IMG/VR virus record: IMGVR_UViG_3300033463_000005
Location: 64,001-128,000 of that record
Direction: 5' to 3' (one strand)
Length of the DNA stretch: 64,000 nucleotides
Source of the DNA: a virus
Taxonomy: Duplodnaviria; Caudoviricetes
Part shown: in pieces, positions 1 through 64,000 of the stretch
How the letters are laid out: the number at the start of each line of letters is the position of its first letter
How positions within the stretch are numbered: the stretch's first letter is position 1
Translations under genes and position numbers: made by a program
Notes under the pieces: generated by a model
What the model was told of the DNA's origin: nothing
Database searches by the model: none
What the model saw: the letters and a program-made list of their open reading frames with translations, nothing else

Positions 1-2311
1 TGGTATTGTTGGTAGTCCATATATTTCTAAAAATGATACTACCAAAAATCTTGTTCAAGCAACACAATCATCTGGATATGGATTTGGTATTGGTGAAATC
101 GCCGTATATCCATCTTCTTCAAGTACAACAGGTTCATCTGGTGGTGGTGGCGGTTGGTATGGTGGTTACACCACATCACCTGCATTGAGCATTAGTTATG
201 CATCATCACCCGGAAGTGGTGGTTCTGGATATGTGTTGACAAGTTCCTCGTATAAACCAGACGGTTATATTCCAAATTCTGATTTCTATATGACACATGC
301 ACTGACATTGGGTAATCGTGCAGAATCTGCATTTGTAAAGATTTATAAACTCGATGATGTTGCAAATTTGAATCATGATGATGTAATTGAATTTCCATCC
401 GTTGGACATTCTGAAACAATTGCATTGAATCCTGGCACATATACAATGAAATGTTGGGGTGCCGATGGTGGTGCATCTTATAATGTTACGGATGGTGGAC
501 GTGGTGGATACGCTGAAGGAAAAGTATTATTCCAAAATATTGAGAATCTTCAAATATCTACCGGTGGTTCTGGTATTGGTGATATGATGTCACAGATGTT
601 ACCATCATTCCCAGACATGTACTACAATGGTGGTGGTGTGTCATCAGACTATACATTATCTGCATCTGTCCATGGTGGTGGAGGCGGTGGCGCATCGGAT
701 GTACGTGTGATCACTTCGCTAGAACCAACTGAAATTTCCGATGTTCGTGTATTACCAGATACATTCCAAGCAATTGAATATATCGAATTCGATGGTCATC
801 AATATTATGATACTGGATTTTATGCGCAATATGATTGTTCTATGGAATCCGATATTATGATGACAGATGCTTCAATTGCAGTGGGCAATTCATGGTTAAC
901 AATCATGAGTGGCGGTAGAGCAAATGAAAACAATGAATTTGGAATGTATATCAATCCAAAATATAGTGGTACAACACGTTTTTCATTTCATTATAATAAT
1001 AGATATTCCGACAATGCTTGGGCATGGAGTAAAGATATTAAATACAATATCAAGATAACATATAATCGTGTAGTGTTTAATCATACATTTAGTGCAACAT
1101 TAGATGCTGTCACATCAAGTTCAAATAATAGTTCAGTGTGTATCGGTGTTCGAAATACAAATGCAAATCAAACAAAACAAATATATTTCATTGGTAAAAT
1201 CTATGAATGTAAAATTTGGAAAGGTGTTGAACTGGTTTTCTATGGAATTCCATGTATTGAAATTGAATCAGAAAAAATTGGTTATTATGATTTAATTTCA
1301 GAAACATTCATTGAGAATTCTGGAACAACTGATCCAGTTGCTGGTAATCCAACAGGTCAAACTGTATTTCCAATTGTTGATAAATTCGACAATGATGCAA
1401 CATTGAATGCACGATTGATTGTTGCTGGCGGTGGTGGAGGATGTGGAACTATACCAGGATTGGTAGGTGGAGCTGGCGGTGGATTAACTGGTGGATCTCC
1501 AGTTGGCGGTTCATATGGTTCCACGCCAGGACCTGGAACACAAACAGAATCTCCGCAAAGTGCATCTTATCCAATCATCAATGGTGGATTTGGTTATGGT
1601 GGAAATGCCGGATCAAATGCATCTGGATATGCCGGTGGTGCCGGTGGTGGAGGATGGTATGGTGGATCTGGAACATATCCTTCTACAAATAAGGCATCCG
1701 AAAAAGGTGGATGTGGCGGTTCTGGATTTGTATTATCCGAAACATCAATTGGAGATACTCCTGAAGGATATCTGTTGAATGAAAATTATTTCATGACAGA
1801 TGTTACATTGACACAAGGTGGAAATGATTTAACACGTGGATTGGCCAAGGTGGAAATTGTTGTAGATCAAATCTCCAAAGTCAAATTTCTATGTAAAGAT
1901 GAACAAGGTGTCAAACGATTCAATCCGGAATTAAACCGTTGGGTTTTCTTAGCTGGAACTGTTTCAGTGGAGTTGTTTGAAACGTATGGATCTCTATTAT
2001 TTGATACAGATGCTGGATTATTAGATGATTATGAAATTCTAATGTATGATCCAGATGATAGTGTTGAAAGTATGGACTTTGACGTTGTTCCACCAGCACA
2101 GCATATCGTGTGTGATGATTTGACAAAGATATTGATCGATCGTATTGTATCAGATACAGATTATGATCCATCATTGTATGATGTGGAATTTACGGTTACA
2201 CGTGAACCGCGCGGTGCAATGACAAAGGTCCATACCGATTTGATGATCAATAAGAAACAAGCAACCGAGAAAACACCAAAGGTTTATTCGGTATCGTTCT
2301 TTACCAAATAA
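1..2311 (+). CDS. Glycine-rich tail/baseplate protein with inserted LamG/ConA-like domain (5' partial)
   Basis: Frame is open from position 2 (GIVGSPY...GGGGGWYGG), so the TTG at 185 is not the true start. Gly-rich motifs MKCWGADGG, GGRGGYAEG, GGGGGASDVR, RLIVAGGGGG, GGGGWYGG, GGSGFV; insert begins IEYIEFDGHQYYDTG. Confidence 0.7.
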   Translation, partial: GIVGSPYISKNDTTKNLVQATQSSGYGFGIGEIAVYPSSSSTTGSSGGGGGWYGGYTTSPALSISYASSPGSGGSGYVLTSSSYKPDGYIPNSDFYMTHALTLGNRAESAFVKIYKLDDVANLNHDDVIEFPSVGHSETIALNPGTYTMKCWGADGGASYNVTDGGRGGYAEGKVLFQNIENLQISTGGSGIGDMMSQMLPSFPDMYYNGGGVSSDYTLSASVHGGGGGGASDVRVITSLEPTEISDVRVLPDTFQAIEYIEFDGHQYYDTGFYAQYDCSMESDIMMTDASIAVGNSWLTIMSGGRANENNEFGMYINPKYSGTTRFSFHYNNRYSDNAWAWSKDIKYNIKITYNRVVFNHTFSATLDAVTSSSNNSSVCIGVRNTNANQTKQIYFIGKIYECKIWKGVELVFYGIPCIEIESEKIGYYDLISETFIENSGTTDPVAGNPTGQTVFPIVDKFDNDATLNARLIVAGGGGGCGTIPGLVGGAGGGLTGGSPVGGSYGSTPGPGTQTESPQSASYPIINGGFGYGGNAGSNASGYAGGAGGGGWYGGSGTYPSTNKASEKGGCGGSGFVLSETSIGDTPEGYLLNENYFMTDVTLTQGGNDLTRGLAKVEIVVDQISKVKFLCKDEQGVKRFNPELNRWVFLAGTVSVELFETYGSLLFDTDAGLLDDYEILMYDPDDSVESMDFDVVPPAQHIVCDDLTKILIDRIVSDTDYDPSLYDVEFTVTREPRGAMTKVHTDLMINKKQATEKTPKVYSVSFFTK

Positions 2312-2330
2312 TGAAAGTAGAGGTGAAACC

Positions 2331-3905
2331 ATGAGTTTACATCTCATACCGGTGAAAACGGGAAGCGAACAGTTTCCCGTTTTCTACCAAAACTATTTAC
2401 CCAGTGCAGATAATTCATTAACATATGCAACTACGGTTGCACATAAGACACTATATACCGCCAGTGTACTACGTGCCAGTATTCTCACAGAACAACCAAT
2501 CTTGACTGAAGGAAGTATTAATGGTACAAGTGGACAAGATATTGTGGTGACAGATGATACGCGTTATCGAACAGATTATATTCCATTGAATGCCGGTTCA
2601 TATCGCTTATCATGGATATTCCGTGCGGGTGCATCCGGTTCATCAGCATGGGTATTTAAATATGATTCAAATCATAATTTCATTGAGCGTGTTGGTAACA
2701 GTGGTTCTACCATGACATTCACAACATCTGTCAACGGATATATTCGAATTGTGTGGTATTATAATGGTTCTGCATTCTATTCATCCGATATTCATGATAT
2801 TACATTGACAAATTCCGCAACAAATGGCACAAGTTGTTATGTATATGCATTGAATTTATTGACATGGAATCGTCGATTGATGGGTATCATTCCATATACA
2901 CAAATTGATTCTCGTTCAATTGGATCCATTCTTGTAGATGATAATTTTGTATATTTGTCATCGATATCCAATGCAACAAAGATTTACAAATTCAAATTAT
3001 CTGATTTGAGTTTTGTAGAATCATATACATATGCAGCATCAACTGGTCCAAATGCATATGGAAAAATGCAATGGGTAAATGATCATACAATCTGTATGGC
3101 ATATGTAAATGGATTTATCTTTTTTGACACATCGACAAATCAATTCACATATGCAGATTCCGGAGCATCATATGCAATTCAAGATTTTGCAGTTGGTACG
3201 AATTGTATTGTAGGTTGCCGAAATTCAACCGGTTCAAATTGTATCATGATATATGATATGACATTACAGACATTTTCATATTTATCACCGACATCAACAA
3301 ATCAATGTGTTGTATGTTATGATTCTGGAAAATTCTATATTGCAAATGCTGCATATTTGTATATCATGGACGAATCAACTGAATTGATTGATCGAACATT
3401 GGTTATGTCATGGACACGTCCAAGAAACATTTGCATTACCAATCAAACTGTATTTGTTGCATGCACATCTAGTGAGCGTTTGTTCATATATGATATTGAA
3501 CACGAGGTACATTCATCCACATATTTACAGTGGACGGTGAGTGATTTTGCTTCTTCATATACCGATGTCCCGTCGTCATTCAATGGATGGTACTTTTATC
3601 AAAAACAAACATTGTTGATGTTGCATGATCCTGGTTATTCCAAATATAACTTTGGACCAAAGATGGATTCACTCGGAATCATGTATAATCTCAGCACAGC
3701 AAATCATTTCACATATGATCATTCATGTATTGAATTTCATGATACATATGTGACGATACATGATAAAACAATTACCAAATCAGCAGCTGAATATGATTCA
3801 GAAAATCACATCAAACGTATTATTATGAATAAATCGGAATACAATGTCATGAAGAAATCCAAAATCAATTATCATCAAGAGGAAGGAGATGATAACCATG
3901 AATGA
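2331..3905 (+). CDS. Tail/baseplate-associated beta-propeller-like protein with a small carbohydrate-binding-like insert
   Basis: RBS GAGGTGA; S/T/Y/N-rich beta-type sequence; segment RYRTDYIPLNAGSYRLSW...TFTTSVNGYIRIVW resembles CBM-like modules of phage fibres. Confidence 0.5.
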   Translation: MSLHLIPVKTGSEQFPVFYQNYLPSADNSLTYATTVAHKTLYTASVLRASILTEQPILTEGSINGTSGQDIVVTDDTRYRTDYIPLNAGSYRLSWIFRAGASGSSAWVFKYDSNHNFIERVGNSGSTMTFTTSVNGYIRIVWYYNGSAFYSSDIHDITLTNSATNGTSCYVYALNLLTWNRRLMGIIPYTQIDSRSIGSILVDDNFVYLSSISNATKIYKFKLSDLSFVESYTYAASTGPNAYGKMQWVNDHTICMAYVNGFIFFDTSTNQFTYADSGASYAIQDFAVGTNCIVGCRNSTGSNCIMIYDMTLQTFSYLSPTSTNQCVVCYDSGKFYIANAAYLYIMDESTELIDRTLVMSWTRPRNICITNQTVFVACTSSERLFIYDIEHEVHSSTYLQWTVSDFASSYTDVPSSFNGWYFYQKQTLLMLHDPGYSKYNFGPKMDSLGIMYNLSTANHFTYDHSCIEFHDTYVTIHDKTITKSAAEYDSENHIKRIIMNKSEYNVMKKSKINYHQEEGDDNHE

Positions 3906-6507
3906 AGTTGATCTGAAATATCAACGTGCGATGGACTTTGCAAAAAATTACCAAGCAAACCATCATGCACTTGGAATGTCAAATGTATATGTTTTGCAAA
4001 CTGTTGATGAGGCAGGGAATGTCACAGGTGAATATTATGGTATGAATGCATTTACCGATTATGGTATGACAACATATTTTAATTCTGGAAATCCGAGTTT
4101 TGCAACGAATGTTTACATTGGAAATGGTGTTGGAACTATCACAGTTGCATCCAATGCATTATTTGCTGCTGTAACATCCAATCCCGCAACGGTATCAAAT
4201 TCTACAAAGAATTATGCATATCCATTATATTATGCACGTGAGACAGGTTTGATTACATGTACATGTCAATTCCTTGTTGCATATTTTGATTATAATGTAA
4301 ATTCATCACCATGGACGATTTCAGAATATGGAATTGGCACAGGTATCAATGCATTATGGACACATTCATGGGTATATGATAATTTGGGCAGAACGGTTAC
4401 AATTACCAAATTGCCCAATGAAAGATTGTATATCACCGTGTACATGTGTTTATCATACAATGAACAACTGATCAATGATGCATGGACACAACACAAACAT
4501 ATTGTGATTACAACCATGCAACGATTCTTTGATCATATGGATGTCAATACATCATCTGGTGTAAAAACATTTAAACGATATAATGCAACATATAACCGCG
4601 CATCAACAAGAACCCGTTCGTCATTTGACCAAACGAATCATGCATTCACGAATTATCAAAATTTAACTGAATTTACATTCTCAACAGGAACAACAGATGA
4701 AGTTGGATATATGGATGGTATTGCAGAATATACAACCGGTTTCTTAATGTTGGAACGGGAGACAAATCCAACTGCAGAAAATATTTCTACAGTATTATCT
4801 CCATATACGAGCAAGATTACCGAAAACGATGCATTTGCATATAATTTCGGTGATAAGAATCGGCAACCATTTACGCAAGTAGATATTTCAAAATCATATA
4901 CATTTGACCATCTAACTGGTCAATATGATTCTGAAGAAACATTCACACAAACGGCAAATAAATGGTATACCGAAACACCGATGTCAACTGCATTTGCAAT
5001 GCCAATTTACCATACAACAAACAATACGGTTCAAACAATGTATGTGTATCAAAACTTGCAAACGGATGATCCAATTCTTGCAATTCGTGGTAATCATACA
5101 ACGGTATACGCAACCGACAAATATTGGGATACCACAGCATGGACATTCATATCCAATCTGACCGATATTCCTGTATCAGAACGAAATCGAAAGTATTGGA
5201 TTTCAGGATCGAATGTAGATAATTTGGATCCATTACGTGGAAACCCGCCATACAAAGTTGGACCTGAAGATGGTCGTGTATTAGGATTTACCCAATCATT
5301 CAATTCTGGTATTCGAGATGCATGTGCATCGAAAAATGGAAATTACTTTGTCATCGATAATTATGTATTTGACATGACAAGATTATCCCGTGTTACAATT
5401 GATTCCACAACAGGATTGGCCTATACACGTTCTTATGTTATGGATGATAATGATGTAAAAATCATTTATACGATTCATTCAAATGGAACACAATATGTCG
5501 TGACAACATATGATTCTGTATTGCAACAATGGAACACGACAAATCAAACGACACCATCAAGTGGATTGGTCACAAATCTGTGGAATTGTTATATGACACA
5601 TAATATCGCTCCTACATCCGGAGATGCATGTTTGTGTTCAATAGGCACATCTGGTGTTGCTGGCGATGATAATATTTTTGAAATGGTCATTGGTGATGGC
5701 ACCACATCCTATTTCAAAAAGAATTGTGTGACTGGTTGTGTTGTACATGGAACAGAAAATCATATTGCATTGATTATGTCAGCAACAGATCATGTGATTG
5801 ATTATTATTCCGATTTGTCATCATCACCAATCAAACAGTTCACAATTCCATCCGGGGCCGCAACCCCGAAATGGATATGTGGATATGAGAAATGGTTGTA
5901 TGTGACAGATGGTGCAACGTACATGTATGTGATTGATACTGTCAATGAAACTGTCAATGCATGTGACGCATATATTCCATGGAATTCGAATTTTTATAAG
6001 ATTCGATTTACTGCAACGGATGATTGCATGATTGCATATCGATATGATGATACCCATATGCAATATGGATATTTGATGCGTGCTGATAATCCAACACATA
6101 TTGTGACAATGTCTGCAATGGATTCAGGAGTATCTTCAAAATCGACTGGTTGTTCATATGAGCTATATAAACACAATGGGACGGATATTCTATTATATCA
6201 AATCGGATATTCTTCTAATTATTCTACGATACCATATGTGTTTGATTTTTCACATTGGATGTATGATGGAACAATTCAAAAGATTACATTGGATACTTCA
6301 TCAACCAGATGTGTGTTGATTGGTTCATTGTTGGGTCGTCAAAATACATTGTCAAAGATTGTGAATTATATTCCACATAAAATTACTGGTACAACCAACA
6401 CGATTACAGCAATTAACAACATCAAGAATATCCGTGGAAAACAATGGAGTATCACATACACGAATACACCATCATTCAATGGATTACCACCTGGCGTATT
6501 ACAATGA
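3898..6507 (+). CDS. Tail-tip/receptor-binding structural protein (paralog of 7066..10575)
   Basis: RBS GGAAGGAG favours ATG 3898; shares MNAFTDYG, TITKLPNERL, VYATDKYWDTTAWT and PHKITGTT with the downstream paralog. Confidence 0.55.
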   Translation: MNEVDLKYQRAMDFAKNYQANHHALGMSNVYVLQTVDEAGNVTGEYYGMNAFTDYGMTTYFNSGNPSFATNVYIGNGVGTITVASNALFAAVTSNPATVSNSTKNYAYPLYYARETGLITCTCQFLVAYFDYNVNSSPWTISEYGIGTGINALWTHSWVYDNLGRTVTITKLPNERLYITVYMCLSYNEQLINDAWTQHKHIVITTMQRFFDHMDVNTSSGVKTFKRYNATYNRASTRTRSSFDQTNHAFTNYQNLTEFTFSTGTTDEVGYMDGIAEYTTGFLMLERETNPTAENISTVLSPYTSKITENDAFAYNFGDKNRQPFTQVDISKSYTFDHLTGQYDSEETFTQTANKWYTETPMSTAFAMPIYHTTNNTVQTMYVYQNLQTDDPILAIRGNHTTVYATDKYWDTTAWTFISNLTDIPVSERNRKYWISGSNVDNLDPLRGNPPYKVGPEDGRVLGFTQSFNSGIRDACASKNGNYFVIDNYVFDMTRLSRVTIDSTTGLAYTRSYVMDDNDVKIIYTIHSNGTQYVVTTYDSVLQQWNTTNQTTPSSGLVTNLWNCYMTHNIAPTSGDACLCSIGTSGVAGDDNIFEMVIGDGTTSYFKKNCVTGCVVHGTENHIALIMSATDHVIDYYSDLSSSPIKQFTIPSGAATPKWICGYEKWLYVTDGATYMYVIDTVNETVNACDAYIPWNSNFYKIRFTATDDCMIAYRYDDTHMQYGYLMRADNPTHIVTMSAMDSGVSSKSTGCSYELYKHNGTDILLYQIGYSSNYSTIPYVFDFSHWMYDGTIQKITLDTSSTRCVLIGSLLGRQNTLSKIVNYIPHKITGTTNTITAINNIKNIRGKQWSITYTNTPSFNGLPPGVLQ

Positions 6508-6522
6508 TTGGGGTGTTGATAT

Positions 6523-7059
6523 ATGGCTGACTATTACAGAAGTAAAGAAGTTTATAAACAACATCACAATTTAGAACATGAGTCCACGATCATTCCTGTT
6601 CGTGGACTCTATGTGTCTGGTACACACCTTGAAGCTGTGTATGAAGACCATGTTATTACTGTGACTGGATTCACATCTTCGCCATTGGAATTCTATGATT
6701 ATACAACAAAGACCATCAATATGCAAACAGAATCTGCATATAGAATATTGGATGTATTCTGTGCAGATGACGGTGTTACAATGGTGGATTATACACAAAG
6801 ATCTCAAAATCTACAAACAGAATCAGCATATAGAATATTGGATGTATTCTGTGTAGATGATGGTGTCACGTTGGTTGATTTTGAATCTAAAACAATCAAT
6901 CTACAAACAGAATCAGCATATAGGATACTGGATGTATTCTGTGTAGATGATGGTGTTACAATGGTGGATTACATTCAAACAAATCAATCATTTGGTCGGG
7001 AATCCGTTGTCACAGTATTAGATTTTACATCCAATGATTTAACGATTTCAGAGGGGTGA
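6523..7059 (+). CDS. Small structural protein with three 30-aa repeats
   Basis: QTESAYRILDVFCxDDGVTxVD repeated three times; lies in the tail gene operon. Confidence 0.6.
   Translation: MADYYRSKEVYKQHHNLEHESTIIPVRGLYVSGTHLEAVYEDHVITVTGFTSSPLEFYDYTTKTINMQTESAYRILDVFCADDGVTMVDYTQRSQNLQTESAYRILDVFCVDDGVTLVDFESKTINLQTESAYRILDVFCVDDGVTMVDYIQTNQSFGRESVVTVLDFTSNDLTISEG
6721..6975 (+). repeat. In-frame tandem repeat, 90-bp period, about 3 copies
   Basis: Units start at 6721, 6811 and 6901 (caaacagaatcNgcatatagRataYtggatgtattctgtg...). Confidence 0.95.
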
Positions 7060-7065
7060 TGATAT

Positions 7066-10000
7066 ATGTACGAAAATACGCAATCTAACATGTTGCCAGA
7101 AGAATTGTCTCAATTTATTCATACTATAAATCAGAAGCATGAAAAAAATGAGATGTCTGCTGACTTAAGAAATATCTTCATGTTTCAAACAGAAGATATG
7201 GATGGAAATATTACAGATACAAAATTTGCAATGAATCTCATGACAGATGTCGGAACAATTTCCACAACATCAATTGGCGGTCAATTTCGTCTGTGTTATG
7301 CTGAAAATTATGTGCCTGCATATGATAAGGCGTATATTCAATCAACTGGTGATGATACTGGTTGGTTGGATATGAGCAATGCTTATACGTATTATCCAAT
7401 GACATTTGATTCAGAAACTGGCATGATTTCACAACGATATCGCGATTTTTCTTATACATGGGATTATAATATATCCGGATGGACTGCAGATAAAACTTTT
7501 AATATCATTGCATTGCGATGGTTGAGCGAAACTTTTAACAGTATTGGTGCAATTGCAAATATTGTCGATTCACACGGTGACCCATCAACAATTACAAAGA
7601 AATTAAATGAACGATTAACAGTATATAGCTTTCGTTCTACATCTATGCATGAAAGTGTGATTACACGTGCTTGGAATGATGGTGTATATCTCGCTATAAC
7701 ACCAAATAACTGTGTGATATCATATAACCATCGTGATTATCCATTACGTGGTATCAACTTTCAATTACAAAATGGAATCACAGATCAAAGTACATATTAT
7801 TACAATAATGGATCAGGTGATAATTATAAAACACCAACAAATTATCATCGTTTTTATTATCCAATATCGTGTTATGATAATCATACACCATATCCAATTA
7901 ATTCAAATTTACATAGTAATTATGAAATTAACCTAAGTGACAATCTCACTATAGAGGATCATCGATTATTTTGGTCCCAAGCATCGTGGTATAATAATGG
8001 TGATATAGATGAGAATATGTCTGCGTTTTATTTTATACACATGAATACAGCTGATGAAATTACAACAAATAATCGATTGAATTTGGTTTATACGGATTCT
8101 GATACAACTGGAACAATTGGAAATGCTTTCGGTAAATATGCAGTTGACACAACATATCAAAGAGGCGTTGTGCCAGTGACGGATTTCAATATGACCGATT
8201 CTAAAATGTTTAATTATCAAACGAAATCATGGGATATTCAAGATACATTTGTGAATAAACCAGATGCATGGTATGATGAAACATTGATTGGTTGGTGTAA
8301 ATCATTATGGATAACAGATCCAGATAATATATCAGAGTATTATTATGTGTATATTAATGCACGCCCAGACATTCCAATTACAAAACTAAATTATGATTCA
8401 CGTGCAAAAGTATATCTTGCCGATAAATATTGGGATACTTCAACATGGACACGTATTGTGAGCGGTACGATTCCCGCAGAATTACAATCAAAAAAATATT
8501 ATATCACAAATAATTATGGATATACTCCATATCCTGTTACACGTCAACAAGATGTTCATTCTATTACACCGTCTCATGCAAGATATAAAATTGCATCCAC
8601 ACCAGAATTTCCACAAAATACATCCAACACAGATTGGATACGGGTGAAACCAATTGCATCTGATACGTACAAATTCATTTTATCATATAAACATTTAATG
8701 TTTATTGATAATGGAGCTTGTGACGCATCATTTGAGTTAGTTGGTGATTCAGATAATCGTGAAATTGATGCTTACCAATTTAGATATCTATTTGGATCAA
8801 ATCTGCTTGTTGCACCACAACAGAATCCACACTTAGCTCAAAATAATGATTGTGGTGGTATTCCATATAATGTTCGTGTATATGACGTTTCAAACTATGG
8901 TGTTCAACCCACATATACGGATTTGACCATTCCAACTGATGTGTGTGATCAGCTTAAAAAGGGATACTATAGCAAATCAGAAAATGGATACATTGGTATG
9001 TGGGAGAGTGGTAATAACAAAGCAGCATTGATTGATATGAATCAATTTGCAATTGATCCTACAACATGTGTGAAACAATTTGACGATGTATTGTATTTTC
9101 ATGTTCAAGAATTCACCAATTATGCAATTTATTTCGTTGCCGGATCATCTCCTGCAAGATTGGTTGTTTACGATCTTTCAACAGATTCCGTTCTTCAAAC
9201 TTGTGATTATAATGGAGAATATGGTAATCAAATTTGGGGTATAATTGGTGCCAGTGATTATGTGTATATTCGCATATATTCAACCACTGATTCAGAATGG
9301 AGAACATTGTTGTATCGCATTTCAACAAATTCATATGAGTGGATGCTTAACAATGATTTGTATTTCCGTCAAAAATATAACGAAACAATTTATGACAATA
9401 ATAATGATAAATTGCGTCATGATGTTACAGCATTAAGTATTGTCTACCATCAGGATGGATTTGTATTAACACATGATACGTTATATAATAATAGTAGTGG
9501 GGGATATCCCGGCGGTACAAATAGTGAAATACAATACGTAACATTTGATACACCGACAACAGTTCGTAAATTGTTCTATAGTTCTCAGACATATGTTCCT
9601 GGTCGAAACACTTCACCTGGAAATACCTCAGCCGGTGGCGGACCAGAATCGTGGTATTTTTATAATGAAAATGGCACTTTTGTTTCAGGTGCACAAATTG
9701 TCGAAACACCAGCACATCAACTATTGTTGGTTGGAATATTTGGTGCATATCGCGAATATTACACATATATGACATCTTGTTACCGCCGTATCTGTTGTGC
9801 TGATTTGGGTTATGCATTTGCAAATAAATATACACTGAATCAATGTTATAATCATTTCCACAAATATGATTCCAAACTACAACCGGGTGATACAAGTTAT
9901 AATCGCAGCGGTGGCGCATGTTATTTTGATAATGGCATTGTATATATTGATGACGGTGGTGATTGTTATTGGAATCCACTTGAATACATGTTACCACATG

Positions 10001-10575
10001 CCATCACAGGTACAACCTACACAATTAATTTCTACAACAATCCACGAAAAATGTATGTAAATAATTTCCGCATTAATGCAACAATGACAAACCGTGGAAA
10101 TTTAATTGAAACACCAGAACGTGTGCCAGATGCAAATGGTTTGGTATGGTGTAATGGATCATATTGGAATGCATACTATTATAGTTCTAGGTATTATCTG
10201 AGAAAAGATTTGCTTTCAAAATGTATATGTCCCGATAAAATCATCAAGATCCAAGCAGGATCATCTATCACAGTATCATGGCAGCTTAAGAGTAATGTCA
10301 CCACACTTGCAGGAACAACACCGGCAATTCAGTATCAATCTGTGTTCTTTGATTGGACGACAGCCATGGATGATCCAGCATCTCATTATGTTAGCGACTT
10401 AATGATCACAAATTATACGAGTCAAACGAATAAATCTAGTGGCACAACAATTACAGCACCAGCATCATCAACAGGATATGTTGGATTTGCTTTATATCTA
10501 CAAACAACATCAGAATGTGTATTGTCATATGGATTGTTCGATTCTATCACAGTCACAATTACACCACCAGCATAA
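7066..10575 (+). CDS. Tail-tip/receptor-binding structural protein (paralog of 3898..6507, with extra C-terminal domain)
   Basis: MNLMTDVG, TITKKLNERL, VYLADKYWDTSTWT and PHAITGTT match the upstream paralog; about 160 extra C-terminal residues. Confidence 0.55.
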   Translation: MYENTQSNMLPEELSQFIHTINQKHEKNEMSADLRNIFMFQTEDMDGNITDTKFAMNLMTDVGTISTTSIGGQFRLCYAENYVPAYDKAYIQSTGDDTGWLDMSNAYTYYPMTFDSETGMISQRYRDFSYTWDYNISGWTADKTFNIIALRWLSETFNSIGAIANIVDSHGDPSTITKKLNERLTVYSFRSTSMHESVITRAWNDGVYLAITPNNCVISYNHRDYPLRGINFQLQNGITDQSTYYYNNGSGDNYKTPTNYHRFYYPISCYDNHTPYPINSNLHSNYEINLSDNLTIEDHRLFWSQASWYNNGDIDENMSAFYFIHMNTADEITTNNRLNLVYTDSDTTGTIGNAFGKYAVDTTYQRGVVPVTDFNMTDSKMFNYQTKSWDIQDTFVNKPDAWYDETLIGWCKSLWITDPDNISEYYYVYINARPDIPITKLNYDSRAKVYLADKYWDTSTWTRIVSGTIPAELQSKKYYITNNYGYTPYPVTRQQDVHSITPSHARYKIASTPEFPQNTSNTDWIRVKPIASDTYKFILSYKHLMFIDNGACDASFELVGDSDNREIDAYQFRYLFGSNLLVAPQQNPHLAQNNDCGGIPYNVRVYDVSNYGVQPTYTDLTIPTDVCDQLKKGYYSKSENGYIGMWESGNNKAALIDMNQFAIDPTTCVKQFDDVLYFHVQEFTNYAIYFVAGSSPARLVVYDLSTDSVLQTCDYNGEYGNQIWGIIGASDYVYIRIYSTTDSEWRTLLYRISTNSYEWMLNNDLYFRQKYNETIYDNNNDKLRHDVTALSIVYHQDGFVLTHDTLYNNSSGGYPGGTNSEIQYVTFDTPTTVRKLFYSSQTYVPGRNTSPGNTSAGGGPESWYFYNENGTFVSGAQIVETPAHQLLLVGIFGAYREYYTYMTSCYRRICCADLGYAFANKYTLNQCYNHFHKYDSKLQPGDTSYNRSGGACYFDNGIVYIDDGGDCYWNPLEYMLPHAITGTTYTINFYNNPRKMYVNNFRINATMTNRGNLIETPERVPDANGLVWCNGSYWNAYYYSSRYYLRKDLLSKCICPDKIIKIQAGSSITVSWQLKSNVTTLAGTTPAIQYQSVFFDWTTAMDDPASHYVSDLMITNYTSQTNKSSGTTITAPASSTGYVGFALYLQTTSECVLSYGLFDSITVTITPPA

Positions 10576-10588
10576 AAACAATGAAATG

Positions 10589-10616
10589 ATATGTGGGGGC
10601 AAATGCCCCCACATAT
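10589..10616. terminator. GC-rich hairpin between convergent genes (probable bidirectional terminator)
   Basis: atatgtgggggc-aaat-gcccccacatat. Confidence 0.7.
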
Positions 10617-10625
10617 TCATATTCA

Positions 10626-13600
10626 TCATAATACATTCAATACAATGTTTTCATCCGATAAAACAAACATTTCCGGAACAAACCGTTCCAATTCATCCGT
10701 TGGCATAGATCCCAATGTATCCCATTTCTGAACAATTGCTTGATAATCCGCATTCATATAATTGCCATTTTTCAAGTCTTTTTCATTTGTATAGAAACCT
10801 TTGTATTTCAGATATGCAACGTTTGGATGTTCCTCTAACAATTGAATCAACTGTGAAATGTAGATATTATTGTCCATTGAAACCATGTCTACTGGCGTGT
10901 GGATATTCGTTAATCGATTGAAATATGATTTCACGATACCACGAAGTTCATTCAATGTATTCGTTTCTAATGCAGGATTAAACAGTTTCACATCGAATTG
11001 AATCTGAACATCCAGATTTGGCCAGAATTTATCAATCGGAAGATCCTTATCAATATCAGCGCAATAGGAATGTGGTAATCCATACGTTGCAATCAATTTG
11101 CAGTCCAGATAATTGTTTCCTTCCAACCGTGTAAAGATGACTGGTTCGATTGCTTTATGAACTTGCGTGAATGAGGACACAAATGAATCAAACCGCTCGG
11201 ATGTCATGAGTGTAGATTGAACAAACGGAACCAGTTGGATTTCAACATCACTATTGACAGAAGTATTTGCAAAGATCTCATCAACGAATCCTGGATATGC
11301 AGATGTTTGAGTTAATACCGGAATCCAATCAACATCACTCTGATATTGTGTTGAGTAGATTGTTTGCAATGTATCCAATAATTCATGAATCAAACCGGTA
11401 TCGATTGTTGGGATATCAGGATTCAATGCATAACGTGCGATGATTTGTTGCAATTCCGCATACATATATGAAGCACATAACTTGATATCATCATATGATA
11501 TTTCAGATTCATCGGTTGTGCCATTGACAATGTGATATGCAAACTGTTGAATTGTATACAGATTATTGACTTCCGGATTATATTCATACAAATTCATCAA
11601 TGCATCATATGCTTGAATTTGATCATGTTGTGGTTCAATGTATTCTCCGAAATGTGTCACACTACGCATTTCTTTTAATTCCTGCACCAATGTGATATCA
11701 TTCAGATTCCAAGCATCTGTCAAACGATATCCGATGTAATCATCATTACCCTCAATATCAGAAGGACGCGTCGTATCTTGTGAACGATACAAGAACGACA
11801 CTCTGAATTCTGGGTTTGATGCATCCACGGAGACAGAACCACCAGAAACAGAAGGAATCCATGATCCACCACCATGATCCAGTGATGCAATTTGAATCCG
11901 ATTATCGACATCCACAAGTTTGTTCAACGGATACATCAAAGTATCAAACATGACACTTCCATCGCTTTGAATGCTGACCGGTTGCATTTCAATCATACCG
12001 GTTTGAACACCATTCAAGCTTGCAGTCAATACAACACGCAAATCGTTTTGATACAATGGCAGTTGTTCATTCATCATATAAAACAACGCAACATCCTTTT
12101 GAATCAAAGAGAGCGGAATGCGATAATATGCAATTGCAGATTCCGATGCGGTTGGTTTCATGTCGGCATATAGCAGCACACCACCCGGGTTGACTTGAAT
12201 CAGCTCAAAGGTATATGTGTGATCCCCATTGTCAATTGGCGTATATGGAATATATACGTTTGCAGCATTCTGAATCTGATATGTTGCACGCGTTCCATCT
12301 TCATATAGAATATTGATTGCAACAGAAGGAGCATAACTTTGACCAATTCTGTACAGCTTCGTTTCACCAAATTTTGTCAATGATGTTTCATACACATCAC
12401 CAGTTGTAATCGAAACAACACGCTTTCCAACATCAATTACTTCTTTCAGCATCAATCGATAATAGTTCTGTGATGTAACACGCGTGAACTCGATTGGATC
12501 AATTGCTTCCGGTACAGGATACATGTTGATGTCCGTGTTTCCAGAAACTTTTACTTCGTATCCGTTCCATAAACCATTGTCTCCCCAGATGTCATCTGTT
12601 CCATAGAAACTGTTCATTCCTGTGATTGGTAACGGGATTGTCTTTTGATTTGCAGAAGAATTATCTTCAATCCACAAATCATTCAACACCCATCGATTAT
12701 CTTCTGTGCGATTTTTAGTTCTAACACAGAAATATGTGTGTTCGGGATTAAACACCAGATACTGGTCATCCGGTTGTAATACCAATACTGGAATTCGAAC
12801 AGAATACAAATCCACTGGTTTTGCAAAATAATTCCACATTGCCTCTGGGAACGTTGGAGGTGTTACCTTTGAACGTGTGTATGAAACGAAGTTATCGCCA
12901 TTGATTGCGGTTGCAGTTGTCGGAGATACCAGAATGGATAACCGGTAGAAATCTTCCTGATAAGTGCGGCGAATATTGATTGCAGTTGGTGTCGCATGAT
13001 ACAGAATGCTGATATCATTTGAATCAGTTGCGTTCTGGTAAATCGTGTTCGATGGAACAATCGATGCAGTCGCAGATTGATTCACCCATGGATTGAAATA
13101 TCCAATTGCAAACGGGGATTTTTGAATGCGAATACCGAATGGATTTGCAAACACAAAATCCGAATTTACATTCACAGCGCTCTTTGCCGTCTCAACCTGA
13201 TCACCATCATTCATGACCAATGGTTTCACAGTATATCGATTCACCGATGGGTTCTGATAAATCCAAGCCCATCCTGGTGGAATGATAATCTCATTATCGG
13301 AAATCAGATTGTCATTATTATTGTACAGAATCCGATATGGGATTTTTGCATGAAGTGTATTCGTGCGGAATACAGTATCGTCCGTATCTTTTAATGCAAA
13401 GAATCCACTCCAGATACGGCCCCACGGATCATCGCGGCGTTTGAAGAAGAACGGGTACAGAATATTCTTGAAGAAGAATGTTTTAAAGTATTCCTCAATG
13501 TCATGATCCGATGAAATCACATTCGCGGTATTGTACGCTTGGATTGTTTCGCGACGTGTTGTTTCAATTGTTCCAATGTTGGTTCCACCCATGCTACCAG

Positions 13601-14636
13601 ACCTCGCAAATGCGGCTTTTGTCACATTTCCATTGTTGGAGTATCGATTGGATGTTGAAATAACAGATGGTTGTTCATCCGGTTTAAACGCAGTAAAGTT
13701 TGCCGCTTCGCCATGACAAACATAAACCGTTATTTCATATGATGAATTCAATGACGGAACAAAATACCGATTACCATTCAATTGGAACATAAAGCGAATC
13801 GTCTGTGGGGAATCCATGATATAATGAATGTACGGTTCCTGATCTTTGACATCGGTATGAATTGGAAGAATGTGGTCTCTCGACAAATATTGTTCATTGC
13901 CATTTCCATCAATGTATTTAACATCAAAACCAGCAATGTGATTCTGGCATGTGATGAGTTGATCCGCATTCGGAATCCCATTTGTCATATTATTCACAAA
14001 GATATGTGTTTCTCGTTCATACTCGGAAATCTTCAGGAATAAACACAGCCATGCTTCTGATACACGATATAGAATATATGGATTCTTATTAACCGCACAG
14101 ATATTCTCTTCCTCCATATTGGTATAACGAACATTCCATGCAGGTGTTGGTGTTGATGTGATTGTTGATGTCTCGACATTCTGATATTGGATCAACACAT
14201 CGTAATCCAATGAATATACAGAACCATTTTTCAGATTAAATTTCGTATTCTTATCCAGAATGAATTCATATAACCCGGTATCAGAATTATACGTTGCATT
14301 CTTTTGGATATCTTCAATTCGCAATTCCAGTAGCATATTACATACAGATGGATGTGCAAATGAATATCCAATATTAAAGATTGCAGCTTCTGAATAAATC
14401 GAATCTGCCAAAACCGCTTTTGTGATGAAAGATTCATTCTCATAGAATGCGGATGTAAATGCAAGATTCTCAGTTGCTTGGGATATGTATTCATTAATAA
14501 TAGAATACTGACCCGTGTTTAGTACGTTCAACGGGATATCGTGAAAAACACGTGGCATCAATACATCATGAATGTATCGTTTAATCTGTGCGTCATCTGA
14601 ATAATTATTCAGAATCACAGTATCATTGACTGCCAT
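10626..14636 (-). CDS. Baseplate wedge subunit (T4 gp6 / baseplate J-like)
   Basis: N-terminal LAFTSAFYENESFITKAVLADSIYSEA and GSMGGTNIGTIETTRR...NVISSDHDIEEYF resemble gp6-family motifs; C-terminal NNIYISQLIQLLEEHPNVAY. Confidence 0.7.
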   Translation of the reverse strand: MAVNDTVILNNYSDDAQIKRYIHDVLMPRVFHDIPLNVLNTGQYSIINEYISQATENLAFTSAFYENESFITKAVLADSIYSEAAIFNIGYSFAHPSVCNMLLELRIEDIQKNATYNSDTGLYEFILDKNTKFNLKNGSVYSLDYDVLIQYQNVETSTITSTPTPAWNVRYTNMEEENICAVNKNPYILYRVSEAWLCLFLKISEYERETHIFVNNMTNGIPNADQLITCQNHIAGFDVKYIDGNGNEQYLSRDHILPIHTDVKDQEPYIHYIMDSPQTIRFMFQLNGNRYFVPSLNSSYEITVYVCHGEAANFTAFKPDEQPSVISTSNRYSNNGNVTKAAFARSGSMGGTNIGTIETTRRETIQAYNTANVISSDHDIEEYFKTFFFKNILYPFFFKRRDDPWGRIWSGFFALKDTDDTVFRTNTLHAKIPYRILYNNNDNLISDNEIIIPPGWAWIYQNPSVNRYTVKPLVMNDGDQVETAKSAVNVNSDFVFANPFGIRIQKSPFAIGYFNPWVNQSATASIVPSNTIYQNATDSNDISILYHATPTAINIRRTYQEDFYRLSILVSPTTATAINGDNFVSYTRSKVTPPTFPEAMWNYFAKPVDLYSVRIPVLVLQPDDQYLVFNPEHTYFCVRTKNRTEDNRWVLNDLWIEDNSSANQKTIPLPITGMNSFYGTDDIWGDNGLWNGYEVKVSGNTDINMYPVPEAIDPIEFTRVTSQNYYRLMLKEVIDVGKRVVSITTGDVYETSLTKFGETKLYRIGQSYAPSVAINILYEDGTRATYQIQNAANVYIPYTPIDNGDHTYTFELIQVNPGGVLLYADMKPTASESAIAYYRIPLSLIQKDVALFYMMNEQLPLYQNDLRVVLTASLNGVQTGMIEMQPVSIQSDGSVMFDTLMYPLNKLVDVDNRIQIASLDHGGGSWIPSVSGGSVSVDASNPEFRVSFLYRSQDTTRPSDIEGNDDYIGYRLTDAWNLNDITLVQELKEMRSVTHFGEYIEPQHDQIQAYDALMNLYEYNPEVNNLYTIQQFAYHIVNGTTDESEISYDDIKLCASYMYAELQQIIARYALNPDIPTIDTGLIHELLDTLQTIYSTQYQSDVDWIPVLTQTSAYPGFVDEIFANTSVNSDVEIQLVPFVQSTLMTSERFDSFVSSFTQVHKAIEPVIFTRLEGNNYLDCKLIATYGLPHSYCADIDKDLPIDKFWPNLDVQIQFDVKLFNPALETNTLNELRGIVKSYFNRLTNIHTPVDMVSMDNNIYISQLIQLLEEHPNVAYLKYKGFYTNEKDLKNGNYMNADYQAIVQKWDTLGSMPTDELERFVPEMFVLSDENIVLNVL

Positions 14637-14782
14637 ATGCGATAACCTCCTTATTCAAATAGACTATTGGAAAACCCAAATGTAATGTTCACACCAATAT
14701 ATTAGGTGTTGAATCATTTACATCAACGTTTTTGCGATTGATGCATACTATTAATATATTAAAAGAAAGGAGTGTCTTCTGT

Positions 14783-17428
14783 ATGGGAATGGACAATGTT
14801 CAATTGAAGCAAGAAGATATCCTGAATGACAATGTTGTTCTATCCGATATCAATCCGATTACGAACACAAATTCTGTTGACGATTCTGCTTCTGGGGAAA
14901 AATTGAACGAGACATTATCCAGATTATGGAATGCCATCAATAACAAATTGACACGTATTGTGAATTCTGTGAATGGTAGAACTGGTGTCGTTGTGTTATC
15001 TCCAGAAGATGTTGGTTTGGGTGATGTTGATAATGTGTCATTTGCCGAAATCAAACAATGGGTGATTGATCAAATCAAAAATGAATTTGTGAACCGTTCT
15101 CTGAAATTGTACGAGTCGTTGGCTGACGTTGATGAAGTATGTTTGACCAACGACCAATCGTATATCGGTGCACCATTCTTCTGCGATATCACAAATGCAA
15201 ATGATCGTCGGTCATGTATCGGATGTTATATTTGGGATACGGGTTCTTCATCATTAGGTTATATCCAGCATCCGATCAATACAGTCGGATATGCAGATAA
15301 CAGTATCATTTACAATGAAGAAGTAAATAATACTGATTTACGTGGTGGAGGAATCGGTGTTAACATTCACCCTGATGAAGAGGCTTTGCAATTATTCAAT
15401 GGACCGTCGAAAGCAGATTCTGGTTTACGAATTGATGGTTCGAAAATAACTGGAAAGATTTATTTCTTCAATTGTTTGTATGGTGTTCCGACAACCGCAT
15501 CCGATGATAATCCAACACATCCATCATCTGGAAGAAACCCCGCACCACCAAAAACCGATTCCATGTTGTTGTCATGTCAAGATGAATCCAATGGTGCTGC
15601 AGTTCATATTTATCTGAATGGAACTGAAATCACGGATCCTCGTGGCATCTATTTGGATCGTACATCAAACGTGCGTTTGAAACCGGGTGATGTGATTGTT
15701 ACTAATTTCGGATGGTATGGTTTTATTGATGCTGCGTTACCGTTGCATGTGCCATATTACAATGCTTCAACAAATCTGATGGCACGTCAACCTGCAATTG
15801 GTTATGTTGAAACCGTTCCAAATGATTTCATGGTTGATGCACCGTATGTCATCCGATTCACGACAATTAAACCGACAGTCGGTTTTGGTATTCGTTACAG
15901 ACAAACCCATGTTCTCGATGACACGTTGCGTGATAATATCATAATACCAGATATCAATGTATTTAATATATCCGGTATGAATGCGACTGATAAAGATACA
16001 CCGAATGTTTTCCATACGGATCTTGAAGAAGGAAATGACATGATGCTATATACACAAACACCATGGAGTCCTATGGAAATGCATGGTCTTGGTATCACAT
16101 CAGATGTATCCATTTCATCATATCAGTTAAATGATCTGGCACCATCAGGTCTTCAATATGTTGGTGAAGATGGTGTTGTTCGATATAAAGGATCCAATTG
16201 TTGCAAAAATTATGCGTATGATCCAGAAAAGAAATTCACCCAAAATCTATGTACATATCGCAGTACTGCAGATTCGTTCGATGCCGGTATTGTAGCACCG
16301 GAATCAAGATTGTCTGTTAATTTAAACAGAGCAATCAAACGTGAAACCCAAACACGAGATTCTGTTTATTTCTACAATCTATCTGGTTTAAAATTTGCGG
16401 AATATGATCCGGATTCGCGTGATCAACATAGCGAAAAATCCATTGAAGATATTCTCCCGAAGCTTGGTATGTATGACGGTTTGACCACTGATGGTCTAAT
16501 GCCGGATTATATTCCATACAGCGGTGAATCTGGTGGTCTTCAAATCAATATCGGTAAATTCTTGGAGATATGTCCAAAACGAACAGTAAACGCTGTTGAC
16601 TACGATAAAGGTGGTAAACTTCAGGTTCGTATTGGTCGAGGTCTAAAAGAAGAAATATCATACGAATTGGTCGAGAATGAGCCGGATGATTGGTATGAGA
16701 ATATCGATTCATATGTGACAACTGAGACAGACGATTATCCAAATATCGACATACATCCAGAATTGATTATTCCGATTCCGGAAATATTTGAATTAACACA
16801 GGCAGAACCTGATAACTGGCGAGATTTGTATCAGAGTTATTACGATGATCAATACGAGCACATTCCTGAAGGTCCTGTATATTACAGATTAAATGATGGA
16901 TTGACAGCGCCATCATGGTATGCAGAACCATACTATGAACGTGTTTGGGATGAAACAATCCAAGAATACAGATACGAACGGGTTGACTATAAACCCGATA
17001 ACTGGAATGTCACAAGTCCGGATGTTCCGAATACATACAAATCATATTATGTAAAACGAACCCAGGCACCGACATGGGAGCCGAATAAATACTATCTCCG
17101 GCGTCATCAAACATTTGCAGAAGTTGTTGCTTCAGATAGAGATGTGTTTAAAATTGTATCAACGAATCGAATCGTTGTTGATGAATCAAAATTAACATTA
17201 CAAACATATTTTGCAGAATATTCATATAAACAAAAACAGATATTATATAGCGAAGGAAAAGTGTATCTGGTTGTACAAGATTTCACAGCAACGACGTTGG
17301 TGGATGATATTACATCTGGATATCTTATCGATATCTCTGGTGGCAGCGAAATCGCCACTGCATTGACACAACTCACAGAACGTGTGGGATTGTTGGAACA
17401 ACGCATTGCGGCGTTGGAACAGCATTAA
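14783..17428 (+). CDS. Tail fibre-like protein
   Basis: RBS AAGGAG favours ATG 14783; VNSVNGRTGVVVLSPEDVGLGDVDNVS fibre motif; EPxxW..Y..YY repeats; C-terminal coiled coil LTERVGLLEQRIAALE. Confidence 0.65.
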   Translation: MGMDNVQLKQEDILNDNVVLSDINPITNTNSVDDSASGEKLNETLSRLWNAINNKLTRIVNSVNGRTGVVVLSPEDVGLGDVDNVSFAEIKQWVIDQIKNEFVNRSLKLYESLADVDEVCLTNDQSYIGAPFFCDITNANDRRSCIGCYIWDTGSSSLGYIQHPINTVGYADNSIIYNEEVNNTDLRGGGIGVNIHPDEEALQLFNGPSKADSGLRIDGSKITGKIYFFNCLYGVPTTASDDNPTHPSSGRNPAPPKTDSMLLSCQDESNGAAVHIYLNGTEITDPRGIYLDRTSNVRLKPGDVIVTNFGWYGFIDAALPLHVPYYNASTNLMARQPAIGYVETVPNDFMVDAPYVIRFTTIKPTVGFGIRYRQTHVLDDTLRDNIIIPDINVFNISGMNATDKDTPNVFHTDLEEGNDMMLYTQTPWSPMEMHGLGITSDVSISSYQLNDLAPSGLQYVGEDGVVRYKGSNCCKNYAYDPEKKFTQNLCTYRSTADSFDAGIVAPESRLSVNLNRAIKRETQTRDSVYFYNLSGLKFAEYDPDSRDQHSEKSIEDILPKLGMYDGLTTDGLMPDYIPYSGESGGLQINIGKFLEICPKRTVNAVDYDKGGKLQVRIGRGLKEEISYELVENEPDDWYENIDSYVTTETDDYPNIDIHPELIIPIPEIFELTQAEPDNWRDLYQSYYDDQYEHIPEGPVYYRLNDGLTAPSWYAEPYYERVWDETIQEYRYERVDYKPDNWNVTSPDVPNTYKSYYVKRTQAPTWEPNKYYLRRHQTFAEVVASDRDVFKIVSTNRIVVDESKLTLQTYFAEYSYKQKQILYSEGKVYLVVQDFTATTLVDDITSGYLIDISGGSEIATALTQLTERVGLLEQRIAALEQH

Positions 17429-17443
17429 TCATATAAGAAAGGA

Positions 17444-18730
17444 ATGATACATTTGAAACAATCCATTGATATGGGTGATAAGCTTGCATTCAAGGATCAG
17501 CAGACCAGTGCAAAGAAACAAGGTCTCCGTGGTCATGTTTCTGTATATCGCAGAAACAAGACTACTGGAGAAACTGCACTCTGGTATGAATCGGATAACA
17601 TTATTCCGATTTCCGGTATGCAATGGACACTCATGAAAATGTTTGGTTTGTATCTGGATGCTCCACATGGAGTATCCTATGAGGTATTGAATAAAGATAC
17701 AAATCTCGTGATTCCGGAATTGAACCAAGATGCAATTCTTGGAATCGGTGTGGATCCAACGATGTATACAGTGATGAATGAAAACATATCATCATCTCAT
17801 ATCGTACAGGGATTCATGGTTGGTAATGGTGGATCCGGTGAAGACCAGATGACAACAAAGAATACAGATTATTCTTTTATTAATCTGCGAAACCCGATTC
17901 CATTCCGTCAAACAAATCAACCATTGACTGATGGGAAATACCTCGGTAAGATTCGTGTAGGTACACATGCCTACACGAATTCTTATTACATCAAAACGTT
18001 TGAACAAACTCCGCACATTTATCATAGTTGGTGGAGAGATGGTCAACGTTGGGATGAGGTAGATCCTGTTACACAAGATGACCTTGGTCCAAATGCAACA
18101 AATGGTGTTGGTAAAACAAATCGAATCGAATCTTATGTTGAATGCAAACTGGTTCTGGATGAGAGTGATTGTATTGAGTATTTCTCCAGAGAAGGAAATA
18201 CACAAACACCCGCAATCAATGAACTTGGTTTGGTTGCATATGATGCAACAATCAATGAGACACGTTCAACGATGATTTCGATTTATGATTCTTATATCAA
18301 ACCAATCTTCGATATGATCGGTGCTTATTATATTACGGATGACACCGAAGAATTGAAGACACTTGCATTGGAAGCTGTCGCTGCATTGAATGATATCATC
18401 ACAGAACATTCACAATCCAATATCAATGAGCTGTTTGCAACATTGCAAGAAATTGCAACTGCAGAAACCATTGACAAAACCGCGCTTGGAAATCAACTTG
18501 CACAAGACGCAAATATTGGATTGCAATGTTGGTATACACGTGATGGTGATACTGTCAAATATGAATATGAGGTTGATAAATACTTGACCTATATTCAGGA
18601 TGACGCGTTCAATGATGATACCGAAGTGGATGCACAACGAATCAAATTGATCACATATTACACGTTCCCATCCATCACAATTCAAGAGAATTGGGAAACA
18701 CTGATCAATTATCGCATCTATGCAAATTAA
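17444..18730 (+). CDS. Baseplate/tail-fibre attachment protein (tail-collar-like)
   Basis: LRGHVSVY...SDNIIPISG, FMVGNGG, INELGL and C-terminal TYYTFPSI...INYRIY resemble fibre-attachment domains; start may be TTG 17453. Confidence 0.5.
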   Translation: MIHLKQSIDMGDKLAFKDQQTSAKKQGLRGHVSVYRRNKTTGETALWYESDNIIPISGMQWTLMKMFGLYLDAPHGVSYEVLNKDTNLVIPELNQDAILGIGVDPTMYTVMNENISSSHIVQGFMVGNGGSGEDQMTTKNTDYSFINLRNPIPFRQTNQPLTDGKYLGKIRVGTHAYTNSYYIKTFEQTPHIYHSWWRDGQRWDEVDPVTQDDLGPNATNGVGKTNRIESYVECKLVLDESDCIEYFSREGNTQTPAINELGLVAYDATINETRSTMISIYDSYIKPIFDMIGAYYITDDTEELKTLALEAVAALNDIITEHSQSNINELFATLQEIATAETIDKTALGNQLAQDANIGLQCWYTRDGDTVKYEYEVDKYLTYIQDDAFNDDTEVDAQRIKLITYYTFPSITIQENWETLINYRIYAN

Positions 18731-18752
18731 TGTATGAAAGGGTGAATACGAG

Positions 18753-19334
18753 ATGGAAGATATCACACAGAAGAATGTTGACGAGTTGATGCATAACGCT
18801 CCACCTCGTGTTCTGGATCGAATTGCTGCATCGATGAATGTATACAAATCGATTCGATGGAAACATGTGTCATTTGTTGTTCCAACAGATCCGGTTCCGT
18901 CTCATCGACCACGCTTATGTGGGTATCGAATATATGTTCCCGGTGCAGCAAAAAACCAGGCATTTTTCAATAAACATGTATTACCAACTTTGGGTAAATT
19001 ATTTATAACAACACCATGCATTATAAAATCTGACATATACATCAGAACACCAAAATCATTTACTGCGGTTCAGAAAGTTCTTGCGGAAATGAAAATTCTC
19101 CGTCCATGGGGAAATGTTGGAGATGTTGACAATTTTGCAAAATCAATATATGATTTCATGCAACCGAACGAAAAACGTGGACATGTTGGTATTATGGAGA
19201 ATGACTGTCTCATTATAAGTTCAACTGAAAACAAATACTATTCAAATGAACCGAGAACGGAAATAAGCATATCATATATGAACACTTCAAACCTTCCGGA
19301 TGAATTTCTAAAGCTTTTAAGAATAAAAAAATAG
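18753..19334 (+). CDS. rusA: RusA-family Holliday junction resolvase
   Basis: PVPSHRPR, GDVDNFAKSIYD, GIMENDCLI...KYYSNEPRTEISI. Confidence 0.8.
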   Translation: MEDITQKNVDELMHNAPPRVLDRIAASMNVYKSIRWKHVSFVVPTDPVPSHRPRLCGYRIYVPGAAKNQAFFNKHVLPTLGKLFITTPCIIKSDIYIRTPKSFTAVQKVLAEMKILRPWGNVGDVDNFAKSIYDFMQPNEKRGHVGIMENDCLIISSTENKYYSNEPRTEISISYMNTSNLPDEFLKLLRIKK

Positions 19335-19358
19335 AGCCCATATGATCATATGGGCTCT
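19333..19358. terminator. Perfect 26-bp palindrome after rusA (terminator or protein-binding site)
   Basis: agagcccatatgatcatatgggctct followed by a T-rich tract. Confidence 0.6.
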
Positions 19359-19404
19359 TGTATTTTCTCTTTAAATATTTTAAATCATAAGGAGCGTGAT
19401 TATT

Positions 19405-21240
19405 ATGGCAACGGAAGATACCAAGAAAACAACTTCCGGGGAAACAACAGAACCCACACAGCCAACATTTGACAGTACTACAAAAGCCGTTGAGAAAGCG
19501 TCGGAAAGCATTAAGACTGGTGCAAAAACAACCGGTCATGCAATTGATGACGTTGCATCGGCTGTCAGTGGTTTTGAAACACTGAAAGGGCAGATCAAAG
19601 CGAAGACTTCTGCATCAGCAGGTCAAATTGGATCTTCATCCATTGTTGGTAAAGCTGCACGGAATATCTTTGAATTCCCCGTGTTTGTTTCTTCCTCTGT
19701 TCCGATTGCATATGCAACTGCAACAAATGCATTGTTGGAACAAATGTATGCATCTTACTTGCAGATGGCGGTTTCCATCAATCCAGTTGTATCGGAAGAT
19801 GAAATCAAAAAAGGAACGTTGTTCAGCAAGTACAAGACAGATACAAATCGATATCTTGAATTTGCATCAGAGTTCTATCAGAAGGAAGCTTGTCACAATG
19901 TGATTCAGTTCGATGATTGTGTTACTGAATTCAACATGGTAACAGTTCCTGATGATGAGATGAAAGTCATACAGGAAGCACTTGCGTATGAACCACTGTC
20001 TGAATTTGACCACTACTTCCAGGAAGCGGCGCAAAAGTCTGATAAGATCAAACGGTTGGAAGCGGAAGTCAACAAAGTTCGTGATGAGTTGGATGATATC
20101 AATGCAATGATGTCAACCCCACAATTCCATGCATTGAGTTCTGCCGATCAACGTGGTACCAGAATGGATCGTGAACGTTTAAGACGTGAATTACAAACCG
20201 CTGAACGGACGCTCGCGGACGCAAAACGTGACGAACGCGAAGATTCCAAGCAATCGTATCAGGAGAAGAAGGATAAGAGAGAATCTGATTACAAGAAAAA
20301 GCGTGATAAAGAGGAATCCGAGTACAAGAAGCAACGTGATGAAGCACGTGATAAACGTGAACAAGAACGTGATGAATATCAGAAGAAACGTGATGAAGAA
20401 GAAAAAGCATATCGGGCTGAACGTGATGCAAAAACAGATGAAGATCGTGCACGTCATGCGGCAATGGATAATTTAAGCAAAACAAAAATGCTGTCTGACA
20501 TGAAGTATGCAAAAGACCGTCATGCAGTTGATATGAAGGTAAAAGCACCACAGATGTTGGATGAAACAAAGATCCAGAAGCTTAACAGCATGAAGCCACT
20601 CATGATGTCTGTTGGTGTCAAAGTCATGAATCGTGCCGGAAACGTTTCTGATATGATCGATTATGTCGTTGGTGTTAAGACACACTGCCGTGTTGTCAAA
20701 GCTTCTGTTCTTCCGGATGTGGTTGCATATCCGTCAGAGGCAAGCAATCTTCTTTCCAGACGTGCAAAATGGCGTGCAGGTGAAATCAAGTTCTTGGATT
20801 ATCTGTTCAATCGTGATGCAAAGAAACAAGCTGCATATGATTCACAGAGTGTTGATCGTAGATGGTATCATCGCTTGTATACACTTGCACACTCCAAGGG
20901 TTCTTCTTCCGTTGTGAAAAAGATTTCTGGAAAAGGTGCAAAGGGTGGTTTGATCCCGAATGTCACAATCGTCATGTCGAAAGCCGATGTCGATATGATT
21001 GAAGCAACGAAGGGTATCGATCTGATGAAGGGTAGTGTTGCAGCAAACTTCTGCAAAGAACTGTTCCTCATGGCTCTTGTTGTGATCGATACTGATTCTG
21101 AATCCGTGAAGATTCTGCTTCCTGACATTCATAGAGATTATGATGTTCATTCTATCGCATCGATCAACAAACAGCTTGCAACACTTGATACTTCCAACAC
21201 CGTTTCCCAGGAAGTTAACAAATTAATGCGTGGCAGATAA
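19405..21240 (+). CDS. Putative virion (head) protein with central charged coiled coil
   Basis: RBS AAGGAG; YFQE-A motif followed by a K/R/E/D-rich helix with ~11-residue periodicity. Confidence 0.5.
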   Translation: MATEDTKKTTSGETTEPTQPTFDSTTKAVEKASESIKTGAKTTGHAIDDVASAVSGFETLKGQIKAKTSASAGQIGSSSIVGKAARNIFEFPVFVSSSVPIAYATATNALLEQMYASYLQMAVSINPVVSEDEIKKGTLFSKYKTDTNRYLEFASEFYQKEACHNVIQFDDCVTEFNMVTVPDDEMKVIQEALAYEPLSEFDHYFQEAAQKSDKIKRLEAEVNKVRDELDDINAMMSTPQFHALSSADQRGTRMDRERLRRELQTAERTLADAKRDEREDSKQSYQEKKDKRESDYKKKRDKEESEYKKQRDEARDKREQERDEYQKKRDEEEKAYRAERDAKTDEDRARHAAMDNLSKTKMLSDMKYAKDRHAVDMKVKAPQMLDETKIQKLNSMKPLMMSVGVKVMNRAGNVSDMIDYVVGVKTHCRVVKASVLPDVVAYPSEASNLLSRRAKWRAGEIKFLDYLFNRDAKKQAAYDSQSVDRRWYHRLYTLAHSKGSSSVVKKISGKGAKGGLIPNVTIVMSKADVDMIEATKGIDLMKGSVAANFCKELFLMALVVIDTDSESVKILLPDIHRDYDVHSIASINKQLATLDTSNTVSQEVNKLMRGR

Positions 21241-21263
21241 TGACAGGAAGGAGATGATTCATC

Positions 21264-22577
21264 ATGTTTGGTAAGAATAAAAACCAAAGAAAATTAGAAG
21301 CAACAATGCTTTCTATCAATTCAATTCTTCGAGAAATTTATTCTAATAAATCTTCCGATGAATTTAAAATGAAGGGTGATATTTCAAAATCTCCATCTTA
21401 TGGTGATATTGAAAAGATGGTCGCCGATCTGTCCACCCTCAAGGGATATTCAAAAGGCGATGCTTCTGCAATCAAGCAGATGTTCAACACGTTGCATCGT
21501 CCTATTTTCAAATCTCTTGTGAAAGAATACATTATGGAACCAAACGATCGTAATACGATCTTCACCTCAATGTATACAATTGGTTACAGACTGCTCGTTG
21601 GTGAACTTTCACGCATTTACTCTTCGACACAAGCTAACCCTTCTGGCATCGTGTATAAACCGGATAAGATTTCCAGAAAAGAAGATGCCGGAAAAATGAT
21701 TCGTCTGTTTAATGATGATCTGGAAGCAAAACTCGATAAGTGTGTTCGCGATCTGCATGCAGATCCGAATTCCGCTTCTCCTGTCAATGAGGCTTATCTC
21801 ATGGAGATGTTTAATCTCGTTCAAGAAGGTTTTGGTTTCCGTGAAATCAGAAACCCGGAAAATGTTTCAGACGAAGCTCCGAAACAAAATGATCCTAAGG
21901 CACCACCGAAGGAAATCGGCGAAATTGGTAAAAAATCATATCCAAAACCTCCAGCTGAAATTGGTGAGATTCAGGAAGATGCGGAACCAGTTGATGATTC
22001 CGTGGTTGATAGTTCTGAAGAACCGGATACCAATGTGTCAGATTCCGATGAATCTGTCCAGGAGTCCATGGAAGGAGTATTGTCAGCCGTTGGTAAAGGT
22101 GCTGCTGCAGTTGGTAGTGCTTTCAAAACAGTCGGTTCTGTTGCAGGATTGGTCGTTGCGGGTGCATCAGCAATTGGTGCATTGTTCTCATTCCTGAATG
22201 GTATGATTGCTGGATTCAATCCGATCGCAAGATTCAACTATTTCTTCATGGATTCCTATGAGAAGAAGATCAGTCAATTGGCTTCTGTCTCAGCAAATTA
22301 TCAGGAGACAAAGAAAGCATATGAAGAATATATGAAGATTCCGGAAGCGAAGCGTAGCAAGAAAGTGGAAAGCAAGTATATTCAGAATATGGAAAAGTAT
22401 AATGTTACGATGAAGAATCTTGCTGCAGAAATTGAACACTACAATCAGCGTGCTGAAAAGGAAGCTGAAGAAACTGTGAATGAAACAGAAAAGAAGATTC
22501 CGAATACAAATGCACCAACATCATCCGACGAAAAGAAACCGGATGATACAAAGCAGGATGATGATTTCCAATTCTAA
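21264..22577 (+). CDS. Putative internal head protein with multiple candidate protease sites
   Basis: PVNEA, LVQEG, EIQED and SVQES motifs around an acidic linker; long hydrophobic segment after VQES. Confidence 0.55.
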   Translation: MFGKNKNQRKLEATMLSINSILREIYSNKSSDEFKMKGDISKSPSYGDIEKMVADLSTLKGYSKGDASAIKQMFNTLHRPIFKSLVKEYIMEPNDRNTIFTSMYTIGYRLLVGELSRIYSSTQANPSGIVYKPDKISRKEDAGKMIRLFNDDLEAKLDKCVRDLHADPNSASPVNEAYLMEMFNLVQEGFGFREIRNPENVSDEAPKQNDPKAPPKEIGEIGKKSYPKPPAEIGEIQEDAEPVDDSVVDSSEEPDTNVSDSDESVQESMEGVLSAVGKGAAAVGSAFKTVGSVAGLVVAGASAIGALFSFLNGMIAGFNPIARFNYFFMDSYEKKISQLASVSANYQETKKAYEEYMKIPEAKRSKKVESKYIQNMEKYNVTMKNLAAEIEHYNQRAEKEAEETVNETEKKIPNTNAPTSSDEKKPDDTKQDDDFQF

Positions 22578-22589
22578 TGATGAAAACGA

Positions 22590-22612
22590 GGTGAGGGGCA
22601 TTGCCCCTCACC
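22590..22612 (+). terminator. Intrinsic terminator-like hairpin
   Basis: ggtgaggggc-att-gcccctcacc followed by atactttt. Confidence 0.75.
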
Positions 22613-22664
22613 ATACTTTTCTCTCATTTACACACATATCATTATATGCGAATGGGGTGATTGG

Positions 22665-23078
22665 ATGAAGTTGCAATATATCATACATGATATATCTGAA
22701 GTGCTGGTGCAACATTACATAAAAATCAGAGATATCAAAGTAATGAATAATAAATACAGCGTGATGGTACTTCATATGAAACAAGCGATTGCAGATACAT
22801 TCAAATTCATGTATCGAGATTTTGATGACGTATACAGTATTGATATTTATTATGGATTTCAGAAAACAACATGTGTATTGGGATATGAATTGGATTATGA
22901 CAGAACCATTGTATCAAAAATGATTGATACAATGAAAACTATACTTAATAAAACAGATTCATTTGCTGGTCAGGAAAATTCGAATGATGATGTGATCAAT
23001 ATTCATGTTTGTCCATTTGATGATTTTCTCATTACGATGGATGATATTATAACATTATTGAATCTTGACTGTGTTTAA
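22665..23078 (+). CDS. Hypothetical protein
   Basis: 137-aa ORF with GGGGTGA RBS; no recognised motif. Confidence 0.55.
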   Translation: MKLQYIIHDISEVLVQHYIKIRDIKVMNNKYSVMVLHMKQAIADTFKFMYRDFDDVYSIDIYYGFQKTTCVLGYELDYDRTIVSKMIDTMKTILNKTDSFAGQENSNDDVINIHVCPFDDFLITMDDIITLLNLDCV

Positions 23079-23158
23079 TAAAATGCTATTACGTAAATAT
23101 TTCACATTATCATTATTTACATAGATTTATGTTATAAATTGAAATGAGGTGAATTCAC

Positions 23159-23353
23159 ATGGGGAGAGCGATTCAAATTCTCGATGAAAATCAAAAGCTG
23201 ATTGGAGAATTAATGACTGCTTCTGATACGGATATTGTCAAGTATATTGCAAAAGGTTTACGAGTCGTTGACAAGAAAACTGGTGAAATGATTACAGAAG
23301 CTGATATCACACCATGTATGGGTGTGTCCGATGGTGAAATGATTCTGGAATAA
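23159..23353 (+). CDS. Small hypothetical protein
   Basis: 64-aa ORF, RBS GAGGTGA. Confidence 0.6.
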   Translation: MGRAIQILDENQKLIGELMTASDTDIVKYIAKGLRVVDKKTGEMITEADITPCMGVSDGEMILE

Positions 23354-23477
23354 TATGTGACATCATTACGTAATAGCATTTTATTGATTATACATACATA
23401 TATACTTCCATTGTATATAGCTGGATTATTCTGATTCAGTTTATATATAACCATATTTTCTTAAGGAGGAACACATT

Positions 23478-23882
23478 ATGGCAACGAACAAAGTTTCCAG
23501 TCTCCCTGAGTGGGTGCAGTACAGCAATGCTAGACTGCAGGAGGCGGCCCGTGCAGACTTCAAGAAGAATGCTGCAAAACTGGGTTACCCGAGCAAGGAT
23601 GAAATCTCCATTGTTGATAATGCAACTCTGGACATTTCCAACACTATGAGCGCCATTCCTGGTGCAATCTCCGGTTACATGCATGATCAGGGTCGTGCAT
23701 TCGATCTTCCGGCTCCGGATGCAAAGACCGCTCCGGCAACGCTGAAGGTCGTTAAGGTTCCGAAGAAGACCAAGACTGGTAAGATCATGCTCGGTGACAA
23801 GAAGGGTGAGACCTACACTTCTACCATCGAGGCTCATGAGGAAGTCAAGGTTAAATCTCGTAACAAGGGCTTCAAGAAGTAA
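23478..23882 (+). CDS. HU/IHF-like basic DNA-binding protein (divergent)
   Basis: RBS AAGGAGG; codon bias like the capsid gene; TLKVVKVPKKTKTGK...GETYTSTIEAHEEVKVK resembles the HU beta-arm. Confidence 0.5.
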   Translation: MATNKVSSLPEWVQYSNARLQEAARADFKKNAAKLGYPSKDEISIVDNATLDISNTMSAIPGAISGYMHDQGRAFDLPAPDAKTAPATLKVVKVPKKTKTGKIMLGDKKGETYTSTIEAHEEVKVKSRNKGFKK

Positions 23883-23910
23883 TTCAAAATCAGGATACGA
23901 CGATTGGATG

Positions 23911-23931
23911 TGGGGAGGCATTGCCTCCCCA
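23911..23931 (+). terminator. Intrinsic terminator-like hairpin
   Basis: tggggaggc-att-gcctcccca then tttctaattttttattttt. Confidence 0.8.
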
Positions 23932-24014
23932 TTTCTAATTTTTTATTTTTATTATATATATAATTAATATGATATGATAAAAGCATATCAAAATAAAATC
24001 TGGAGGTACCGAAA

Positions 24015-24371
24015 ATGGATAAAAAGTACGTACTCGACATGATCAATCGAGACAGTCTGTTCAGAATCATTTGCATGAATCTGAACAAGATTCTGGAACA
24101 GGAATATGTGAAAGAGCGTATTCCGTTGACGAATGAAACAACAACAATCAACATTCACACCAACCGGGTTTTGGCACTTTATATCAATGCCGGAACAATC
24201 AGAGTGAAACTGTACGATCACAACAATGTTGTCGGATTGTACATGCTGACGGTCTTGCCAAACAAGTGTGTGACATACGGTATCAGCGAAATCGTACCGT
24301 CACATCTTGTTGGCAAAATCGCGGCAATGTGGGAAGAAACATTCCGCGAAACGACAAAAGTCGTCAAATAA
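24015..24371 (+). CDS. Hypothetical protein
   Basis: 118-aa ORF, RBS GGAGG. Confidence 0.6.
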   Translation: MDKKYVLDMINRDSLFRIICMNLNKILEQEYVKERIPLTNETTTINIHTNRVLALYINAGTIRVKLYDHNNVVGLYMLTVLPNKCVTYGISEIVPSHLVGKIAAMWEETFRETTKVVK

Positions 24372-24374
24372 ATA

Positions 24375-24396
24375 TGGAGGGGCAAAAGCCCCTCCA
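24375..24396. terminator. Hairpin between convergent genes
   Basis: tggaggggc-aaaa-gcccctcca then attattttttct. Confidence 0.8.
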
Positions 24397-24407
24397 ATTA
24401 TTTTTTC

Positions 24408-27400
24408 TTATACGACTGATGCGAATGCCTCAATGAATTCATCATCGTCATCTTCCAAATATTCTGGTAATTCATCGAAGATTGATTCTACCAAATCTCT
24501 GATTGGTTGTGATTCCACATCATATGTCGCATATAGAATCGAATCCAAATGATCCAATAAACTATATTGCATATTCATGAAATCATTCACAATGATTGGT
24601 TGACCTCCATCCATTGATGATACATCACCAGAACCATGTAAAGCATAATAATAATCTTCTGCTTTTTGATGACGCTTATTGATGTCTGTTTGTGACATCC
24701 ACGAATATCTCTTTAAAACTTCCGCGTCGCTGTTGAAATCAACACCTGCAGCAAATCTCCAGAAGAAGTATTTGTTTGCTTCTGTCGGTGATGATGCTCG
24801 TGATATTGCATTAAACAATGACGTTCCTTTGTATTTGGCTCCGCGTAATTGTGATGTCAATAGATCCAACTGTGATGGAACATCTGCAATGGATTTACCA
24901 CGTTTCACGGTTCTCGCATACAGATCACGTTTGAGATTTGATGATGTGAATTGTGACAAACCGTAACCAACAGCTTCACCCGGAGTCTGACTGCTGTAAC
25001 GTCTGTACTTTCTACCAGTGATGAATTGCTGTTCGCTTTCTTTACCAGTATCAACCGCTCTGGTATACTCTTCGTCGGACATTCCAAAGAATGTTGGCTT
25101 ATTGTATTCATCTTCCAGATTGTTCGATTTCATTCCGGATTCGTGATACAAAATACCCATAATACCAGCAGCACCAATCTCACTCATTCCAAGAGTATGA
25201 ACGAGATACTGGAATATTTGTCTCTCATTCATATTCACATTTTCTGCATTGGAACCAATGTATCTTGTTATTGGTTTACCGACATAACGAATGATACGTG
25301 TTGGGCTTTTATAAGGGTCATCTTTACCACCACCCATTGCTGTGTGCAGATAACTTTGCCAATTTTTATCACCCGTTAGATATGCTGTCGCGGCTTTGAT
25401 TGAATCCGGGATACCAGTTCCTTTCGAGATTGAACCCGCACCAGAACCACCGTCAAATCCATGTGTCTTTTTATTGTATTCCAAATCAATCAATGGCATA
25501 CTGACATGACCATTCACAGCTGTAATATCACCATACTGAAGATCATTCACATCAAAATCAAGATATGCCCAGTCTGGTGATGCTTGACCTGTTTTCGGAT
25601 CCAAGATGAAAGCATTCTGTCCAGCAAATACTGGTGAACGAACAGAACCATTTGGTTCAGCATTTTTCAATTGATATCCCATTTCAGTAATAGCCATTGA
25701 TACAATACCAGAGCAGTCGGGTCTTAAGTTTCGTTGATGCCCATTCAGCGAGATTGTTTTTGTCGTTCCATAGTTATAATGACCAGCAGGATCAATCTTT
25801 CCATATGCATTGTACACAGTTGCAATACTTCGAACAAGATCTTCTTTATCATATCCTTCAGTATAGGTTCCGCCTCGTGAACTTCCGACCGTATCCGCAA
25901 ATTGTTGAATGCCAGATCCTTGTTGAACTTGTGAATCAATGTCACCAAATGTATCTGCAAATCCAGACAGGAAACCGGAATCACCAACGGATTCATTCAA
26001 CATTTTCGTGAATGCGTCATCTGAACCACCTGGTGATGATTTCACTTTGTCACGAAGAATGCTGGATGCTGCCATGGTCCAATAACGTGCTTTCTTTGAT
26101 TCATATCGTTTCTTATAATCCTTATCGGATTCTTCGTCTTGTTGTGGATTTTCATTCTTGAACAATTCAAACGCTTTTGAATCAACTTGCTGACGCTCCT
26201 CTTCCGACAATTGCGCTTCTGCATCGATTTGTGATTGTTGATATGCATTCTTTTCATCTTCATCTTTGATTGCTGCAGATACAGAATCATCACCCGTGAA
26301 GATATTTACAATACCACCAACAATTTCACGCAATGTGCTCAAAGCATCCTGAACAGAGTCAGAGAATTCAATGGGAGAATCACCGGAACCAGTCAGTCCA
26401 TCCATCACAGAACCATGCATGACATATTGTGTTGATTCAGATTGTTTTGATTTTTGATTCGATGATTCATCGTTTGCTGATGCAGGAACCACAAGTTCAA
26501 CCGCATCTTTTATTGTTTGATTAATCAAGAATACTTGGTTCTTCATACCGGTTACAACATTATTGATGCCACCGGTAATCATGGTCGTGCCAGTTTCCAT
26601 CAACTGTTTACCTTGATCAATTAAGGAACGTGCACCAAACAGTTTACCAATGTAACCAACTGCGGTCATGATACCACCAAGCAATGTCAATATCAAACCA
26701 AAACTGACTTGCAAGAATCCAGCTTGAATCTGAATAATGTTTGCAATGAATTTGATTCTTGGTATAATATAGATCTTCAACAATGCAGTCAACGGAATTA
26801 CCAATAATGAAATCATGGAACTCAACATTTCCAATATTGGAGACAATGTCTCCATGATTCGTTCGATGATCGGATTAATTAATTCCAACATCGGTTGGAT
26901 CAATCCAACAATCGATTTGACAATTTCCGTGATAGCTTGAACGATTGTTGTCAACATCTTTTGAATTGTTGTCAAAATCGGTTTGATTAATTTGATGACG
27001 GTGAAGAATACCTTATTCAATGGCTTCAATGATTTTGTTAAAATGGATTCAATCATATCCATTAATTTGGTTGCACCCTTTAACACAGCAACAGCAGATG
27101 CAATTGATGCCATGATTGCAGATAGGATATTTGCAATACCTCCGACAATCTTACCAAAGTTATATGCGGCACCCTTTTTCTTCAAACGTTCCCGTTCTTC
27201 TTGACGTTTCTTTTTCCGTTCTTCCCGTTTCTCTGGGGATAATTTGTCATGGAGATTGTGAAACCAATCTTTCACAGTTTCCCCAATGTTATCTAACAAA
27301 GACTTGATAAACGTTAAGAACGAGAAACCTTTTGTTTGTTTGGATAATAATTTCTCAATGTCATTAGAATTATAATCTTCTAATGTTTTAGAAGCAATTT

Positions 27401-30020
27401 TATTTTTTCTCTTGAATGCATCCGCAAATCCTTGACCAAATTTTGAGTTCTTTAATTTATCAAACAATTTGGATGGTCCACGTTGACTCAACTTCTCTTG
27501 CATCCGTTCAACACGAGACGCTTCATCTTCTTCTTTCTGTTGTTGTGCAACACGTTTGTTGTGTTCTTCAATGATCTTTTGTTGTTTTCGAATTAATTCC
27601 AAATTACGATCATATTGTGCCCAACGTTCTTTTTGTCGGGTCTTATCAATGTTTCGAATCTCTTTGGATTTCTGTCTATATTGATATGCTTTGACCAAAT
27701 TATTCTTAATATCAACAATACCTTTTCCAACCGATTTCACATTATTCTTCAAACCACGGACACCAGCCAATGCGGAAGCCGCACCGGTACTGACATTGAA
27801 CAGTGATTTGTTCAAAGACTTTATCACAAATGGTGTGAACTTCTTTCCGATTGACATTGTCAACTTACGTGTATTTTTGAATATTTTTGAAATCATCGGT
27901 TTTCCAAATGTCCAAACAAGCATCAATGCTTTTCCAAAGATTGTCTTTTGTGCAGACACCTTCTTCATTCGATCTTTAAAACCGGTGATCATACCTTGTA
28001 ATCTGGATCGTATATCATCATTTGTGATTTTTGATAAACGTGATAACAGGTCTCCGGAATCCTGTTCGGACATTTCACCATCTTGTGCAACGGCTTTCAT
28101 ACCAGCCAAGACTTCTTTTTGTTTCATTCGATCTGGATTCAATGCATCTGATATTTTACCTGCAACAGAAGAAACCTTATCCAAGATACCACTCGGAATC
28201 ATTTTTAAGATATCATCAATTGTAATCGGTGATGATGATGGATTTTTATTGGATGATTCATAGACTTCTTTTTCAGGAATCACAGATGATGTTTCACCAT
28301 TCTGTTTTGGAGATTCCATTGTGACTTGTAATGGGTTCATTCGTTTCATACTACCATTTTGGAAATATGTATTGAGACCCATATTCAATCTACCAAAGAT
28401 TGCAGATAGATATTTCAATTTTTCTTGATATACGTTTTCATATGTTTCTTTTGTTGATTCAATTCCGGCAGCACGAAGTTTATACTCCATATCAACAAAG
28501 CTGGTGATAGGTTCATTGTAACGTTCCATCTGATCTTTTGTCAATGTAGAACGTTTGATGACTCCTTCATCAACCAATTGTTTCAATGTCTTTCCAGCAT
28601 ATTCGAATTCACTTGTTTCATGTTTCAATCGTTCTAATACAACTTGATCGAACATGTCTTGTGTGAATTGCATATCTTCGGAACCGTCGGATGTGATTGC
28701 ATATTTTCGTGCAGATTGATGTAATTGTGCGGCACATTGATTAATCAATCTTGCCATACTCTTACGGAATTTTTCATCAAGCTGCAGTTGAACCTGTAAT
28801 GCTGTCAACAAGGTTGTCCATTTCTTCGTATCATATTTTTTGGATTTCAATAATACTTGCAAAATATGATTTCGAACAGAAATTAGTCCACCATTATTGA
28901 ACACTTTTGGATCCAATATTTCGATCCCACGGGTATACATGTAATAGACATATTGGGAAATGAAAATGCGTTGGATTTCTTTCACATCTGCAGTTGAAAT
29001 CGTTTTGTCCAGATTGTTTGAATGTGCCGTCAGCAAATTTGTACGCTGTTCACTTAACGCAGGAATATCAAACATATTATGGATCAAACCGACAAAGCCT
29101 CGTGGTTTCTCTGTTGTCAACTCACCATAGGCACTAACATGATACATCGTATTCGTTGTTTCTCGTGTAATGATTTTCAAATATGATGGGATAACAGAGA
29201 CAATCGAATGACGTGTCATGTTGTCAAATAATGCACGTTCTTTGTTATAACCATTCTCAATATAGGAAGAATAGTCTGTTTGTCGATTTGAATTCAAATT
29301 GAGATTCTTTTTAATGAAAGGGATATTCAGAATTGACGTTACCAGATTATTCTGGAAATTCAAAATCGTATCATTCAACTTTGAATCAAGTTGATCCAAT
29401 TTCAAAAGTTGCATGGCACGTTTTGTTGTGGATTGTGTATCTGATTTTGACACATTTCTCAAATGATCAAATACACTCTTGATTGTCAATCTTCCTTTTG
29501 CGTCATAGATCGTTTGTTCATTCCGACGAGCCTTTTCTGCCGCAGTCATATGAATTTCTAACAAGCGATCCAATTTACTCATAATCGACGAAATGTATGA
29601 TGTGGAGTGTTGTAGACTTGTAATGATTTCTGTACTACGATCATCAATAACTTGTATGATTTCTGCAGTCGTATGTAATTTTGCTTCAACCTGCTTCTTT
29701 CCAACGCGGTACATTTCATTTCGTTGTGATTGAGTAATATCGTCAAGCTGTTGTTGGCTTAATACCGATGATGAATGTAATCCGATATCATCCTCATCAT
29801 CCAGCAAACTGTCATTTGATTCATCTGTTCGTTGATCAAACCATGACAACAGTTTTCTCATATAAACGTTATCATGTTTTAATTCCATTAAACGTTGCGA
29901 AGTGTTTTGATACCCGCCAGTCAATGACTCACGAATGCGCGTTGTATCATGCTTCAATCGTTGCAACGTTTGAAATGTTGATGATTCGCTTACAACGCGA
30001 TTCAACAGGTTCGACATCAT
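24408..30020 (-). CDS. Giant tail/tape-measure-like protein with NlpC/P60-like peptidase and phage-tail-lysozyme domains
   Basis: Amphipathic 11-residue-type TMP repeats; RPDCSGIVS...GDITAVNGHV (Cys-His); IGAAGIMGILYHESG...GYGLSQFT (tail lysozyme); paralog of 30101..36595; start among ATGs 30017-30023. Confidence 0.75.
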   Translation of the reverse strand: MMSNLLNRVVSESSTFQTLQRLKHDTTRIRESLTGGYQNTSQRLMELKHDNVYMRKLLSWFDQRTDESNDSLLDDEDDIGLHSSSVLSQQQLDDITQSQRNEMYRVGKKQVEAKLHTTAEIIQVIDDRSTEIITSLQHSTSYISSIMSKLDRLLEIHMTAAEKARRNEQTIYDAKGRLTIKSVFDHLRNVSKSDTQSTTKRAMQLLKLDQLDSKLNDTILNFQNNLVTSILNIPFIKKNLNLNSNRQTDYSSYIENGYNKERALFDNMTRHSIVSVIPSYLKIITRETTNTMYHVSAYGELTTEKPRGFVGLIHNMFDIPALSEQRTNLLTAHSNNLDKTISTADVKEIQRIFISQYVYYMYTRGIEILDPKVFNNGGLISVRNHILQVLLKSKKYDTKKWTTLLTALQVQLQLDEKFRKSMARLINQCAAQLHQSARKYAITSDGSEDMQFTQDMFDQVVLERLKHETSEFEYAGKTLKQLVDEGVIKRSTLTKDQMERYNEPITSFVDMEYKLRAAGIESTKETYENVYQEKLKYLSAIFGRLNMGLNTYFQNGSMKRMNPLQVTMESPKQNGETSSVIPEKEVYESSNKNPSSSPITIDDILKMIPSGILDKVSSVAGKISDALNPDRMKQKEVLAGMKAVAQDGEMSEQDSGDLLSRLSKITNDDIRSRLQGMITGFKDRMKKVSAQKTIFGKALMLVWTFGKPMISKIFKNTRKLTMSIGKKFTPFVIKSLNKSLFNVSTGAASALAGVRGLKNNVKSVGKGIVDIKNNLVKAYQYRQKSKEIRNIDKTRQKERWAQYDRNLELIRKQQKIIEEHNKRVAQQQKEEDEASRVERMQEKLSQRGPSKLFDKLKNSKFGQGFADAFKRKNKIASKTLEDYNSNDIEKLLSKQTKGFSFLTFIKSLLDNIGETVKDWFHNLHDKLSPEKREERKKKRQEERERLKKKGAAYNFGKIVGGIANILSAIMASIASAVAVLKGATKLMDMIESILTKSLKPLNKVFFTVIKLIKPILTTIQKMLTTIVQAITEIVKSIVGLIQPMLELINPIIERIMETLSPILEMLSSMISLLVIPLTALLKIYIIPRIKFIANIIQIQAGFLQVSFGLILTLLGGIMTAVGYIGKLFGARSLIDQGKQLMETGTTMITGGINNVVTGMKNQVFLINQTIKDAVELVVPASANDESSNQKSKQSESTQYVMHGSVMDGLTGSGDSPIEFSDSVQDALSTLREIVGGIVNIFTGDDSVSAAIKDEDEKNAYQQSQIDAEAQLSEEERQQVDSKAFELFKNENPQQDEESDKDYKKRYESKKARYWTMAASSILRDKVKSSPGGSDDAFTKMLNESVGDSGFLSGFADTFGDIDSQVQQGSGIQQFADTVGSSRGGTYTEGYDKEDLVRSIATVYNAYGKIDPAGHYNYGTTKTISLNGHQRNLRPDCSGIVSMAITEMGYQLKNAEPNGSVRSPVFAGQNAFILDPKTGQASPDWAYLDFDVNDLQYGDITAVNGHVSMPLIDLEYNKKTHGFDGGSGAGSISKGTGIPDSIKAATAYLTGDKNWQSYLHTAMGGGKDDPYKSPTRIIRYVGKPITRYIGSNAENVNMNERQIFQYLVHTLGMSEIGAAGIMGILYHESGMKSNNLEDEYNKPTFFGMSDEEYTRAVDTGKESEQQFITGRKYRRYSSQTPGEAVGYGLSQFTSSNLKRDLYARTVKRGKSIADVPSQLDLLTSQLRGAKYKGTSLFNAISRASSPTEANKYFFWRFAAGVDFNSDAEVLKRYSWMSQTDINKRHQKAEDYYYALHGSGDVSSMDGGQPIIVNDFMNMQYSLLDHLDSILYATYDVESQPIRDLVESIFDELPEYLEDDDDEFIEAFASVV

Positions 30021-30054
30021 CATCACTTCCTTTATATAAAATCTCACAAGATAA

Positions 30055-30078
30055 AGATGGGCTCGGATGAGCCCATCT
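30055..30078 (-). terminator. Hairpin between the two giant paralogs
   Basis: agatgggctc-ggat-gagcccatct. Confidence 0.6.
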
Positions 30079-30100
30079 CATCTCGTGAAATGTAATCGTA

Positions 30101-33100
30101 TCAGCCTACCGATAACCGTTCTACTTGTTTCGGTATGTCGTTATCCTGGAATTCACCATCCAGTTTTCTTCTTGGAGGTTTTGTTGAGAGTTGTTGCTGT
30201 TTACGTTGTTGATTCCGTTCTTTCATCAGTTTCAGCATATCGCTCAACATGGTTTCAATCTGAACAGAACGAACATTGAATGTGTGATCCATAATCCGTT
30301 TCACATTCTCTGTCATATCTGTCGTTGCTGATTGACGATATCTGTTGACAATCACTGGTTGTTGTGATTGCATATCAGATGAATACTGGAATAACTCGTC
30401 GATGTTATTCAGCGGCGGGATATCTTGTTGGATGATGGATGACATATCACCATTTGCAACGGTTGTCGTCATGGTTGATTCGAATTTCGTATTGACGTCC
30501 GGATTCACAAGACCATGTTCAATACTACTTTCACCCGCAGATACCTCGACGTTTCGATTTGGATCCATATATCCCTGTGCTTTTGCTTCATCCAGATATC
30601 GTTCGCCATCTGATTTCTTCAAATATTTCAGAACAGTTTTTGCATTTTCGGAATTACCGACATTATACACATAATACTTGTCTTTGCCATATGTGTACTC
30701 ATATACATCCGGATAGGTCTTACGGAATTCGCTATATGCAATGGATTGCTTCTTCAACTTATCATATTGCACAGCATTCATTGCAGATGCAATCGATTCA
30801 TTGTTTTCATCCGTAAGCGAATACATACCGCCACCATTTCCGTTGAATGTAACAGGAACACCCAATGTATATGAATAACTATCGGTTGGAATCACGATGG
30901 AAGACGGACCATTCTCTGAATCAGATTCGTCCTCTCTCCATTTGAAGAATGTCATCGGGTTCAATTTTGTTTGTGACGCACCATCTTTGATCGTGTAGTG
31001 TAAGTGTGCACCAGTTGAGTGACCAGTGCTACCGACTCTACCAACAACTTGACCACCTTGAATCTTATCACCTGGGTTGAGAGAGGTCTTCATACCAGCG
31101 ACATATGTGTATGGTAATTCAGACAAATGGTAGTAATGGTGCTCATCTCCACCAGAGTCTTTCCAAATCAACGTGTTACCAGTTGATTTATCCCAGCTTG
31201 AAGAAGCTGTTCTAACAGTACCACCAGTCGTTGCAACGACTTCTGGTGTACGATCAGAAGACCACAAGAAGTCAATACCGCTGTGATCACTACCAGTTGT
31301 ACCTTGACCTTGACGGTTTGGTGTTTGACGCTTACGGAACCAGTGACCAATGTTACCAGAAGACCAAGCCTTATTGGATCTACCGGAGCCATTTGTCATT
31401 GTGAAGAATTCATGCAACGGAGATTCTGATGTTGCTCCAGTCTGTGGAATATTTGGTTCGAATATTGAAGGTGTATACACATCCGTCGCGAGTTTCGCAC
31501 CACGATCGGAGAAGAAACCTGTACCAGATACTTCAACATTATTACCAGTCAATGCCGTTGTCATTTGATCGATAAACGAACCCGCGGAAGAATCAGCAGC
31601 GGATAACGCATCTGTCATACCGGAAATGATACCACCTGTCGGATTTCCATTTTCATCCGTTTCACCAATTGCAGTCTTCATGAATGAACTGAATGATTCA
31701 GAATCTGTGTTTGCTTGTTTCTTCAACCGTTCAGTTGCAGCTTTTGCATAATATGTATTAATATTCTTTTGGAATCGTTTCTCATATTCTGCATCAGACT
31801 CACCGGCATATTTTGAATTTTCCTTCTTAAAGATTTCTCGTGCTTCTTGTTCCAATTTGATACGATCATTTTCATCCATATTACTCAAATCGATACCAGC
31901 ATCTTGTAACGCTTTCTGATTCTTGGCGTTCTTCTGTTCTTCATTCAATGAAGACTCCATGTCACTTTCACCGATGAAGATTGATACAAGCTGACCAACG
32001 ATATCTTTCAGATTACCCAAAGCATCCTGAATTGTATCAGAGAATTCAATTGGAGAATCACCAGAACCGTATAGACCCATTAGCGAGCTGGAAGCAAGGG
32101 ATGATGCAGACTTCCGTTCGATTCGTCCAGTTAAAGGATTGGAAACGATCGCCATTCCATTGGATGTACCCAACACGTTCATGTAGTGATTATTGCCTCT
32201 CCGTGTTGAGAAATCTGGACCGGAACCAACAACGGTGATTGGATTACTCGGTGATGCCATCGACAATGAACGCTGCGTCACACCACCAGGAGTCAGATTC
32301 ATACCAAGTGCTCTTGATGTATTCATGTATCCACGAACTGATGTTCCGTTGGATGCATCATATGCACCAGCGTTTGACATGGATACTGCCAATCGACGTG
32401 CATCCAATGTATTACCAGTGCGACGTGCATACGCATCCGTCAATGCCACAGGTCCACATCCACGTTGTGCCATATTCATATATGCACCATAACGTGCCTG
32501 TGCACCATCACCAGCATAAATGTCTCCACTTGCAACGATACCATCCATTGGTGAGCCATTCAATTGTGGAATTGTCTTTGATGCTTGAACTTGTTGCTCT
32601 TGTTTGTCTTCCTGTTCGACACTACTTTTTCCAGTAATCGCATTACCAAGCATCGTAACAGTTTTACCGAATCCAGATTTCATGGAACCCCAACCAGAAG
32701 AAACCATTGATGTTCCCATGCTAATCATGTTCTTGCCGGTTTCATACAGAGAAGGAGCACCAAAGATCTTACCAATGACACCAACAGCTGTTAGAATACC
32801 ACCGAGAACAGTTAAGATGAGACCCATACCAACTTGGACAATACCAAGTATGATTTCCAATGTATTCGCAACAGTCTGAAGAATTGGTACAACAACTTCC
32901 TTCATGACAGATACCAGTGGAATCATGATCAATTTCACAAGACCAGTGATCAATTCCAGAATCGGTTCCAGCACACTCAACAGCTGTTCAATGATTGGTC
33001 CAATTGCTTCCAGAATTGGTTGAATGATCTTGATGACGGATTCGACAATCTGCACAACATATCCAACAATTTGACGAAGAACCTTTGTGATTGTTGTGAC

Positions 33101-36100
33101 AACAGGTTTCAATACTTTGATGATTGCTTGGAAAGCTTTATTCAATGGCTTTAATGATTTCTGTAGAATACCAGTAATCAGTTTTGTCAAAGCTTTAAAT
33201 CCTGACAATGACATGATGACTGTTAAAACGGCTTGACCAATACCCATCAGAATCTTGGAAATACCACCAAGAGTCTTACCAATGTTGAATAGACCACCCT
33301 TCTTATCACCACCACCAGCGGCATCAGTACCACCAGTGTCAGGTGCTTTCAACGATGGCATTTTGACATCAACATCACCATCGCCACTACCAGTCGATTC
33401 ATCACCGCTTGGTTCTGGCGGAGCAACAAATCCTCCACCTTCTTCGGTACTACGATTTTCAACAGCACTCTGTGTAGTGGTTCCTTGTCCTGTGGATGAT
33501 TGTTCCGTTTTGTTCATATCATCAGTGATTTCTTTTGTGGAATCCCTGAAGATTTCACCGATCAACTTGATGCTATCAACAATGGTTGACAGGACGCCAC
33601 CGCCACCGTCTTTGCTCTTCAACAGATCGAGAATCCCAGTTGTTGCCTTATCGGCAGCAGTTTTTGGTGTCAATGTCTTCTTATCGAAAGCAGACATGAA
33701 ACCTTTTCCGAATTCGGATTCTCTGAATTTGTCGCCAATTTTCTCTGCTGCGGCGGATGCTTTTTCTTTGACGGTACCAACAGCATCTTTTGCTTTATCC
33801 AGACCAATACCAGCATACGTCAATCCAGCCAATAGTGTTGCATTTTCTTTTGCCTGTTCGCCAATGGTTCGAGTTTCACCACGTCTGATACGTTTGATCT
33901 GAATCTGATCCATTGCAGCTGAACCAATATTGGATGCGAATTCTCCTAGACCTTTTGAAACATCCACAATATTTCCGGCTAATCCAGTCACACCTTCTTT
34001 GACAGATTGTGCACCAGTCAGTATCTTCATGCCAGATGATTTGAAACTATCGAGAATCTTGTTGAAAATCGTTTTTCCCAATTTACCAACAAAGGAGTCT
34101 CCGAGTTTCTTGGCATAATCAATAATGAATGTTTTTGCTTTTGATAACAATGGGGAGACGTATTTCTTGACCAAACCCAAACCCCACATCAGAATCTTAC
34201 CGATACGAGATTTTGCAGGTTGAACAGAACCAACGCGAGATAATGTATTTTCAACAAGTCCCTGAACACGTGCTCGTAATTCGGGATTCCTGATTTTGGC
34301 AATTTGTGATGATAATGCCCCAAGATCTTCCTTACCATCACCATCCATCGCGGCGGTTTGCATTGCGGCAAGAACAGCTTCAACTGTTGTGCGGTCACTT
34401 TCATCATCCACAGAATTGCCAAGACCCTTTAATGATCGATTGATCATATGTCTGTCATATACATTGGCAAAACCAGACAGCAATCTATCTTTACCATATG
34501 CGATATCGTCTTTGACATTGTTGACCGCAGTTCTAAATGGATTGGATGCAATCTCCCATAAGTCTCCGATAAATGATCCTGTCGGTTGAAAACCGGTTGA
34601 TTGTGAATCATCAGTTCCACCACTGGAAGATGGCTGTGGTGTTGGCGGAGTATTGGTATCAGTTCCGCCGGGTGTATTATTATAAACTTGCGATGTACTG
34701 ATTGCTTTTGTGGAACGTCGTCCACGTGCATGTTGTAATGGATATTTTCCAAACGGTTTATCTCGTTGCACAGAGTAAACATTGATACCACGATTCAAGA
34801 TATAAAAGATGCTTGCAACGTAATCCAAAGTTTGCGTGGACATTTCTTGAACAGAAGCACCAAGACCACCCAACAATTCAGATTGTTTTCTTCGTTCCAA
34901 ACGAGCTTCTTGCGCTTTCTTTGCAGAAGCACGAAGTGTGCGGTCAACATTCTTTGCAACATCTTTGTTCTTGATCTTACCAGCTTGGACTTGTTCATCC
35001 AATGTACGTTCATCCGTATCTTCGTCAAATGTACCAAGATATTCTCTGATGACGTCATTTTGTAGATTCGTATCCAGGCTACCAATATCAGCGGTATAGT
35101 TTGCACTCTTCGCATAATTGCGAGCGGTTGCATCAGTACCTTGGATGGCTTTATTCAAGGCGCGAGTGAAATTACCACGGGCACGAGAATCAATCTGTAA
35201 AGATGTGATAATCCATTCAACAGCATTCTTCCAATATGTTCGGCCCTTATTCTTTGCACCTGTCAACAATTCAATTGCACGTTGATTTGCATGTGGCAAT
35301 CCACCATTTTCAAACAATGATGAACTATTGATGTTGATTCCTTCGTTCAACGATTCACCAACATAAACAGCGATCAACACACGTTGTGCAATATACAAGT
35401 CTGCTTCATCAATATTCGTTTGGTTTGTGTTTGTTAAACGATGAATTGTACCCGCAGACATACCAGTTTGAATCGCAGCACCGAATACACTCTTAAAATT
35501 ACCTGGTTTATCCGTTGTCAGATATCCTTCATCGGATACATTGTACTCTTTACCTGTCAACGCTTGTGTGATCTTTTTCAGATAACCAGGAATGACATTG
35601 ATAATCGTTGTTCTTGTGATACCGTCAAATGTTGCTTTCTCACGATTGTATTGGTTTTCAACATAAGAACCATAATTCTGATTCGCGGTTCTTTTTGTCA
35701 AATCACCAAAGATATCTTTGAATTTTTCAACATTGAATAATTTTGTCAACAAATCATTTTGTACATTTGCAATTGTTTCATCAATTGTATTTTTCGTACG
35801 ATTATACCAGTTATTTGCAGAGCCGAGTTTCGACCCGTTGGAACCCATCTCCAATATCATCGGAATCAACATACCAGCGGCCATACCAGCCATTTCACCT
35901 TTGGATGTTCCCATGGCACTCATACCACCGACCAAAGATGTTACTGTTGATATCATCGACATTGGCAATGCTAATTTATCCGAAGTAGCGTTCTTCAAGA
36001 AATCAAAAGCATGACCCAATGTCAAATTACCAGATGAATCAAAGATACTGGAATTTCGTATATATGGATCGGATTTCTTTGGAGAACTCAACTCAATCAA

Positions 36101-36595
36101 TTTATCTAACCGCTCATTGATACCGGTTAAATTCGTATTGATCTTTGTTAATGAAGATAAGATTTCCGAAGAACGTGTATTTACCGTTGTGATGATTTCA
36201 GAAGTTGTCATTGCGGATGCTTCTGCTTGTTTACCACCAATTTCATACATTGCAGAAACTTGTCCACGCATGATACCTTTCATGGATTCTGTATCCAATA
36301 CTTTCGATGTATTGGAATCATCATCTTCAATACCAAAATTTGTACCAGGATCGAATTCGTCATCATCACCCAATGTAGATGATGATCCGAATTCATCACC
36401 CCGATGAAAGAATGAATCAACTAATTTCTTGAAACCACCATTATTGCGAATTTCACGATATTTACCAGATGCAGTTTTTGCACCACCAATGACAGTATCA
36501 AATATTTCTTTTGATGAAGAAACCAATGATGTGACAGAATCAGGTGCAATGTTCGATACGAATCCTTTCGTGAAATCCAGCATTAGATTCGGCAT
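30101..36595 (-). CDS. Giant tail/tape-measure-like protein with C39-like cysteine peptidase and M23 peptidase domains
   Basis: QRGCGPVAL...NHYMNVLG...VSNP (C39-like); HSGIDF...YYHL...GSTGHSTGAHLHY...LNP (M23); TMP-like amphipathic repeats. Confidence 0.8.
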   Translation of the reverse strand: MPNLMLDFTKGFVSNIAPDSVTSLVSSSKEIFDTVIGGAKTASGKYREIRNNGGFKKLVDSFFHRGDEFGSSSTLGDDDEFDPGTNFGIEDDDSNTSKVLDTESMKGIMRGQVSAMYEIGGKQAEASAMTTSEIITTVNTRSSEILSSLTKINTNLTGINERLDKLIELSSPKKSDPYIRNSSIFDSSGNLTLGHAFDFLKNATSDKLALPMSMISTVTSLVGGMSAMGTSKGEMAGMAAGMLIPMILEMGSNGSKLGSANNWYNRTKNTIDETIANVQNDLLTKLFNVEKFKDIFGDLTKRTANQNYGSYVENQYNREKATFDGITRTTIINVIPGYLKKITQALTGKEYNVSDEGYLTTDKPGNFKSVFGAAIQTGMSAGTIHRLTNTNQTNIDEADLYIAQRVLIAVYVGESLNEGININSSSLFENGGLPHANQRAIELLTGAKNKGRTYWKNAVEWIITSLQIDSRARGNFTRALNKAIQGTDATARNYAKSANYTADIGSLDTNLQNDVIREYLGTFDEDTDERTLDEQVQAGKIKNKDVAKNVDRTLRASAKKAQEARLERRKQSELLGGLGASVQEMSTQTLDYVASIFYILNRGINVYSVQRDKPFGKYPLQHARGRRSTKAISTSQVYNNTPGGTDTNTPPTPQPSSSGGTDDSQSTGFQPTGSFIGDLWEIASNPFRTAVNNVKDDIAYGKDRLLSGFANVYDRHMINRSLKGLGNSVDDESDRTTVEAVLAAMQTAAMDGDGKEDLGALSSQIAKIRNPELRARVQGLVENTLSRVGSVQPAKSRIGKILMWGLGLVKKYVSPLLSKAKTFIIDYAKKLGDSFVGKLGKTIFNKILDSFKSSGMKILTGAQSVKEGVTGLAGNIVDVSKGLGEFASNIGSAAMDQIQIKRIRRGETRTIGEQAKENATLLAGLTYAGIGLDKAKDAVGTVKEKASAAAEKIGDKFRESEFGKGFMSAFDKKTLTPKTAADKATTGILDLLKSKDGGGGVLSTIVDSIKLIGEIFRDSTKEITDDMNKTEQSSTGQGTTTQSAVENRSTEEGGGFVAPPEPSGDESTGSGDGDVDVKMPSLKAPDTGGTDAAGGGDKKGGLFNIGKTLGGISKILMGIGQAVLTVIMSLSGFKALTKLITGILQKSLKPLNKAFQAIIKVLKPVVTTITKVLRQIVGYVVQIVESVIKIIQPILEAIGPIIEQLLSVLEPILELITGLVKLIMIPLVSVMKEVVVPILQTVANTLEIILGIVQVGMGLILTVLGGILTAVGVIGKIFGAPSLYETGKNMISMGTSMVSSGWGSMKSGFGKTVTMLGNAITGKSSVEQEDKQEQQVQASKTIPQLNGSPMDGIVASGDIYAGDGAQARYGAYMNMAQRGCGPVALTDAYARRTGNTLDARRLAVSMSNAGAYDASNGTSVRGYMNTSRALGMNLTPGGVTQRSLSMASPSNPITVVGSGPDFSTRRGNNHYMNVLGTSNGMAIVSNPLTGRIERKSASSLASSSLMGLYGSGDSPIEFSDTIQDALGNLKDIVGQLVSIFIGESDMESSLNEEQKNAKNQKALQDAGIDLSNMDENDRIKLEQEAREIFKKENSKYAGESDAEYEKRFQKNINTYYAKAATERLKKQANTDSESFSSFMKTAIGETDENGNPTGGIISGMTDALSAADSSAGSFIDQMTTALTGNNVEVSGTGFFSDRGAKLATDVYTPSIFEPNIPQTGATSESPLHEFFTMTNGSGRSNKAWSSGNIGHWFRKRQTPNRQGQGTTGSDHSGIDFLWSSDRTPEVVATTGGTVRTASSSWDKSTGNTLIWKDSGGDEHHYYHLSELPYTYVAGMKTSLNPGDKIQGGQVVGRVGSTGHSTGAHLHYTIKDGASQTKLNPMTFFKWREDESDSENGPSSIVIPTDSYSYTLGVPVTFNGNGGGMYSLTDENNESIASAMNAVQYDKLKKQSIAYSEFRKTYPDVYEYTYGKDKYYVYNVGNSENAKTVLKYLKKSDGERYLDEAKAQGYMDPNRNVEVSAGESSIEHGLVNPDVNTKFESTMTTTVANGDMSSIIQQDIPPLNNIDELFQYSSDMQSQQPVIVNRYRQSATTDMTENVKRIMDHTFNVRSVQIETMLSDMLKLMKERNQQRKQQQLSTKPPRRKLDGEFQDNDIPKQVERLSVG

Positions 36596-36633
36596 ATCAT
36601 ATCCTCCTTTCTGTATATAATCAATGATAAAAA

Positions 36634-36657
36634 GGTGTGGGCCATTGGGCCCACACC
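36634..36657 (-). terminator. Intrinsic terminator-like hairpin
   Basis: ggtgtgggcc-attg-ggcccacacc, followed by TTTTT on the minus strand. Confidence 0.75.
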
Positions 36658-36676
36658 CATCATCATGTTGTTTTCA

Positions 36677-37435
36677 TCAGAAGAATTGGATCAAATCAAT
36701 TTCATCAAAATGGAATGTGTTTGTCCATTTCTCAACTAATGCATTTCTCGCATCTTCGGCTCCAGACCAGTCGTCGATACGAAGTTGGATTTTCTCAAAT
36801 GCTGAACCAACATTGTTCATGTTTTTCAACATGTTGTACAATGTTCGTTTCACATCCAATGTCGCTAATTCTATAAAGGATTCGCGGCATGAAATCGGAA
36901 TTGTTTCCAGTGATAGATCGTGGTCACATTTCACAATCAGATGTACCAAACATTCCTCCGGAAAATCAAACAGTTGGATCTTATTATAACCCAACCATTT
37001 TGATGTTTGCGGACGACTGGTGACACCAGCATATTTATTAATTGCAGCACCTGTTGATGTTGCATTCAAAATATCCTGTGGATAATATGAACCAAATCCA
37101 ACAAAAGGAGTTCCAACAGTAAATGCATTTGTTGCAGCCTCAGCATTCTGATACTGTGAAGAAGCCATTTCAGCTTCTGCATATTGTACCGGAGTGAGGG
37201 TGAGATTTCCCGGAAGAAGATAGATGTTCATCTTCCGGGATGTCTCATCGGGAGATCTGAGATTCTTGATGGATTCGTATCCTTCACGGATTTGTGGCTT
37301 GAACTGGGAGAAGGTGCGAACCGATATCTTGATGATCTCCTGAAGTACAACTTCAGTTGGTTTATTAAATGGCAATGCGATTGTTTCTAATCCCAATGAC
37401 ATTTTAATATCATTGATCACATCAGAAATATTCAT
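36677..37435 (-). CDS. Putative neck/head-completion protein (gp13-like)
   Basis: Size and N-terminal DIKMSLG / C-terminal FIELATLDVKRTLY pattern reminiscent of myovirus neck proteins; location next to head genes. Confidence 0.45.
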   Translation of the reverse strand: MNISDVINDIKMSLGLETIALPFNKPTEVVLQEIIKISVRTFSQFKPQIREGYESIKNLRSPDETSRKMNIYLLPGNLTLTPVQYAEAEMASSQYQNAEAATNAFTVGTPFVGFGSYYPQDILNATSTGAAINKYAGVTSRPQTSKWLGYNKIQLFDFPEECLVHLIVKCDHDLSLETIPISCRESFIELATLDVKRTLYNMLKNMNNVGSAFEKIQLRIDDWSGAEDARNALVEKWTNTFHFDEIDLIQFF

Positions 37436-37452
37436 ATCACACCTTCTTCATA

Positions 37453-37614
37453 TCAGTCATTTTCATCTGTCATCAAAGCAGATGCGATGGTTGGTGGTTC
37501 AGGCATGTTTTCCTGAACGGGTTCAACATGATTCGTTGGAGTCGGAAGTGTCATTTCCGCAAAGCGTTTACATGCTTCACATGCCGCTTGCTCAAATGAA
37601 AAACGTTCGTTCAT
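37453..37614 (-). CDS. Small 53-aa protein not in the ORF track
   Basis: ATG overlaps the upstream TGA (TGATG); MNERFSFEQAACEACKRFAEMTLPTPTNHVEPVQENMPEPPTIASALMTDEND; fills the gap exactly. Confidence 0.6.
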   Translation of the reverse strand: MNERFSFEQAACEACKRFAEMTLPTPTNHVEPVQENMPEPPTIASALMTDEND

Positions 37615-38393
37615 CACAAGACATCCCTAACTTCTTTCATTTCCTTTTTGTTCATAGTATGTTTGTCAGCTTCTCTTTTCGCGATAATTTCTGCAATCTC
37701 CATATTGTTTGCAGTAACAATCGTGTTCAGTTTGGAGGTTACTTCAAGAACAGAAGTGATTTTGTTGAGTTCCTCGGAATTCAGCTTGGAGAAATCCATT
37801 GTTGCATCGGATTTCTTTTTCTGAAGAACCGTGATCAGTTCCTCCAAAATGTCACCCAACTCATTCAGTTTGCTCTTGTATGTCTCAAACTCCATTGATG
37901 TCGATTTTGTGACTTTCTTCAACTTCGGAATTGTCACAGCGCCATCATTGGATGCTTTATAGAAATTCAAGATTTCTGTAAAGACACGATATGCTTCATC
38001 CGGATCATAATCAAGTTTGACACTGGTCCTATCGCCACTGACTTTTACACGAGTAACACCTTTTGCATTTGCGTAGATGCCATCAGCCAGTGAGATTGTA
38101 CCCTTACCAAGATTTTTGAAGAAATTCTTGATCTTCTTGCAAATGAGTTTGATTCCGTCAATGATCCACTGAAAGGCACGCTTGTACCATTTTTCTTTCT
38201 GCTTATCATCGGCTTCTTTTGGAAGCTCTTCGAGTGCTGTCTCTTCACCAGAAGCAGCCTCCATAATCAACGCAGACTTGATGTATGTTTCACCCATTGC
38301 CATCAGAACATCATATTCAGCGACAAGTGTAGCTTCATCAATCATGTCGATAGAATCAAGAACAGCTTCCTGAATCATAGTTTCATCTCTCAT
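37614..38393 (-). CDS. Internal head protein, shared-leader family
   Basis: VLDSIDMIDEATLVAEYDVLMAMGETYIKSALIME-A leader followed by amphipathic helix KWYKRAFQWIIDGIK. Confidence 0.65.
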   Translation of the reverse strand: MRDETMIQEAVLDSIDMIDEATLVAEYDVLMAMGETYIKSALIMEAASGEETALEELPKEADDKQKEKWYKRAFQWIIDGIKLICKKIKNFFKNLGKGTISLADGIYANAKGVTRVKVSGDRTSVKLDYDPDEAYRVFTEILNFYKASNDGAVTIPKLKKVTKSTSMEFETYKSKLNELGDILEELITVLQKKKSDATMDFSKLNSEELNKITSVLEVTSKLNTIVTANNMEIAEIIAKREADKHTMNKKEMKEVRDVL

Positions 38394-38414
38394 GAATGAT
38401 CATACTCCTTTCGG

Positions 38415-39005
38415 TTAATTTGATGATGGGTATGCATCCAGTCTATGAACGACTGGTGTATCCACATTCATAAAGTGCATCCGATTTTGCACAGATGCTT
38501 GTTTGGAATTCGTCTTGGAATTCCGGGTTGCCAACCACAGATACAGATCCATATCATCCCGATATACTTTCGCCAGTTTGTTGAATTGATTGGTTGTCAT
38601 TACAGCAAGCTGTTCAGTTTGGATATCAGGATATTTCTCTTGCATGGATTCCATAACCATTTGTAGATTGTGAGTTCCTGTCAGGAATGATTCCATCACA
38701 GTAGAACGCATATCAGCCAATGTACAAGTTTTCCGATATGGAGAATTCACACCCATATCAGCAAACATGGAATCATAGAAAGACTTTGTTGATTGTAGAA
38801 TCTTTGCATCATATGATTGATCATTCTCATCACGATATGCAACATACCCTTCCAAGAATTCACAGATCTTACCAAAGATCTTACCATAATCCATAGAAGA
38901 ATACATTACATCATCCTTCGGACGGATGTTTGGATATGTGTTTGCAACATCCTCAAACATCGTTCGATATTCGCAAATAATTTCACCAATGTTTTGTGTT
39001 GCCAT
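38415..39005 (-). CDS. Hypothetical (probable virion) protein
   Basis: ATG 39005 coupled to the upstream TAA; helical ~196 aa. Confidence 0.55.
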   Translation of the reverse strand: MATQNIGEIICEYRTMFEDVANTYPNIRPKDDVMYSSMDYGKIFGKICEFLEGYVAYRDENDQSYDAKILQSTKSFYDSMFADMGVNSPYRKTCTLADMRSTVMESFLTGTHNLQMVMESMQEKYPDIQTEQLAVMTTNQFNKLAKVYRDDMDLYLWLATRNSKTNSKQASVQNRMHFMNVDTPVVHRLDAYPSSN

Positions 39006-40042
39006 TATCCTCTCCACCCTTCCGGAAGTGTGACATTTGCACGCCAGACACGATCATTCCGATTTACCGGTTTGATCTTCAGAACTTGTGCCAATAAATT
39101 ATTGAGCTGATTTTGCAATCCTACGAGATATTCCCTCGTATGAGGAACGATATACCGCTCATCTTTCAAATCAATGCAATTTAGATAGAAATCGACCAGA
39201 TCCAATTTTGAACAGATATAACCGGACAACATTGCCTGATCATTTGCATCTTTAATCGCATTCAATTCGATTGTGATATAAGGGATAAGATCTCGCGGAA
39301 TCGGTTTTAGTTTCTTTGGTTTTCTGGAGAAGAATCCTTCCTGGAATGGATCATCCGGATCGTGTGCATATTCTTCATGCACCGTATCACCATCACCCAT
39401 ATCCATGTATTCATAATCGTCATCTGTGATAACGTCATCGTCATCTTCCACAGAATGGATTTCTTCTAACTCATCACCAATATGTGAAGCATCCTCTTTC
39501 AGATCTTCCGGAAGTGAATCATGATCATCCGTACCAAGATAATGATCAACCATATCATCCACAGACTTCTGATTCTTCGGATCCAATTCTTTCATTTGAT
39601 CCATGAACTGTTTTCCGTTCATCATATCAGAAGCACAGATTTCAATCGTTCCATCATCTTTGATACATCCGATGATGCCTGACAAAACAATCTTCAGACG
39701 TTTTGGTTCATATCCATGATGACTCATGGCACGTGTTGGTGTATTTGTCATTGCAACATAAGTTGCATGATTATCCACCTCTTCCGCATCATCAAAGATT
39801 GTACCTTTGGCAATTGCTTCCGAGACACTTTCCATTTGAATCTCACTGACATCCTTTGGATACAATAAATGAATCTCATCATTTTTTGTATACATTCGAA
39901 TGTTTGAACCTTTGTACGAATGAACAATCACATTCTTTTTCCGATCAGGAAAACGAATCTTTGCATATTCGGTGATGGCTTCGAGCTTTCCATTCTTCAG
40001 AAATGCTTTAACCATGTCATGACCAAAACCATTCATTAGCAA
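39005..40042 (-). CDS. Probable virion protein with acidic linker and FQE-G site
   Basis: Acidic tract DDDDVITDDDYEY followed by PFQEGFFSRKPKKLK and a C-terminal domain. Confidence 0.55.
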   Translation of the reverse strand: MLMNGFGHDMVKAFLKNGKLEAITEYAKIRFPDRKKNVIVHSYKGSNIRMYTKNDEIHLLYPKDVSEIQMESVSEAIAKGTIFDDAEEVDNHATYVAMTNTPTRAMSHHGYEPKRLKIVLSGIIGCIKDDGTIEICASDMMNGKQFMDQMKELDPKNQKSVDDMVDHYLGTDDHDSLPEDLKEDASHIGDELEEIHSVEDDDDVITDDDYEYMDMGDGDTVHEEYAHDPDDPFQEGFFSRKPKKLKPIPRDLIPYITIELNAIKDANDQAMLSGYICSKLDLVDFYLNCIDLKDERYIVPHTREYLVGLQNQLNNLLAQVLKIKPVNRNDRVWRANVTLPEGWRG

Positions 40043-40090
40043 ACGTCACCACCTTTCTATTATTTATTTTTATACTGGAGGTATCTTCTT

Positions 40091-40612
40091 ATGACACTTC
40101 ATATTGATCTGAACACACTGTTCATCATTCAAGCAATATCCATTGTACTCATTATCGTACTCGGATGTATCGTTGTCAAACTATTAAAGCTTGTCAAACG
40201 TTTATCCAATCAGATATCAGAGAACAATCGATTGATGTATTTCAATCTGAAAGATTCCAATCAGATGAAATATGATATCAATGATACATTAGATCACATT
40301 GAACAAATCGAAACAAATGTTTCAGAATTGTCAAGATCTCTCAATGTCAAAATACAATATGACATTGCCGAAGCAGAACGAAAAGTATATCCAACTCCAG
40401 AAGTATCTCGCATGATTACAGAAACCATTCAAGAGCAGGTAGAAATCGAAATGATACTATCAAAGAATCTAGCCGCTCCATCAGGTGAATATGTTGATGA
40501 TATCACATATCGTGTTCTGAAAACATATCCCAAAATAGATCCAGATTACATTGCAAGAAAGTGTCTATCAGTAATTGAAGTTGAACTTGCACAATATCGA
40601 AGTACTGAATGA
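40091..40612 (+). CDS. Single-pass membrane protein with coiled coil
   Basis: LFIIQAISIVLIIVLGCIVV followed by KLLKLVKR; RBS GGAGG. Confidence 0.6.
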   Translation: MTLHIDLNTLFIIQAISIVLIIVLGCIVVKLLKLVKRLSNQISENNRLMYFNLKDSNQMKYDINDTLDHIEQIETNVSELSRSLNVKIQYDIAEAERKVYPTPEVSRMITETIQEQVEIEMILSKNLAAPSGEYVDDITYRVLKTYPKIDPDYIARKCLSVIEVELAQYRSTE

Positions 40613-40621
40613 ATATAGAGT

Positions 40622-40647
40622 GATGGCGGGGGAAATCCCCCGCCATC
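40622..40647. terminator. Hairpin between convergent genes, downstream of the capsid gene
   Basis: gatggcggggga-aa-tcccccgccatc. Confidence 0.75.
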
Positions 40648-40682
40648 CTCCATCAGGCGTTTGATATTATGCTGCCATCAAA

Positions 40683-42971
40683 TTACTGACCACCGTTGCT
40701 GTCCTTGCTGTAGTACTTGTTAGCCTGGAATGCAGGTGCAACGCCAGTAACAGCGGTGCGCTCGCCTTCCTCGGTATCAGCAACATAGTAGGTGCTGTAC
40801 GTGGTAGCCCAATCAGCAGGCTCGGTCTGAATTGCAGAACCACCGGTTGCAGCAGTGAAGTAGAACTTCGTGGTGTCGAATACCGGAGCAACTGCAGTAA
40901 CAGCAACCATCTCAGTCTGAGCATCGTTCAGCTGATAGTAGGTGTTGTAAGTAGTAGCCCAGTTTGCAGGCTCATTCTCAAGAACCGTATAGCCTTCGGT
41001 CGGATCAACCGGAGTCGGGCCAGGAGGAGTTGTACCACCGACCAGACCAGCGTTGGAATCCGGAACGAGGACAGAGTTCTTGCAGATCACGCGACCCTGG
41101 ATACCCTGGATTGCGATGGTCTTGTACTGGGAAGAAGTGGTGACGATAATTGCTGCACCGCCCGGATTCTGTGCATCAGCATAAGCTGCATTCTCCGGAG
41201 AGTTGGTGAGGTGACGTGCGAAGCGGAGGTGCTTGTAGGAGATGTGGAACTTATCCATCGGATATGCCACGATCTTGAAGAAGTACTCGCGAGAGACGTC
41301 GCCTTCCTGTGCACCCTTCTGGTATGCAGGAATGGTGATGTAAGCATCAACACGGTTGGAAGAAACAACACGAATCGGCACATCAGTATCAGTCAGGACA
41401 CCGAATGCGTGGTTCATGGTCACGCCACCGATCTCAGTGCTCTTCTGAACAGTCCAAGTGGTGAACTTGTTGAGAAGACGTGCTGCCTTCGGGTTCGCAT
41501 AGATGACGAAGCCGAGGTTGTCGAGCTTACCACGATCGCAGAGCTCGTAGATAACGGTTGCGATTGCGTTGTTGATCGCGTTGGTTCTGTACTCCCAAGG
41601 ATCGCCAGCGAAGCTCGGGGAGATAGCAGTCGGATCGAGATCAATGTACTCGGTGCAGGTGTAGGACTCGAGTGCGAAGACATCGGTGTCAACACCATCG
41701 TACTTGTCGAACTCCTCATCGAGGAACTCGAGAATGTACTCATCCTCGAACATCTCCTGTGCGGTGACGAGCTCTTGGACGAGACGGTTGTAGAGGTTGA
41801 AGTTCAGTGAAGCATTAGCCTCAGCAAAGTCCTCAACAGTGAACGGGAGCTGGAAGCGAACGCCGTCAGAGATGAGGAACTTACGGATTTCCGGATACTC
41901 ACGGAAACCGATTGTTCTCAGGTTGGTCTCATTGGAGACGTGACCAGAGACATAGATACCGGTGATGGAACCGCAAGAGGTAGCGGTCACAGTACCCTTG
42001 ATGAAGTCGATGACACCAGAGAGACGATCAGAGACATTGTTGATGACCTCACCGGTTGCCTTGTTCGTGGTCGGATCAACAACAGTCAGCTTCTGACCCT
42101 CGGTGATACCGCCATTGAGGAACACACCACCGGTCTGAATGTCGATCTGAATACCACCGTTCGGGAGCTTCACCTTCTTACCATCGATCTGGACATACTG
42201 GATGCCGAAATCATAGGATAGACGAGTGCGAACGTTCGGAGTGATCGTGGTCGGATCACCATTGTCATCAAGCAGCCAGTTGAACAGAGAGTACTTCTTG
42301 TTCGTAGCAGCCTGAATGGTAGCGAGAGGAAGAACGGTCTTGTCGTTGAGACGGAGGCCCTTACCTGCATTCCACAGTTTCTTCCACAGCGGTTGTCCAT
42401 CCTCATCCTTCTGGAAGTAGATAGCCGGGGTCTCATACTCCTCACCAGTCTGGTTGTTGACCAGATACTTGATGAAGATTCTCTGCTCGATGTTCACAGA
42501 GGAAGCTGTCTGAACAGGAATGATATCTTTACCGAGGAAGCGGATGTACTGCTTAATCAGAGCCGGGAAGTCCAGAGTAGAAAGCGGCAGATAGTTTGCC
42601 ACGTTGTAAGACTCCTGGATCAGGAAGGATTGCTTGGAAGCATCCCATGCATTCTCCAGCTGATCAGCAACCTGCTCGAGGTGAACTCTTTCAGCCTCAG
42701 TAGTAACAGGATACTCACGGATATCCTTCAGAATCGGATCAAGCAAGAGTGTCTTGTACTCAAGCATGACTTCCTTAGAATCCATCATACGCTTTGCATC
42801 ACGCATGACATCAACTTTGGCTCTATCTTTCATGAGACCGACAACATTTTCAAAATGCTCGTCAAAGCCATCACGAAGACCACTCAGCTCAGATGCAGAA
42901 GCAGAGTTGACAAGATTCTGCTGCTCCTGGAACCAGGTGTTATGGGAATCCGACGTACGTCTGAATGCCAT
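40683..42971 (-). CDS. Major capsid protein precursor with C-terminal appended repeat domain
   Basis: 762 aa; strongest high-expression codon bias in the window; helical N-terminal propeptide ending FLIQE(120)-S; GKDIIPVQT, VIYANPKAARLL; P/T linker plus repeat tail. Confidence 0.8.
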   Translation of the reverse strand: MAFRRTSDSHNTWFQEQQNLVNSASASELSGLRDGFDEHFENVVGLMKDRAKVDVMRDAKRMMDSKEVMLEYKTLLLDPILKDIREYPVTTEAERVHLEQVADQLENAWDASKQSFLIQESYNVANYLPLSTLDFPALIKQYIRFLGKDIIPVQTASSVNIEQRIFIKYLVNNQTGEEYETPAIYFQKDEDGQPLWKKLWNAGKGLRLNDKTVLPLATIQAATNKKYSLFNWLLDDNGDPTTITPNVRTRLSYDFGIQYVQIDGKKVKLPNGGIQIDIQTGGVFLNGGITEGQKLTVVDPTTNKATGEVINNVSDRLSGVIDFIKGTVTATSCGSITGIYVSGHVSNETNLRTIGFREYPEIRKFLISDGVRFQLPFTVEDFAEANASLNFNLYNRLVQELVTAQEMFEDEYILEFLDEEFDKYDGVDTDVFALESYTCTEYIDLDPTAISPSFAGDPWEYRTNAINNAIATVIYELCDRGKLDNLGFVIYANPKAARLLNKFTTWTVQKSTEIGGVTMNHAFGVLTDTDVPIRVVSSNRVDAYITIPAYQKGAQEGDVSREYFFKIVAYPMDKFHISYKHLRFARHLTNSPENAAYADAQNPGGAAIIVTTSSQYKTIAIQGIQGRVICKNSVLVPDSNAGLVGGTTPPGPTPVDPTEGYTVLENEPANWATTYNTYYQLNDAQTEMVAVTAVAPVFDTTKFYFTAATGGSAIQTEPADWATTYSTYYVADTEEGERTAVTGVAPAFQANKYYSKDSNGGQ

Positions 42972-43024
42972 AAGAAAACAACTCCTTTATTTTTTGGATT
43001 TTAATGTGAGAGACCTTGTCTCTT

Positions 43025-43621
43025 TCATTCGGAATCTTTTTGAAACTTCTTCAATACCGAATCGATTTCATCTTGCAACAAGGTGTACAAAGTTGTGAGT
43101 TTCTGATAGTATAGCAGATTCTCACCATAGCTCAGATTCACAAACTTGTTCAAGACATAGTCTTGTGCATTTGTGAGAGCACGTCTCAACCGATTGATTG
43201 AATTGTCGTTTAATGCGACAACGTCATACGGAAGTAATGGAATGATAGCTTGAAGGTTTTCCAGAGTCTCTTCAATTTCAGAGTTCTTATCCAACATCTG
43301 TTGATACAACTGCTGATTCAGAACATCGTTTGCTTTTTGAGACAATGTATCAGGTTTCTCTTGACTGTCGTCATTCGATTCACCCTGATCACCACCAATG
43401 TCACCCTCATCACCTCCGGTTCCATCGAAGCTTAAATCCTCCATATCGGTTGGCTCTGGAGGAAGATCGGCTCCCATGTCAGCCGGTGGTTGTTCGCCTG
43501 TTTGACCTTGTTGCTGATCATCTATATTGGGTTCAGGTTCTTCAGTCGGAGCGAAAGGCTCCATCAAATCACCTTCAGCTTCCATTATAGCGTAGAACAA
43601 GTTCTTTTGCATTCGAAACAA
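43025..43621 (-). CDS. Acidic scaffold/prohead-core-like protein
   Basis: Immediately upstream of the capsid gene; AIME-A site, acidic Pro-rich disordered region, helical C-terminus. Confidence 0.45.
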   Translation of the reverse strand: MFRMQKNLFYAIMEAEGDLMEPFAPTEEPEPNIDDQQQGQTGEQPPADMGADLPPEPTDMEDLSFDGTGGDEGDIGGDQGESNDDSQEKPDTLSQKANDVLNQQLYQQMLDKNSEIEETLENLQAIIPLLPYDVVALNDNSINRLRRALTNAQDYVLNKFVNLSYGENLLYYQKLTTLYTLLQDEIDSVLKKFQKDSE

Positions 43622-43636
43622 TCACCTTCTTTCGTG

Positions 43637-46600
43637 TTAGTAAACCGATTTAGACGTAGCAAATTTCCGTTTTTGAGCATCAGCAGACATTGATACCAAC
43701 TTTGCACGCATGCGCATCAGTTGATACAATTCTTTCTGTTGTTCCGGAGATTGCTTTTCACCATAATAATTATGGGATTTCAGATTTTCAATCTTCTGAT
43801 CAATGATTTGAATCTCGGTTGCAATTTCATCATTCGCTTCTTTGCGCAACCGTTCACGGTCTGCTAATTTCAGACCCTGTACGCCAAGATATGTTGCACC
43901 AAGAAACGGAGAAACGGCAGTAAACAGAGCAAATTTTCCAGTCTTCAATGCAAGTCTCGCAACCTTAAAGAGTGCGGATCTGTATGAAGGATTTTCAACC
44001 AACTCTGCTTTGACACGATCTTCATCTCGTTTGACAAAAGAATCGACCATCTTACGAAGCCATAATTTGGTTCTTCCAATCGGTTTGACAATTGCTCTTG
44101 CGGTATTTCCAACTTTTTGTACACCGCGTTTTGCTTTCTGGTGTAGAGAAAGCATGGCCATGTCAGCATCCTGTAATGTTGTTGACAAAGGTACTGACGG
44201 AGGAGTACCAGCATCCGATTCGACAAATAGGGGCTCTTTAGAATCCAAAAGTGCGAACACTTCCTGAACACTCTTTCCATTGGAAAAAGTATCAGGTGAT
44301 TCCTTAGAATTTGAAGAAGGCCTGGTATTATCATAATTGTTTGATGCTTTATTACGTCCAGCATGATTTGTCCGTTTATTGGACGACAAATCGTTTGTCG
44401 TAACTGTTGTCGTAGTGGTTTTACCAGAGGACAAATCATTTGTGGTGGTTGTGTTGTGGGAGTTTGTATTGTAAGTGATATTGTAAATCACCTGACCCGC
44501 ACCACCATGTGAAGGATTCTTGATGTCACCTTTGTAACCAGAGCCGAGCATATCACCAATCGATTCCGCATCTGGTGTATTCAAACGTGCTTGAATGGAA
44601 TCTGCCAAATCATCGAAATCATTTGTCGGAACATCCGGTGGAAGTTGAACATCAAGCGGAGAAGATGGATCACTGGTAGAATCATTCGATTGATCCGATG
44701 GTTTGTCATCAGACAGATTGATGCGTTCCTTCATATAGGTTGGAATGTCACCAAGTTCTTGCTCTTGAATAGATTCATCTTCTTCAACTTCTTCTGTTTC
44801 AGTGTCTTCTTCAACCGGCTCTTCTTCATCTTCATCTTCATCAGAATCAACCGGATGACCAAACACGGGCTTTCCCTCCCAATCATCCAGATGATCCAAA
44901 AGCATCTCGATATTATTCCAGAAAGGTTTGATATCGGATTTCAGAACATTTTCGATTTCGAATGGATTATCCGAGAACATGATAGAACCGTCATTGACAT
45001 TCAAATACAAACATTTGATTTGCTCTTCAATGTCATCCGGCATATCCATATCAGGATCATCAAACGGATACCATTCTGCAAACATCAGTAATCCGTTCTG
45101 AACCATGACTTTACCGATCTCGGTGTTCTGCAATGCAGCCAACATATCGGCGAATGAGAAAACATTACCAAGCATTCCACCGTTATCACATTTGATCAGT
45201 TTTCCATGCTTCGGTGGATGGTTGATGAACTCGATGAATTCTTTCGGGAGATGTTCGCCAAGTTTCTTTTCGATCTGATTGATCTTCTTCCGTTTAGACT
45301 TCTCTTTCAGCTTTGCAATGAAACCTTCTTGAATCGGCTCATCAAACAATTGATACGATTCACCAATGTATTGATCAATCTTAATTGGGGATGAGCCCTT
45401 GTTATATAGAGCATCACCAATGGAAGCAATGTCCTGGTATACAGCTTCCATGAACGCATCACAATACTTCATGTCGGACAATGACATGTCACCCAACAGT
45501 TTCATCGTATCCAAAGCGTATTCTGTCACCTGATCAGAGGTCTCAACAACATCGGTTGTTTTGGTTTGCTTCTGATACGGGTTGGCAGAACGGGAGTTCT
45601 GATTGATTCTGGCACGAATCTTTTTCACAAATCCATCCTCTGTCGGATAATCTTTTTCCTTCACATCGTCCGGAAGGAGATTATAAAGGATATCAAAATA
45701 GATACGAGAATCGAAAATGTTGAACAATGTCAAAATCGTGTTGTTTGAAATCGTAGCATTCTCTTGATTCGCCAGATTCAATTTCATGAAATCTTCGATG
45801 AAGCGAATGGTTCCCTCTTTATCAATTTTGAATGTTGTGAAAATATCGTAACGTCCGAATCTCTTGGCTCCGTTATTCTTTCGAATAATGGAAGAGTATG
45901 ATTTTGCATAATCCTTGAATGCAGGATGTTGCGTAACTTTGATGTCCCATTTGTTCTTCTTCATTGTGAAGATGTTTGCATAAATGAACGGCATCACATT
46001 ATCCGCAAACATTGTCACATCCGATTCCGGAATAGAAGAAAAATATGATGCAAGATCATCCGTATTATCACATTCACGAAGCTTCTTCAATAATGCATTC
46101 ACCCGGGATTCCAGTTGTCTAGAAATCTTCCATTTCTTTGACTTGGAATCATAAGTAACGTGCTCCGGTTTCTTCTCCGTGAAATAATTCACTGCAGCAG
46201 CTTCCTGAACAGTTTCATCAATGACGATTTCACAATCCTGGAGATCGGTGAAAGATTCGAAACGCTGTTTCTCGGTATCTTCCATCATGTCCTCGGGAAG
46301 TTTGATTTGATCATTTTCGAAGATGGATTGTACATAATCCGCACCATCGAACAGTTTATATTCGCCGGGGAATTTTGCAATGGAATCCAACTCCGGAACA
46401 GGGATCGGTGCGGTGAACAGTTGGATTGCTTCACGATACTTCGATGGAGTTGTGAACAACTCAAATGAATAGATACCGTTCAACAAGTCTTCAAACTGAT
46501 TGAAATTGTTTGCGATATATTGCAGCACTTTGAAGCCGACAAATGCGTGTAGATGATCCTGTGCAACCTGATTGGATCCATTCAGAATTGCAAACCATGG

Positions 46601-47455
46601 ATCATTCTGTGCAACTGATACGAGTTCTTCCGCAGCTTCTTGCACTGGTTCATCTTCCAACTTTCGCAATCCATCATAAATATCATCACAGAATTTATAC
46701 AATACTTCGATACATTTTTCAACTTCTGCTTTAACTGTTGCGATGCCACCTTCGATATTTTCAAAATATGTTTCTTTATCCTCGGCGACACTCTGATCCA
46801 TCCATTTTGAGAATCTATTTTGAAATTCATTCAAAGATGTGGATGCTTCATCATAAATATTGGGGAATCTCTTGTACAGCGGAGACTGAACTTTGATACA
46901 ATCATCAATCCGTTTACAGAGTTCCTTCAGATAATCGATAAAATCAAACAGAACTGACCCGGCACCCAATTCAAAGTTTTCCGGATCCCATTGATCATCA
47001 AACGAATCGTCGGTCTTTCCATCGAATCGTGCAGCAAACCAACCAACACCCGTATCAAGTAAATCAAATAATTTTTGATCTGCCGGAGTGTTCTTTTCAT
47101 ACTTACGATTTTTGATATGCTGTCTGATACCGCTGACAATGTTTGCCAATGCAAATAGTGCCGCCGTGATGCCCATCGCGGCCCCAATAACACCTTCCTG
47201 TTGCACTTCGGGTTTTTCACCAATTGTTTCACGAAGACCATTCAATGCATCCATCGCTTTTTGCGGATTATCAACCCATTCTGGTTCGATATTATCCAAC
47301 CATGAAATTGTACGAGAGATAATCCGATCCAATTGAAATTCATCATTCACAACCGGAAATGCTTTTGTCTTGAAACTGGATGCAAAAAATTTGTTCATCG
47401 CATCAATTGCAACTTTGATATTGTCAAAGTATGTCTTCTTAATGACAATTTGCAT
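43637..47455 (-). CDS. Large internal head polyprotein containing a SMI1/KNR4 (SUKH)-like domain
   Basis: Junction motifs VQQEG, PVQEA, TVQEA, PIQEG, SIQEQ, SVQEV, FVES; INQIEKKLGEHLPKEFIEFI...LLMFAE...LYLNVNDGSIMF; RBS favours ATG 47455. Confidence 0.65.
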   Translation of the reverse strand: MQIVIKKTYFDNIKVAIDAMNKFFASSFKTKAFPVVNDEFQLDRIISRTISWLDNIEPEWVDNPQKAMDALNGLRETIGEKPEVQQEGVIGAAMGITAALFALANIVSGIRQHIKNRKYEKNTPADQKLFDLLDTGVGWFAARFDGKTDDSFDDQWDPENFELGAGSVLFDFIDYLKELCKRIDDCIKVQSPLYKRFPNIYDEASTSLNEFQNRFSKWMDQSVAEDKETYFENIEGGIATVKAEVEKCIEVLYKFCDDIYDGLRKLEDEPVQEAAEELVSVAQNDPWFAILNGSNQVAQDHLHAFVGFKVLQYIANNFNQFEDLLNGIYSFELFTTPSKYREAIQLFTAPIPVPELDSIAKFPGEYKLFDGADYVQSIFENDQIKLPEDMMEDTEKQRFESFTDLQDCEIVIDETVQEAAAVNYFTEKKPEHVTYDSKSKKWKISRQLESRVNALLKKLRECDNTDDLASYFSSIPESDVTMFADNVMPFIYANIFTMKKNKWDIKVTQHPAFKDYAKSYSSIIRKNNGAKRFGRYDIFTTFKIDKEGTIRFIEDFMKLNLANQENATISNNTILTLFNIFDSRIYFDILYNLLPDDVKEKDYPTEDGFVKKIRARINQNSRSANPYQKQTKTTDVVETSDQVTEYALDTMKLLGDMSLSDMKYCDAFMEAVYQDIASIGDALYNKGSSPIKIDQYIGESYQLFDEPIQEGFIAKLKEKSKRKKINQIEKKLGEHLPKEFIEFINHPPKHGKLIKCDNGGMLGNVFSFADMLAALQNTEIGKVMVQNGLLMFAEWYPFDDPDMDMPDDIEEQIKCLYLNVNDGSIMFSDNPFEIENVLKSDIKPFWNNIEMLLDHLDDWEGKPVFGHPVDSDEDEDEEEPVEEDTETEEVEEDESIQEQELGDIPTYMKERINLSDDKPSDQSNDSTSDPSSPLDVQLPPDVPTNDFDDLADSIQARLNTPDAESIGDMLGSGYKGDIKNPSHGGAGQVIYNITYNTNSHNTTTTNDLSSGKTTTTTVTTNDLSSNKRTNHAGRNKASNNYDNTRPSSNSKESPDTFSNGKSVQEVFALLDSKEPLFVESDAGTPPSVPLSTTLQDADMAMLSLHQKAKRGVQKVGNTARAIVKPIGRTKLWLRKMVDSFVKRDEDRVKAELVENPSYRSALFKVARLALKTGKFALFTAVSPFLGATYLGVQGLKLADRERLRKEANDEIATEIQIIDQKIENLKSHNYYGEKQSPEQQKELYQLMRMRAKLVSMSADAQKRKFATSKSVY

Positions 47456-47501
47456 ATGGGAAACTCCTTTCAATTATTTTACCTGAACAATATGAATGAA
47501 G

Positions 47502-47525
47502 TATGGGGCGCATATGCGCCCCATA
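47502..47525. terminator. Perfect 24-bp palindrome (terminator or binding site)
   Basis: tatggggcgcatatgcgccccata. Confidence 0.6.
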
Positions 47526-47565
47526 ATCATATTCATAATTCATGGTTAATCTTCTGTCGAATTAT

Positions 47566-48672
47566 TTATGCATTCAACACGTCGCGTTTGATTTCTTTCA
47601 TTGTATCTTTTCTCATAGCCTTTTTCACTTCATCAACAGAATCTGCAATTTTATCAACTGCGGTACTGAACATGCCGACATGTCTTGCTAACTCAAGCAT
47701 TGTGTTGGAAAATGTTTCAATGTCAAAATCAAAACCGGTGTGGTTCATCTTTTTCTGCAATTCTTGTTGTGCAGCCAAATCTTTCACACGATTTTTGTAC
47801 AGATCTTCGGAGAATTTTCCATAAGCCACGCGTTCACCTTGCTTTGCTGAAATAGATAACCAGAAATGTGATCCACCCATAGAACGAATCGATTCCATGT
47901 TACTTTTTATATCATTGAGACGGTCTGTAATACCGCCACTCGGGTTTACGAAACGCCATACTTCATTCAACTGCAATTGCATTCTTCGACCCACATGGCC
48001 GTCAATTTCTTTCATTTTTTCATATGTTTTCTTTATTGTATTATTGATGTTATCAACACCGGATTTCATATTCATGTCCAAATATGAATGCATTTGCGTA
48101 ATTGTACTCAACAATGTATATGCGACACGAGAAAGTTCATCAATCCATTTTTCAAAATCTGGTTCTGTGAAGAAACTCGTGCCATCTTTATCGGATTGAT
48201 AGCAATACACGTCATACAGACTAACCGATATAATATAATAATTGTTATTATCCGGGTCACTCGCAATATCAAAAGATAAATCCGAAGCATATACTCCACC
48301 CGGTGTGATATTTTTTGCTTTTAGAAAATCTTCAGCTTCTTTCCGATTGTTAAATCGTGCAGACCGCAATTCTTTTTCTAGATATTTGGAATCAGTGTCA
48401 CGAAGACGTTTTCTTTTAAATTGTGTAACAATTCTTACGATCATTCTGATAATCTTTGCAATTAATCTTGGAATGAACATTGCGATCTTTTCAAGAATAG
48501 ATTCTCCTTCTTTTCCTTTGATTGGTGCATTTATTTCATCCATGAATCCTTCTTGGATTAACTGTGCTTCTTTCATGTATACATTCATAAGAGAAGTCAT
48601 CACATCCAATTCGGATGATTCTGTAATAACATCAATATTATCAATCATACACAACAAATCCATGCAACCCAT
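47566..48672 (-). CDS. Internal head protein, shared-leader family
   Basis: LLCMIDNIDVITESSELDVMTSLMNVYMKEAQLIQE-G then GKEGESILEKIAMFIPRL. Confidence 0.7.
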   Translation of the reverse strand: MGCMDLLCMIDNIDVITESSELDVMTSLMNVYMKEAQLIQEGFMDEINAPIKGKEGESILEKIAMFIPRLIAKIIRMIVRIVTQFKRKRLRDTDSKYLEKELRSARFNNRKEAEDFLKAKNITPGGVYASDLSFDIASDPDNNNYYIISVSLYDVYCYQSDKDGTSFFTEPDFEKWIDELSRVAYTLLSTITQMHSYLDMNMKSGVDNINNTIKKTYEKMKEIDGHVGRRMQLQLNEVWRFVNPSGGITDRLNDIKSNMESIRSMGGSHFWLSISAKQGERVAYGKFSEDLYKNRVKDLAAQQELQKKMNHTGFDFDIETFSNTMLELARHVGMFSTAVDKIADSVDEVKKAMRKDTMKEIKRDVLNA

Positions 48673-48673
48673 A

Positions 48674-49693
48674 TTACCACCTCAAATCATTTTCGTCAGC
48701 AACCTTGTAATCAACGACATCAACAATCTTGTTTGATTCACATTGTTTCACATAGTATTCCAAAGCATCGAACCACACTACATGTGACTTGATACTTGTC
48801 GAGATGTATTTCAACAAATCATTTCCGAATGATTTGAGAGATCCCATATCATATGTGATCAGATTAATGTATTCAGAAGCATGATCTCCATACAATGCAT
48901 TTCGTTTATGTTTTGAAGCACCTCTTCGACGAACAACATCCATGATTGCATTTGATGCAGTTGAAAACAAAGTTGATGCACGTGCAATATTTTTATTTGA
49001 TGTCGACAATATTTTCAGATAATGATCCAAAGCGATATCATTGCATTCATATTTACAATATTTAGAAATGAATCTCTGTAGATCGGTATCGCTTTGAATC
49101 TTATCAAATTCGGTTTTTGTAAAGTGTTTTTCAAATGATTTCATTCTATTTGCTATTTGATCAAATGTTGATTTCGTTGGGGTTTGTTGTTTCAGATACG
49201 TATCAGATGCCAATCGTGTTGATGTATCCAATGCAAGATCCAAAATTGATTTCGCCAATTCATTCATATTCTCTTTTTCAGATTTAATATCTCGGAATAT
49301 GCACGGAATATGATCCGAAATCTTTCGACCGAATTTATCAACAACGTCATTCTTTCGAAGCATCTGCACAATTTTACGTGATGAAAATTTAAATGCGATT
49401 CTTCTGATTAAATCTGCGATACGTTTAAAAATGTTTTTGATCAATTCAACCATATTGATGATGAATGAAACCGGACGTGAATTCTTGACCATTGTTTTTA
49501 TGTCTGGATCAATCCCATCACTGATTTTTCCTTCTTGAATAATCAGGTCGGTTGTATCATCAAGATCATATTGCTCGGAAATCGTATCATACTTGATGTA
49601 TGTATCAAGAAGAGATGTCAATACATCCAATTCAGAGAATATACTCTGCTCTTGTACAACGTCAATATATTGCAATAATTCATTTTGATACAT
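48674..49693 (-). CDS. Internal head protein, shared-leader family
   Basis: LLQYIDVVQEQSIFSELDVLTSLLDTYIK...LIIQE-GKI. Confidence 0.7.
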   Translation of the reverse strand: MYQNELLQYIDVVQEQSIFSELDVLTSLLDTYIKYDTISEQYDLDDTTDLIIQEGKISDGIDPDIKTMVKNSRPVSFIINMVELIKNIFKRIADLIRRIAFKFSSRKIVQMLRKNDVVDKFGRKISDHIPCIFRDIKSEKENMNELAKSILDLALDTSTRLASDTYLKQQTPTKSTFDQIANRMKSFEKHFTKTEFDKIQSDTDLQRFISKYCKYECNDIALDHYLKILSTSNKNIARASTLFSTASNAIMDVVRRRGASKHKRNALYGDHASEYINLITYDMGSLKSFGNDLLKYISTSIKSHVVWFDALEYYVKQCESNKIVDVVDYKVADENDLRW

Positions 49694-49710
49694 CAGCTGT
49701 CACCAACCTT

Positions 49711-50607
49711 TTAAACTTCAGCTCTATTATCATCCGCTTCACCATGCTTGAAAACACTCATGTATTTCTCGGTGATTTTTGAAATAATCTGTGTTATTTG
49801 TGATAGATTCACAGATACAATCATTGCGTCGTTATTGATGCTGTCAGTTTTTTGTTTCAAATATTCATCAATGTCAACATCTTGTTCCATCGGTGCTTTT
49901 TTCAAAAACTCACCAGCATCTTTTTGCATCTCATTGGCTTGATACGTGACATTTTCCGCGATCTTCATACAGCTTTTAAGGTTTTCTTTACCTCGCTGAA
50001 TCACTCGAGCAAGTCTATGTTTTTCATTACCTGGATATGTTCTCGCAGTGAATATTGCATTGAAGCCCTCTTTATTTTCCCTATATTTATCAAGAGCGTT
50101 TTTTAGATCTCCAGTTTTTTCACTCATAGTAGAAAAATATGTCAAGAATTGAGCTGGTGTCGGTTGCTCATCTAATTCCATATAACGTAGGTTAATATAC
50201 AGAGTCCCTATAAAGTTATCAAATTCGTCATAATCAATCGGCAGTGATTCTCGAAAGAGCTCCGAATCCAATATATCGGGATCGTAAATTCCAGCCGTCA
50301 AATTGAGCATTGTACTGATTAATTTTACAATGATTCTCATGAATTTCATAATTAATCTCGGAATAAACATGAGAATCTTTTTAATTTTAGATTCGCCATA
50401 TTGACCTTTCAAAGGAGCATTTAAATCGTTAAAAATTTTTCCTTCTTGGAAGATGTCAAATGATGAAAGATCGGACGATTCATCAGCTTCTTGCAAAATA
50501 ACAACTGATTTTGAATAAGCGTTTAATAAGTCATTAATGACAGATAATTCAGACAATGTTGTTTGTTCCTGAATCTTGTCGACGTATTGCAATAACGATT
50601 CTTGCAT
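49711..50607 (-). CDS. Internal head protein, shared-leader family
   Basis: LLQYVDKIQEQTTLSELSVINDLLNAYSK...DIFQE-GKI then GQYGESKIKKILMFIPRL. Confidence 0.7.
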   Translation of the reverse strand: MQESLLQYVDKIQEQTTLSELSVINDLLNAYSKSVVILQEADESSDLSSFDIFQEGKIFNDLNAPLKGQYGESKIKKILMFIPRLIMKFMRIIVKLISTMLNLTAGIYDPDILDSELFRESLPIDYDEFDNFIGTLYINLRYMELDEQPTPAQFLTYFSTMSEKTGDLKNALDKYRENKEGFNAIFTARTYPGNEKHRLARVIQRGKENLKSCMKIAENVTYQANEMQKDAGEFLKKAPMEQDVDIDEYLKQKTDSINNDAMIVSVNLSQITQIISKITEKYMSVFKHGEADDNRAEV

Positions 50608-50612
50608 GCATA

Positions 50613-51467
50613 TCACCTGCCATTCAGAAGAATATCAAGTGCCTCACGACGAATCTCACCACGAAGCGGAATGTGCATTCTGGAACCATCACACTGTTCA
50701 ACAATGATAGATTCATTTTGAATTCCCATCAATTCTTCTGGTGAAATCTGGAATGATTCGCAAACAACACGAAGATCTTCTGACTTCTCGGCACAATACT
50801 TTGCCAGTTCTTTCAGAAATACAACGGTACCTTCCTGATGAACTGTCGGCTGAATATCACCATCTGCATTTTCATGAGACGGGAAATCGACCATATCATA
50901 TGTGATAACTTTTGAAACACGCATATTCGGTTGGCCCATCGGAGCGGTCGGAATCATAGTTCCCAAGAGACGAACCGAGAATGATGGGACAGAGCCCATA
51001 TCGATGATTTCAACAGCTGCACCACGGCCAGTTTCGAATGCTGGGTCAGTTGTGATAATCGCACGATACCGGTCACCCTCCAAACGATTCTTTCGAATCA
51101 TATGAGAAGTGCGTGTTTGCTCCGGAATGTACATACGAATTTCGGACAAACGTTCACCGGCAATATCCGCATTCGGGTGGTTCAATTCACCACGCCATTT
51201 GTTCTGACAAATCAATGTTTGAATTCTTTCATCACCATCAATGACAGAAACAAGATTCATCGGATCATAACGACGTTTCATGCGGTTATAACAATTGAAT
51301 GTTTGAAGTGTTGCATCAAACTCAACATATGGTGCACCATTCGACGCACGGAACATTTTGTATCCACGTGGATCTACTTTGAATGATGGGATCTCTGCGT
51401 CTTGTGGTGCTTCTTGAACAAAACAAGCAGTTTCATACTTGTTTGTCTGTGTGCTTTTTAACGGCAT
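50613..51467 (-). CDS. Prohead (head maturation) protease, T4 gp21/HK97-assemblin fold
   Basis: YNRMKRRY, WRGELNHP, RTSHMI, PSFSVRLLG, VITYDMVDFPSH; RBS GAAAGGAG favours ATG 51467. Confidence 0.85.
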   Translation of the reverse strand: MPLKSTQTNKYETACFVQEAPQDAEIPSFKVDPRGYKMFRASNGAPYVEFDATLQTFNCYNRMKRRYDPMNLVSVIDGDERIQTLICQNKWRGELNHPNADIAGERLSEIRMYIPEQTRTSHMIRKNRLEGDRYRAIITTDPAFETGRGAAVEIIDMGSVPSFSVRLLGTMIPTAPMGQPNMRVSKVITYDMVDFPSHENADGDIQPTVHQEGTVVFLKELAKYCAEKSEDLRVVCESFQISPEELMGIQNESIIVEQCDGSRMHIPLRGEIRREALDILLNGR

Positions 51468-51486
51468 ACAATTCATACTCCTTTCA

Positions 51487-51981
51487 TTATGTATTATCAT
51501 ATCGATTCCAATGGATCTTTGTGTACAATTGATTGAGTTGGTCAAATGTGATGCCAATAATAGCAACAGGTTTATCAACGCCATACACGAGTCGATCAGT
51601 TCCCGTGACTTTCACAACCATCGCATTTGTTCCATCGGAAGTTTTGTCGAAATAGACATCAACATCAATACCGGTAAATTCCAACCGGTTGAGTTGTTCA
51701 TTCAATTTACTCTGAATGGATAATGGGATCTTATCATCATCTGTATATTCGTGCAAATATTGTTCAATATCGATCCCCAATTCGGGGATCGATGGATATT
51801 GTCCTGGTTTCATTTTTAACAAAACCAGAATAGAATTTACACACATTTCAAATGTTGATATGATCTTTGGTTTATACATGGAATCAGTATCCATGAGAAC
51901 ATCGTACCCGAGAAGCTGAAAACTTCTCGGGTACTGTTTCTCAACTTCAGCAAGAGTGATTCCTTTTTCATCTAATGGCAT
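51487..51981 (-). CDS. gp25-like baseplate wedge/sheath initiator
   Basis: NSILVLLKMKPGQYPSIPELGIDIEQYLHE matches the GPW/gp25 pattern. Confidence 0.75.
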   Translation of the reverse strand: MPLDEKGITLAEVEKQYPRSFQLLGYDVLMDTDSMYKPKIISTFEMCVNSILVLLKMKPGQYPSIPELGIDIEQYLHEYTDDDKIPLSIQSKLNEQLNRLEFTGIDVDVYFDKTSDGTNAMVVKVTGTDRLVYGVDKPVAIIGITFDQLNQLYTKIHWNRYDNT

Positions 51982-52008
51982 GGAATCATTCCTTTCATAA
52001 CGGAAAAA

Positions 52009-52704
52009 TTATTCCTCCGTCGATTCAGTTTTCTGTTCAGTCTCTGCAGGAGCCTCTGTTGTTTCATCAGTCTTTTTGGTTTTGGCTTTGCTAGCAGAAG
52101 GTTTGTTCTTCTCTGCAACATCGATAACCTTCTCGGACAGCTTAAAGAACTTCTCGAGTTGTGCGGAGAAATCGGAAGTATCATCCTGTTTCTTTGCACG
52201 ACGTTTGATTACTTTCTGATCGCGCATAATGTCATGGGCAATACCAACAAACTCAGCAACAGTACGCTCATCATCAGATGAATAATATTTTCTCTTAACG
52301 CTGTTCATTGCAGGTGTTAGATAATCGAATGTTTTGAAGCAAAGTGCAGAGATAGCACTCAACGCTTTCTTCAGTTTGCGGAAATTCTTGACACCCATCT
52401 TTCCATCAGTGTTACCAGATTCATCTCTCACAAGATTAGCAACCTTCACAATCTCTTTACCGAGAGATTCACTGAACTTATTCAGATAATGTCTTTCTGT
52501 CAATCTTCTGGCGATATTAGCAGCAATACCAATCAGCGGTGCGGCAATCAGCAATTCAAGCAGTGTAAACTCTTGAACGATTTCATCATTATCATTCATC
52601 TCAGTATGCTTGTCATAATATTCGAGAATTGCATCCTCGACATCCAAAGACGACTGCATCACGTTAGTATCGATCGCGTTAATACTATTCATCAATTCAT
52701 TCAT
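52009..52704 (-). CDS. Internal head protein, shared-leader family; predicted mature N-terminus is type IV pilin-like
   Basis: MNELMNSINAIDTNVMQSSLDVEDAILEYYDK...EIVQE-FTLLELLIAAPLIGIAANIA. Confidence 0.6.
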   Translation of the reverse strand: MNELMNSINAIDTNVMQSSLDVEDAILEYYDKHTEMNDNDEIVQEFTLLELLIAAPLIGIAANIARRLTERHYLNKFSESLGKEIVKVANLVRDESGNTDGKMGVKNFRKLKKALSAISALCFKTFDYLTPAMNSVKRKYYSSDDERTVAEFVGIAHDIMRDQKVIKRRAKKQDDTSDFSAQLEKFFKLSEKVIDVAEKNKPSASKAKTKKTDETTEAPAETEQKTESTEE

Positions 52705-52724
52705 AATAAACAACTCCTTATATG

Positions 52725-53699
52725 TTATTTGGTTTTCTTACCAACCGCTTTTGCACGGGCTTTCGCATCATCCGTCGAAATCTTTTTCGCTGTTTTGAAA
52801 TCTCCCTGCTCTTTGGCACGTTCGATCTTCTTTCCAATAACAGCCTGATGATTGGATGACGTAACCTTGCGTTGTCCACCTTTCTGGACACGATCTGTTT
52901 CTTGTAACTGTTTTGCACTTGCACCAGAAACTTTACCGAGCAATCCTGTTAATCCAGAGATAATGCCATTCAACCGTTGTTCTGTTCCAGGAGGAGCATT
53001 CTCAACCTTACCTTTTCTGACAGCATTTCTTTGTTTGACAGCTTTACTCTTCAGCGTTTGTAACATTTCCGGAACAGATGCAACCGTGTCAAGACCTTTA
53101 TTGATTGCTTCGCCAGCTGTAGACATTGTCATCTTAACAGCTTTGCTTTCTTTGATCGTTCTGACCGCTTTGTCAGCAACTTCAGTTGCACCAGCAATCA
53201 CATTCTCTATTCTACTGATAGAAGAGTCCGACAAATCGAGATCCAATTTGTCAAAACGTTTCTTGACTTCCGTCATGAGTTTTGAGACAGTATCATAGTC
53301 ATATGCGAATGTGACATCACCACCTGACTGTACTGCAGCTTTTCCACCCATTGCACGTTCCAATGATTCAATTCGAGCATTCTGTGAATCAAGTTGATAT
53401 CTCAATTTATCATTCTCTTTTCGCAATTCAGCAATCTTATATCTGGAAAATAGATTCTTGAATTTGCGAGAAAAGAAATCACAAATAATAGGAAGCTTGT
53501 CTGTCAAGAATGAAGCGGCACCGATCACACCTTCTTGGACAAAATCATCTTCGGTGGTTTCGCAACATCCTTCCTGGATCATTTGCTGACGTTTTGAGAA
53601 ATATTCGCATTGTGATTCTGCAACGGATGTAATTGCATCGATTTCATTTTGTTCAATGTTATCGATGCATTGTAACAAAGAACCATACTCATCAAACAT
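52725..53699 (-). CDS. Internal head protein, shared-leader family (basic C-terminus)
   Basis: RBS GAAGGTGA favours ATG 53699; SLLQCIDNIEQNEIDAITSVAESQCEYFSK...MIQEG...FVQE-GVIGAA. Confidence 0.65.
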   Translation of the reverse strand: MFDEYGSLLQCIDNIEQNEIDAITSVAESQCEYFSKRQQMIQEGCCETTEDDFVQEGVIGAASFLTDKLPIICDFFSRKFKNLFSRYKIAELRKENDKLRYQLDSQNARIESLERAMGGKAAVQSGGDVTFAYDYDTVSKLMTEVKKRFDKLDLDLSDSSISRIENVIAGATEVADKAVRTIKESKAVKMTMSTAGEAINKGLDTVASVPEMLQTLKSKAVKQRNAVRKGKVENAPPGTEQRLNGIISGLTGLLGKVSGASAKQLQETDRVQKGGQRKVTSSNHQAVIGKKIERAKEQGDFKTAKKISTDDAKARAKAVGKKTK

Positions 53700-53718
53700 C
53701 TCATCATCACCTTCTTCA

Positions 53719-54951
53719 TTAAGATTGTAATACATCATTGATTCGCAGCAATATATATGTTGCAACGAAACAAATGTATGCTTTGACAATACTTCCATCA
53801 AATTCATATTTTTCAGTCATTGGAAGTATAACGGGTTTTCCTGCGATAGCACGATCAATCGCAGTTGGGAATTTGGTAATTCTACCAATGTACTTTGATG
53901 AATTGATATCGGTTTCATCATTGCCTTCTTTTGTAATGAATACATACAAAATGAGATCAATGATATTTCCAATATCTTTTTTCTCAACCTTTTGTGCAAG
54001 CTCATACAATGTATCAACTTTCACATTCTTACGACTGGCGATCCCTTTGTATACATTATTCATCTTTGTATACAAAGTATCTCCTGCAGAAATCTTTCGC
54101 AACAAATTGTCACGAATTTGGATCAATTGTTTCTTTTCCACATACGGTTCATCTTCATCCGTGATATCATTTCCAACACTATTCTTATCTTCCATATCTT
54201 TGAAGTATCGTGTACCCAAAGAACGAAGATCCTGGCGGAATGAATTACGAATTCGATTCAAAACATCCGCAACAACTTTTGGAGAAATGTACAATGACAT
54301 CTTTGTTCGATAGAATGCATATCCTGTTTCGACACGATCACCAATCCAGTTGATCATGTTTTCACAACGGACGAGATTCCAGGAACGATCCAAATGTTGA
54401 TATGTATACGCCATGATGTTTTCTTGTGGATGTGGAAAATGAAATTGATATTCCAATGAAGCTGCATAGATCGTCAGACCCAACTGTTGTCGGGCAGAAT
54501 CACGAAGATTGTTTCGGTCCGATTTTGTTTGTTTCGGGATATTGGTCAACATATCACAATAGACCAGTGTGCATACGTGAATGACATTGGTTGGATATGA
54601 TACGATTGTATAGAATTCTGATTGATTCACATATTTCTGCAATAAATCACGAATGGTTTTCTTTGCAGATTGAACCGTGAATCCAAACAATTCCAAAACA
54701 TTATCCACGTATTTACGTGGATATCTCACACGTTCTGTTGGATATGGTTTCGTTAACATTTCCGCATTCGCTTCAATGAATTGATTACCATATTCAACAT
54801 ATTCTTTCATCTTTTTCGGATCGGATAATGTATTAATAACGGGATCCATGAATTCTTCACGGAACTGAATGACTGCGGGATCATTGACTCCTTCTTGAAT
54901 CCAATGATAAACCTCTTGCTCCGTCAAGAATTGTTGTTCCATGAAGAACAT
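53719..54951 (-). CDS. Hypothetical virion protein
   Basis: 410 aa; N-terminal FFME / FLTE / WIQE-G motifs. Confidence 0.55.
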   Translation of the reverse strand: MFFMEQQFLTEQEVYHWIQEGVNDPAVIQFREEFMDPVINTLSDPKKMKEYVEYGNQFIEANAEMLTKPYPTERVRYPRKYVDNVLELFGFTVQSAKKTIRDLLQKYVNQSEFYTIVSYPTNVIHVCTLVYCDMLTNIPKQTKSDRNNLRDSARQQLGLTIYAASLEYQFHFPHPQENIMAYTYQHLDRSWNLVRCENMINWIGDRVETGYAFYRTKMSLYISPKVVADVLNRIRNSFRQDLRSLGTRYFKDMEDKNSVGNDITDEDEPYVEKKQLIQIRDNLLRKISAGDTLYTKMNNVYKGIASRKNVKVDTLYELAQKVEKKDIGNIIDLILYVFITKEGNDETDINSSKYIGRITKFPTAIDRAIAGKPVILPMTEKYEFDGSIVKAYICFVATYILLRINDVLQS

Positions 54952-54962
54952 CTGAGTTCACC

Positions 54963-55481
54963 TCAATTGAACGATTTCTTTTTGTTGCGATTTCTTTTAT
55001 TGTGATACTGATTCACCGGTTTCTCTTCTGCGACAGGTTCTTCGGTCGTTTCAGTTGAAACCTCTTCTGTTACAGCATCAACAACTTCTTCAACCACATC
55101 GATCGGAGTTTCCACAACTTCAACTTCCGTAAGTTCAAGCACAGAAATCTCTTTTGGAACTTCGACCTCAACTTCCACAGGTTCTTCAACAACCGGGGTT
55201 TCTTCCACAACAGATTTTGCGATTTCGACAACAGGTGGTTCGGGTGTTGGTTGTGTTTCAACCACCGGAGTTTTGACAACTTCTGGCTTCTTTTCAACAG
55301 GAGCCTCTTTCTTTTCGGAAAGAGTTTTCTTCGTGATGATCATGCCAGTTGTTGCATCAAACACGCGAACACCTTTGAAATTCAAAACACGATGAATCTG
55401 AAGTTCGGACATTTCAACATTGTATACTGGCAGGAGACCCAGGCCACCAATGTATCCCTTTCCGGAAACGTTGACTTTCAT
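54963..55481 (-). CDS. Protein with acidic E/V/P low-complexity region and basic tail
   Basis: Short globular N-terminus, PVVEEPVEVEV repeats, NKRNRNKKK C-terminus. Confidence 0.6.
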   Translation of the reverse strand: MKVNVSGKGYIGGLGLLPVYNVEMSELQIHRVLNFKGVRVFDATTGMIITKKTLSEKKEAPVEKKPEVVKTPVVETQPTPEPPVVEIAKSVVEETPVVEEPVEVEVEVPKEISVLELTEVEVVETPIDVVEEVVDAVTEEVSTETTEEPVAEEKPVNQYHNKRNRNKKKSFN

Positions 55482-55501
55482 TCGATCACAATCCTTTCTT
55501 G

Positions 55502-56254
55502 TTATCTGGATTCTTTATTAATATCTTTCATTGCAGAATGCAATTTTTCGATACTATAATAAGATTCTGAAATAATATCAGTTTTGATTCCCATCGCTTT
55601 CAGGAATAGATCCGTTTGAAGCAATGTGGGTTTGTCATATACACCGGTTTTAATATCACTCAATTTGACGTTGCCAGAACGAGAAATCTCATCCAGCATA
55701 TTATCATACTCCGTGACATTATCACCACGAGCACCTGAAATTTCAGACAGGATATCATCAGCACCAATACCAGCAAGCAACTCGTTTTCAACACCCGTTG
55801 TGGTACCACCCTTGGATTCGCCTTTCACAGCACCAGTGTTTTCATCACGATCCGTGTCACTCAAAGCCAGGCCCGTCTTCTTCATGACCATCTGCTGCGG
55901 ACGTTTGATATTGAGATATCCAACCAGAACAGGTTGTCTGGTTCTTACAGGTCGGTTTGGATTTGATGAGATGTGCGGTAAGTAAACATATTCGAATAAT
56001 TTGATTCCAAGTTTATCTGCCGCTTTCTCCATATTTTCAAACATCATCTTTCTGGAGTTATCTCCAAACTCTTCGATGTCAACACGGAAATTACTTTTTG
56101 GATCTTGCAAGAATTTTGTGATCCATTGTGTGAATTGATCATCTGACATTACTTGAAACATGTTTCGATATTTCTCTGCATTGGTTCCAGATGGATCCAT
56201 GATTTTTAAAATATCATTGACCAATGTTTCGACCTGTTTTCTCTTGTCATTCAT
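55502..56254 (-). CDS. RNA polymerase beta-subunit C-terminal fragment (split phage multisubunit RNAP)
   Basis: PVLVGYLNIKRPQQMVMKK, GESKGG...ENELLAGIGADDILSEISGARGDNV and LFLKAMGIKTDI align collinearly with RpoB PVTVGYMYMLKL.HLVDDK, GG...[25 protein letters not shown] and LLKEIRSLGINIEL. Confidence 0.8.
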   Translation of the reverse strand: MNDKRKQVETLVNDILKIMDPSGTNAEKYRNMFQVMSDDQFTQWITKFLQDPKSNFRVDIEEFGDNSRKMMFENMEKAADKLGIKLFEYVYLPHISSNPNRPVRTRQPVLVGYLNIKRPQQMVMKKTGLALSDTDRDENTGAVKGESKGGTTTGVENELLAGIGADDILSEISGARGDNVTEYDNMLDEISRSGNVKLSDIKTGVYDKPTLLQTDLFLKAMGIKTDIISESYYSIEKLHSAMKDINKESR

Positions 56255-56312
56255 GCATGAACACAACTCCTTTCTGGATTGAAGTTACAGAAACGTTTCT
56301 TATATAGTATAT

Positions 56313-56335
56313 ATGTGGGGATTGAATCCCCACAT
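56313..56335. promoter_or_regulatory. Hairpin in a divergent promoter region
   Basis: atgtggggatt-g-aatccccacat between divergently transcribed genes. Confidence 0.5.
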
Positions 56336-56453
56336 GCAATTTATAATAGTATAAAACAATAATTTTATCAAGAATGTATTCATTGAAAAACTCGATGTTA
56401 AACCTCTGAGATATGAGGATTTTAAATATTTTCAATGTAAAGGAGTATGAACT

Positions 56454-58901
56454 ATGGCTGAGAATCTGAAAACGACAACAGACGTTGATATGAATAGACC
56501 TGATGGTTCAAAAGATATCAAATTCAGTGGTCAGTTTATGCAGAACTTTGATGATGCTATCACAAATTATGACCGCACGCTGAATTATTTGGATCAGTTG
56601 ATCAAGGGTCATAATTTCACAGATGACTATGGTGTATGCAATTGCAAATATCAGATGGTATACATCACACCACATGACATTGCATCCTACATTTCATATG
56701 TGTTGAAAGCAATTTCAAAACGATTGGTTGAATGTGACATCCCTGATATGGAGAAATTGAGTGTCGAATTGGCAAAGCGTTTCATCAAAGACAATTCTGG
56801 ATTTGATTTCGAACGTGATAATCTGTTCGCTAATTCAACGTATTCCGATCCACGTACACAGACAATGATGGACATGCTTGTTCAGATGCAGAACTCATTC
56901 TTTGATCGTGGTGTGTATTCAAAGTATGAGATGGAGCAACGCGCAAAATCGTTGAAACCGGATTATGATACTATTAATGGTATGCATTTCGGTCGAGCAA
57001 TGAAAGCGGTTGTGAATGCGCTTCCACAAACGATCAAAGATTCCATGAAGGATTCGACCGAAGATGGGTTTGTGTGCTGTAATTGCGAACTGGTCATGTT
57101 CTACATCGAAACATTCATCCTGTTTGTGTGCTCGTTGAACACTTGTACGGTTGAACAGATGATTGGTTATGCGCAACCGCGTTCCACATTCATCAGAAAA
57201 GAGATCTCCAAGTACAAAACCGAATCCTATGCCGAAACTGCATTCAATGGTTTTGTGACAGAATGCTCTATCATTAAAACAAATGATATGAATATTCGTG
57301 CAAGAATCCCGTTTGATTGCAATATGCGGAATATTGTGCTGCAGGATGTCACACCAGATTTCAAAGATTCCAAGAGCGCTTTGCATTTCATGCTGAAAGA
57401 CTCCCGTTCACCAATTCATGCATTGTTGATCAAATATGCGACGGATAAACAAATTGCGGGTCGTCCAGATTGTGTTCCGGCAATGACATTGTTCGAACCA
57501 TATTTCCATATGCATGAATGCAATGCAATTCAAATGGAATTGGATAAGGCTGGATTCATGACAGATGTGAATTGGCTGGATAAGATTGCATATGGTAATC
57601 AATTCATGGATGGTAATTATCGTCTGGATGCGATGGGTAATGAAAACAAGCATCCACTGGTGATGACATTGGAAACGCTTCATAAGATGTATTGTGGTTG
57701 TAATCTAAAAACCAATGAGGAATTGGCAAATCAGATTCTGAAGATTGCTGGTTTGATGCATGAAGTGATTATCCGCAATTGGTGCACATTGAACCGTCAA
57801 CTCACAACTGACATTTTGTGTGTGCTTGGTGATTGCTTCACACGTTGTGTTCTGAAGCTGTATAACAACAACTGTGTTGTGATTGTTGCTTCTGATGACA
57901 TGAAAGACACAATGGCGCCGGGATATACATATTGCGAACAGTTCGTTTATGAAGCTGATGCAAAACCGGGTGTTCAAGTTCAGACAACCAATACAACTGG
58001 TACAACAGCGCCAAATCAAACCGGTTTGTCGAAATTGGTATCCATGATTCGCCAATTTGCAAAATGGATTGCATCGAAACTGGCACAATTCTTCCGCTTG
58101 TTCCTATTGACAAACGAAGCAAAGATCAAGTATATCAATTCACATGCGGAGCAAAATAAGAAGATTGGTGAATCTTTGGGTAAAGATATGAACGTCAATA
58201 TGGCAAATCTTCCAAAGTATAACATTCCGTACAGTGCAATCCATTCGAAGGTTGAGCAAACAAAACAGCATCTTGATATGGTTAATCAATATCTGAAGGA
58301 TGGCCAGATCAGTGATGAAGAGATGACCAAACTGAAGATAGCATTGTATCCGGGTGATGATAATACTGCACGACGCATCGTCGACACAACCGACAAGAAT
58401 CAACGTCAGCAGTTGATCAAGAATTATGTGCTCTTTGGTAAACTTGAACCGACAGAACAAGAGCTGAAGATGAATGGTAGTATGACCAAAGAAATTTGGG
58501 ATGATATTATCAAAACACTCACGGGTTCACCAAAACTGATTGATGAGTTGACAAAAGATTTCAATAAGATGCTCACGAATGAAGTGAAACTCTTGGATCA
58601 AAAAGCTAAAGATGAAGAGCGTGCAGCACAGCAATCTGCAAATAATCAGAATGGTCAACAGCAGCAACAACCAACCGGAGTTGCACAGACATTATACAAT
58701 CTATTCCAAGAAGTATTAAGTGATTATCAAATGAATACACTGAATACACTTGCAAAGACAATGTTTGGAACATATTATGACGTGTACAAGAAAGTGTATG
58801 ATGCTTACCAGGCACAAATGAGAAATCAAACAAATCAAACGAATCAAACAAATCAACAAAACGCTCCATCTCAACAACAAATGGTCCCCGCAACAAAATA
58901 A
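56454..58901 (+). CDS. Large putative internal head protein
   Basis: KTES, FVTEC and FVYE-A sites; amphipathic helix LSKLVSMIRQFAKWIASKL after VYEA; Q/N-rich tail (QTN repeats). Confidence 0.55.
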   Translation: MAENLKTTTDVDMNRPDGSKDIKFSGQFMQNFDDAITNYDRTLNYLDQLIKGHNFTDDYGVCNCKYQMVYITPHDIASYISYVLKAISKRLVECDIPDMEKLSVELAKRFIKDNSGFDFERDNLFANSTYSDPRTQTMMDMLVQMQNSFFDRGVYSKYEMEQRAKSLKPDYDTINGMHFGRAMKAVVNALPQTIKDSMKDSTEDGFVCCNCELVMFYIETFILFVCSLNTCTVEQMIGYAQPRSTFIRKEISKYKTESYAETAFNGFVTECSIIKTNDMNIRARIPFDCNMRNIVLQDVTPDFKDSKSALHFMLKDSRSPIHALLIKYATDKQIAGRPDCVPAMTLFEPYFHMHECNAIQMELDKAGFMTDVNWLDKIAYGNQFMDGNYRLDAMGNENKHPLVMTLETLHKMYCGCNLKTNEELANQILKIAGLMHEVIIRNWCTLNRQLTTDILCVLGDCFTRCVLKLYNNNCVVIVASDDMKDTMAPGYTYCEQFVYEADAKPGVQVQTTNTTGTTAPNQTGLSKLVSMIRQFAKWIASKLAQFFRLFLLTNEAKIKYINSHAEQNKKIGESLGKDMNVNMANLPKYNIPYSAIHSKVEQTKQHLDMVNQYLKDGQISDEEMTKLKIALYPGDDNTARRIVDTTDKNQRQQLIKNYVLFGKLEPTEQELKMNGSMTKEIWDDIIKTLTGSPKLIDELTKDFNKMLTNEVKLLDQKAKDEERAAQQSANNQNGQQQQQPTGVAQTLYNLFQEVLSDYQMNTLNTLAKTMFGTYYDVYKKVYDAYQAQMRNQTNQTNQTNQQNAPSQQQMVPATK

Positions 58902-58919
58902 TCAGGGAGGTCAACAGTT

Positions 58920-61103
58920 ATGAAGAATCAAACATTCAAGGAATCGGTTGAAAATAAAATCAAACAATCTCCATCATTGATTGCTGCATTGGAATCCGTT
59001 GCAGCAATGTATGGTATTCCTGCGGAGAATATCGTGGTGGATGATCGTTTGAATTCTATCCAGGTGCAAGGTGATACGATCCTTGCACCTGATAAACCGA
59101 ATCCGTCACAAAACACACAATCAATCGTGTGTGCAATTGGTGCGGTTCTCGATTACATTTCCCAGAGAATCGATAAGAAGCTGGATGCTTATCAGGCAGA
59201 CAATATTGCGAAAGCGCAGGAACCAGTTCAGCCTCCTGTTCCAGCACCTTCTCCTGCGGATGTGCCGATTGAACCGGATGCAACATCATCCACATACTTC
59301 ACCGATGAAGATGATGTCATGAAGAATGTTCCAACACAAGTTGACATCAAACAAGCATTGGCACAGGCCGAGAATAATATTCCAGCTCAAATCAATGAGT
59401 CTGCTTTGATGGTAGATCTGGTTGATCGTTTCCATGGTACAACAACACTCGGTTATGATTTGCTTCAGCATCAAGGATTCGATTTTGTACAGCCGACAAA
59501 CAAAATCGTTCAGGAAGCTGACGAAGGTGAATCTTCCGAAGCATCCGGTTCAATGAAACAAATTCAACATATGAAATTTGATAACTCCAAGATTTTGGAT
59601 GCTATCAAATTATTCAATGATGCATATGTTGAATCATTGAAGGATGGTCCCATTGACGAAGATGAAAATGAAAAACCAAAACCGAAACCGGAAGAAAAGA
59701 AACCCGAGCCAGATTCATCAGATAATAAATCCGATGATAAAACGGATGATAAAACGGATGATAAAAAGGGTGCTGCCGGTAATAGTGGTTCTAACGAGAA
59801 ACCTTCAAGAGTTAAAGTCTCCAGAATGATGAAAACTCCTGAGTGGAAAATGGGTGTCAAACGTCTGGAAGAACAGTTTGATTGTAAACTGAAAATCAAT
59901 TATGACCCTGAACACGAGACAAACATGTACACGATGATCAATGAAAACCAAAGACGTGAGAAATTGATCATCTCTAAAAGTAAGGGCTTCCAACTCAGTG
60001 GTATGAGAATTAATATCACAATTGCTGGACGCATGATGGACACATTCATCAAATATCGTGACAAGCAATTATTTGGTCAATCAATGGTGTCTGTTTTCCT
60101 TCACGAAATCTTCCACAACATTGTCCAAATGATTGCGCAGTTTGATTTTGATTTCATCACGTCGATGTCATCTACGATGATGATTGCAACTTCAACAAAA
60201 AGTGTGAAAGCACGTCGTGCAATCTTTTCAAACTATGTAAAATCAATTCGTTCAATTGACGGAAAGAAACTTGGTTTGTTTGAACGAAAGAAAATGATTC
60301 GTCAATTGCTTTACATCTCGGCAGCACAATACGATGCCAATATGATCAATGAATTGAAAAAGCAGATTGATTCTGGTGAAGCTTCAAAAGATACAATCGA
60401 CAAATATATCAAAGCCATGGAAAAGTCGATTGAAAAAGAGAAGAAGTGGAGAGAACGCAGAGACAAGCCTCTTATCAAAGTTCTGAATGCAATCATGGTC
60501 ATCGGTGGATTGTTGACAGTATTTATCGGCGTTGGTTTCATCATCCTGTTCGCATGGTCAATGTTGCCGATTTCCGGCATGAAACAATCCGACTATGAGA
60601 AATGGTTGAAAGAATACTTGAATAATCCAAACAAAGAAGAATACTACTGTGATCTATTTGCCGGTATTTACAATTTACCAGTCACATTCTTACTCGGTAG
60701 CGTATCTCTGACCGGTGGTAAAACGGCATCGAGAATTGATGATCCGCGTTTAAAGAAACTTGCTTCTTTAGAAAAAGAAATTTCACAAATGATTTTCTCA
60801 ACATATCCGACATTGGAAGAAAGATGCTATGCTTCCGTTAAGATTGCGAAGAAAGCATTGGAAGACAATCCGGATATGGATCCGTCACTAAAGGAATATC
60901 TCCAGTGGATTATTGACAATTATAAGAATCTGGAAGATATTGGTATTGAGGATGATTACAATGCCGGTGCATTCAATCCAAAAGAAGCAGATGATTTGGA
61001 TGAACACATTCAGAGAATCATCGACCATGGTGATGTGACTGTCACGGAATCTGCAAAGCCATTTCAGAAGAAATCAAAGATCGGTCGATTTTCAAACAAT
61101 TGA
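58920..61103 (+). CDS. Zinc metallopeptidase (M48/zincin-like) with transmembrane segment, probable virion precursor
   Basis: FLHEIFH, hydrophobic segment AIMVIGGLLTVFIGVGFIILFAW, EEYYCDLFA, STYPTLEER; INES and IVQE-A sites upstream. Confidence 0.7.
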   Translation: MKNQTFKESVENKIKQSPSLIAALESVAAMYGIPAENIVVDDRLNSIQVQGDTILAPDKPNPSQNTQSIVCAIGAVLDYISQRIDKKLDAYQADNIAKAQEPVQPPVPAPSPADVPIEPDATSSTYFTDEDDVMKNVPTQVDIKQALAQAENNIPAQINESALMVDLVDRFHGTTTLGYDLLQHQGFDFVQPTNKIVQEADEGESSEASGSMKQIQHMKFDNSKILDAIKLFNDAYVESLKDGPIDEDENEKPKPKPEEKKPEPDSSDNKSDDKTDDKTDDKKGAAGNSGSNEKPSRVKVSRMMKTPEWKMGVKRLEEQFDCKLKINYDPEHETNMYTMINENQRREKLIISKSKGFQLSGMRINITIAGRMMDTFIKYRDKQLFGQSMVSVFLHEIFHNIVQMIAQFDFDFITSMSSTMMIATSTKSVKARRAIFSNYVKSIRSIDGKKLGLFERKKMIRQLLYISAAQYDANMINELKKQIDSGEASKDTIDKYIKAMEKSIEKEKKWRERRDKPLIKVLNAIMVIGGLLTVFIGVGFIILFAWSMLPISGMKQSDYEKWLKEYLNNPNKEEYYCDLFAGIYNLPVTFLLGSVSLTGGKTASRIDDPRLKKLASLEKEISQMIFSTYPTLEERCYASVKIAKKALEDNPDMDPSLKEYLQWIIDNYKNLEDIGIEDDYNAGAFNPKEADDLDEHIQRIIDHGDVTVTESAKPFQKKSKIGRFSNN

Positions 61104-61116
61104 GGTGATATGAACC

Positions 61117-61860
61117 ATGCGACGAACGAAATGCATGTTCTGTCCAAAGATATTTGATGATAAACATAAGTATTGTCATCATGTCGCATCTCAGCATAAT
61201 GATCAGATCCCAGAAGATCAGGAACCATTAGAATTTGCATATTCGTTGTTGGTCCATAAACCAACTGGAAGATCGTGTGTGATTTGTCGCAAGAATCCGG
61301 TCAACTTCAATCAACAAACGTTGAAGTATGACCGGATTTGCGATAATCCGCAGTGTAAAGAAGAATATGTGAAATTAATGAAAGCGCGAATGGTTCGTGT
61401 ACATGGACAAGAACATTTGTTGAATGATGCGGATATGCAACGAAAGATGTTGTATAACAATCACAATGCACGTGATTTCATTTGGGATGCGGATCATAAG
61501 TTCCGTGTGATCGGTACATATGAAGAAGACTTCCTAAAGAAACTGCGTTCGATCGGTTGGAGTCCAAATGATGTGATTGCGCCATCACCAAACAATTATT
61601 GGTATAAATGGAAAGATGGAACGTTGCATCTTTACATACCCGATTTCTACATTCCATCATTGTCATTGGAAGTTGAAATCAAAGAATCCGATAACAAACA
61701 CCCAAGAATGGAACATGAACGCGAAATGGAAGCATTGAAAGATAAACGATTACATGATGAAGAAAAGAAAACCAATATTCATTACATCAAAATCGTTGAT
61801 AAGAACTACGATGAATTCATTCGCGATTATGTGAAGTCTGATGAAAATAAACCAGAATAA
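61117..61860 (+). CDS. Zinc-finger PD-(D/E)XK endonuclease
   Basis: C2H2 finger CMFC...HVASQH, CVIC...CDNPQC, YIPDFY...EVEIKE. Confidence 0.7.
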   Translation: MRRTKCMFCPKIFDDKHKYCHHVASQHNDQIPEDQEPLEFAYSLLVHKPTGRSCVICRKNPVNFNQQTLKYDRICDNPQCKEEYVKLMKARMVRVHGQEHLLNDADMQRKMLYNNHNARDFIWDADHKFRVIGTYEEDFLKKLRSIGWSPNDVIAPSPNNYWYKWKDGTLHLYIPDFYIPSLSLEVEIKESDNKHPRMEHEREMEALKDKRLHDEEKKTNIHYIKIVDKNYDEFIRDYVKSDENKPE

Positions 61861-61876
61861 CAAAGGAGGATTTATT

Positions 61877-62050
61877 ATGCCAAAAAAGAATACGATTTTT
61901 TCTTCTTCTACAGAAAAGAAGGAGACAAAGACAAGAAAAAAGAAAACTGAAGTCAAAGAAGAAGAATCATTGGAACTTTCTGCTGAAATGGATGAAGAAC
62001 TCTCCAATGGTCTCGGTGATGATGAAGAGGAAGATGGTGAATCTGTATGA
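61877..62050 (+). CDS. Small basic/acidic protein
   Basis: RBS AAAGGAGG before ATG 61877; K-rich N-half, E/D-rich C-half. Confidence 0.55.
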   Translation: MPKKNTIFSSSTEKKETKTRKKKTEVKEEESLELSAEMDEELSNGLGDDEEEDGESV

Positions 62051-63051
62051 ATGAATTATTAACATATATTGATCAAATCGATACTGCATCATGTATTGCA
62101 GAAATGGAAACACTGAATGCATTATGTGATTCCTATATAAAAGCATCGATGATTATTGAAGCTGTCGATGAATCTACAGACACATCATCGTTTAGTATTT
62201 TCCAAGAACTAAATACTGATACACTTAAAGATGCATTTAGAAATTTCATGTATACCGATGGAACTATGCCGCATGGAAAACCCGGAGAAAGTGTTGTAAA
62301 AAAGATACTATTATTCATTCCGAGATTGTTTTTGATGTTTTTACGACAGCTAATGAAGCTTGTCGTCTTCATAGTAGGTCATTTAGTGGATGACATAATA
62401 TCTATAAAAGATGATAAATATCGGTATCTCCCGATTGATCCAGAGGTATTTCGATCCGATATACTTAATCAGATTGATAATTTAATTAGTCTATTTAAAG
62501 ATGTGCATGAACATGTACCGAATAACTGTGACTCACCAGCGAAATATTATTCGATATTAGTCTCGACGGTTATTGATCTGACTAATGGGTTCGAAATACC
62601 AACAGTGAATGGCAAAATGAAAAATGCTACAATGGAAATTGCATTAGACGAGTTCGCTAAATATTTAAAGCAGTATGACGATGGAGGTTCAAAACACAAA
62701 AAACTGTTTAAAGAAACCAAAGAAAATTCACCACAGTCACAGGAATATACCTCTAAGCTAATGAAAAAATCATATCACAATACAGTTAGAGAATTGAAAA
62801 ATCTCATAAAAAGACTTAATTATGTGAATAAAAATTTCAAACAACAATATGAACAAGATGAAGCTATGGGTGATGCATATCGTGCAGTAAATAAAATGCG
62901 ATCTAACCTAGCATATATTCTTCAATTTTTGGCAAAGATTTCTACTACGTGTACAGAATATTCCAATAAACATAAATTGAATGAATATAAAGATTCATAT
63001 CGCTATGATTCTGCTGAATTTGATGATGACTACAACGAGGAGGAATCTTAA
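62047..63051 (+). CDS. Internal head protein, shared-leader family
   Basis: MNELLTYIDQIDTASCIAEMETLNALCDSYIKASMIIEA...SIFQE-L then GKPGESVVKKILLFIPRL. Confidence 0.7.
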   Translation: MNELLTYIDQIDTASCIAEMETLNALCDSYIKASMIIEAVDESTDTSSFSIFQELNTDTLKDAFRNFMYTDGTMPHGKPGESVVKKILLFIPRLFLMFLRQLMKLVVFIVGHLVDDIISIKDDKYRYLPIDPEVFRSDILNQIDNLISLFKDVHEHVPNNCDSPAKYYSILVSTVIDLTNGFEIPTVNGKMKNATMEIALDEFAKYLKQYDDGGSKHKKLFKETKENSPQSQEYTSKLMKKSYHNTVRELKNLIKRLNYVNKNFKQQYEQDEAMGDAYRAVNKMRSNLAYILQFLAKISTTCTEYSNKHKLNEYKDSYRYDSAEFDDDYNEEES

Positions 63052-64000
63052 TGGCCAATTATACAAATTCTCCATTGGTTGAATACACACATATTTCTCC
63101 ATACAGAAATTCTCCACGTAATCAACCAATCACAAAAATTACATGGCATCACACTGCAGGTGTGTGTTCATTGGAACAGTTCGATGAAATTGTTCATCGT
63201 CCCGGAAGAAACATGTCTTCCAATTACATGGTCGACAAAGATGCTCGCGTTGGACTCTTCTGCCCAGAGTCTGATCGTTGCTGGTGTTCGTCATCTTCGT
63301 GGAATGATAACAGAGCGGTTGTATTGGAAATATCCAACTCCAAGAGTGGTGGAGATTGGCCTATCTCTGATAAAGTATATCAGAAGTGTATTGAACTGAC
63401 CGTGGATATCTGCAAACGAAATGGAATTAAAAAATTAACATTTACCGGTGACAAGAATGGATCTTTGACATTCCATCGTTTTTACGCCGCAACTGGATGT
63501 GTTCCCACTACAACAACAGAACTGCTCACACCGACAGGTTGGAAATCCATTGGGGATATCCAAGTTGGTGACACTATTATGACAGTTGATCCAAAAACAT
63601 TGGATATGAAATTTGATACTGTCGAGAATTTGACAAATAAACACATTGATGATGTTTACACTGTCAGGGGAATGTCAGTCACAAAGGAACATCGTGTGTT
63701 ATGTCATACATCCGATGATATGACAACCATTGGATATCAATTCAAATCATTTGATGAGTTGAAAGATAAGTCATATCGAATTCCTGTTGCTGGATATACA
63801 ACCAATGCCGGAATTGAAATGACATCTTCTGAAATGGTATTTCTGTTGAGATATCAATGGCATGGTACATTGTTAGATGACGGAACTGTTTCATTTGTAT
63901 TCGTAAATGAAAATCAACTTGGATACATGCGTACATTATTGACAAACATTGGATACAAATTCGATACAGAACGCGATGATCTCGGTCCAGTTCATGTATA
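63051..64000 (+). CDS. N-acetylmuramoyl-L-alanine amidase (Amidase_2) endolysin interrupted by an intein; 3' partial
   Basis: Manual translation from ATG 63051 (coupled TAATG), open to the window end: KITWHHTAG, SSNY, DRCWCSSS, NDNRAVVLEISN, LTVDICKRNGI, LTFHRFYAATG-C. Confidence 0.88.
   Translation, partial: MANYTNSPLVEYTHISPYRNSPRNQPITKITWHHTAGVCSLEQFDEIVHRPGRNMSSNYMVDKDARVGLFCPESDRCWCSSSSWNDNRAVVLEISNSKSGGDWPISDKVYQKCIELTVDICKRNGIKKLTFTGDKNGSLTFHRFYAATGCVPTTTTELLTPTGWKSIGDIQVGDTIMTVDPKTLDMKFDTVENLTNKHIDDVYTVRGMSVTKEHRVLCHTSDDMTTIGYQFKSFDELKDKSYRIPVAGYTTNAGIEMTSSEMVFLLRYQWHGTLLDDGTVSFVFVNENQLGYMRTLLTNIGYKFDTERDDLGPVHV
63498..64000 (+). mobile_element. Intein (Hint domain plus degenerate LAGLIDADG-like region), 3' partial
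   Basis: Block A CVPTTTTELLTPTGWKSIGDIQVGD; block B SVTKEHRV (TxxH); YRIPVAG then FLLRYQWHGTL at the block C position. Confidence 0.8.

Follow-up and report, generated by a model that had tools for sequence, protein, structure and literature searches.

A common acidic leader marks a likely family of internal head proteins in an uncultured jumbo phage

Eight genes of an uncultured phage with a 258-kb genome begin with a common acidic leader of roughly 40 to 58 residues, and we consider it likely from their sequences that they form a multi-copy internal head protein family of an AR9/phiR1-37-like jumbo phage. The phage is known from metagenome assemblies only (258,509 bp, 1,228 ORFs). Seven of the genes lie in the window, the stretch of 64,000 nucleotides analysed here, and are referred to by the lower of their two window coordinates (Table 1). 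The comparisons suggest a protein plan that begins with an acidic helical propeptide of 41 to 58 residues. Soon after its final cut site comes a helix that is either hydrophobic or amphipathic and basic, and this leads into a long-helix tail of 150 to 300 residues that diverges very fast. Most likely, these genes are a previously unannotated set of the internal-head-protein kind rather than unrelated effector enzymes bearing a common tag.

Table 1. Leader genes and head genes in the window (positions are window coordinates; an arrow marks a candidate cut)
Feature	Position	Strand	Details
Leader gene 1 (37614)	37614..38393	-	259 aa; leader HMM E 6.5e-21
Leader of gene 1, residues 1-45	38259-38393	-	ends I-M-E↓A
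Leader gene 2 (47566)	47566..48672	-	368 aa; HMM E 7e-23
Leader gene 3 (48674)	48674..49693	-	339 aa; HMM E 9e-27
Leader gene 4 (49711)	49711..50616	-	301 aa from GTG, 298 aa from ATG at 50607; HMM E 1.5e-23
Prohead maturation protease, phiKZ gp175 / Peptidase_S80 family	50613..51476	-	Pfam, PHROG, tblastn
Leader gene 5 (52009)	52009..52713	-	234 aa from TTG; HMM E 3.9e-20
Leader gene 6 (52725)	52725..53699	-	324 aa from ATG at 53699; listed ORF to 53807; HMM E 6.5e-26
Leader gene 7 (62047)	62047..63051	+	334 aa; HMM E 1.4e-23
Major capsid protein gene	40683-42971	-	PHROG major head protein 2e-9; PDB 7x30_A 6e-6
Capsid-protein I-Q-E codons, residues 118-120	42612..42620	-	border of variable and conserved parts; probable cut site

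A preliminary description of this DNA had reported a leader common to the seven genes and proposed a genome scan with a leader profile. The seven ORFs are present, and a profile of their N-termini recovered all of them from the 1,228 ORFs of the genome with E values between 4e-20 and 9e-27. The same profile added an eighth gene beyond the window (genome positions 219558-220532, plus strand; E 1.4e-10), after which the best remaining ORF stood at E 0.058. The shared leader is thus borne out, and so is the layout, with six of the seven genes on the minus strand, one on the plus strand, and five flanking the prohead protease gene. When 1.84 billion metagenome proteins were searched, the profile, which is about 59 positions long, matched 571 cluster representatives at E<=1e-3, and the leader started within residues 1 to 25 in 148 of the 149 best matches. 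An alignment of 130 family sequences contains one invariant Lys; the positions conserved in at least 90% comprise the terminal Gln-Glu, two Ile, and a single Glu, Val, and Tyr. Of the matched clusters, ten were checked for names, and all were annotated just as "hypothetical protein". Searches of 50,697 GenBank phage records with the leader-gene cluster, 49711, and a typical member (P0017) gave zero matches (blastn for DNA, tblastn for protein), and viral contigs scanned with 47566 and 52725 contained no relative. Profiles of the leader, and of the leader plus the module described below, found nothing significant in the whole records of phiKZ, phiR1-37, and the PBS1-like phage Goe21; a single phiR1-37 match (E 0.008) was rejected as an 80-aa ORF without family features. 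The family member P0058 was judged to be an ankyrin-repeat false positive.

By sequence, the leader is a strongly acidic N-terminal helix, and it is a good candidate for a propeptide that targets proteins to the capsid and is then cleaved off, because its end motif matches the probable maturation sites of the capsid protein and the protease. It ends in hydrophobic-Q-E in 124 of 132 full-length members, and the residue that follows is mostly G (78 members), less often S (20) or A (14). Two candidate cut sites, spaced by about 15 residues, are found in most leaders, while those of the 47566 type have no spacer and a single site. The leaders of the eight genes have net charges of -7 to -12, and the mature parts of five of the eight have a pI of 8.4-9.9; across the family, leaders have a median charge of -11, and what remains of the protein is net positive in 70%. 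As a prediction, removal of the leader by the head protease at hydrophobic-Q-E before G, S, or A is well supported.

The protease gene lies next to leader genes in the source genome and in three relatives (L019, L020, and L022). Its product scores 29.1 bits against Pfam Peptidase_S80 (PF20034), above the cut-off of 23.4 (E 6.8e-7), and 1.9e-11 against the PHROG head maturation protease; in tblastn, it matches Bacillus phage Goe21 and the head maturation protease of phiR1-37. Translation probably begins at an internal ATG within the 323-aa ORF ending at 51584. The protease has candidate sites of its own, F-V-Q-E↓A near the N-terminus and H-Q-E↓G near the C-terminus, both of which are kept in two relatives (L002 and L003). 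In the major capsid protein, the I-Q-E at residues 118-120 is a probable maturation cut site: compared with L003, the N-terminal 120 residues vary, the site and the downstream part are kept nearly identical, and PDB 7x30_A has I-L-M-E↓S at the aligned position. The motif of hydrophobic-Q-E followed by G, S, or A is also present in head-module proteins of 345, 410, and 1278 aa, and its count in 207 likely genes is 46 versus 8.9 +/- 2.9 in shuffles, an enrichment of about five-fold.

The hydrophobic helix found behind the leader in 100 of 132 members could also be read in a way unrelated to the capsid, with the leader as an oligomerisation or regulatory domain of membrane-associated proteins (for lysis timing or superinfection exclusion, for example) and the Q-E as a structural feature. 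We regard this as highly improbable, as the genes lie in the head module, repeatedly beside the prohead protease, and the terminal motif is that of the probable capsid and protease maturation sites and is enriched genome-wide. The acidic leader is also not a secretion signal, and it precedes the hydrophobic segment. Alternatively, elongated helical proteins encoded in several copies beside the protease and capsid genes may act as a prohead scaffold or core that is cleaved and then largely expelled, delivering nothing functional to the host. This is very unlikely for several reasons. T4 gp22 is chopped into small peptides (PMC5694885), whereas the strict hydrophobic-Q-E-[GAS] motif is restricted to the leader region here, with no such site in the tails. 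It would also be unusual for one phage to have eight divergent scaffolds whose bodies are hypervariable, and most of the mature parts are basic, which is what one would predict of proteins that remain with the DNA.

Under the preferred reading of an internal head protein family, the propeptide would bind the assembling prohead core or shell so that the protein is built into the prohead, as with the capsid-targeting sequence (CTS) of T4 and the propeptides of phiKZ and SPN3US. The Peptidase_S80 protease encoded in the middle of the cluster would then cleave each protein behind the Glu of one or two hydrophobic-x-E sites, of which the final one is nearly always hydrophobic-Q-E followed by G, S, or A. 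The acidic fragments would exit the head and the mostly basic mature proteins would remain with the DNA, some of them probably being ejected with it. Cleavage would also expose the hydrophobic helix, leaving it free to engage a membrane or other partners. Packaging, cutting, and ejection of the leader proteins are what we infer from these features. T4, phiKZ, and SPN3US have already established the principle, in which internal or ejected proteins share a propeptide that is removed by cutting behind a Glu, and fusions can bring foreign proteins into the head. As such, the leader family extends a known theme to a new lineage and is not a new mechanism. Its value would lie in the leader as a simple sequence handle for predicting head-built, protease-trimmed proteins across an uncultured jumbo-phage clade. 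The family also defines the probable protease motif of this clade, hydrophobic-Q-E then G, S, or A, which could be used to predict where the mature forms of the capsid protein, of the 1278-aa head-module protein, and of polyproteins begin or end.

In T4, the CTS is found on the internal proteins IPI-III and on Alt. As in the leader family, it is an N-terminal tag on several internal proteins (IPI, IPII, IPIII, and Alt), is conserved while the bodies differ, and ends at a hydrophobic-x-Glu site, at which it is removed by gp21; in both systems, a shared N-terminal peptide ends at a known or candidate prohead protease consensus. Mature T4 internal proteins are basic and remain with the DNA, and the mature parts here are mostly basic. 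The two tags have no sequence similarity, however, and the protease here is of the S80 (gp175) family, not gp21. They also differ in length, with 41-58 residues and often two cut sites here compared with 10-20 residues for the T4 CTS, which alone is enough for loading foreign proteins (PMC9026906).

The closer parallels are to phiKZ and SPN3US, in which C-terminal fluorescent fusions of internal head proteins are packaged and injected. The paralogues phiKZ gp92-95, gp97, gp162, and gp163 and SPN3US gp53/gp54 are likewise multi-copy, fast-diverging products of the head module that occur with a gp175-type (S80) protease. They also have N-terminal propeptides with several Glu-ending sites, conserved N-termini on diverged bodies, variable copy number, and a basic amphipathic helix after the maturation cut. 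Their propeptides are longer, at about 125 residues compared with 41-58 here, where the propeptide is the best conserved part of the protein, and the third residue before the cut is S, A, or G in phiKZ and SPN3US but hydrophobic (I, F, V, or L) here. Packaging and injection have been demonstrated for phiKZ and are predicted for the leader proteins. The phiKZ and SPN3US paralogues belong to Pfam family PF12699 (phiKZ_IP), the inner-body proteins; its members are injected, have long propeptides with several cut sites, and number from 2 to 7 in each phage (PMC5694885, PMC10052503, bioRxiv 10.1101/2024.03.24.586471). A comparable context is found here, with eight paralogues, five of them round an S80 protease, and one or two hydrophobic-x-E sites per leader. 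Related near-complete records (262-278 kb) contain 4-6 leader genes each, and from one related phage to another these genes differ in number and in location. SPN3US gp47 offers a further likeness, having a long propeptide cut by the prohead protease and a hydrophobic mature N-terminus that is a predicted transmembrane segment (PMC5694885), although it is a single essential gene and the leader family is multi-copy.

The sole recurrent family link of the leader proteins is a weak one to PF12699. In the source genome, the best score is 21.1 bits (E 2e-4), below the gathering score of 27 bits, and comes from the eighth gene, residues 52-124 of which align to HMM positions 74-152. The same model matches 4 of 130 family members at E<=1e-3 (best 4e-6), none of them reaching the gathering score, and three further members align to parts of the HMM that do not agree with one another. 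Comparison with phiKZ gp93-95 by hhalign aligned 34 columns at the post-cleavage helix (gp93 residues 159-192) with a probability of 5.6%, the phiKZ profile containing three sequences; a homologue search with gp93 returned four close relatives only, leaving the phiKZ_IP profile shallow. In an ESM Atlas feature search with 48674, 6 of 30 neighbours belonged to a cluster set with PF12699 on 35% of its members (score 0.92, 213 of 256 features in common).

Conservation does not stop at the cut but extends across it into the hydrophobic helix (G-E-S ... P-R-L-I). A second module of about 40 residues past the cut is common to 47566, 49711, 62047, and the eighth gene (blastp 1e-7 to 1e-11), and a hydrophobic or amphipathic helix occupies this position in all eight. 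Past the helix, z is below 2.5 in 26 of 28 pairwise tail comparisons and reaches 4.2 at most, which is chance level. By blastp, the tails of 135 family representatives separate into 68 clusters, and profile-profile comparison of family tails found no convincing link (best probability 49%). The earlier description of the proteins as unrelated is therefore not quite right, given the module and helix; past these, the tails have no detectable similarity to each other. That the mature parts are one paralogue family is not proven, the tails being without demonstrable homology; the overall picture fits fast-diverging internal head protein paralogues, a concept already established in T4, phiKZ, and SPN3US.

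This tail diversity is also what would be seen if the leader, with or without the helix, were a portable loading and cleavage cassette recombined onto unrelated injected host-takeover or anti-defence effectors, analogous to polymorphic toxins. Comparison with relatives is consistent with such a cassette. The protease locus has 0, 5, or 6 leader genes depending on the relative, and leader-gene orthologues are 34-70% identical versus 81-91% for neighbouring genes, the 52009 orthologue in L013 being at 34%. L013 also has an extra 451-aa gene that resembles 47566 in its leader (63% identity) and module (52%) but only 16% in its tail, which matches no other family tail. A short motif common to this tail and that of 47566 looked like homology by eye and was rejected (z 0.76). 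Rapid divergence and copy-number change are, however, equally on record for structural PF12699 paralogues (PMC5694885), and the tails themselves argue against a cassette. No Pfam or PHROG enzyme domain was found in any of the eight, and a Pfam scan of 130 members gave no recurrent domain except weak phiKZ_IP matches. The sole strong Pfam match, THF_DHG_CYH_C in P0138 (6e-19), was rejected as a payload since it lies upstream of the leader, and is most likely read-through in a partial gene call.

The preliminary description had also proposed Foldseek searches of the payloads; the 49711 model (against BFVD) and the 47566 model (against PDB) found generic helical bundles only (E>0.02), with no known-fold match. 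Long helices make up most of both AF2 models, in which the leader helix is predicted with confidence but overall confidence is low (pLDDT 68-69, pTM 0.32-0.36), and long-helical tails are expected of a single fast-drifting helical family. The 47566 tail, the only one searched separately, matched leader-bearing orthologues of 367-370 aa and nothing leaderless, and an ESM Atlas search with the 52725 payload alone gave no usable match. Independent C-terminal domain families like those of polymorphic toxins were not seen among the eight tails, among 130 members, or in the one tail searched without its leader. On this evidence, a portable cassette is unlikely. The packaging and cleavage tag of the preliminary description survives as a candidate propeptide with a motif at the probable capsid and protease sites; its portability, and the unrelated effector payloads, are not supported, given a conserved unit that passes the cut. 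A related proposal, that leader and hydrophobic helix together form a delivery cassette and that the hypervariable tails are injected host-directed factors in an arms race, is similarly doubtful. If true, tails would be swapped just behind the helix and might serve in membrane remodelling for the early infection vesicle or in anti-defence, the latter being pure inference, and the leader profile would list hundreds of candidate injected proteins from uncultured jumbo phages.

The individual genes show how the proposed protein plan varies. In 37614, a leader of charge -9 is followed by an amphipathic basic helix and a helical tail (mature pI 8.7), and the positional orthologue in L006 has two sites, I-Q-E↓S and I-M-E↓A. 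The short leader of 47566 (residues 1-41) has L-I-Q-E↓G as its only site, after which come the G-E-S...P-R-L-I module, a small alpha/beta insert, and long helices (AF2 model mcc6c27631be0). The 48674 leader spans residues 1-54 and ends in I-I-Q-E↓G; its mature part is basic (pI 9.3), and an orthologue in L013/L014 is 71% identical. In 49711, the sites I-L-Q-E↓A and I-F-Q-E↓G lie upstream of a P-R-L-I module, homologues (P0003-P0005) are about 60% identical, and the AF2 model (m81e6e1d8318b) is all-alpha with a leader helix at pLDDT ~90. For 52009, an ATG at 52704 is more likely to be the start than the TTG, and the leader ends in I-V-Q-E↓F with the hydrophobic helix immediately after. The 52725 gene probably starts at the ATG at 53699, encoding 324 aa, since its orthologue starts there (aligning from residue 37) and the overlap with the upstream gene vanishes. 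Its leader, residues 44-100 of the long ORF, has the sites M-I-Q-E↓G and F-V-Q-E↓G, and its mature part is highly basic (net +20, pI 9.9). Finally, 62047 has the sites I-I-E↓A and I-F-Q-E↓L, followed by a P-R-L-F module with a strongly hydrophobic helix, and its positional counterpart in a relative (G001, L004) adjoins the same endonuclease gene.

The seven genes reported in the preliminary description to begin with a common acidic leader are all present as open reading frames at their expected positions. A profile built from their N-termini recovers all seven among the 1,228 ORFs of the full genome (E 4e-20 to 9e-27) along with an eighth gene outside the window (E 1.4e-10), while the best ORF without the leader reaches only E 0.058. 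The leader is 41 to 58 residues long with a net charge of -7 to -12 and a pI of 4.1, and it is modelled by AF2 as a confident helix (pLDDT ~90) in the products of the 49711 and 47566 genes, named like the others by their window starts. Most leaders contain two candidate cut sites spaced by about 15 residues; the 47566-type leader has no spacer and a single candidate site. Most likely, translation of the 52725 gene begins at 53699 and that of the prohead protease, whose gene would then span 50613-51476, at an ORF-internal ATG near 51476; both shifts do away with overlaps and match the orthologues. The eighth gene is divergently adjoined by the gene for a 1,639-aa protein.

Features of the head module and of related loci (window coordinates unless marked genome)
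Feature	Coordinates (strand)	Size	Assignment or evidence
Leader gene	from 37614		
Leader gene	from 47566		
Leader gene	from 48674		
Leader gene	from 49711		
Leader gene	from 52009		
Leader gene	from 52725		
Leader gene	from 62047		
Eighth leader gene	genome 219558-220532 (+)		
Major capsid protein		762 aa	PHROG major head protein 2e-9; PDB 7x30_A 6e-6
Prohead protease			Peptidase_S80 (phiKZ gp175 family), Pfam 29.1 bits vs threshold 23.4; PHROG 1.9e-11
RNA polymerase beta subunit, fragment-sized	55502-56266 (-)	254 aa	PHROG 4.4e-42
Large ORF	30101-36595 (-)	2164 aa	Peptidase_M23, residues 1770-1873
Acidic-run protein	39005-40042 (-)	345 aa	
Large head-module protein	43637-47473 (-)	1278 aa	
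Endonuclease	61117-61860 (+)		phrog_15137, DUF7487
Endolysin	63051-64000 (+)		Amidase_2 (Pfam 4.8e-14)
Multi-site protein	genome 178823-181792	989 aa	
Multi-site protein	genome 214616-219535 (-)	1,639 aa	

The leader-gene cluster is located in the head module of the record (258,509 bp, G+C 38.8%), of which the window covers bases 64001-128000; this module also encodes several large unannotated proteins. The protease is above the Pfam cut-off for its family, and tblastn against GenBank phages finds relatives of it (27-29% identical) only in phiR1-37, a Yersinia phage, and in the PBS1-like Bacillus phage Goe21. The 254-aa protein, encoded inside the head module, is by its PHROG match a virion RNA polymerase subunit of fragment size, belonging to a multisubunit phage enzyme.

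Among 1.84 billion cluster representatives, a leader profile built from ten sequences matched 571 at E<=1e-3, 77 of them at <=1e-10. The preliminary observation of a shared leader is both borne out and extended. The leader starts within 25 residues of the N-terminus in 148 of the 149 best matches, and full-length members span 202-565 aa. An alignment of 130 members shows one invariant Lys and conservation of 90% or more at the terminal Gln-Glu and at five further positions. Hydrophobic-Q-E closes the leader in 124 of 132 full-length members, followed by G in 78, S in 20 and A in 14. Ten clusters sampled were all metagenomic and unnamed; PHROGs returned no match for the family and Pfam weak matches only, a typical member (P0017) had no match among 50,697 GenBank phage records, and the leader profiles found nothing in the phiKZ, phiR1-37 or Goe21 records. 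Copies of the leader number 4-6 in each of the related near-complete jumbo-phage records, which are 262-278 kb long. The family is large, new and unannotated, and of a kind already known.

Cleavage after Glu is established for the head proteases T4 gp21 and phiKZ gp175, and propeptides often contain multiple sites, which lets the fragments clear the head (PMC9026906, PMC5694885, PMC10052503). The leader motif, hydrophobic-Q-E followed by a small residue, recurs at residues 118-120 of the capsid protein, where an N-terminal stretch variable between relatives gives way to a near-identical body; a solved capsid homologue has hydrophobic-x-E|S at the aligned position. The protease carries the motif close to both of its own ends, where it is conserved in two relatives, and the 345-aa, 410-aa and 1278-aa head-module proteins contain it as well. 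Genome-wide, the 207 likely genes contain it 46 times, compared with 8.9 +/- 2.9 after residue shuffling (at most 17 in any of 200 shuffles) and with 3-18 occurrences for five control variants. The 1,639-aa and 989-aa proteins each have four hydrophobic-Q-E-[GAS] sites. Because the same motif lies at positions expected for a protease of the gp175/gp21 type, the leader is likely cut by the head protease.

Two other head-module proteins deserve mention. In the 345-aa protein a long acidic run is followed by P-F-Q-E|G-F-F and then a basic stretch, and the relative L006 (L numbers denote loci of related phages) keeps Y-E-E|A-F-F at the equivalent position; this protein is probably a further protease substrate with a propeptide of a different kind. 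The 1278-aa protein, which may be portal-like and have a giant propeptide, contains acidic D-E-x-hydrophobic-Q-E|A/G sites at three positions (residues 277, 422 and 714) and gave no sequence match in Pfam, PHROG or PDB. Its 958-aa homologue in L002 preserves the C-terminal third but has nothing aligned to residues ~100-271 and ~717-905.

Beyond the leader, the preliminary description saw seven unrelated payloads, a view to be qualified: no relationship is detectable among the tails past the post-cut helix, but part of what precedes them is shared. Four of the eight genes share a ~40-residue G-E-S ... P-R-L-I module (blastp 1e-7 to 1e-11), found in 89 of 132 family members, with a hydrophobic helix there in 100 of 132; peak Kyte-Doolittle hydrophobicity, taken over 19-residue windows in the first 80 residues of the mature part, is 0.5-2.0 for the eight proteins encoded here. 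The conserved unit therefore comprises the leader together with the helix that opens the mature protein. The eight tails show chance-level similarity in pairwise comparison. Across the family, 135 tails form 68 blastp clusters, whose profiles align to one another by hhalign with a best probability of 49%. No Pfam or PHROG domain was found in the tails and no leaderless relative of the 47566 tail. The AF2 models of 49711 and 47566, the two predicted, consist mainly of long helices at low global confidence, with one small confident alpha/beta insert in 47566, and the proposed Foldseek comparison gave no match for 49711 in BFVD or for 47566 in PDB. Mature parts are basic in five of the eight (pI 8.4-9.9), and across the family 70% carry a net positive charge. 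As far as these comparisons reach, the tails are not recognisable as effectors. The preliminary interpretation is borne out in part. We consider a cleavable propeptide that probably targets the capsid quite likely; the idea that unrelated effectors have had a tag grafted onto them finds no support and appears improbable.

The sole recurrent database link of the family is a weak one to phiKZ_IP (PF12699). The eighth gene matches it at E 2e-4 (Pfam) across the cut site and helix, but only 4 of 130 members match at E<=1e-3 and the mapping is inconsistent in others. With gp93-95, hhalign aligns the post-cleavage helix alone (probability 5.6%), the phiKZ_IP profile being shallow. In an ESM Atlas feature search with 48674 (score 0.92, 213 of 256 features in common), 6 of 30 neighbours fall in a cluster set in which 35% of members carry PF12699. 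Given this weak link, we liken the putative working of the leader proteins to that of the phiKZ and SPN3US internal head proteins and the CTS-bearing internal proteins of T4, and do not file the family under PF12699. In published work, the phiKZ paralogues undergo proteolysis in the course of packaging, and several of them are injected along with the DNA. Fluorescent proteins fused to their C-termini are likewise packaged and delivered (bioRxiv 10.1101/2024.03.24.586471). An engineerable delivery tag of the kind previously envisaged is therefore existing practice in T4 and phiKZ.

Core head genes are syntenic across relatives; the leader genes are not. Five are indeed clustered around the protease here, compared with six at the same locus in L013/L014 and none between the 410-aa gene, protease and 1278-aa gene, in that order, of L002 and L003. 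The order protease, 164-aa gene, leader gene is repeated in L019, L020 and L022. Leader-gene orthologues are 34-70% identical versus 81-91% for neighbouring genes, and the extra L013 gene matches 47566 at 63% in the leader and 52% in the module but only 16% in the tail. Such fast divergence and copy-number change fit an arms-race family and a low-constraint structural family equally well. The PF12699 paralogues of phiKZ-like phages, present in 2 to 7 copies, behave as the latter and show the same pattern: SPN3US gp53 and gp54 are only 34% identical, with identical N-termini (PMC5694885).

The endonuclease gene has a 96%-identical copy at L013:4334-5077, compared with only 81-91% identity for core genes of that relative. 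The copy has the 164-aa gene on one side and the 49711 orthologue on the other, exactly the position of the prohead protease in this genome, and no protease was found in the 18.7 kb of the L013 contig examined. It looks as if either the endonuclease is mobile (homing-type) or the head module has been rearranged. Elsewhere in the window, the 2164-aa ORF may be a tape-measure protein or a tail-associated lysin, and the endolysin runs on into intein-like sequence that matches intein-bearing PHROGs.

Follow-up and report, generated by a model that had tools for sequence, protein, structure and literature searches.

Inteins are mainly known from proteins of replication, repair, packaging and nucleotide metabolism. 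Among phages, a survey of mycobacteriophage inteins reports none in lysins (PMC5050341), and intein-interrupted Lysin A was found in 0 of 224 mycobacteriophage genes (PMC3314691). The intein of mycobacteriophage Bethlehem gp51 (RDF) is a phage class 1 intein that has a penultimate Gly and lies beside a conserved metallophosphoesterase motif (Kelley et al. 2016, PMC5050341), and a Gly-to-His change in this intein leads to precursor accumulation (PMC5050341). The AceL NrdHF split intein (PDB 6zgq; Hoffmann et al. 2020), known from a metagenomic contig of phage-like character, has a proven class 3 mechanism and carries Met at position B:12 (PMC7891396). In the M. smegmatis DnaB intein 1, the catalytic Cys at block F position 4 (F:4) is a zinc-binding residue that also enters a reversible disulfide, providing a precedent for gated splicing (PMC7360933, PMC6195587).

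Here, we describe an intein within the endolysin gene of an uncultured 258-kb jumbo phage (completeness estimate 96%), inserted at a predicted zinc-ligand cysteine of the amidase domain. The window, i.e., the whole stretch of 64,000 nucleotides that was analysed (positions 64,001 to 128,000 of IMG/VR record IMGVR_UViG_3300033463_000005), ends inside the element, covering intein residues 1-168 of 298, with 391 bases of the intein lying past it. Coordinates beyond the window end are given in the numbering of locus L001.

Gene organization and genomic setting

The endolysin gene starts at an ATG that overlaps the stop codon of the upstream gene (TAATG). Its features are as follows.

63039..63043, plus strand: Shine-Dalgarno-like GGAGG, 7 nt before the ATG, read from the sequence
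63051 (ATG) to past the window end (L001:1501-3567), plus strand: endolysin open reading frame, 688 aa
63051..63497, plus strand: N-extein, residues 1-149, bulk of the Amidase_2 catalytic domain (PF01510, phrog_7698)
63498 to 64391 (L001:1948-2841), plus strand: intein C150-N447, 298 aa, located by its junctions, AlphaFold2 and Foldseek
63498..63500, plus strand: codon of intein Cys1 (protein C150), 8 residues past H142, invariant in 116/116 homologues
63681..63692, plus strand: intein block B T-K-E-H (protein T211-H214; intein T62 = B:7, H65 = B:10)
63840..63866, plus strand: first LAGLIDADG motif, degenerate, FLLRYQWHG (column analysis and fold)
Past the window, to L001:2841, plus strand: remaining endonuclease domain, block F C426 (F:4) and block G T445-G446-N447
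L001:2842-3564, stop codon 3565-3567, plus strand: C-extein C448-L688, past the window end

The predicted third zinc ligand and the final helix of the amidase lie in the C-extein, together with a Pro-rich linker and probable wall-binding repeats of SH3b-like type, the repeats being a lead only (Atlas score 0.88). The intein has a GC content of 37.5%, similar to that of the surrounding DNA, and no second copy of the same intein family was found in the phage genome. When the genome was searched with ten peptidoglycan-hydrolase families, the sole Amidase_2 match was the intein-bearing gene, and the only other match of any of the ten was a Peptidase_M23 domain within a 2190-aa open reading frame. 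By these searches, the intein-bearing gene appears as the only recognisable endolysin of the genome.

The amidase host and its predicted zinc site

The N-extein matches PF01510 (Amidase_2) over residues 24-130 (E 5e-14; 53.3 bits versus a curated cut-off of 26), the match spanning profile positions 2-114 of 131 and ending just before the insert, and it belongs to the PHROG endolysin family phrog_7698 (E 2.7e-36). In the intein-free relative P0123, the Amidase_2 match extends over profile positions 2-131 of 131 and ends at its CPG motif. The initial annotation, made from the letters of the window, had assigned H33, a catalytic Glu in LEISN and H142 to an Amidase_2 domain, and all three are present, the glutamate being E93. 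The putative zinc-ligand residues H33 and H142, together with the conserved E93, all reside in the N-extein, and the columns matching the zinc-ligand residues and E93 are invariant in 37 intein-free relatives. A structural model of the intein-free amidase resembles XlyA, PlyL, LysGH15, AmpD, PGRPs and T7 lysozyme (Z 13.7-18.6). Searched by sequence against the PDB, the N-extein had no match (phmmer), and AmpDh2 was the one protein that the profile of the amidase family matched, in the middle part of the domain only.

In the local register of an hhalign comparison, the family His and Cys fall on H123 and C131 of T7 lysozyme within an alignment that as a whole is not significant (E 0.18). These two residues are His122 and Cys130 in mature numbering. 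The spacing of 8 residues from H142 to the intein Cys1 is the same as that from H123 to C131 in T7 lysozyme, agreeing with the earlier suggestion of an insertion at the zinc-ligand Cys with T7-like spacing. The lysin is thus predicted to carry a His/His-x7-Cys zinc triad of H33 and H142, completed by C448 once spliced, an assignment based on membership of the family, on the invariance of the residues and on a local T7 register with an overall E of 0.18.

Junctions, catalytic residues and intein class

The insert splits the conserved H-x7-C-P-G motif between G149 and its Cys, the upstream junction lying between G149 and C150 and the downstream junction between ...TITGN447 and C448PGEYIY. It opens with C150-VPTTTTELLTPTGWKSIGDIQVGD and carries VTKEH at residues 210-214, corresponding to the intein blocks A and B that had been recognised in the window. 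The initial annotation had further anticipated a terminal (H)N followed by CPG downstream; the Asn and the CPG are found at N447 and C448PG, but the penultimate residue is Gly and not His. The pattern H-x7/C...GN/CPG, with slashes marking the junctions, is read in all 116 homologues for which both junctions are available. At a mean column identity of 48%, C1, H65, C277 (F:4), G297 and N298 are invariant in these 116 sequences, as is the CPG after the terminal Asn, while T62 (the block B Thr) is kept in 115; G:5 is Thr in 105 of the 116, and B:12 is Val or Ile, Trp occurring in none. The invariant Cys at block F position 4 is a feature absent from the initial annotation.

The element has the hallmarks of class 1, namely Cys1, the block B T-x-x-H, and a C-terminal Asn followed by Cys+1. 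It departs from the class 1 norm at two positions, both invariant: the penultimate residue is G446 instead of His, and F:4 is C426 instead of Asp. The penultimate His and the F:4 Asp are common but non-obligatory intein features, and working inteins without a penultimate His are known (PMC5050341; PMC7664689). The combination of Cys at F:4 and Gly in place of the penultimate His characterises a large clade of phage inteins. Because the penultimate His is missing and Cys replaces the usual Asp at F:4, the route and rate of splicing are uncertain. Two of the three positions of the WCT triplet (Trp B:12, Cys F:4, Thr G:5) are present; membership of class 3 was rejected given the invariant Cys1 and the Val or Ile at B:12. 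A BIL, a terminal Hint autoprocessing domain and a pseudogene were likewise discarded, with the reading frame, the Cys+1 and the conserved C-extein that completes the amidase motif all intact.

Predicted fold and the endonuclease-derived domain

The Hint fold expected of an intein was found by structure only. On the insert, Pfam Hint_2 gives a weak match (E 0.03) restricted to block A, an NCBIfam search gives none, and the intein profile reaches inteins in the PDB at E 0.002-0.03 only. An AlphaFold2 model of the intein, built from 116 sequences, has a pLDDT of 96.4 and a pTM of 0.92, and a Foldseek search with this model retrieves the TliVMA, PhoVMA, PI-SceI and PI-PfuI inteins (E 1e-10 to 2e-6), as well as mini-inteins and the hedgehog Hint domain. 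Endonuclease matches in the same search comprise I-SceI, I-DmoI and I-Tsp061I, plus the endonuclease domains of PI-SceI and PI-PfuI. The model thus resolves the insert into a predicted Hint splicing domain and a predicted LAGLIDADG-type endonuclease domain. Because the 116 homologues share the in-frame site and the predicted fold is that of an intein, the insert is not a chance occurrence.

The first LAGLIDADG motif reads Q-W-H-G in this phage, with His replacing the metal-binding Asp. That Asp is present in 44 of the 116 homologues (LVAVQADG), and Ile, Val, His and others occupy the position in the clade of this phage; the second motif is H-E-D-G, ambiguous as to its acidic residue. No match was obtained when the genome was searched with Pfam LAGLIDADG_3. 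Judged from these motifs, endonuclease cutting activity has probably been lost in the clade of this phage. Inteins of clade B, such as that of P0086, read QADG/QYDG at their motifs and would be expected to cut DNA like that of the intein-free allele P0198, which is 98.7% identical. Within this clade, the endonuclease-derived domain retains 53% pairwise identity, compared with 48-60% for the splicing domain. Such conservation of the endonuclease-derived domain despite the loss of its catalytic residue is not what a purely decaying selfish element would predict.

Distribution, empty alleles and mobility

The intein is patchily distributed. The same in-frame insert occurs at the same site in the 116 homologues, and 96 of 120 shorter relatives read H-x7-CPG without interruption, providing intein-free alleles for comparison. 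One sequence considered as an intein-free allele, P0079 (381 aa), is actually an intein-bearing fragment ended by the end of its contig. The C-extein has 420 homologues, most of them intein-free lysins of 377-392 aa. Relatives of the exteins point to gut Bacillota as the likely hosts. On the extein tree, the presence of the intein requires 35 changes, compared with a mean of 66 for shuffled labels. In a sister clade, five pairs, each of an intein-bearing and an intein-free allele, have exteins that are 96.5-98.7% identical, and the element has therefore been mobile recently; in the sister clade, it is still moving. In the clade of this phage, the intein is fixed and vertically inherited, and the intein-free allele nearest to the lysin of this phage is just 58-63% identical.

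More widely, the intein profile detects 8336 representative proteins in a library of 1.84 billion proteins. Among the 100 best full-length representative matches with junctions examined, 71 have the same H-x7/C site. The partner domains of amidases with the intein at this site are CHAP, SH3_5, glucosaminidase or SPOR, and other members of the intein family occupy other sites of Amidase_2 and also Amidase_5. Almost all of approximately 130 wider representatives have Cys1; Pro1 variants (P0304, P0312, P0322) occur at the same amidase site and keep Cys F:4. In 50,697 records of GenBank phages, relatives of the intein were, among the matches listed, found only in RNR, NAMPT and primase/helicase genes.

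Proposed splicing model and alternative explanations

We read the element as a selfish class 1 intein with a LAGLIDADG-type domain, residing in an endolysin that must splice to yield the lysin, and we give this reading a probability of roughly 0.78. The 77-kDa precursor would have no correctly placed third zinc ligand, and its last amidase helix would be displaced; given the displacement of both ligand and helix, the precursor is probably inactive. Splicing would excise the 34-kDa intein and join ...HRFYAATG to CPGEYIY..., generating a zinc amidase of 390 aa and 43 kDa that has a wall-binding tail and in which Cys+1 would act first as the splicing nucleophile and afterwards as a zinc ligand. 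The insertion site would have been chosen for selfish reasons, as it combines an irreplaceable Cys with a conserved DNA target. We infer that the intein splices and that its splicing is constitutive.

It is very improbable that the element no longer splices, leaving a dead lysin or a Hint domain that just cleaves off fragments. The missing penultimate His, the degenerate endonuclease motif and the weak or silent curated intein HMMs would fit such an outcome, but the catalytic positions are invariant over 116 diverged homologues, the exteins are in frame and conserved, the N-extein being 92% identical to its nearest relatives, and the searches of this genome, with its estimated completeness of 96%, turned up no further gene of the endolysin type. 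If the intein does splice, it may do so by a class 3-type route, with C426 of block F attacking first and carrying the N-extein as a branched thioester that is then passed to Cys+1, Cys1 being dispensable or auxiliary. The Cys at F:4 in all 116 homologues and the Thr at G:5 in 105 of them are consistent with this chemistry, as are the Pro1 variants, which retain Cys F:4 at the same amidase site. The top mini-intein fold match, moreover, is the class 3 AceL NrdHF intein (TM-score 0.68-0.70 over the target), which also has a non-Trp residue at B:12 and no penultimate His (PMC7891396). However, all 116 close homologues have Cys1, as do almost all of the approximately 130 wider ones, which argues for its use, both published definitions of class 3 need an absent N-terminal nucleophile (PMC2807308; PMC7891396), and B:12 is Val or Ile, never Trp, so that we regard this route as unlikely, if still credible.

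Conditional splicing might instead act as a lysis timer, in which Cys1, placed in the precursor at the sequence position of the third zinc ligand, would bind zinc or form a disulfide together with H33 and H142 or with Cys F:4 and so block the first acyl shift; the endolysin would then mature only under a particular metal or redox state, and the fixed intein with its dead endonuclease would be a domesticated regulator. Cys1 does lie 8 residues past H142, at the spacing of the mature ligand, and the active site for splicing includes His B:10 and the three cysteines invariant in the 116 homologues (C1, F:4 and +1). In the clade of this phage the intein is fixed, with its endonuclease-derived domain conserved without the catalytic Asp, and in the M. 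smegmatis DnaB intein zinc binding by the F:4 Cys blocks splicing, while under peroxide this Cys becomes trapped in a disulfide (PMC7360933). Nevertheless, the sister clade contains near-identical lysins that differ in whether they carry the intein, which implies that the lysin has no need of it. The holin already restrains endolysins that lack a signal peptide, which also counts against a timer. Selfish reasons typically underlie the placement of inteins at essential residues of active sites (PMC5050341), and a plain selfish element explains the insertion site equally well. We thus consider a splicing timer quite improbable. The same holds, perhaps a shade more strongly, for its fully domesticated form, in which a dead-but-conserved endonuclease is fixed in every allele, Cys1 (with F:4) and the ligand histidines of the extein hold zinc or a disulfide, and a late metal or redox change matures the sole endolysin. 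Zinc- or redox-gated lysis, raised as a possibility in the initial annotation, is, in short, speculation, and the constitutively splicing selfish class 1 intein is the reading that we carry forward.

Implications and comparison with known systems

A phage lysis enzyme is here found to host an intein at a predicted metal ligand, and it is far from a single case. Lysin inteins form a very large family, for which neither a description nor a report of any intein in a lysin was found in the literature searched, most subscription journals and InBase lying outside that scope. The family offers a natural series of endonuclease-intact, degenerate-endonuclease and mini-inteins, Pro1 variants and empty alleles, in which the homing cycle of inteins can be studied, as can the passage between the chemistries of class 1 and class 3. 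As natural "pro-lysins" activated by splicing, these enzymes could also serve for tests of conditional protein splicing and for the engineering of switchable lysins.

The family of the predicted spliced product includes T7 lysozyme (1lba), PlyL (1yb0), XlyA (3rdr) and the LysGH15 amidase-2 domain (4ols), with which it has the His...His-x7-Cys pattern in common; among Amidase_2 zinc amidases, no solved or cultured-phage example is interrupted. The intein itself has the same build, a Hint domain with an inserted LAGLIDADG endonuclease, as TliVMA, PhoVMA, PI-SceI and PI-PfuI (PDB 7qsu, 7qst, 1vde, 1dq3), with TM-scores of 0.54-0.65 over the query and with Cys1, T-x-x-H, the terminal Asn and a +1 nucleophile in common. 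The identity to these inteins is, however, only 8-13%, the host here is a peptidoglycan amidase and not an ATPase, polymerase or RNR, and the lysin intein has a penultimate Gly, Cys at F:4 and no acidic residue in the first LAGLIDADG motif. The penultimate Gly recurs in the intein of Bethlehem gp51, which, like other mycobacteriophage class 1 inteins, comes from another group of phages and sits in another protein. DnaB intein 1 of M. smegmatis, which likewise uses an F:4 Cys, differs in being class 3, with no Cys1, a Ser+1 and a helicase host. By fold, AceL NrdHF is the best mini-intein match and is also matched by the family profile (E 0.023), resembling the lysin intein in its Cys F:4, Thr G:5, non-Trp B:12 (Met there, Val here) and lack of a penultimate His. 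In contrast to the lysin intein, which is contiguous and has an invariant Cys1, AceL NrdHF has Ala at position 1, occurs naturally in split form, lacks an endonuclease domain, resides in RNR beta and has been shown experimentally to be class 3.

Lysin gene and its intein

The lysin ORF lies in a viral record of 258,509 bp (the window being its bases 64001-128000), with a CheckV completeness estimate of 96%. It starts with an ATG at 63051, with GGAGG 7 nt 5' of it, has no stop codon within the window, and reaches a full length of 688 aa in the genome. All of the motifs that the initial annotation had read in this ORF are present (H33, E93 in LEISN, H142, and C150 followed by VPTTTTELLTPTGWKSIGDIQVGD and VTKEH), and the N/CPG junction that it had predicted is found past the window end, as ...KSGAFLMRQNGYTTITGN447 / C448PGEYIYSRAQ.... 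The residue before the terminal Asn447 of the intein is Gly, not His. The precursor is divided as follows (L001 coordinates cover the full ORF past the window end).

Lysin ORF: window 63051 onward; L001:1501-3567
N-extein: residues 1-149
Intein: residues 150-447, 298 aa; window 63498 to 64391 (end past the window)
LAGLIDADG-derived domain: intein residues 96-262; window 63783 onward; L001:2233-2733
C-extein: residues 448-688

Directly 5' of the lysin is a 334-aa gene (window 62047-63051, + strand) with no match in Pfam or PHROG. The stop codon of this gene and the ATG of the lysin share bases (TAATG), an arrangement that suggests co-transcription and possibly coupled translation. Two genes 5' of the lysin, a 247-aa ORF (window 61117-61860, + strand) matches the PHROG 'endonuclease' family phrog_15137 (E 3e-40) and Pfam DUF7487, and may encode a free-standing homing-type endonuclease. 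On the 3' side (L005:1985-6114, genome 129985-134114) are two genes, one for a protein of 618 aa whose match is family B polymerase exonuclease-like and one for DNA gyrase/topoisomerase IV subunit A; the lysin thus adjoins replication genes.

Sequence searches with the insert give a Pfam Hint_2 match over block A only (E 0.03), no match in NCBIfam, and weak PDB matches, almost all of them to inteins or intein-like domains. The single sequence reaches DnaB, RecA, and a BIL domain, among others; the family profile reaches RecA, AceL NrdHF, and VMA, plus three unrelated aldolase chains. The model folded from an alignment of the insert from 116 homologues has a pLDDT of 96.4 and a pTM of 0.92. Its closest Foldseek matches in the PDB are the endonuclease-bearing inteins TliVMA, PhoVMA, PI-SceI, and PI-PfuI (E 1e-10 to 2e-6), followed by the free LAGLIDADG enzymes I-Tsp061I, I-SceI, and I-DmoI, and further by the mini-inteins AceL NrdHF and Ssp DnaB and a hedgehog Hint domain. 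The Hint fold, on which the initial annotation had made the intein reading depend, is therefore found by structure search.

Insertion at the predicted zinc-ligand cysteine

In the intein-bearing lysin, the Pfam match to Amidase_2 ends at profile position 114 of 131; in P0123, an intein-free relative of 392 aa, it spans profile positions 2-131 of 131, stopping at residue 154, immediately past C151-P-G. Of 120 C-extein matches that are 132-422 aa long, 96 carry an uninterrupted H-x7-CPG at about residue 150 (e.g., HRFFAATA/CPGEYLF, compared with HRFYAATG/.../CPGEYIY in this lysin). The columns of H33, E93, H142, and the Cys are invariant across 37 intein-free amidase domains, and a model of the intein-free domain (pLDDT 89.7) superimposes on XlyA, PlyL, LysGH15, AmpD, PGRPs, and T7 lysozyme with Z 13.7-18.6, Cys region included. 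The profile alignment of the lysin family to T7 lysozyme is non-significant as a whole (E 0.18); its local register places TFH-x7-CPG on RAH-x7-CPS, i.e., on T7 H123 and C131, which are His122 and Cys130 after dropping the initiator Met. This family homology (Pfam span, invariant columns, fold, and T7 register) makes the Cys of H-x7-CPG a well-supported candidate for the third zinc ligand of the amidase. Such a site suits a selfish intein, offering an irreplaceable Cys as +1 nucleophile together with a conserved DNA target.

Spread, mobility, and the endonuclease domain

A search with the full-length lysin returned 748 relatives. Among the best 120 of these, all 116 sequences with both junctions show H-x7/C...GN/CPG, and the extein identity of intein-bearing relatives to this lysin goes down to 37%. 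Intein length is mostly 290-309 aa, with a 223-aa form in four sequences and a 145-aa mini-intein without the endonuclease domain in P0105. On an extein tree of 205 tips, intein presence requires at least 35 changes, whereas shuffled labels need 66 on average (range 57-78), so that the intein is distributed patchily yet not at random. These counts are indicative only, as separate searches supplied the intein-bearing and the intein-free tips.

In a sister clade, five allele pairs with and without the intein have exteins 96.5-98.7% identical, and in each pair the intein-bearing allele falls in the group with canonical LAGLIDADG motifs (LVAVQADG and ...QYDG). We read this intein as still mobile there. 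No intein-free allele comes closer to the lysin of this phage than 58-63% identity, and the intein-bearing neighbours of this lysin share 92% identity in the N-extein and only 54-58% in the intein. In this clade, the first LAGLIDADG motif (FLLRYQWHG here, FLLEMQRIG in relatives) has no acidic residue. Our reading is that the intein is fixed and vertically inherited in this clade, its endonuclease probably inactive. The endonuclease-derived domain is never deleted in 67 sequences of the clade, and its pairwise identity (53%) is as high as that of the splicing domain (48-60%), which does not fit simple decay and may point to a structural role that was kept, or to a new one.

The intein profile matches 8336 representatives at E <= 0.001 in a library of 1.84 billion proteins, 201 of them at E <= 1e-30. 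The H-x7/C...GN/CP junction occurs in 71 of the 100 best full-length matches. All four sampled hosts with this junction carry Amidase_2, with CHAP as partner domain in one, SH3_5 in one, and glucosaminidase plus SPOR in one; two inteins appear to occupy one amidase among the family hosts. Related inteins are seen at other lysin sites (P0241, P0242, P0321, P0325): immediately behind the first zinc-ligand His of Amidase_2 in P0242, after a TAWH motif in P0325, and within Amidase_5 in P0321, with Ser+1 at the first-His Amidase_2 site. Non-lysin hosts include the RNR small subunit and DNA polymerase A.

None of 50,697 GenBank phage records covers at least 80% of the whole lysin precursor, and among the best 40 of 110 records there, every intein relative is located in an RNR, NAMPT, or primase/helicase gene, with an identity of 28% or less. 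In the literature searched, a collection short of most subscription journals and of InBase, no endolysin is described as hosting an intein; none of 224 surveyed mycobacteriophage Lysin A genes is interrupted by one (PMC3314691).

Splicing chemistry and lysis

C1, H65 (B:10), C277 (F:4; protein C426), G297 (G:6), N298, and Cys+1 are invariant in all 116 inteins; T62 (B:7) is present in 115 and Thr at G:5 in 105. The lysin gene holds the sole Amidase_2 match in the genome when ten peptidoglycan-hydrolase families are searched. The only other match, Peptidase_M23 (E 4e-18, window 30977-31288, - strand), lies inside a 2190-aa ORF that is probably a virion-associated lysin, not an endolysin. Among the matches of the N-extein are PHROG endolysin families (E 2.7e-36) and annotated endolysins of Faecalibacterium, Ruminococcus, Acutalibacteraceae, and Streptococcus phages. 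That this is the sole endolysin and that its intein's catalytic residues are invariant argues that the intein splices. A zinc or redox switch on lysis is speculative but would be chemically plausible, given that Cys1 stands at zinc-ligand spacing and that, in the DnaB intein of M. smegmatis, the Cys at F:4 is a target of both zinc and oxidation (PMC7360933), although the sister clade shows the lysin working without any intein.

Class 3 is defined in the literature by the absence of an N-terminal nucleophile together with Trp at B:12, Cys at F:4, and Thr at G:5 (PMC2807308, PMC7891396). B:12 is Val or Ile in the 116 sequences, and the lysin intein, judged by its residues, is by definition class 1. 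Three family members at the same H-x7/ Amidase_2 site (P0304, P0312, P0322) have Pro1 and keep Cys F:4, making them candidate class 3 members beside those with Cys1. For the lysin intein, a class 3-type route seems unlikely, even with the features that it has in common with the proven class 3 AceL NrdHF intein, namely Cys F:4, Thr G:5, a non-Trp B:12, and no penultimate His; a penultimate Gly is known from a mycobacteriophage class 1 intein that is functional (PMC5050341).
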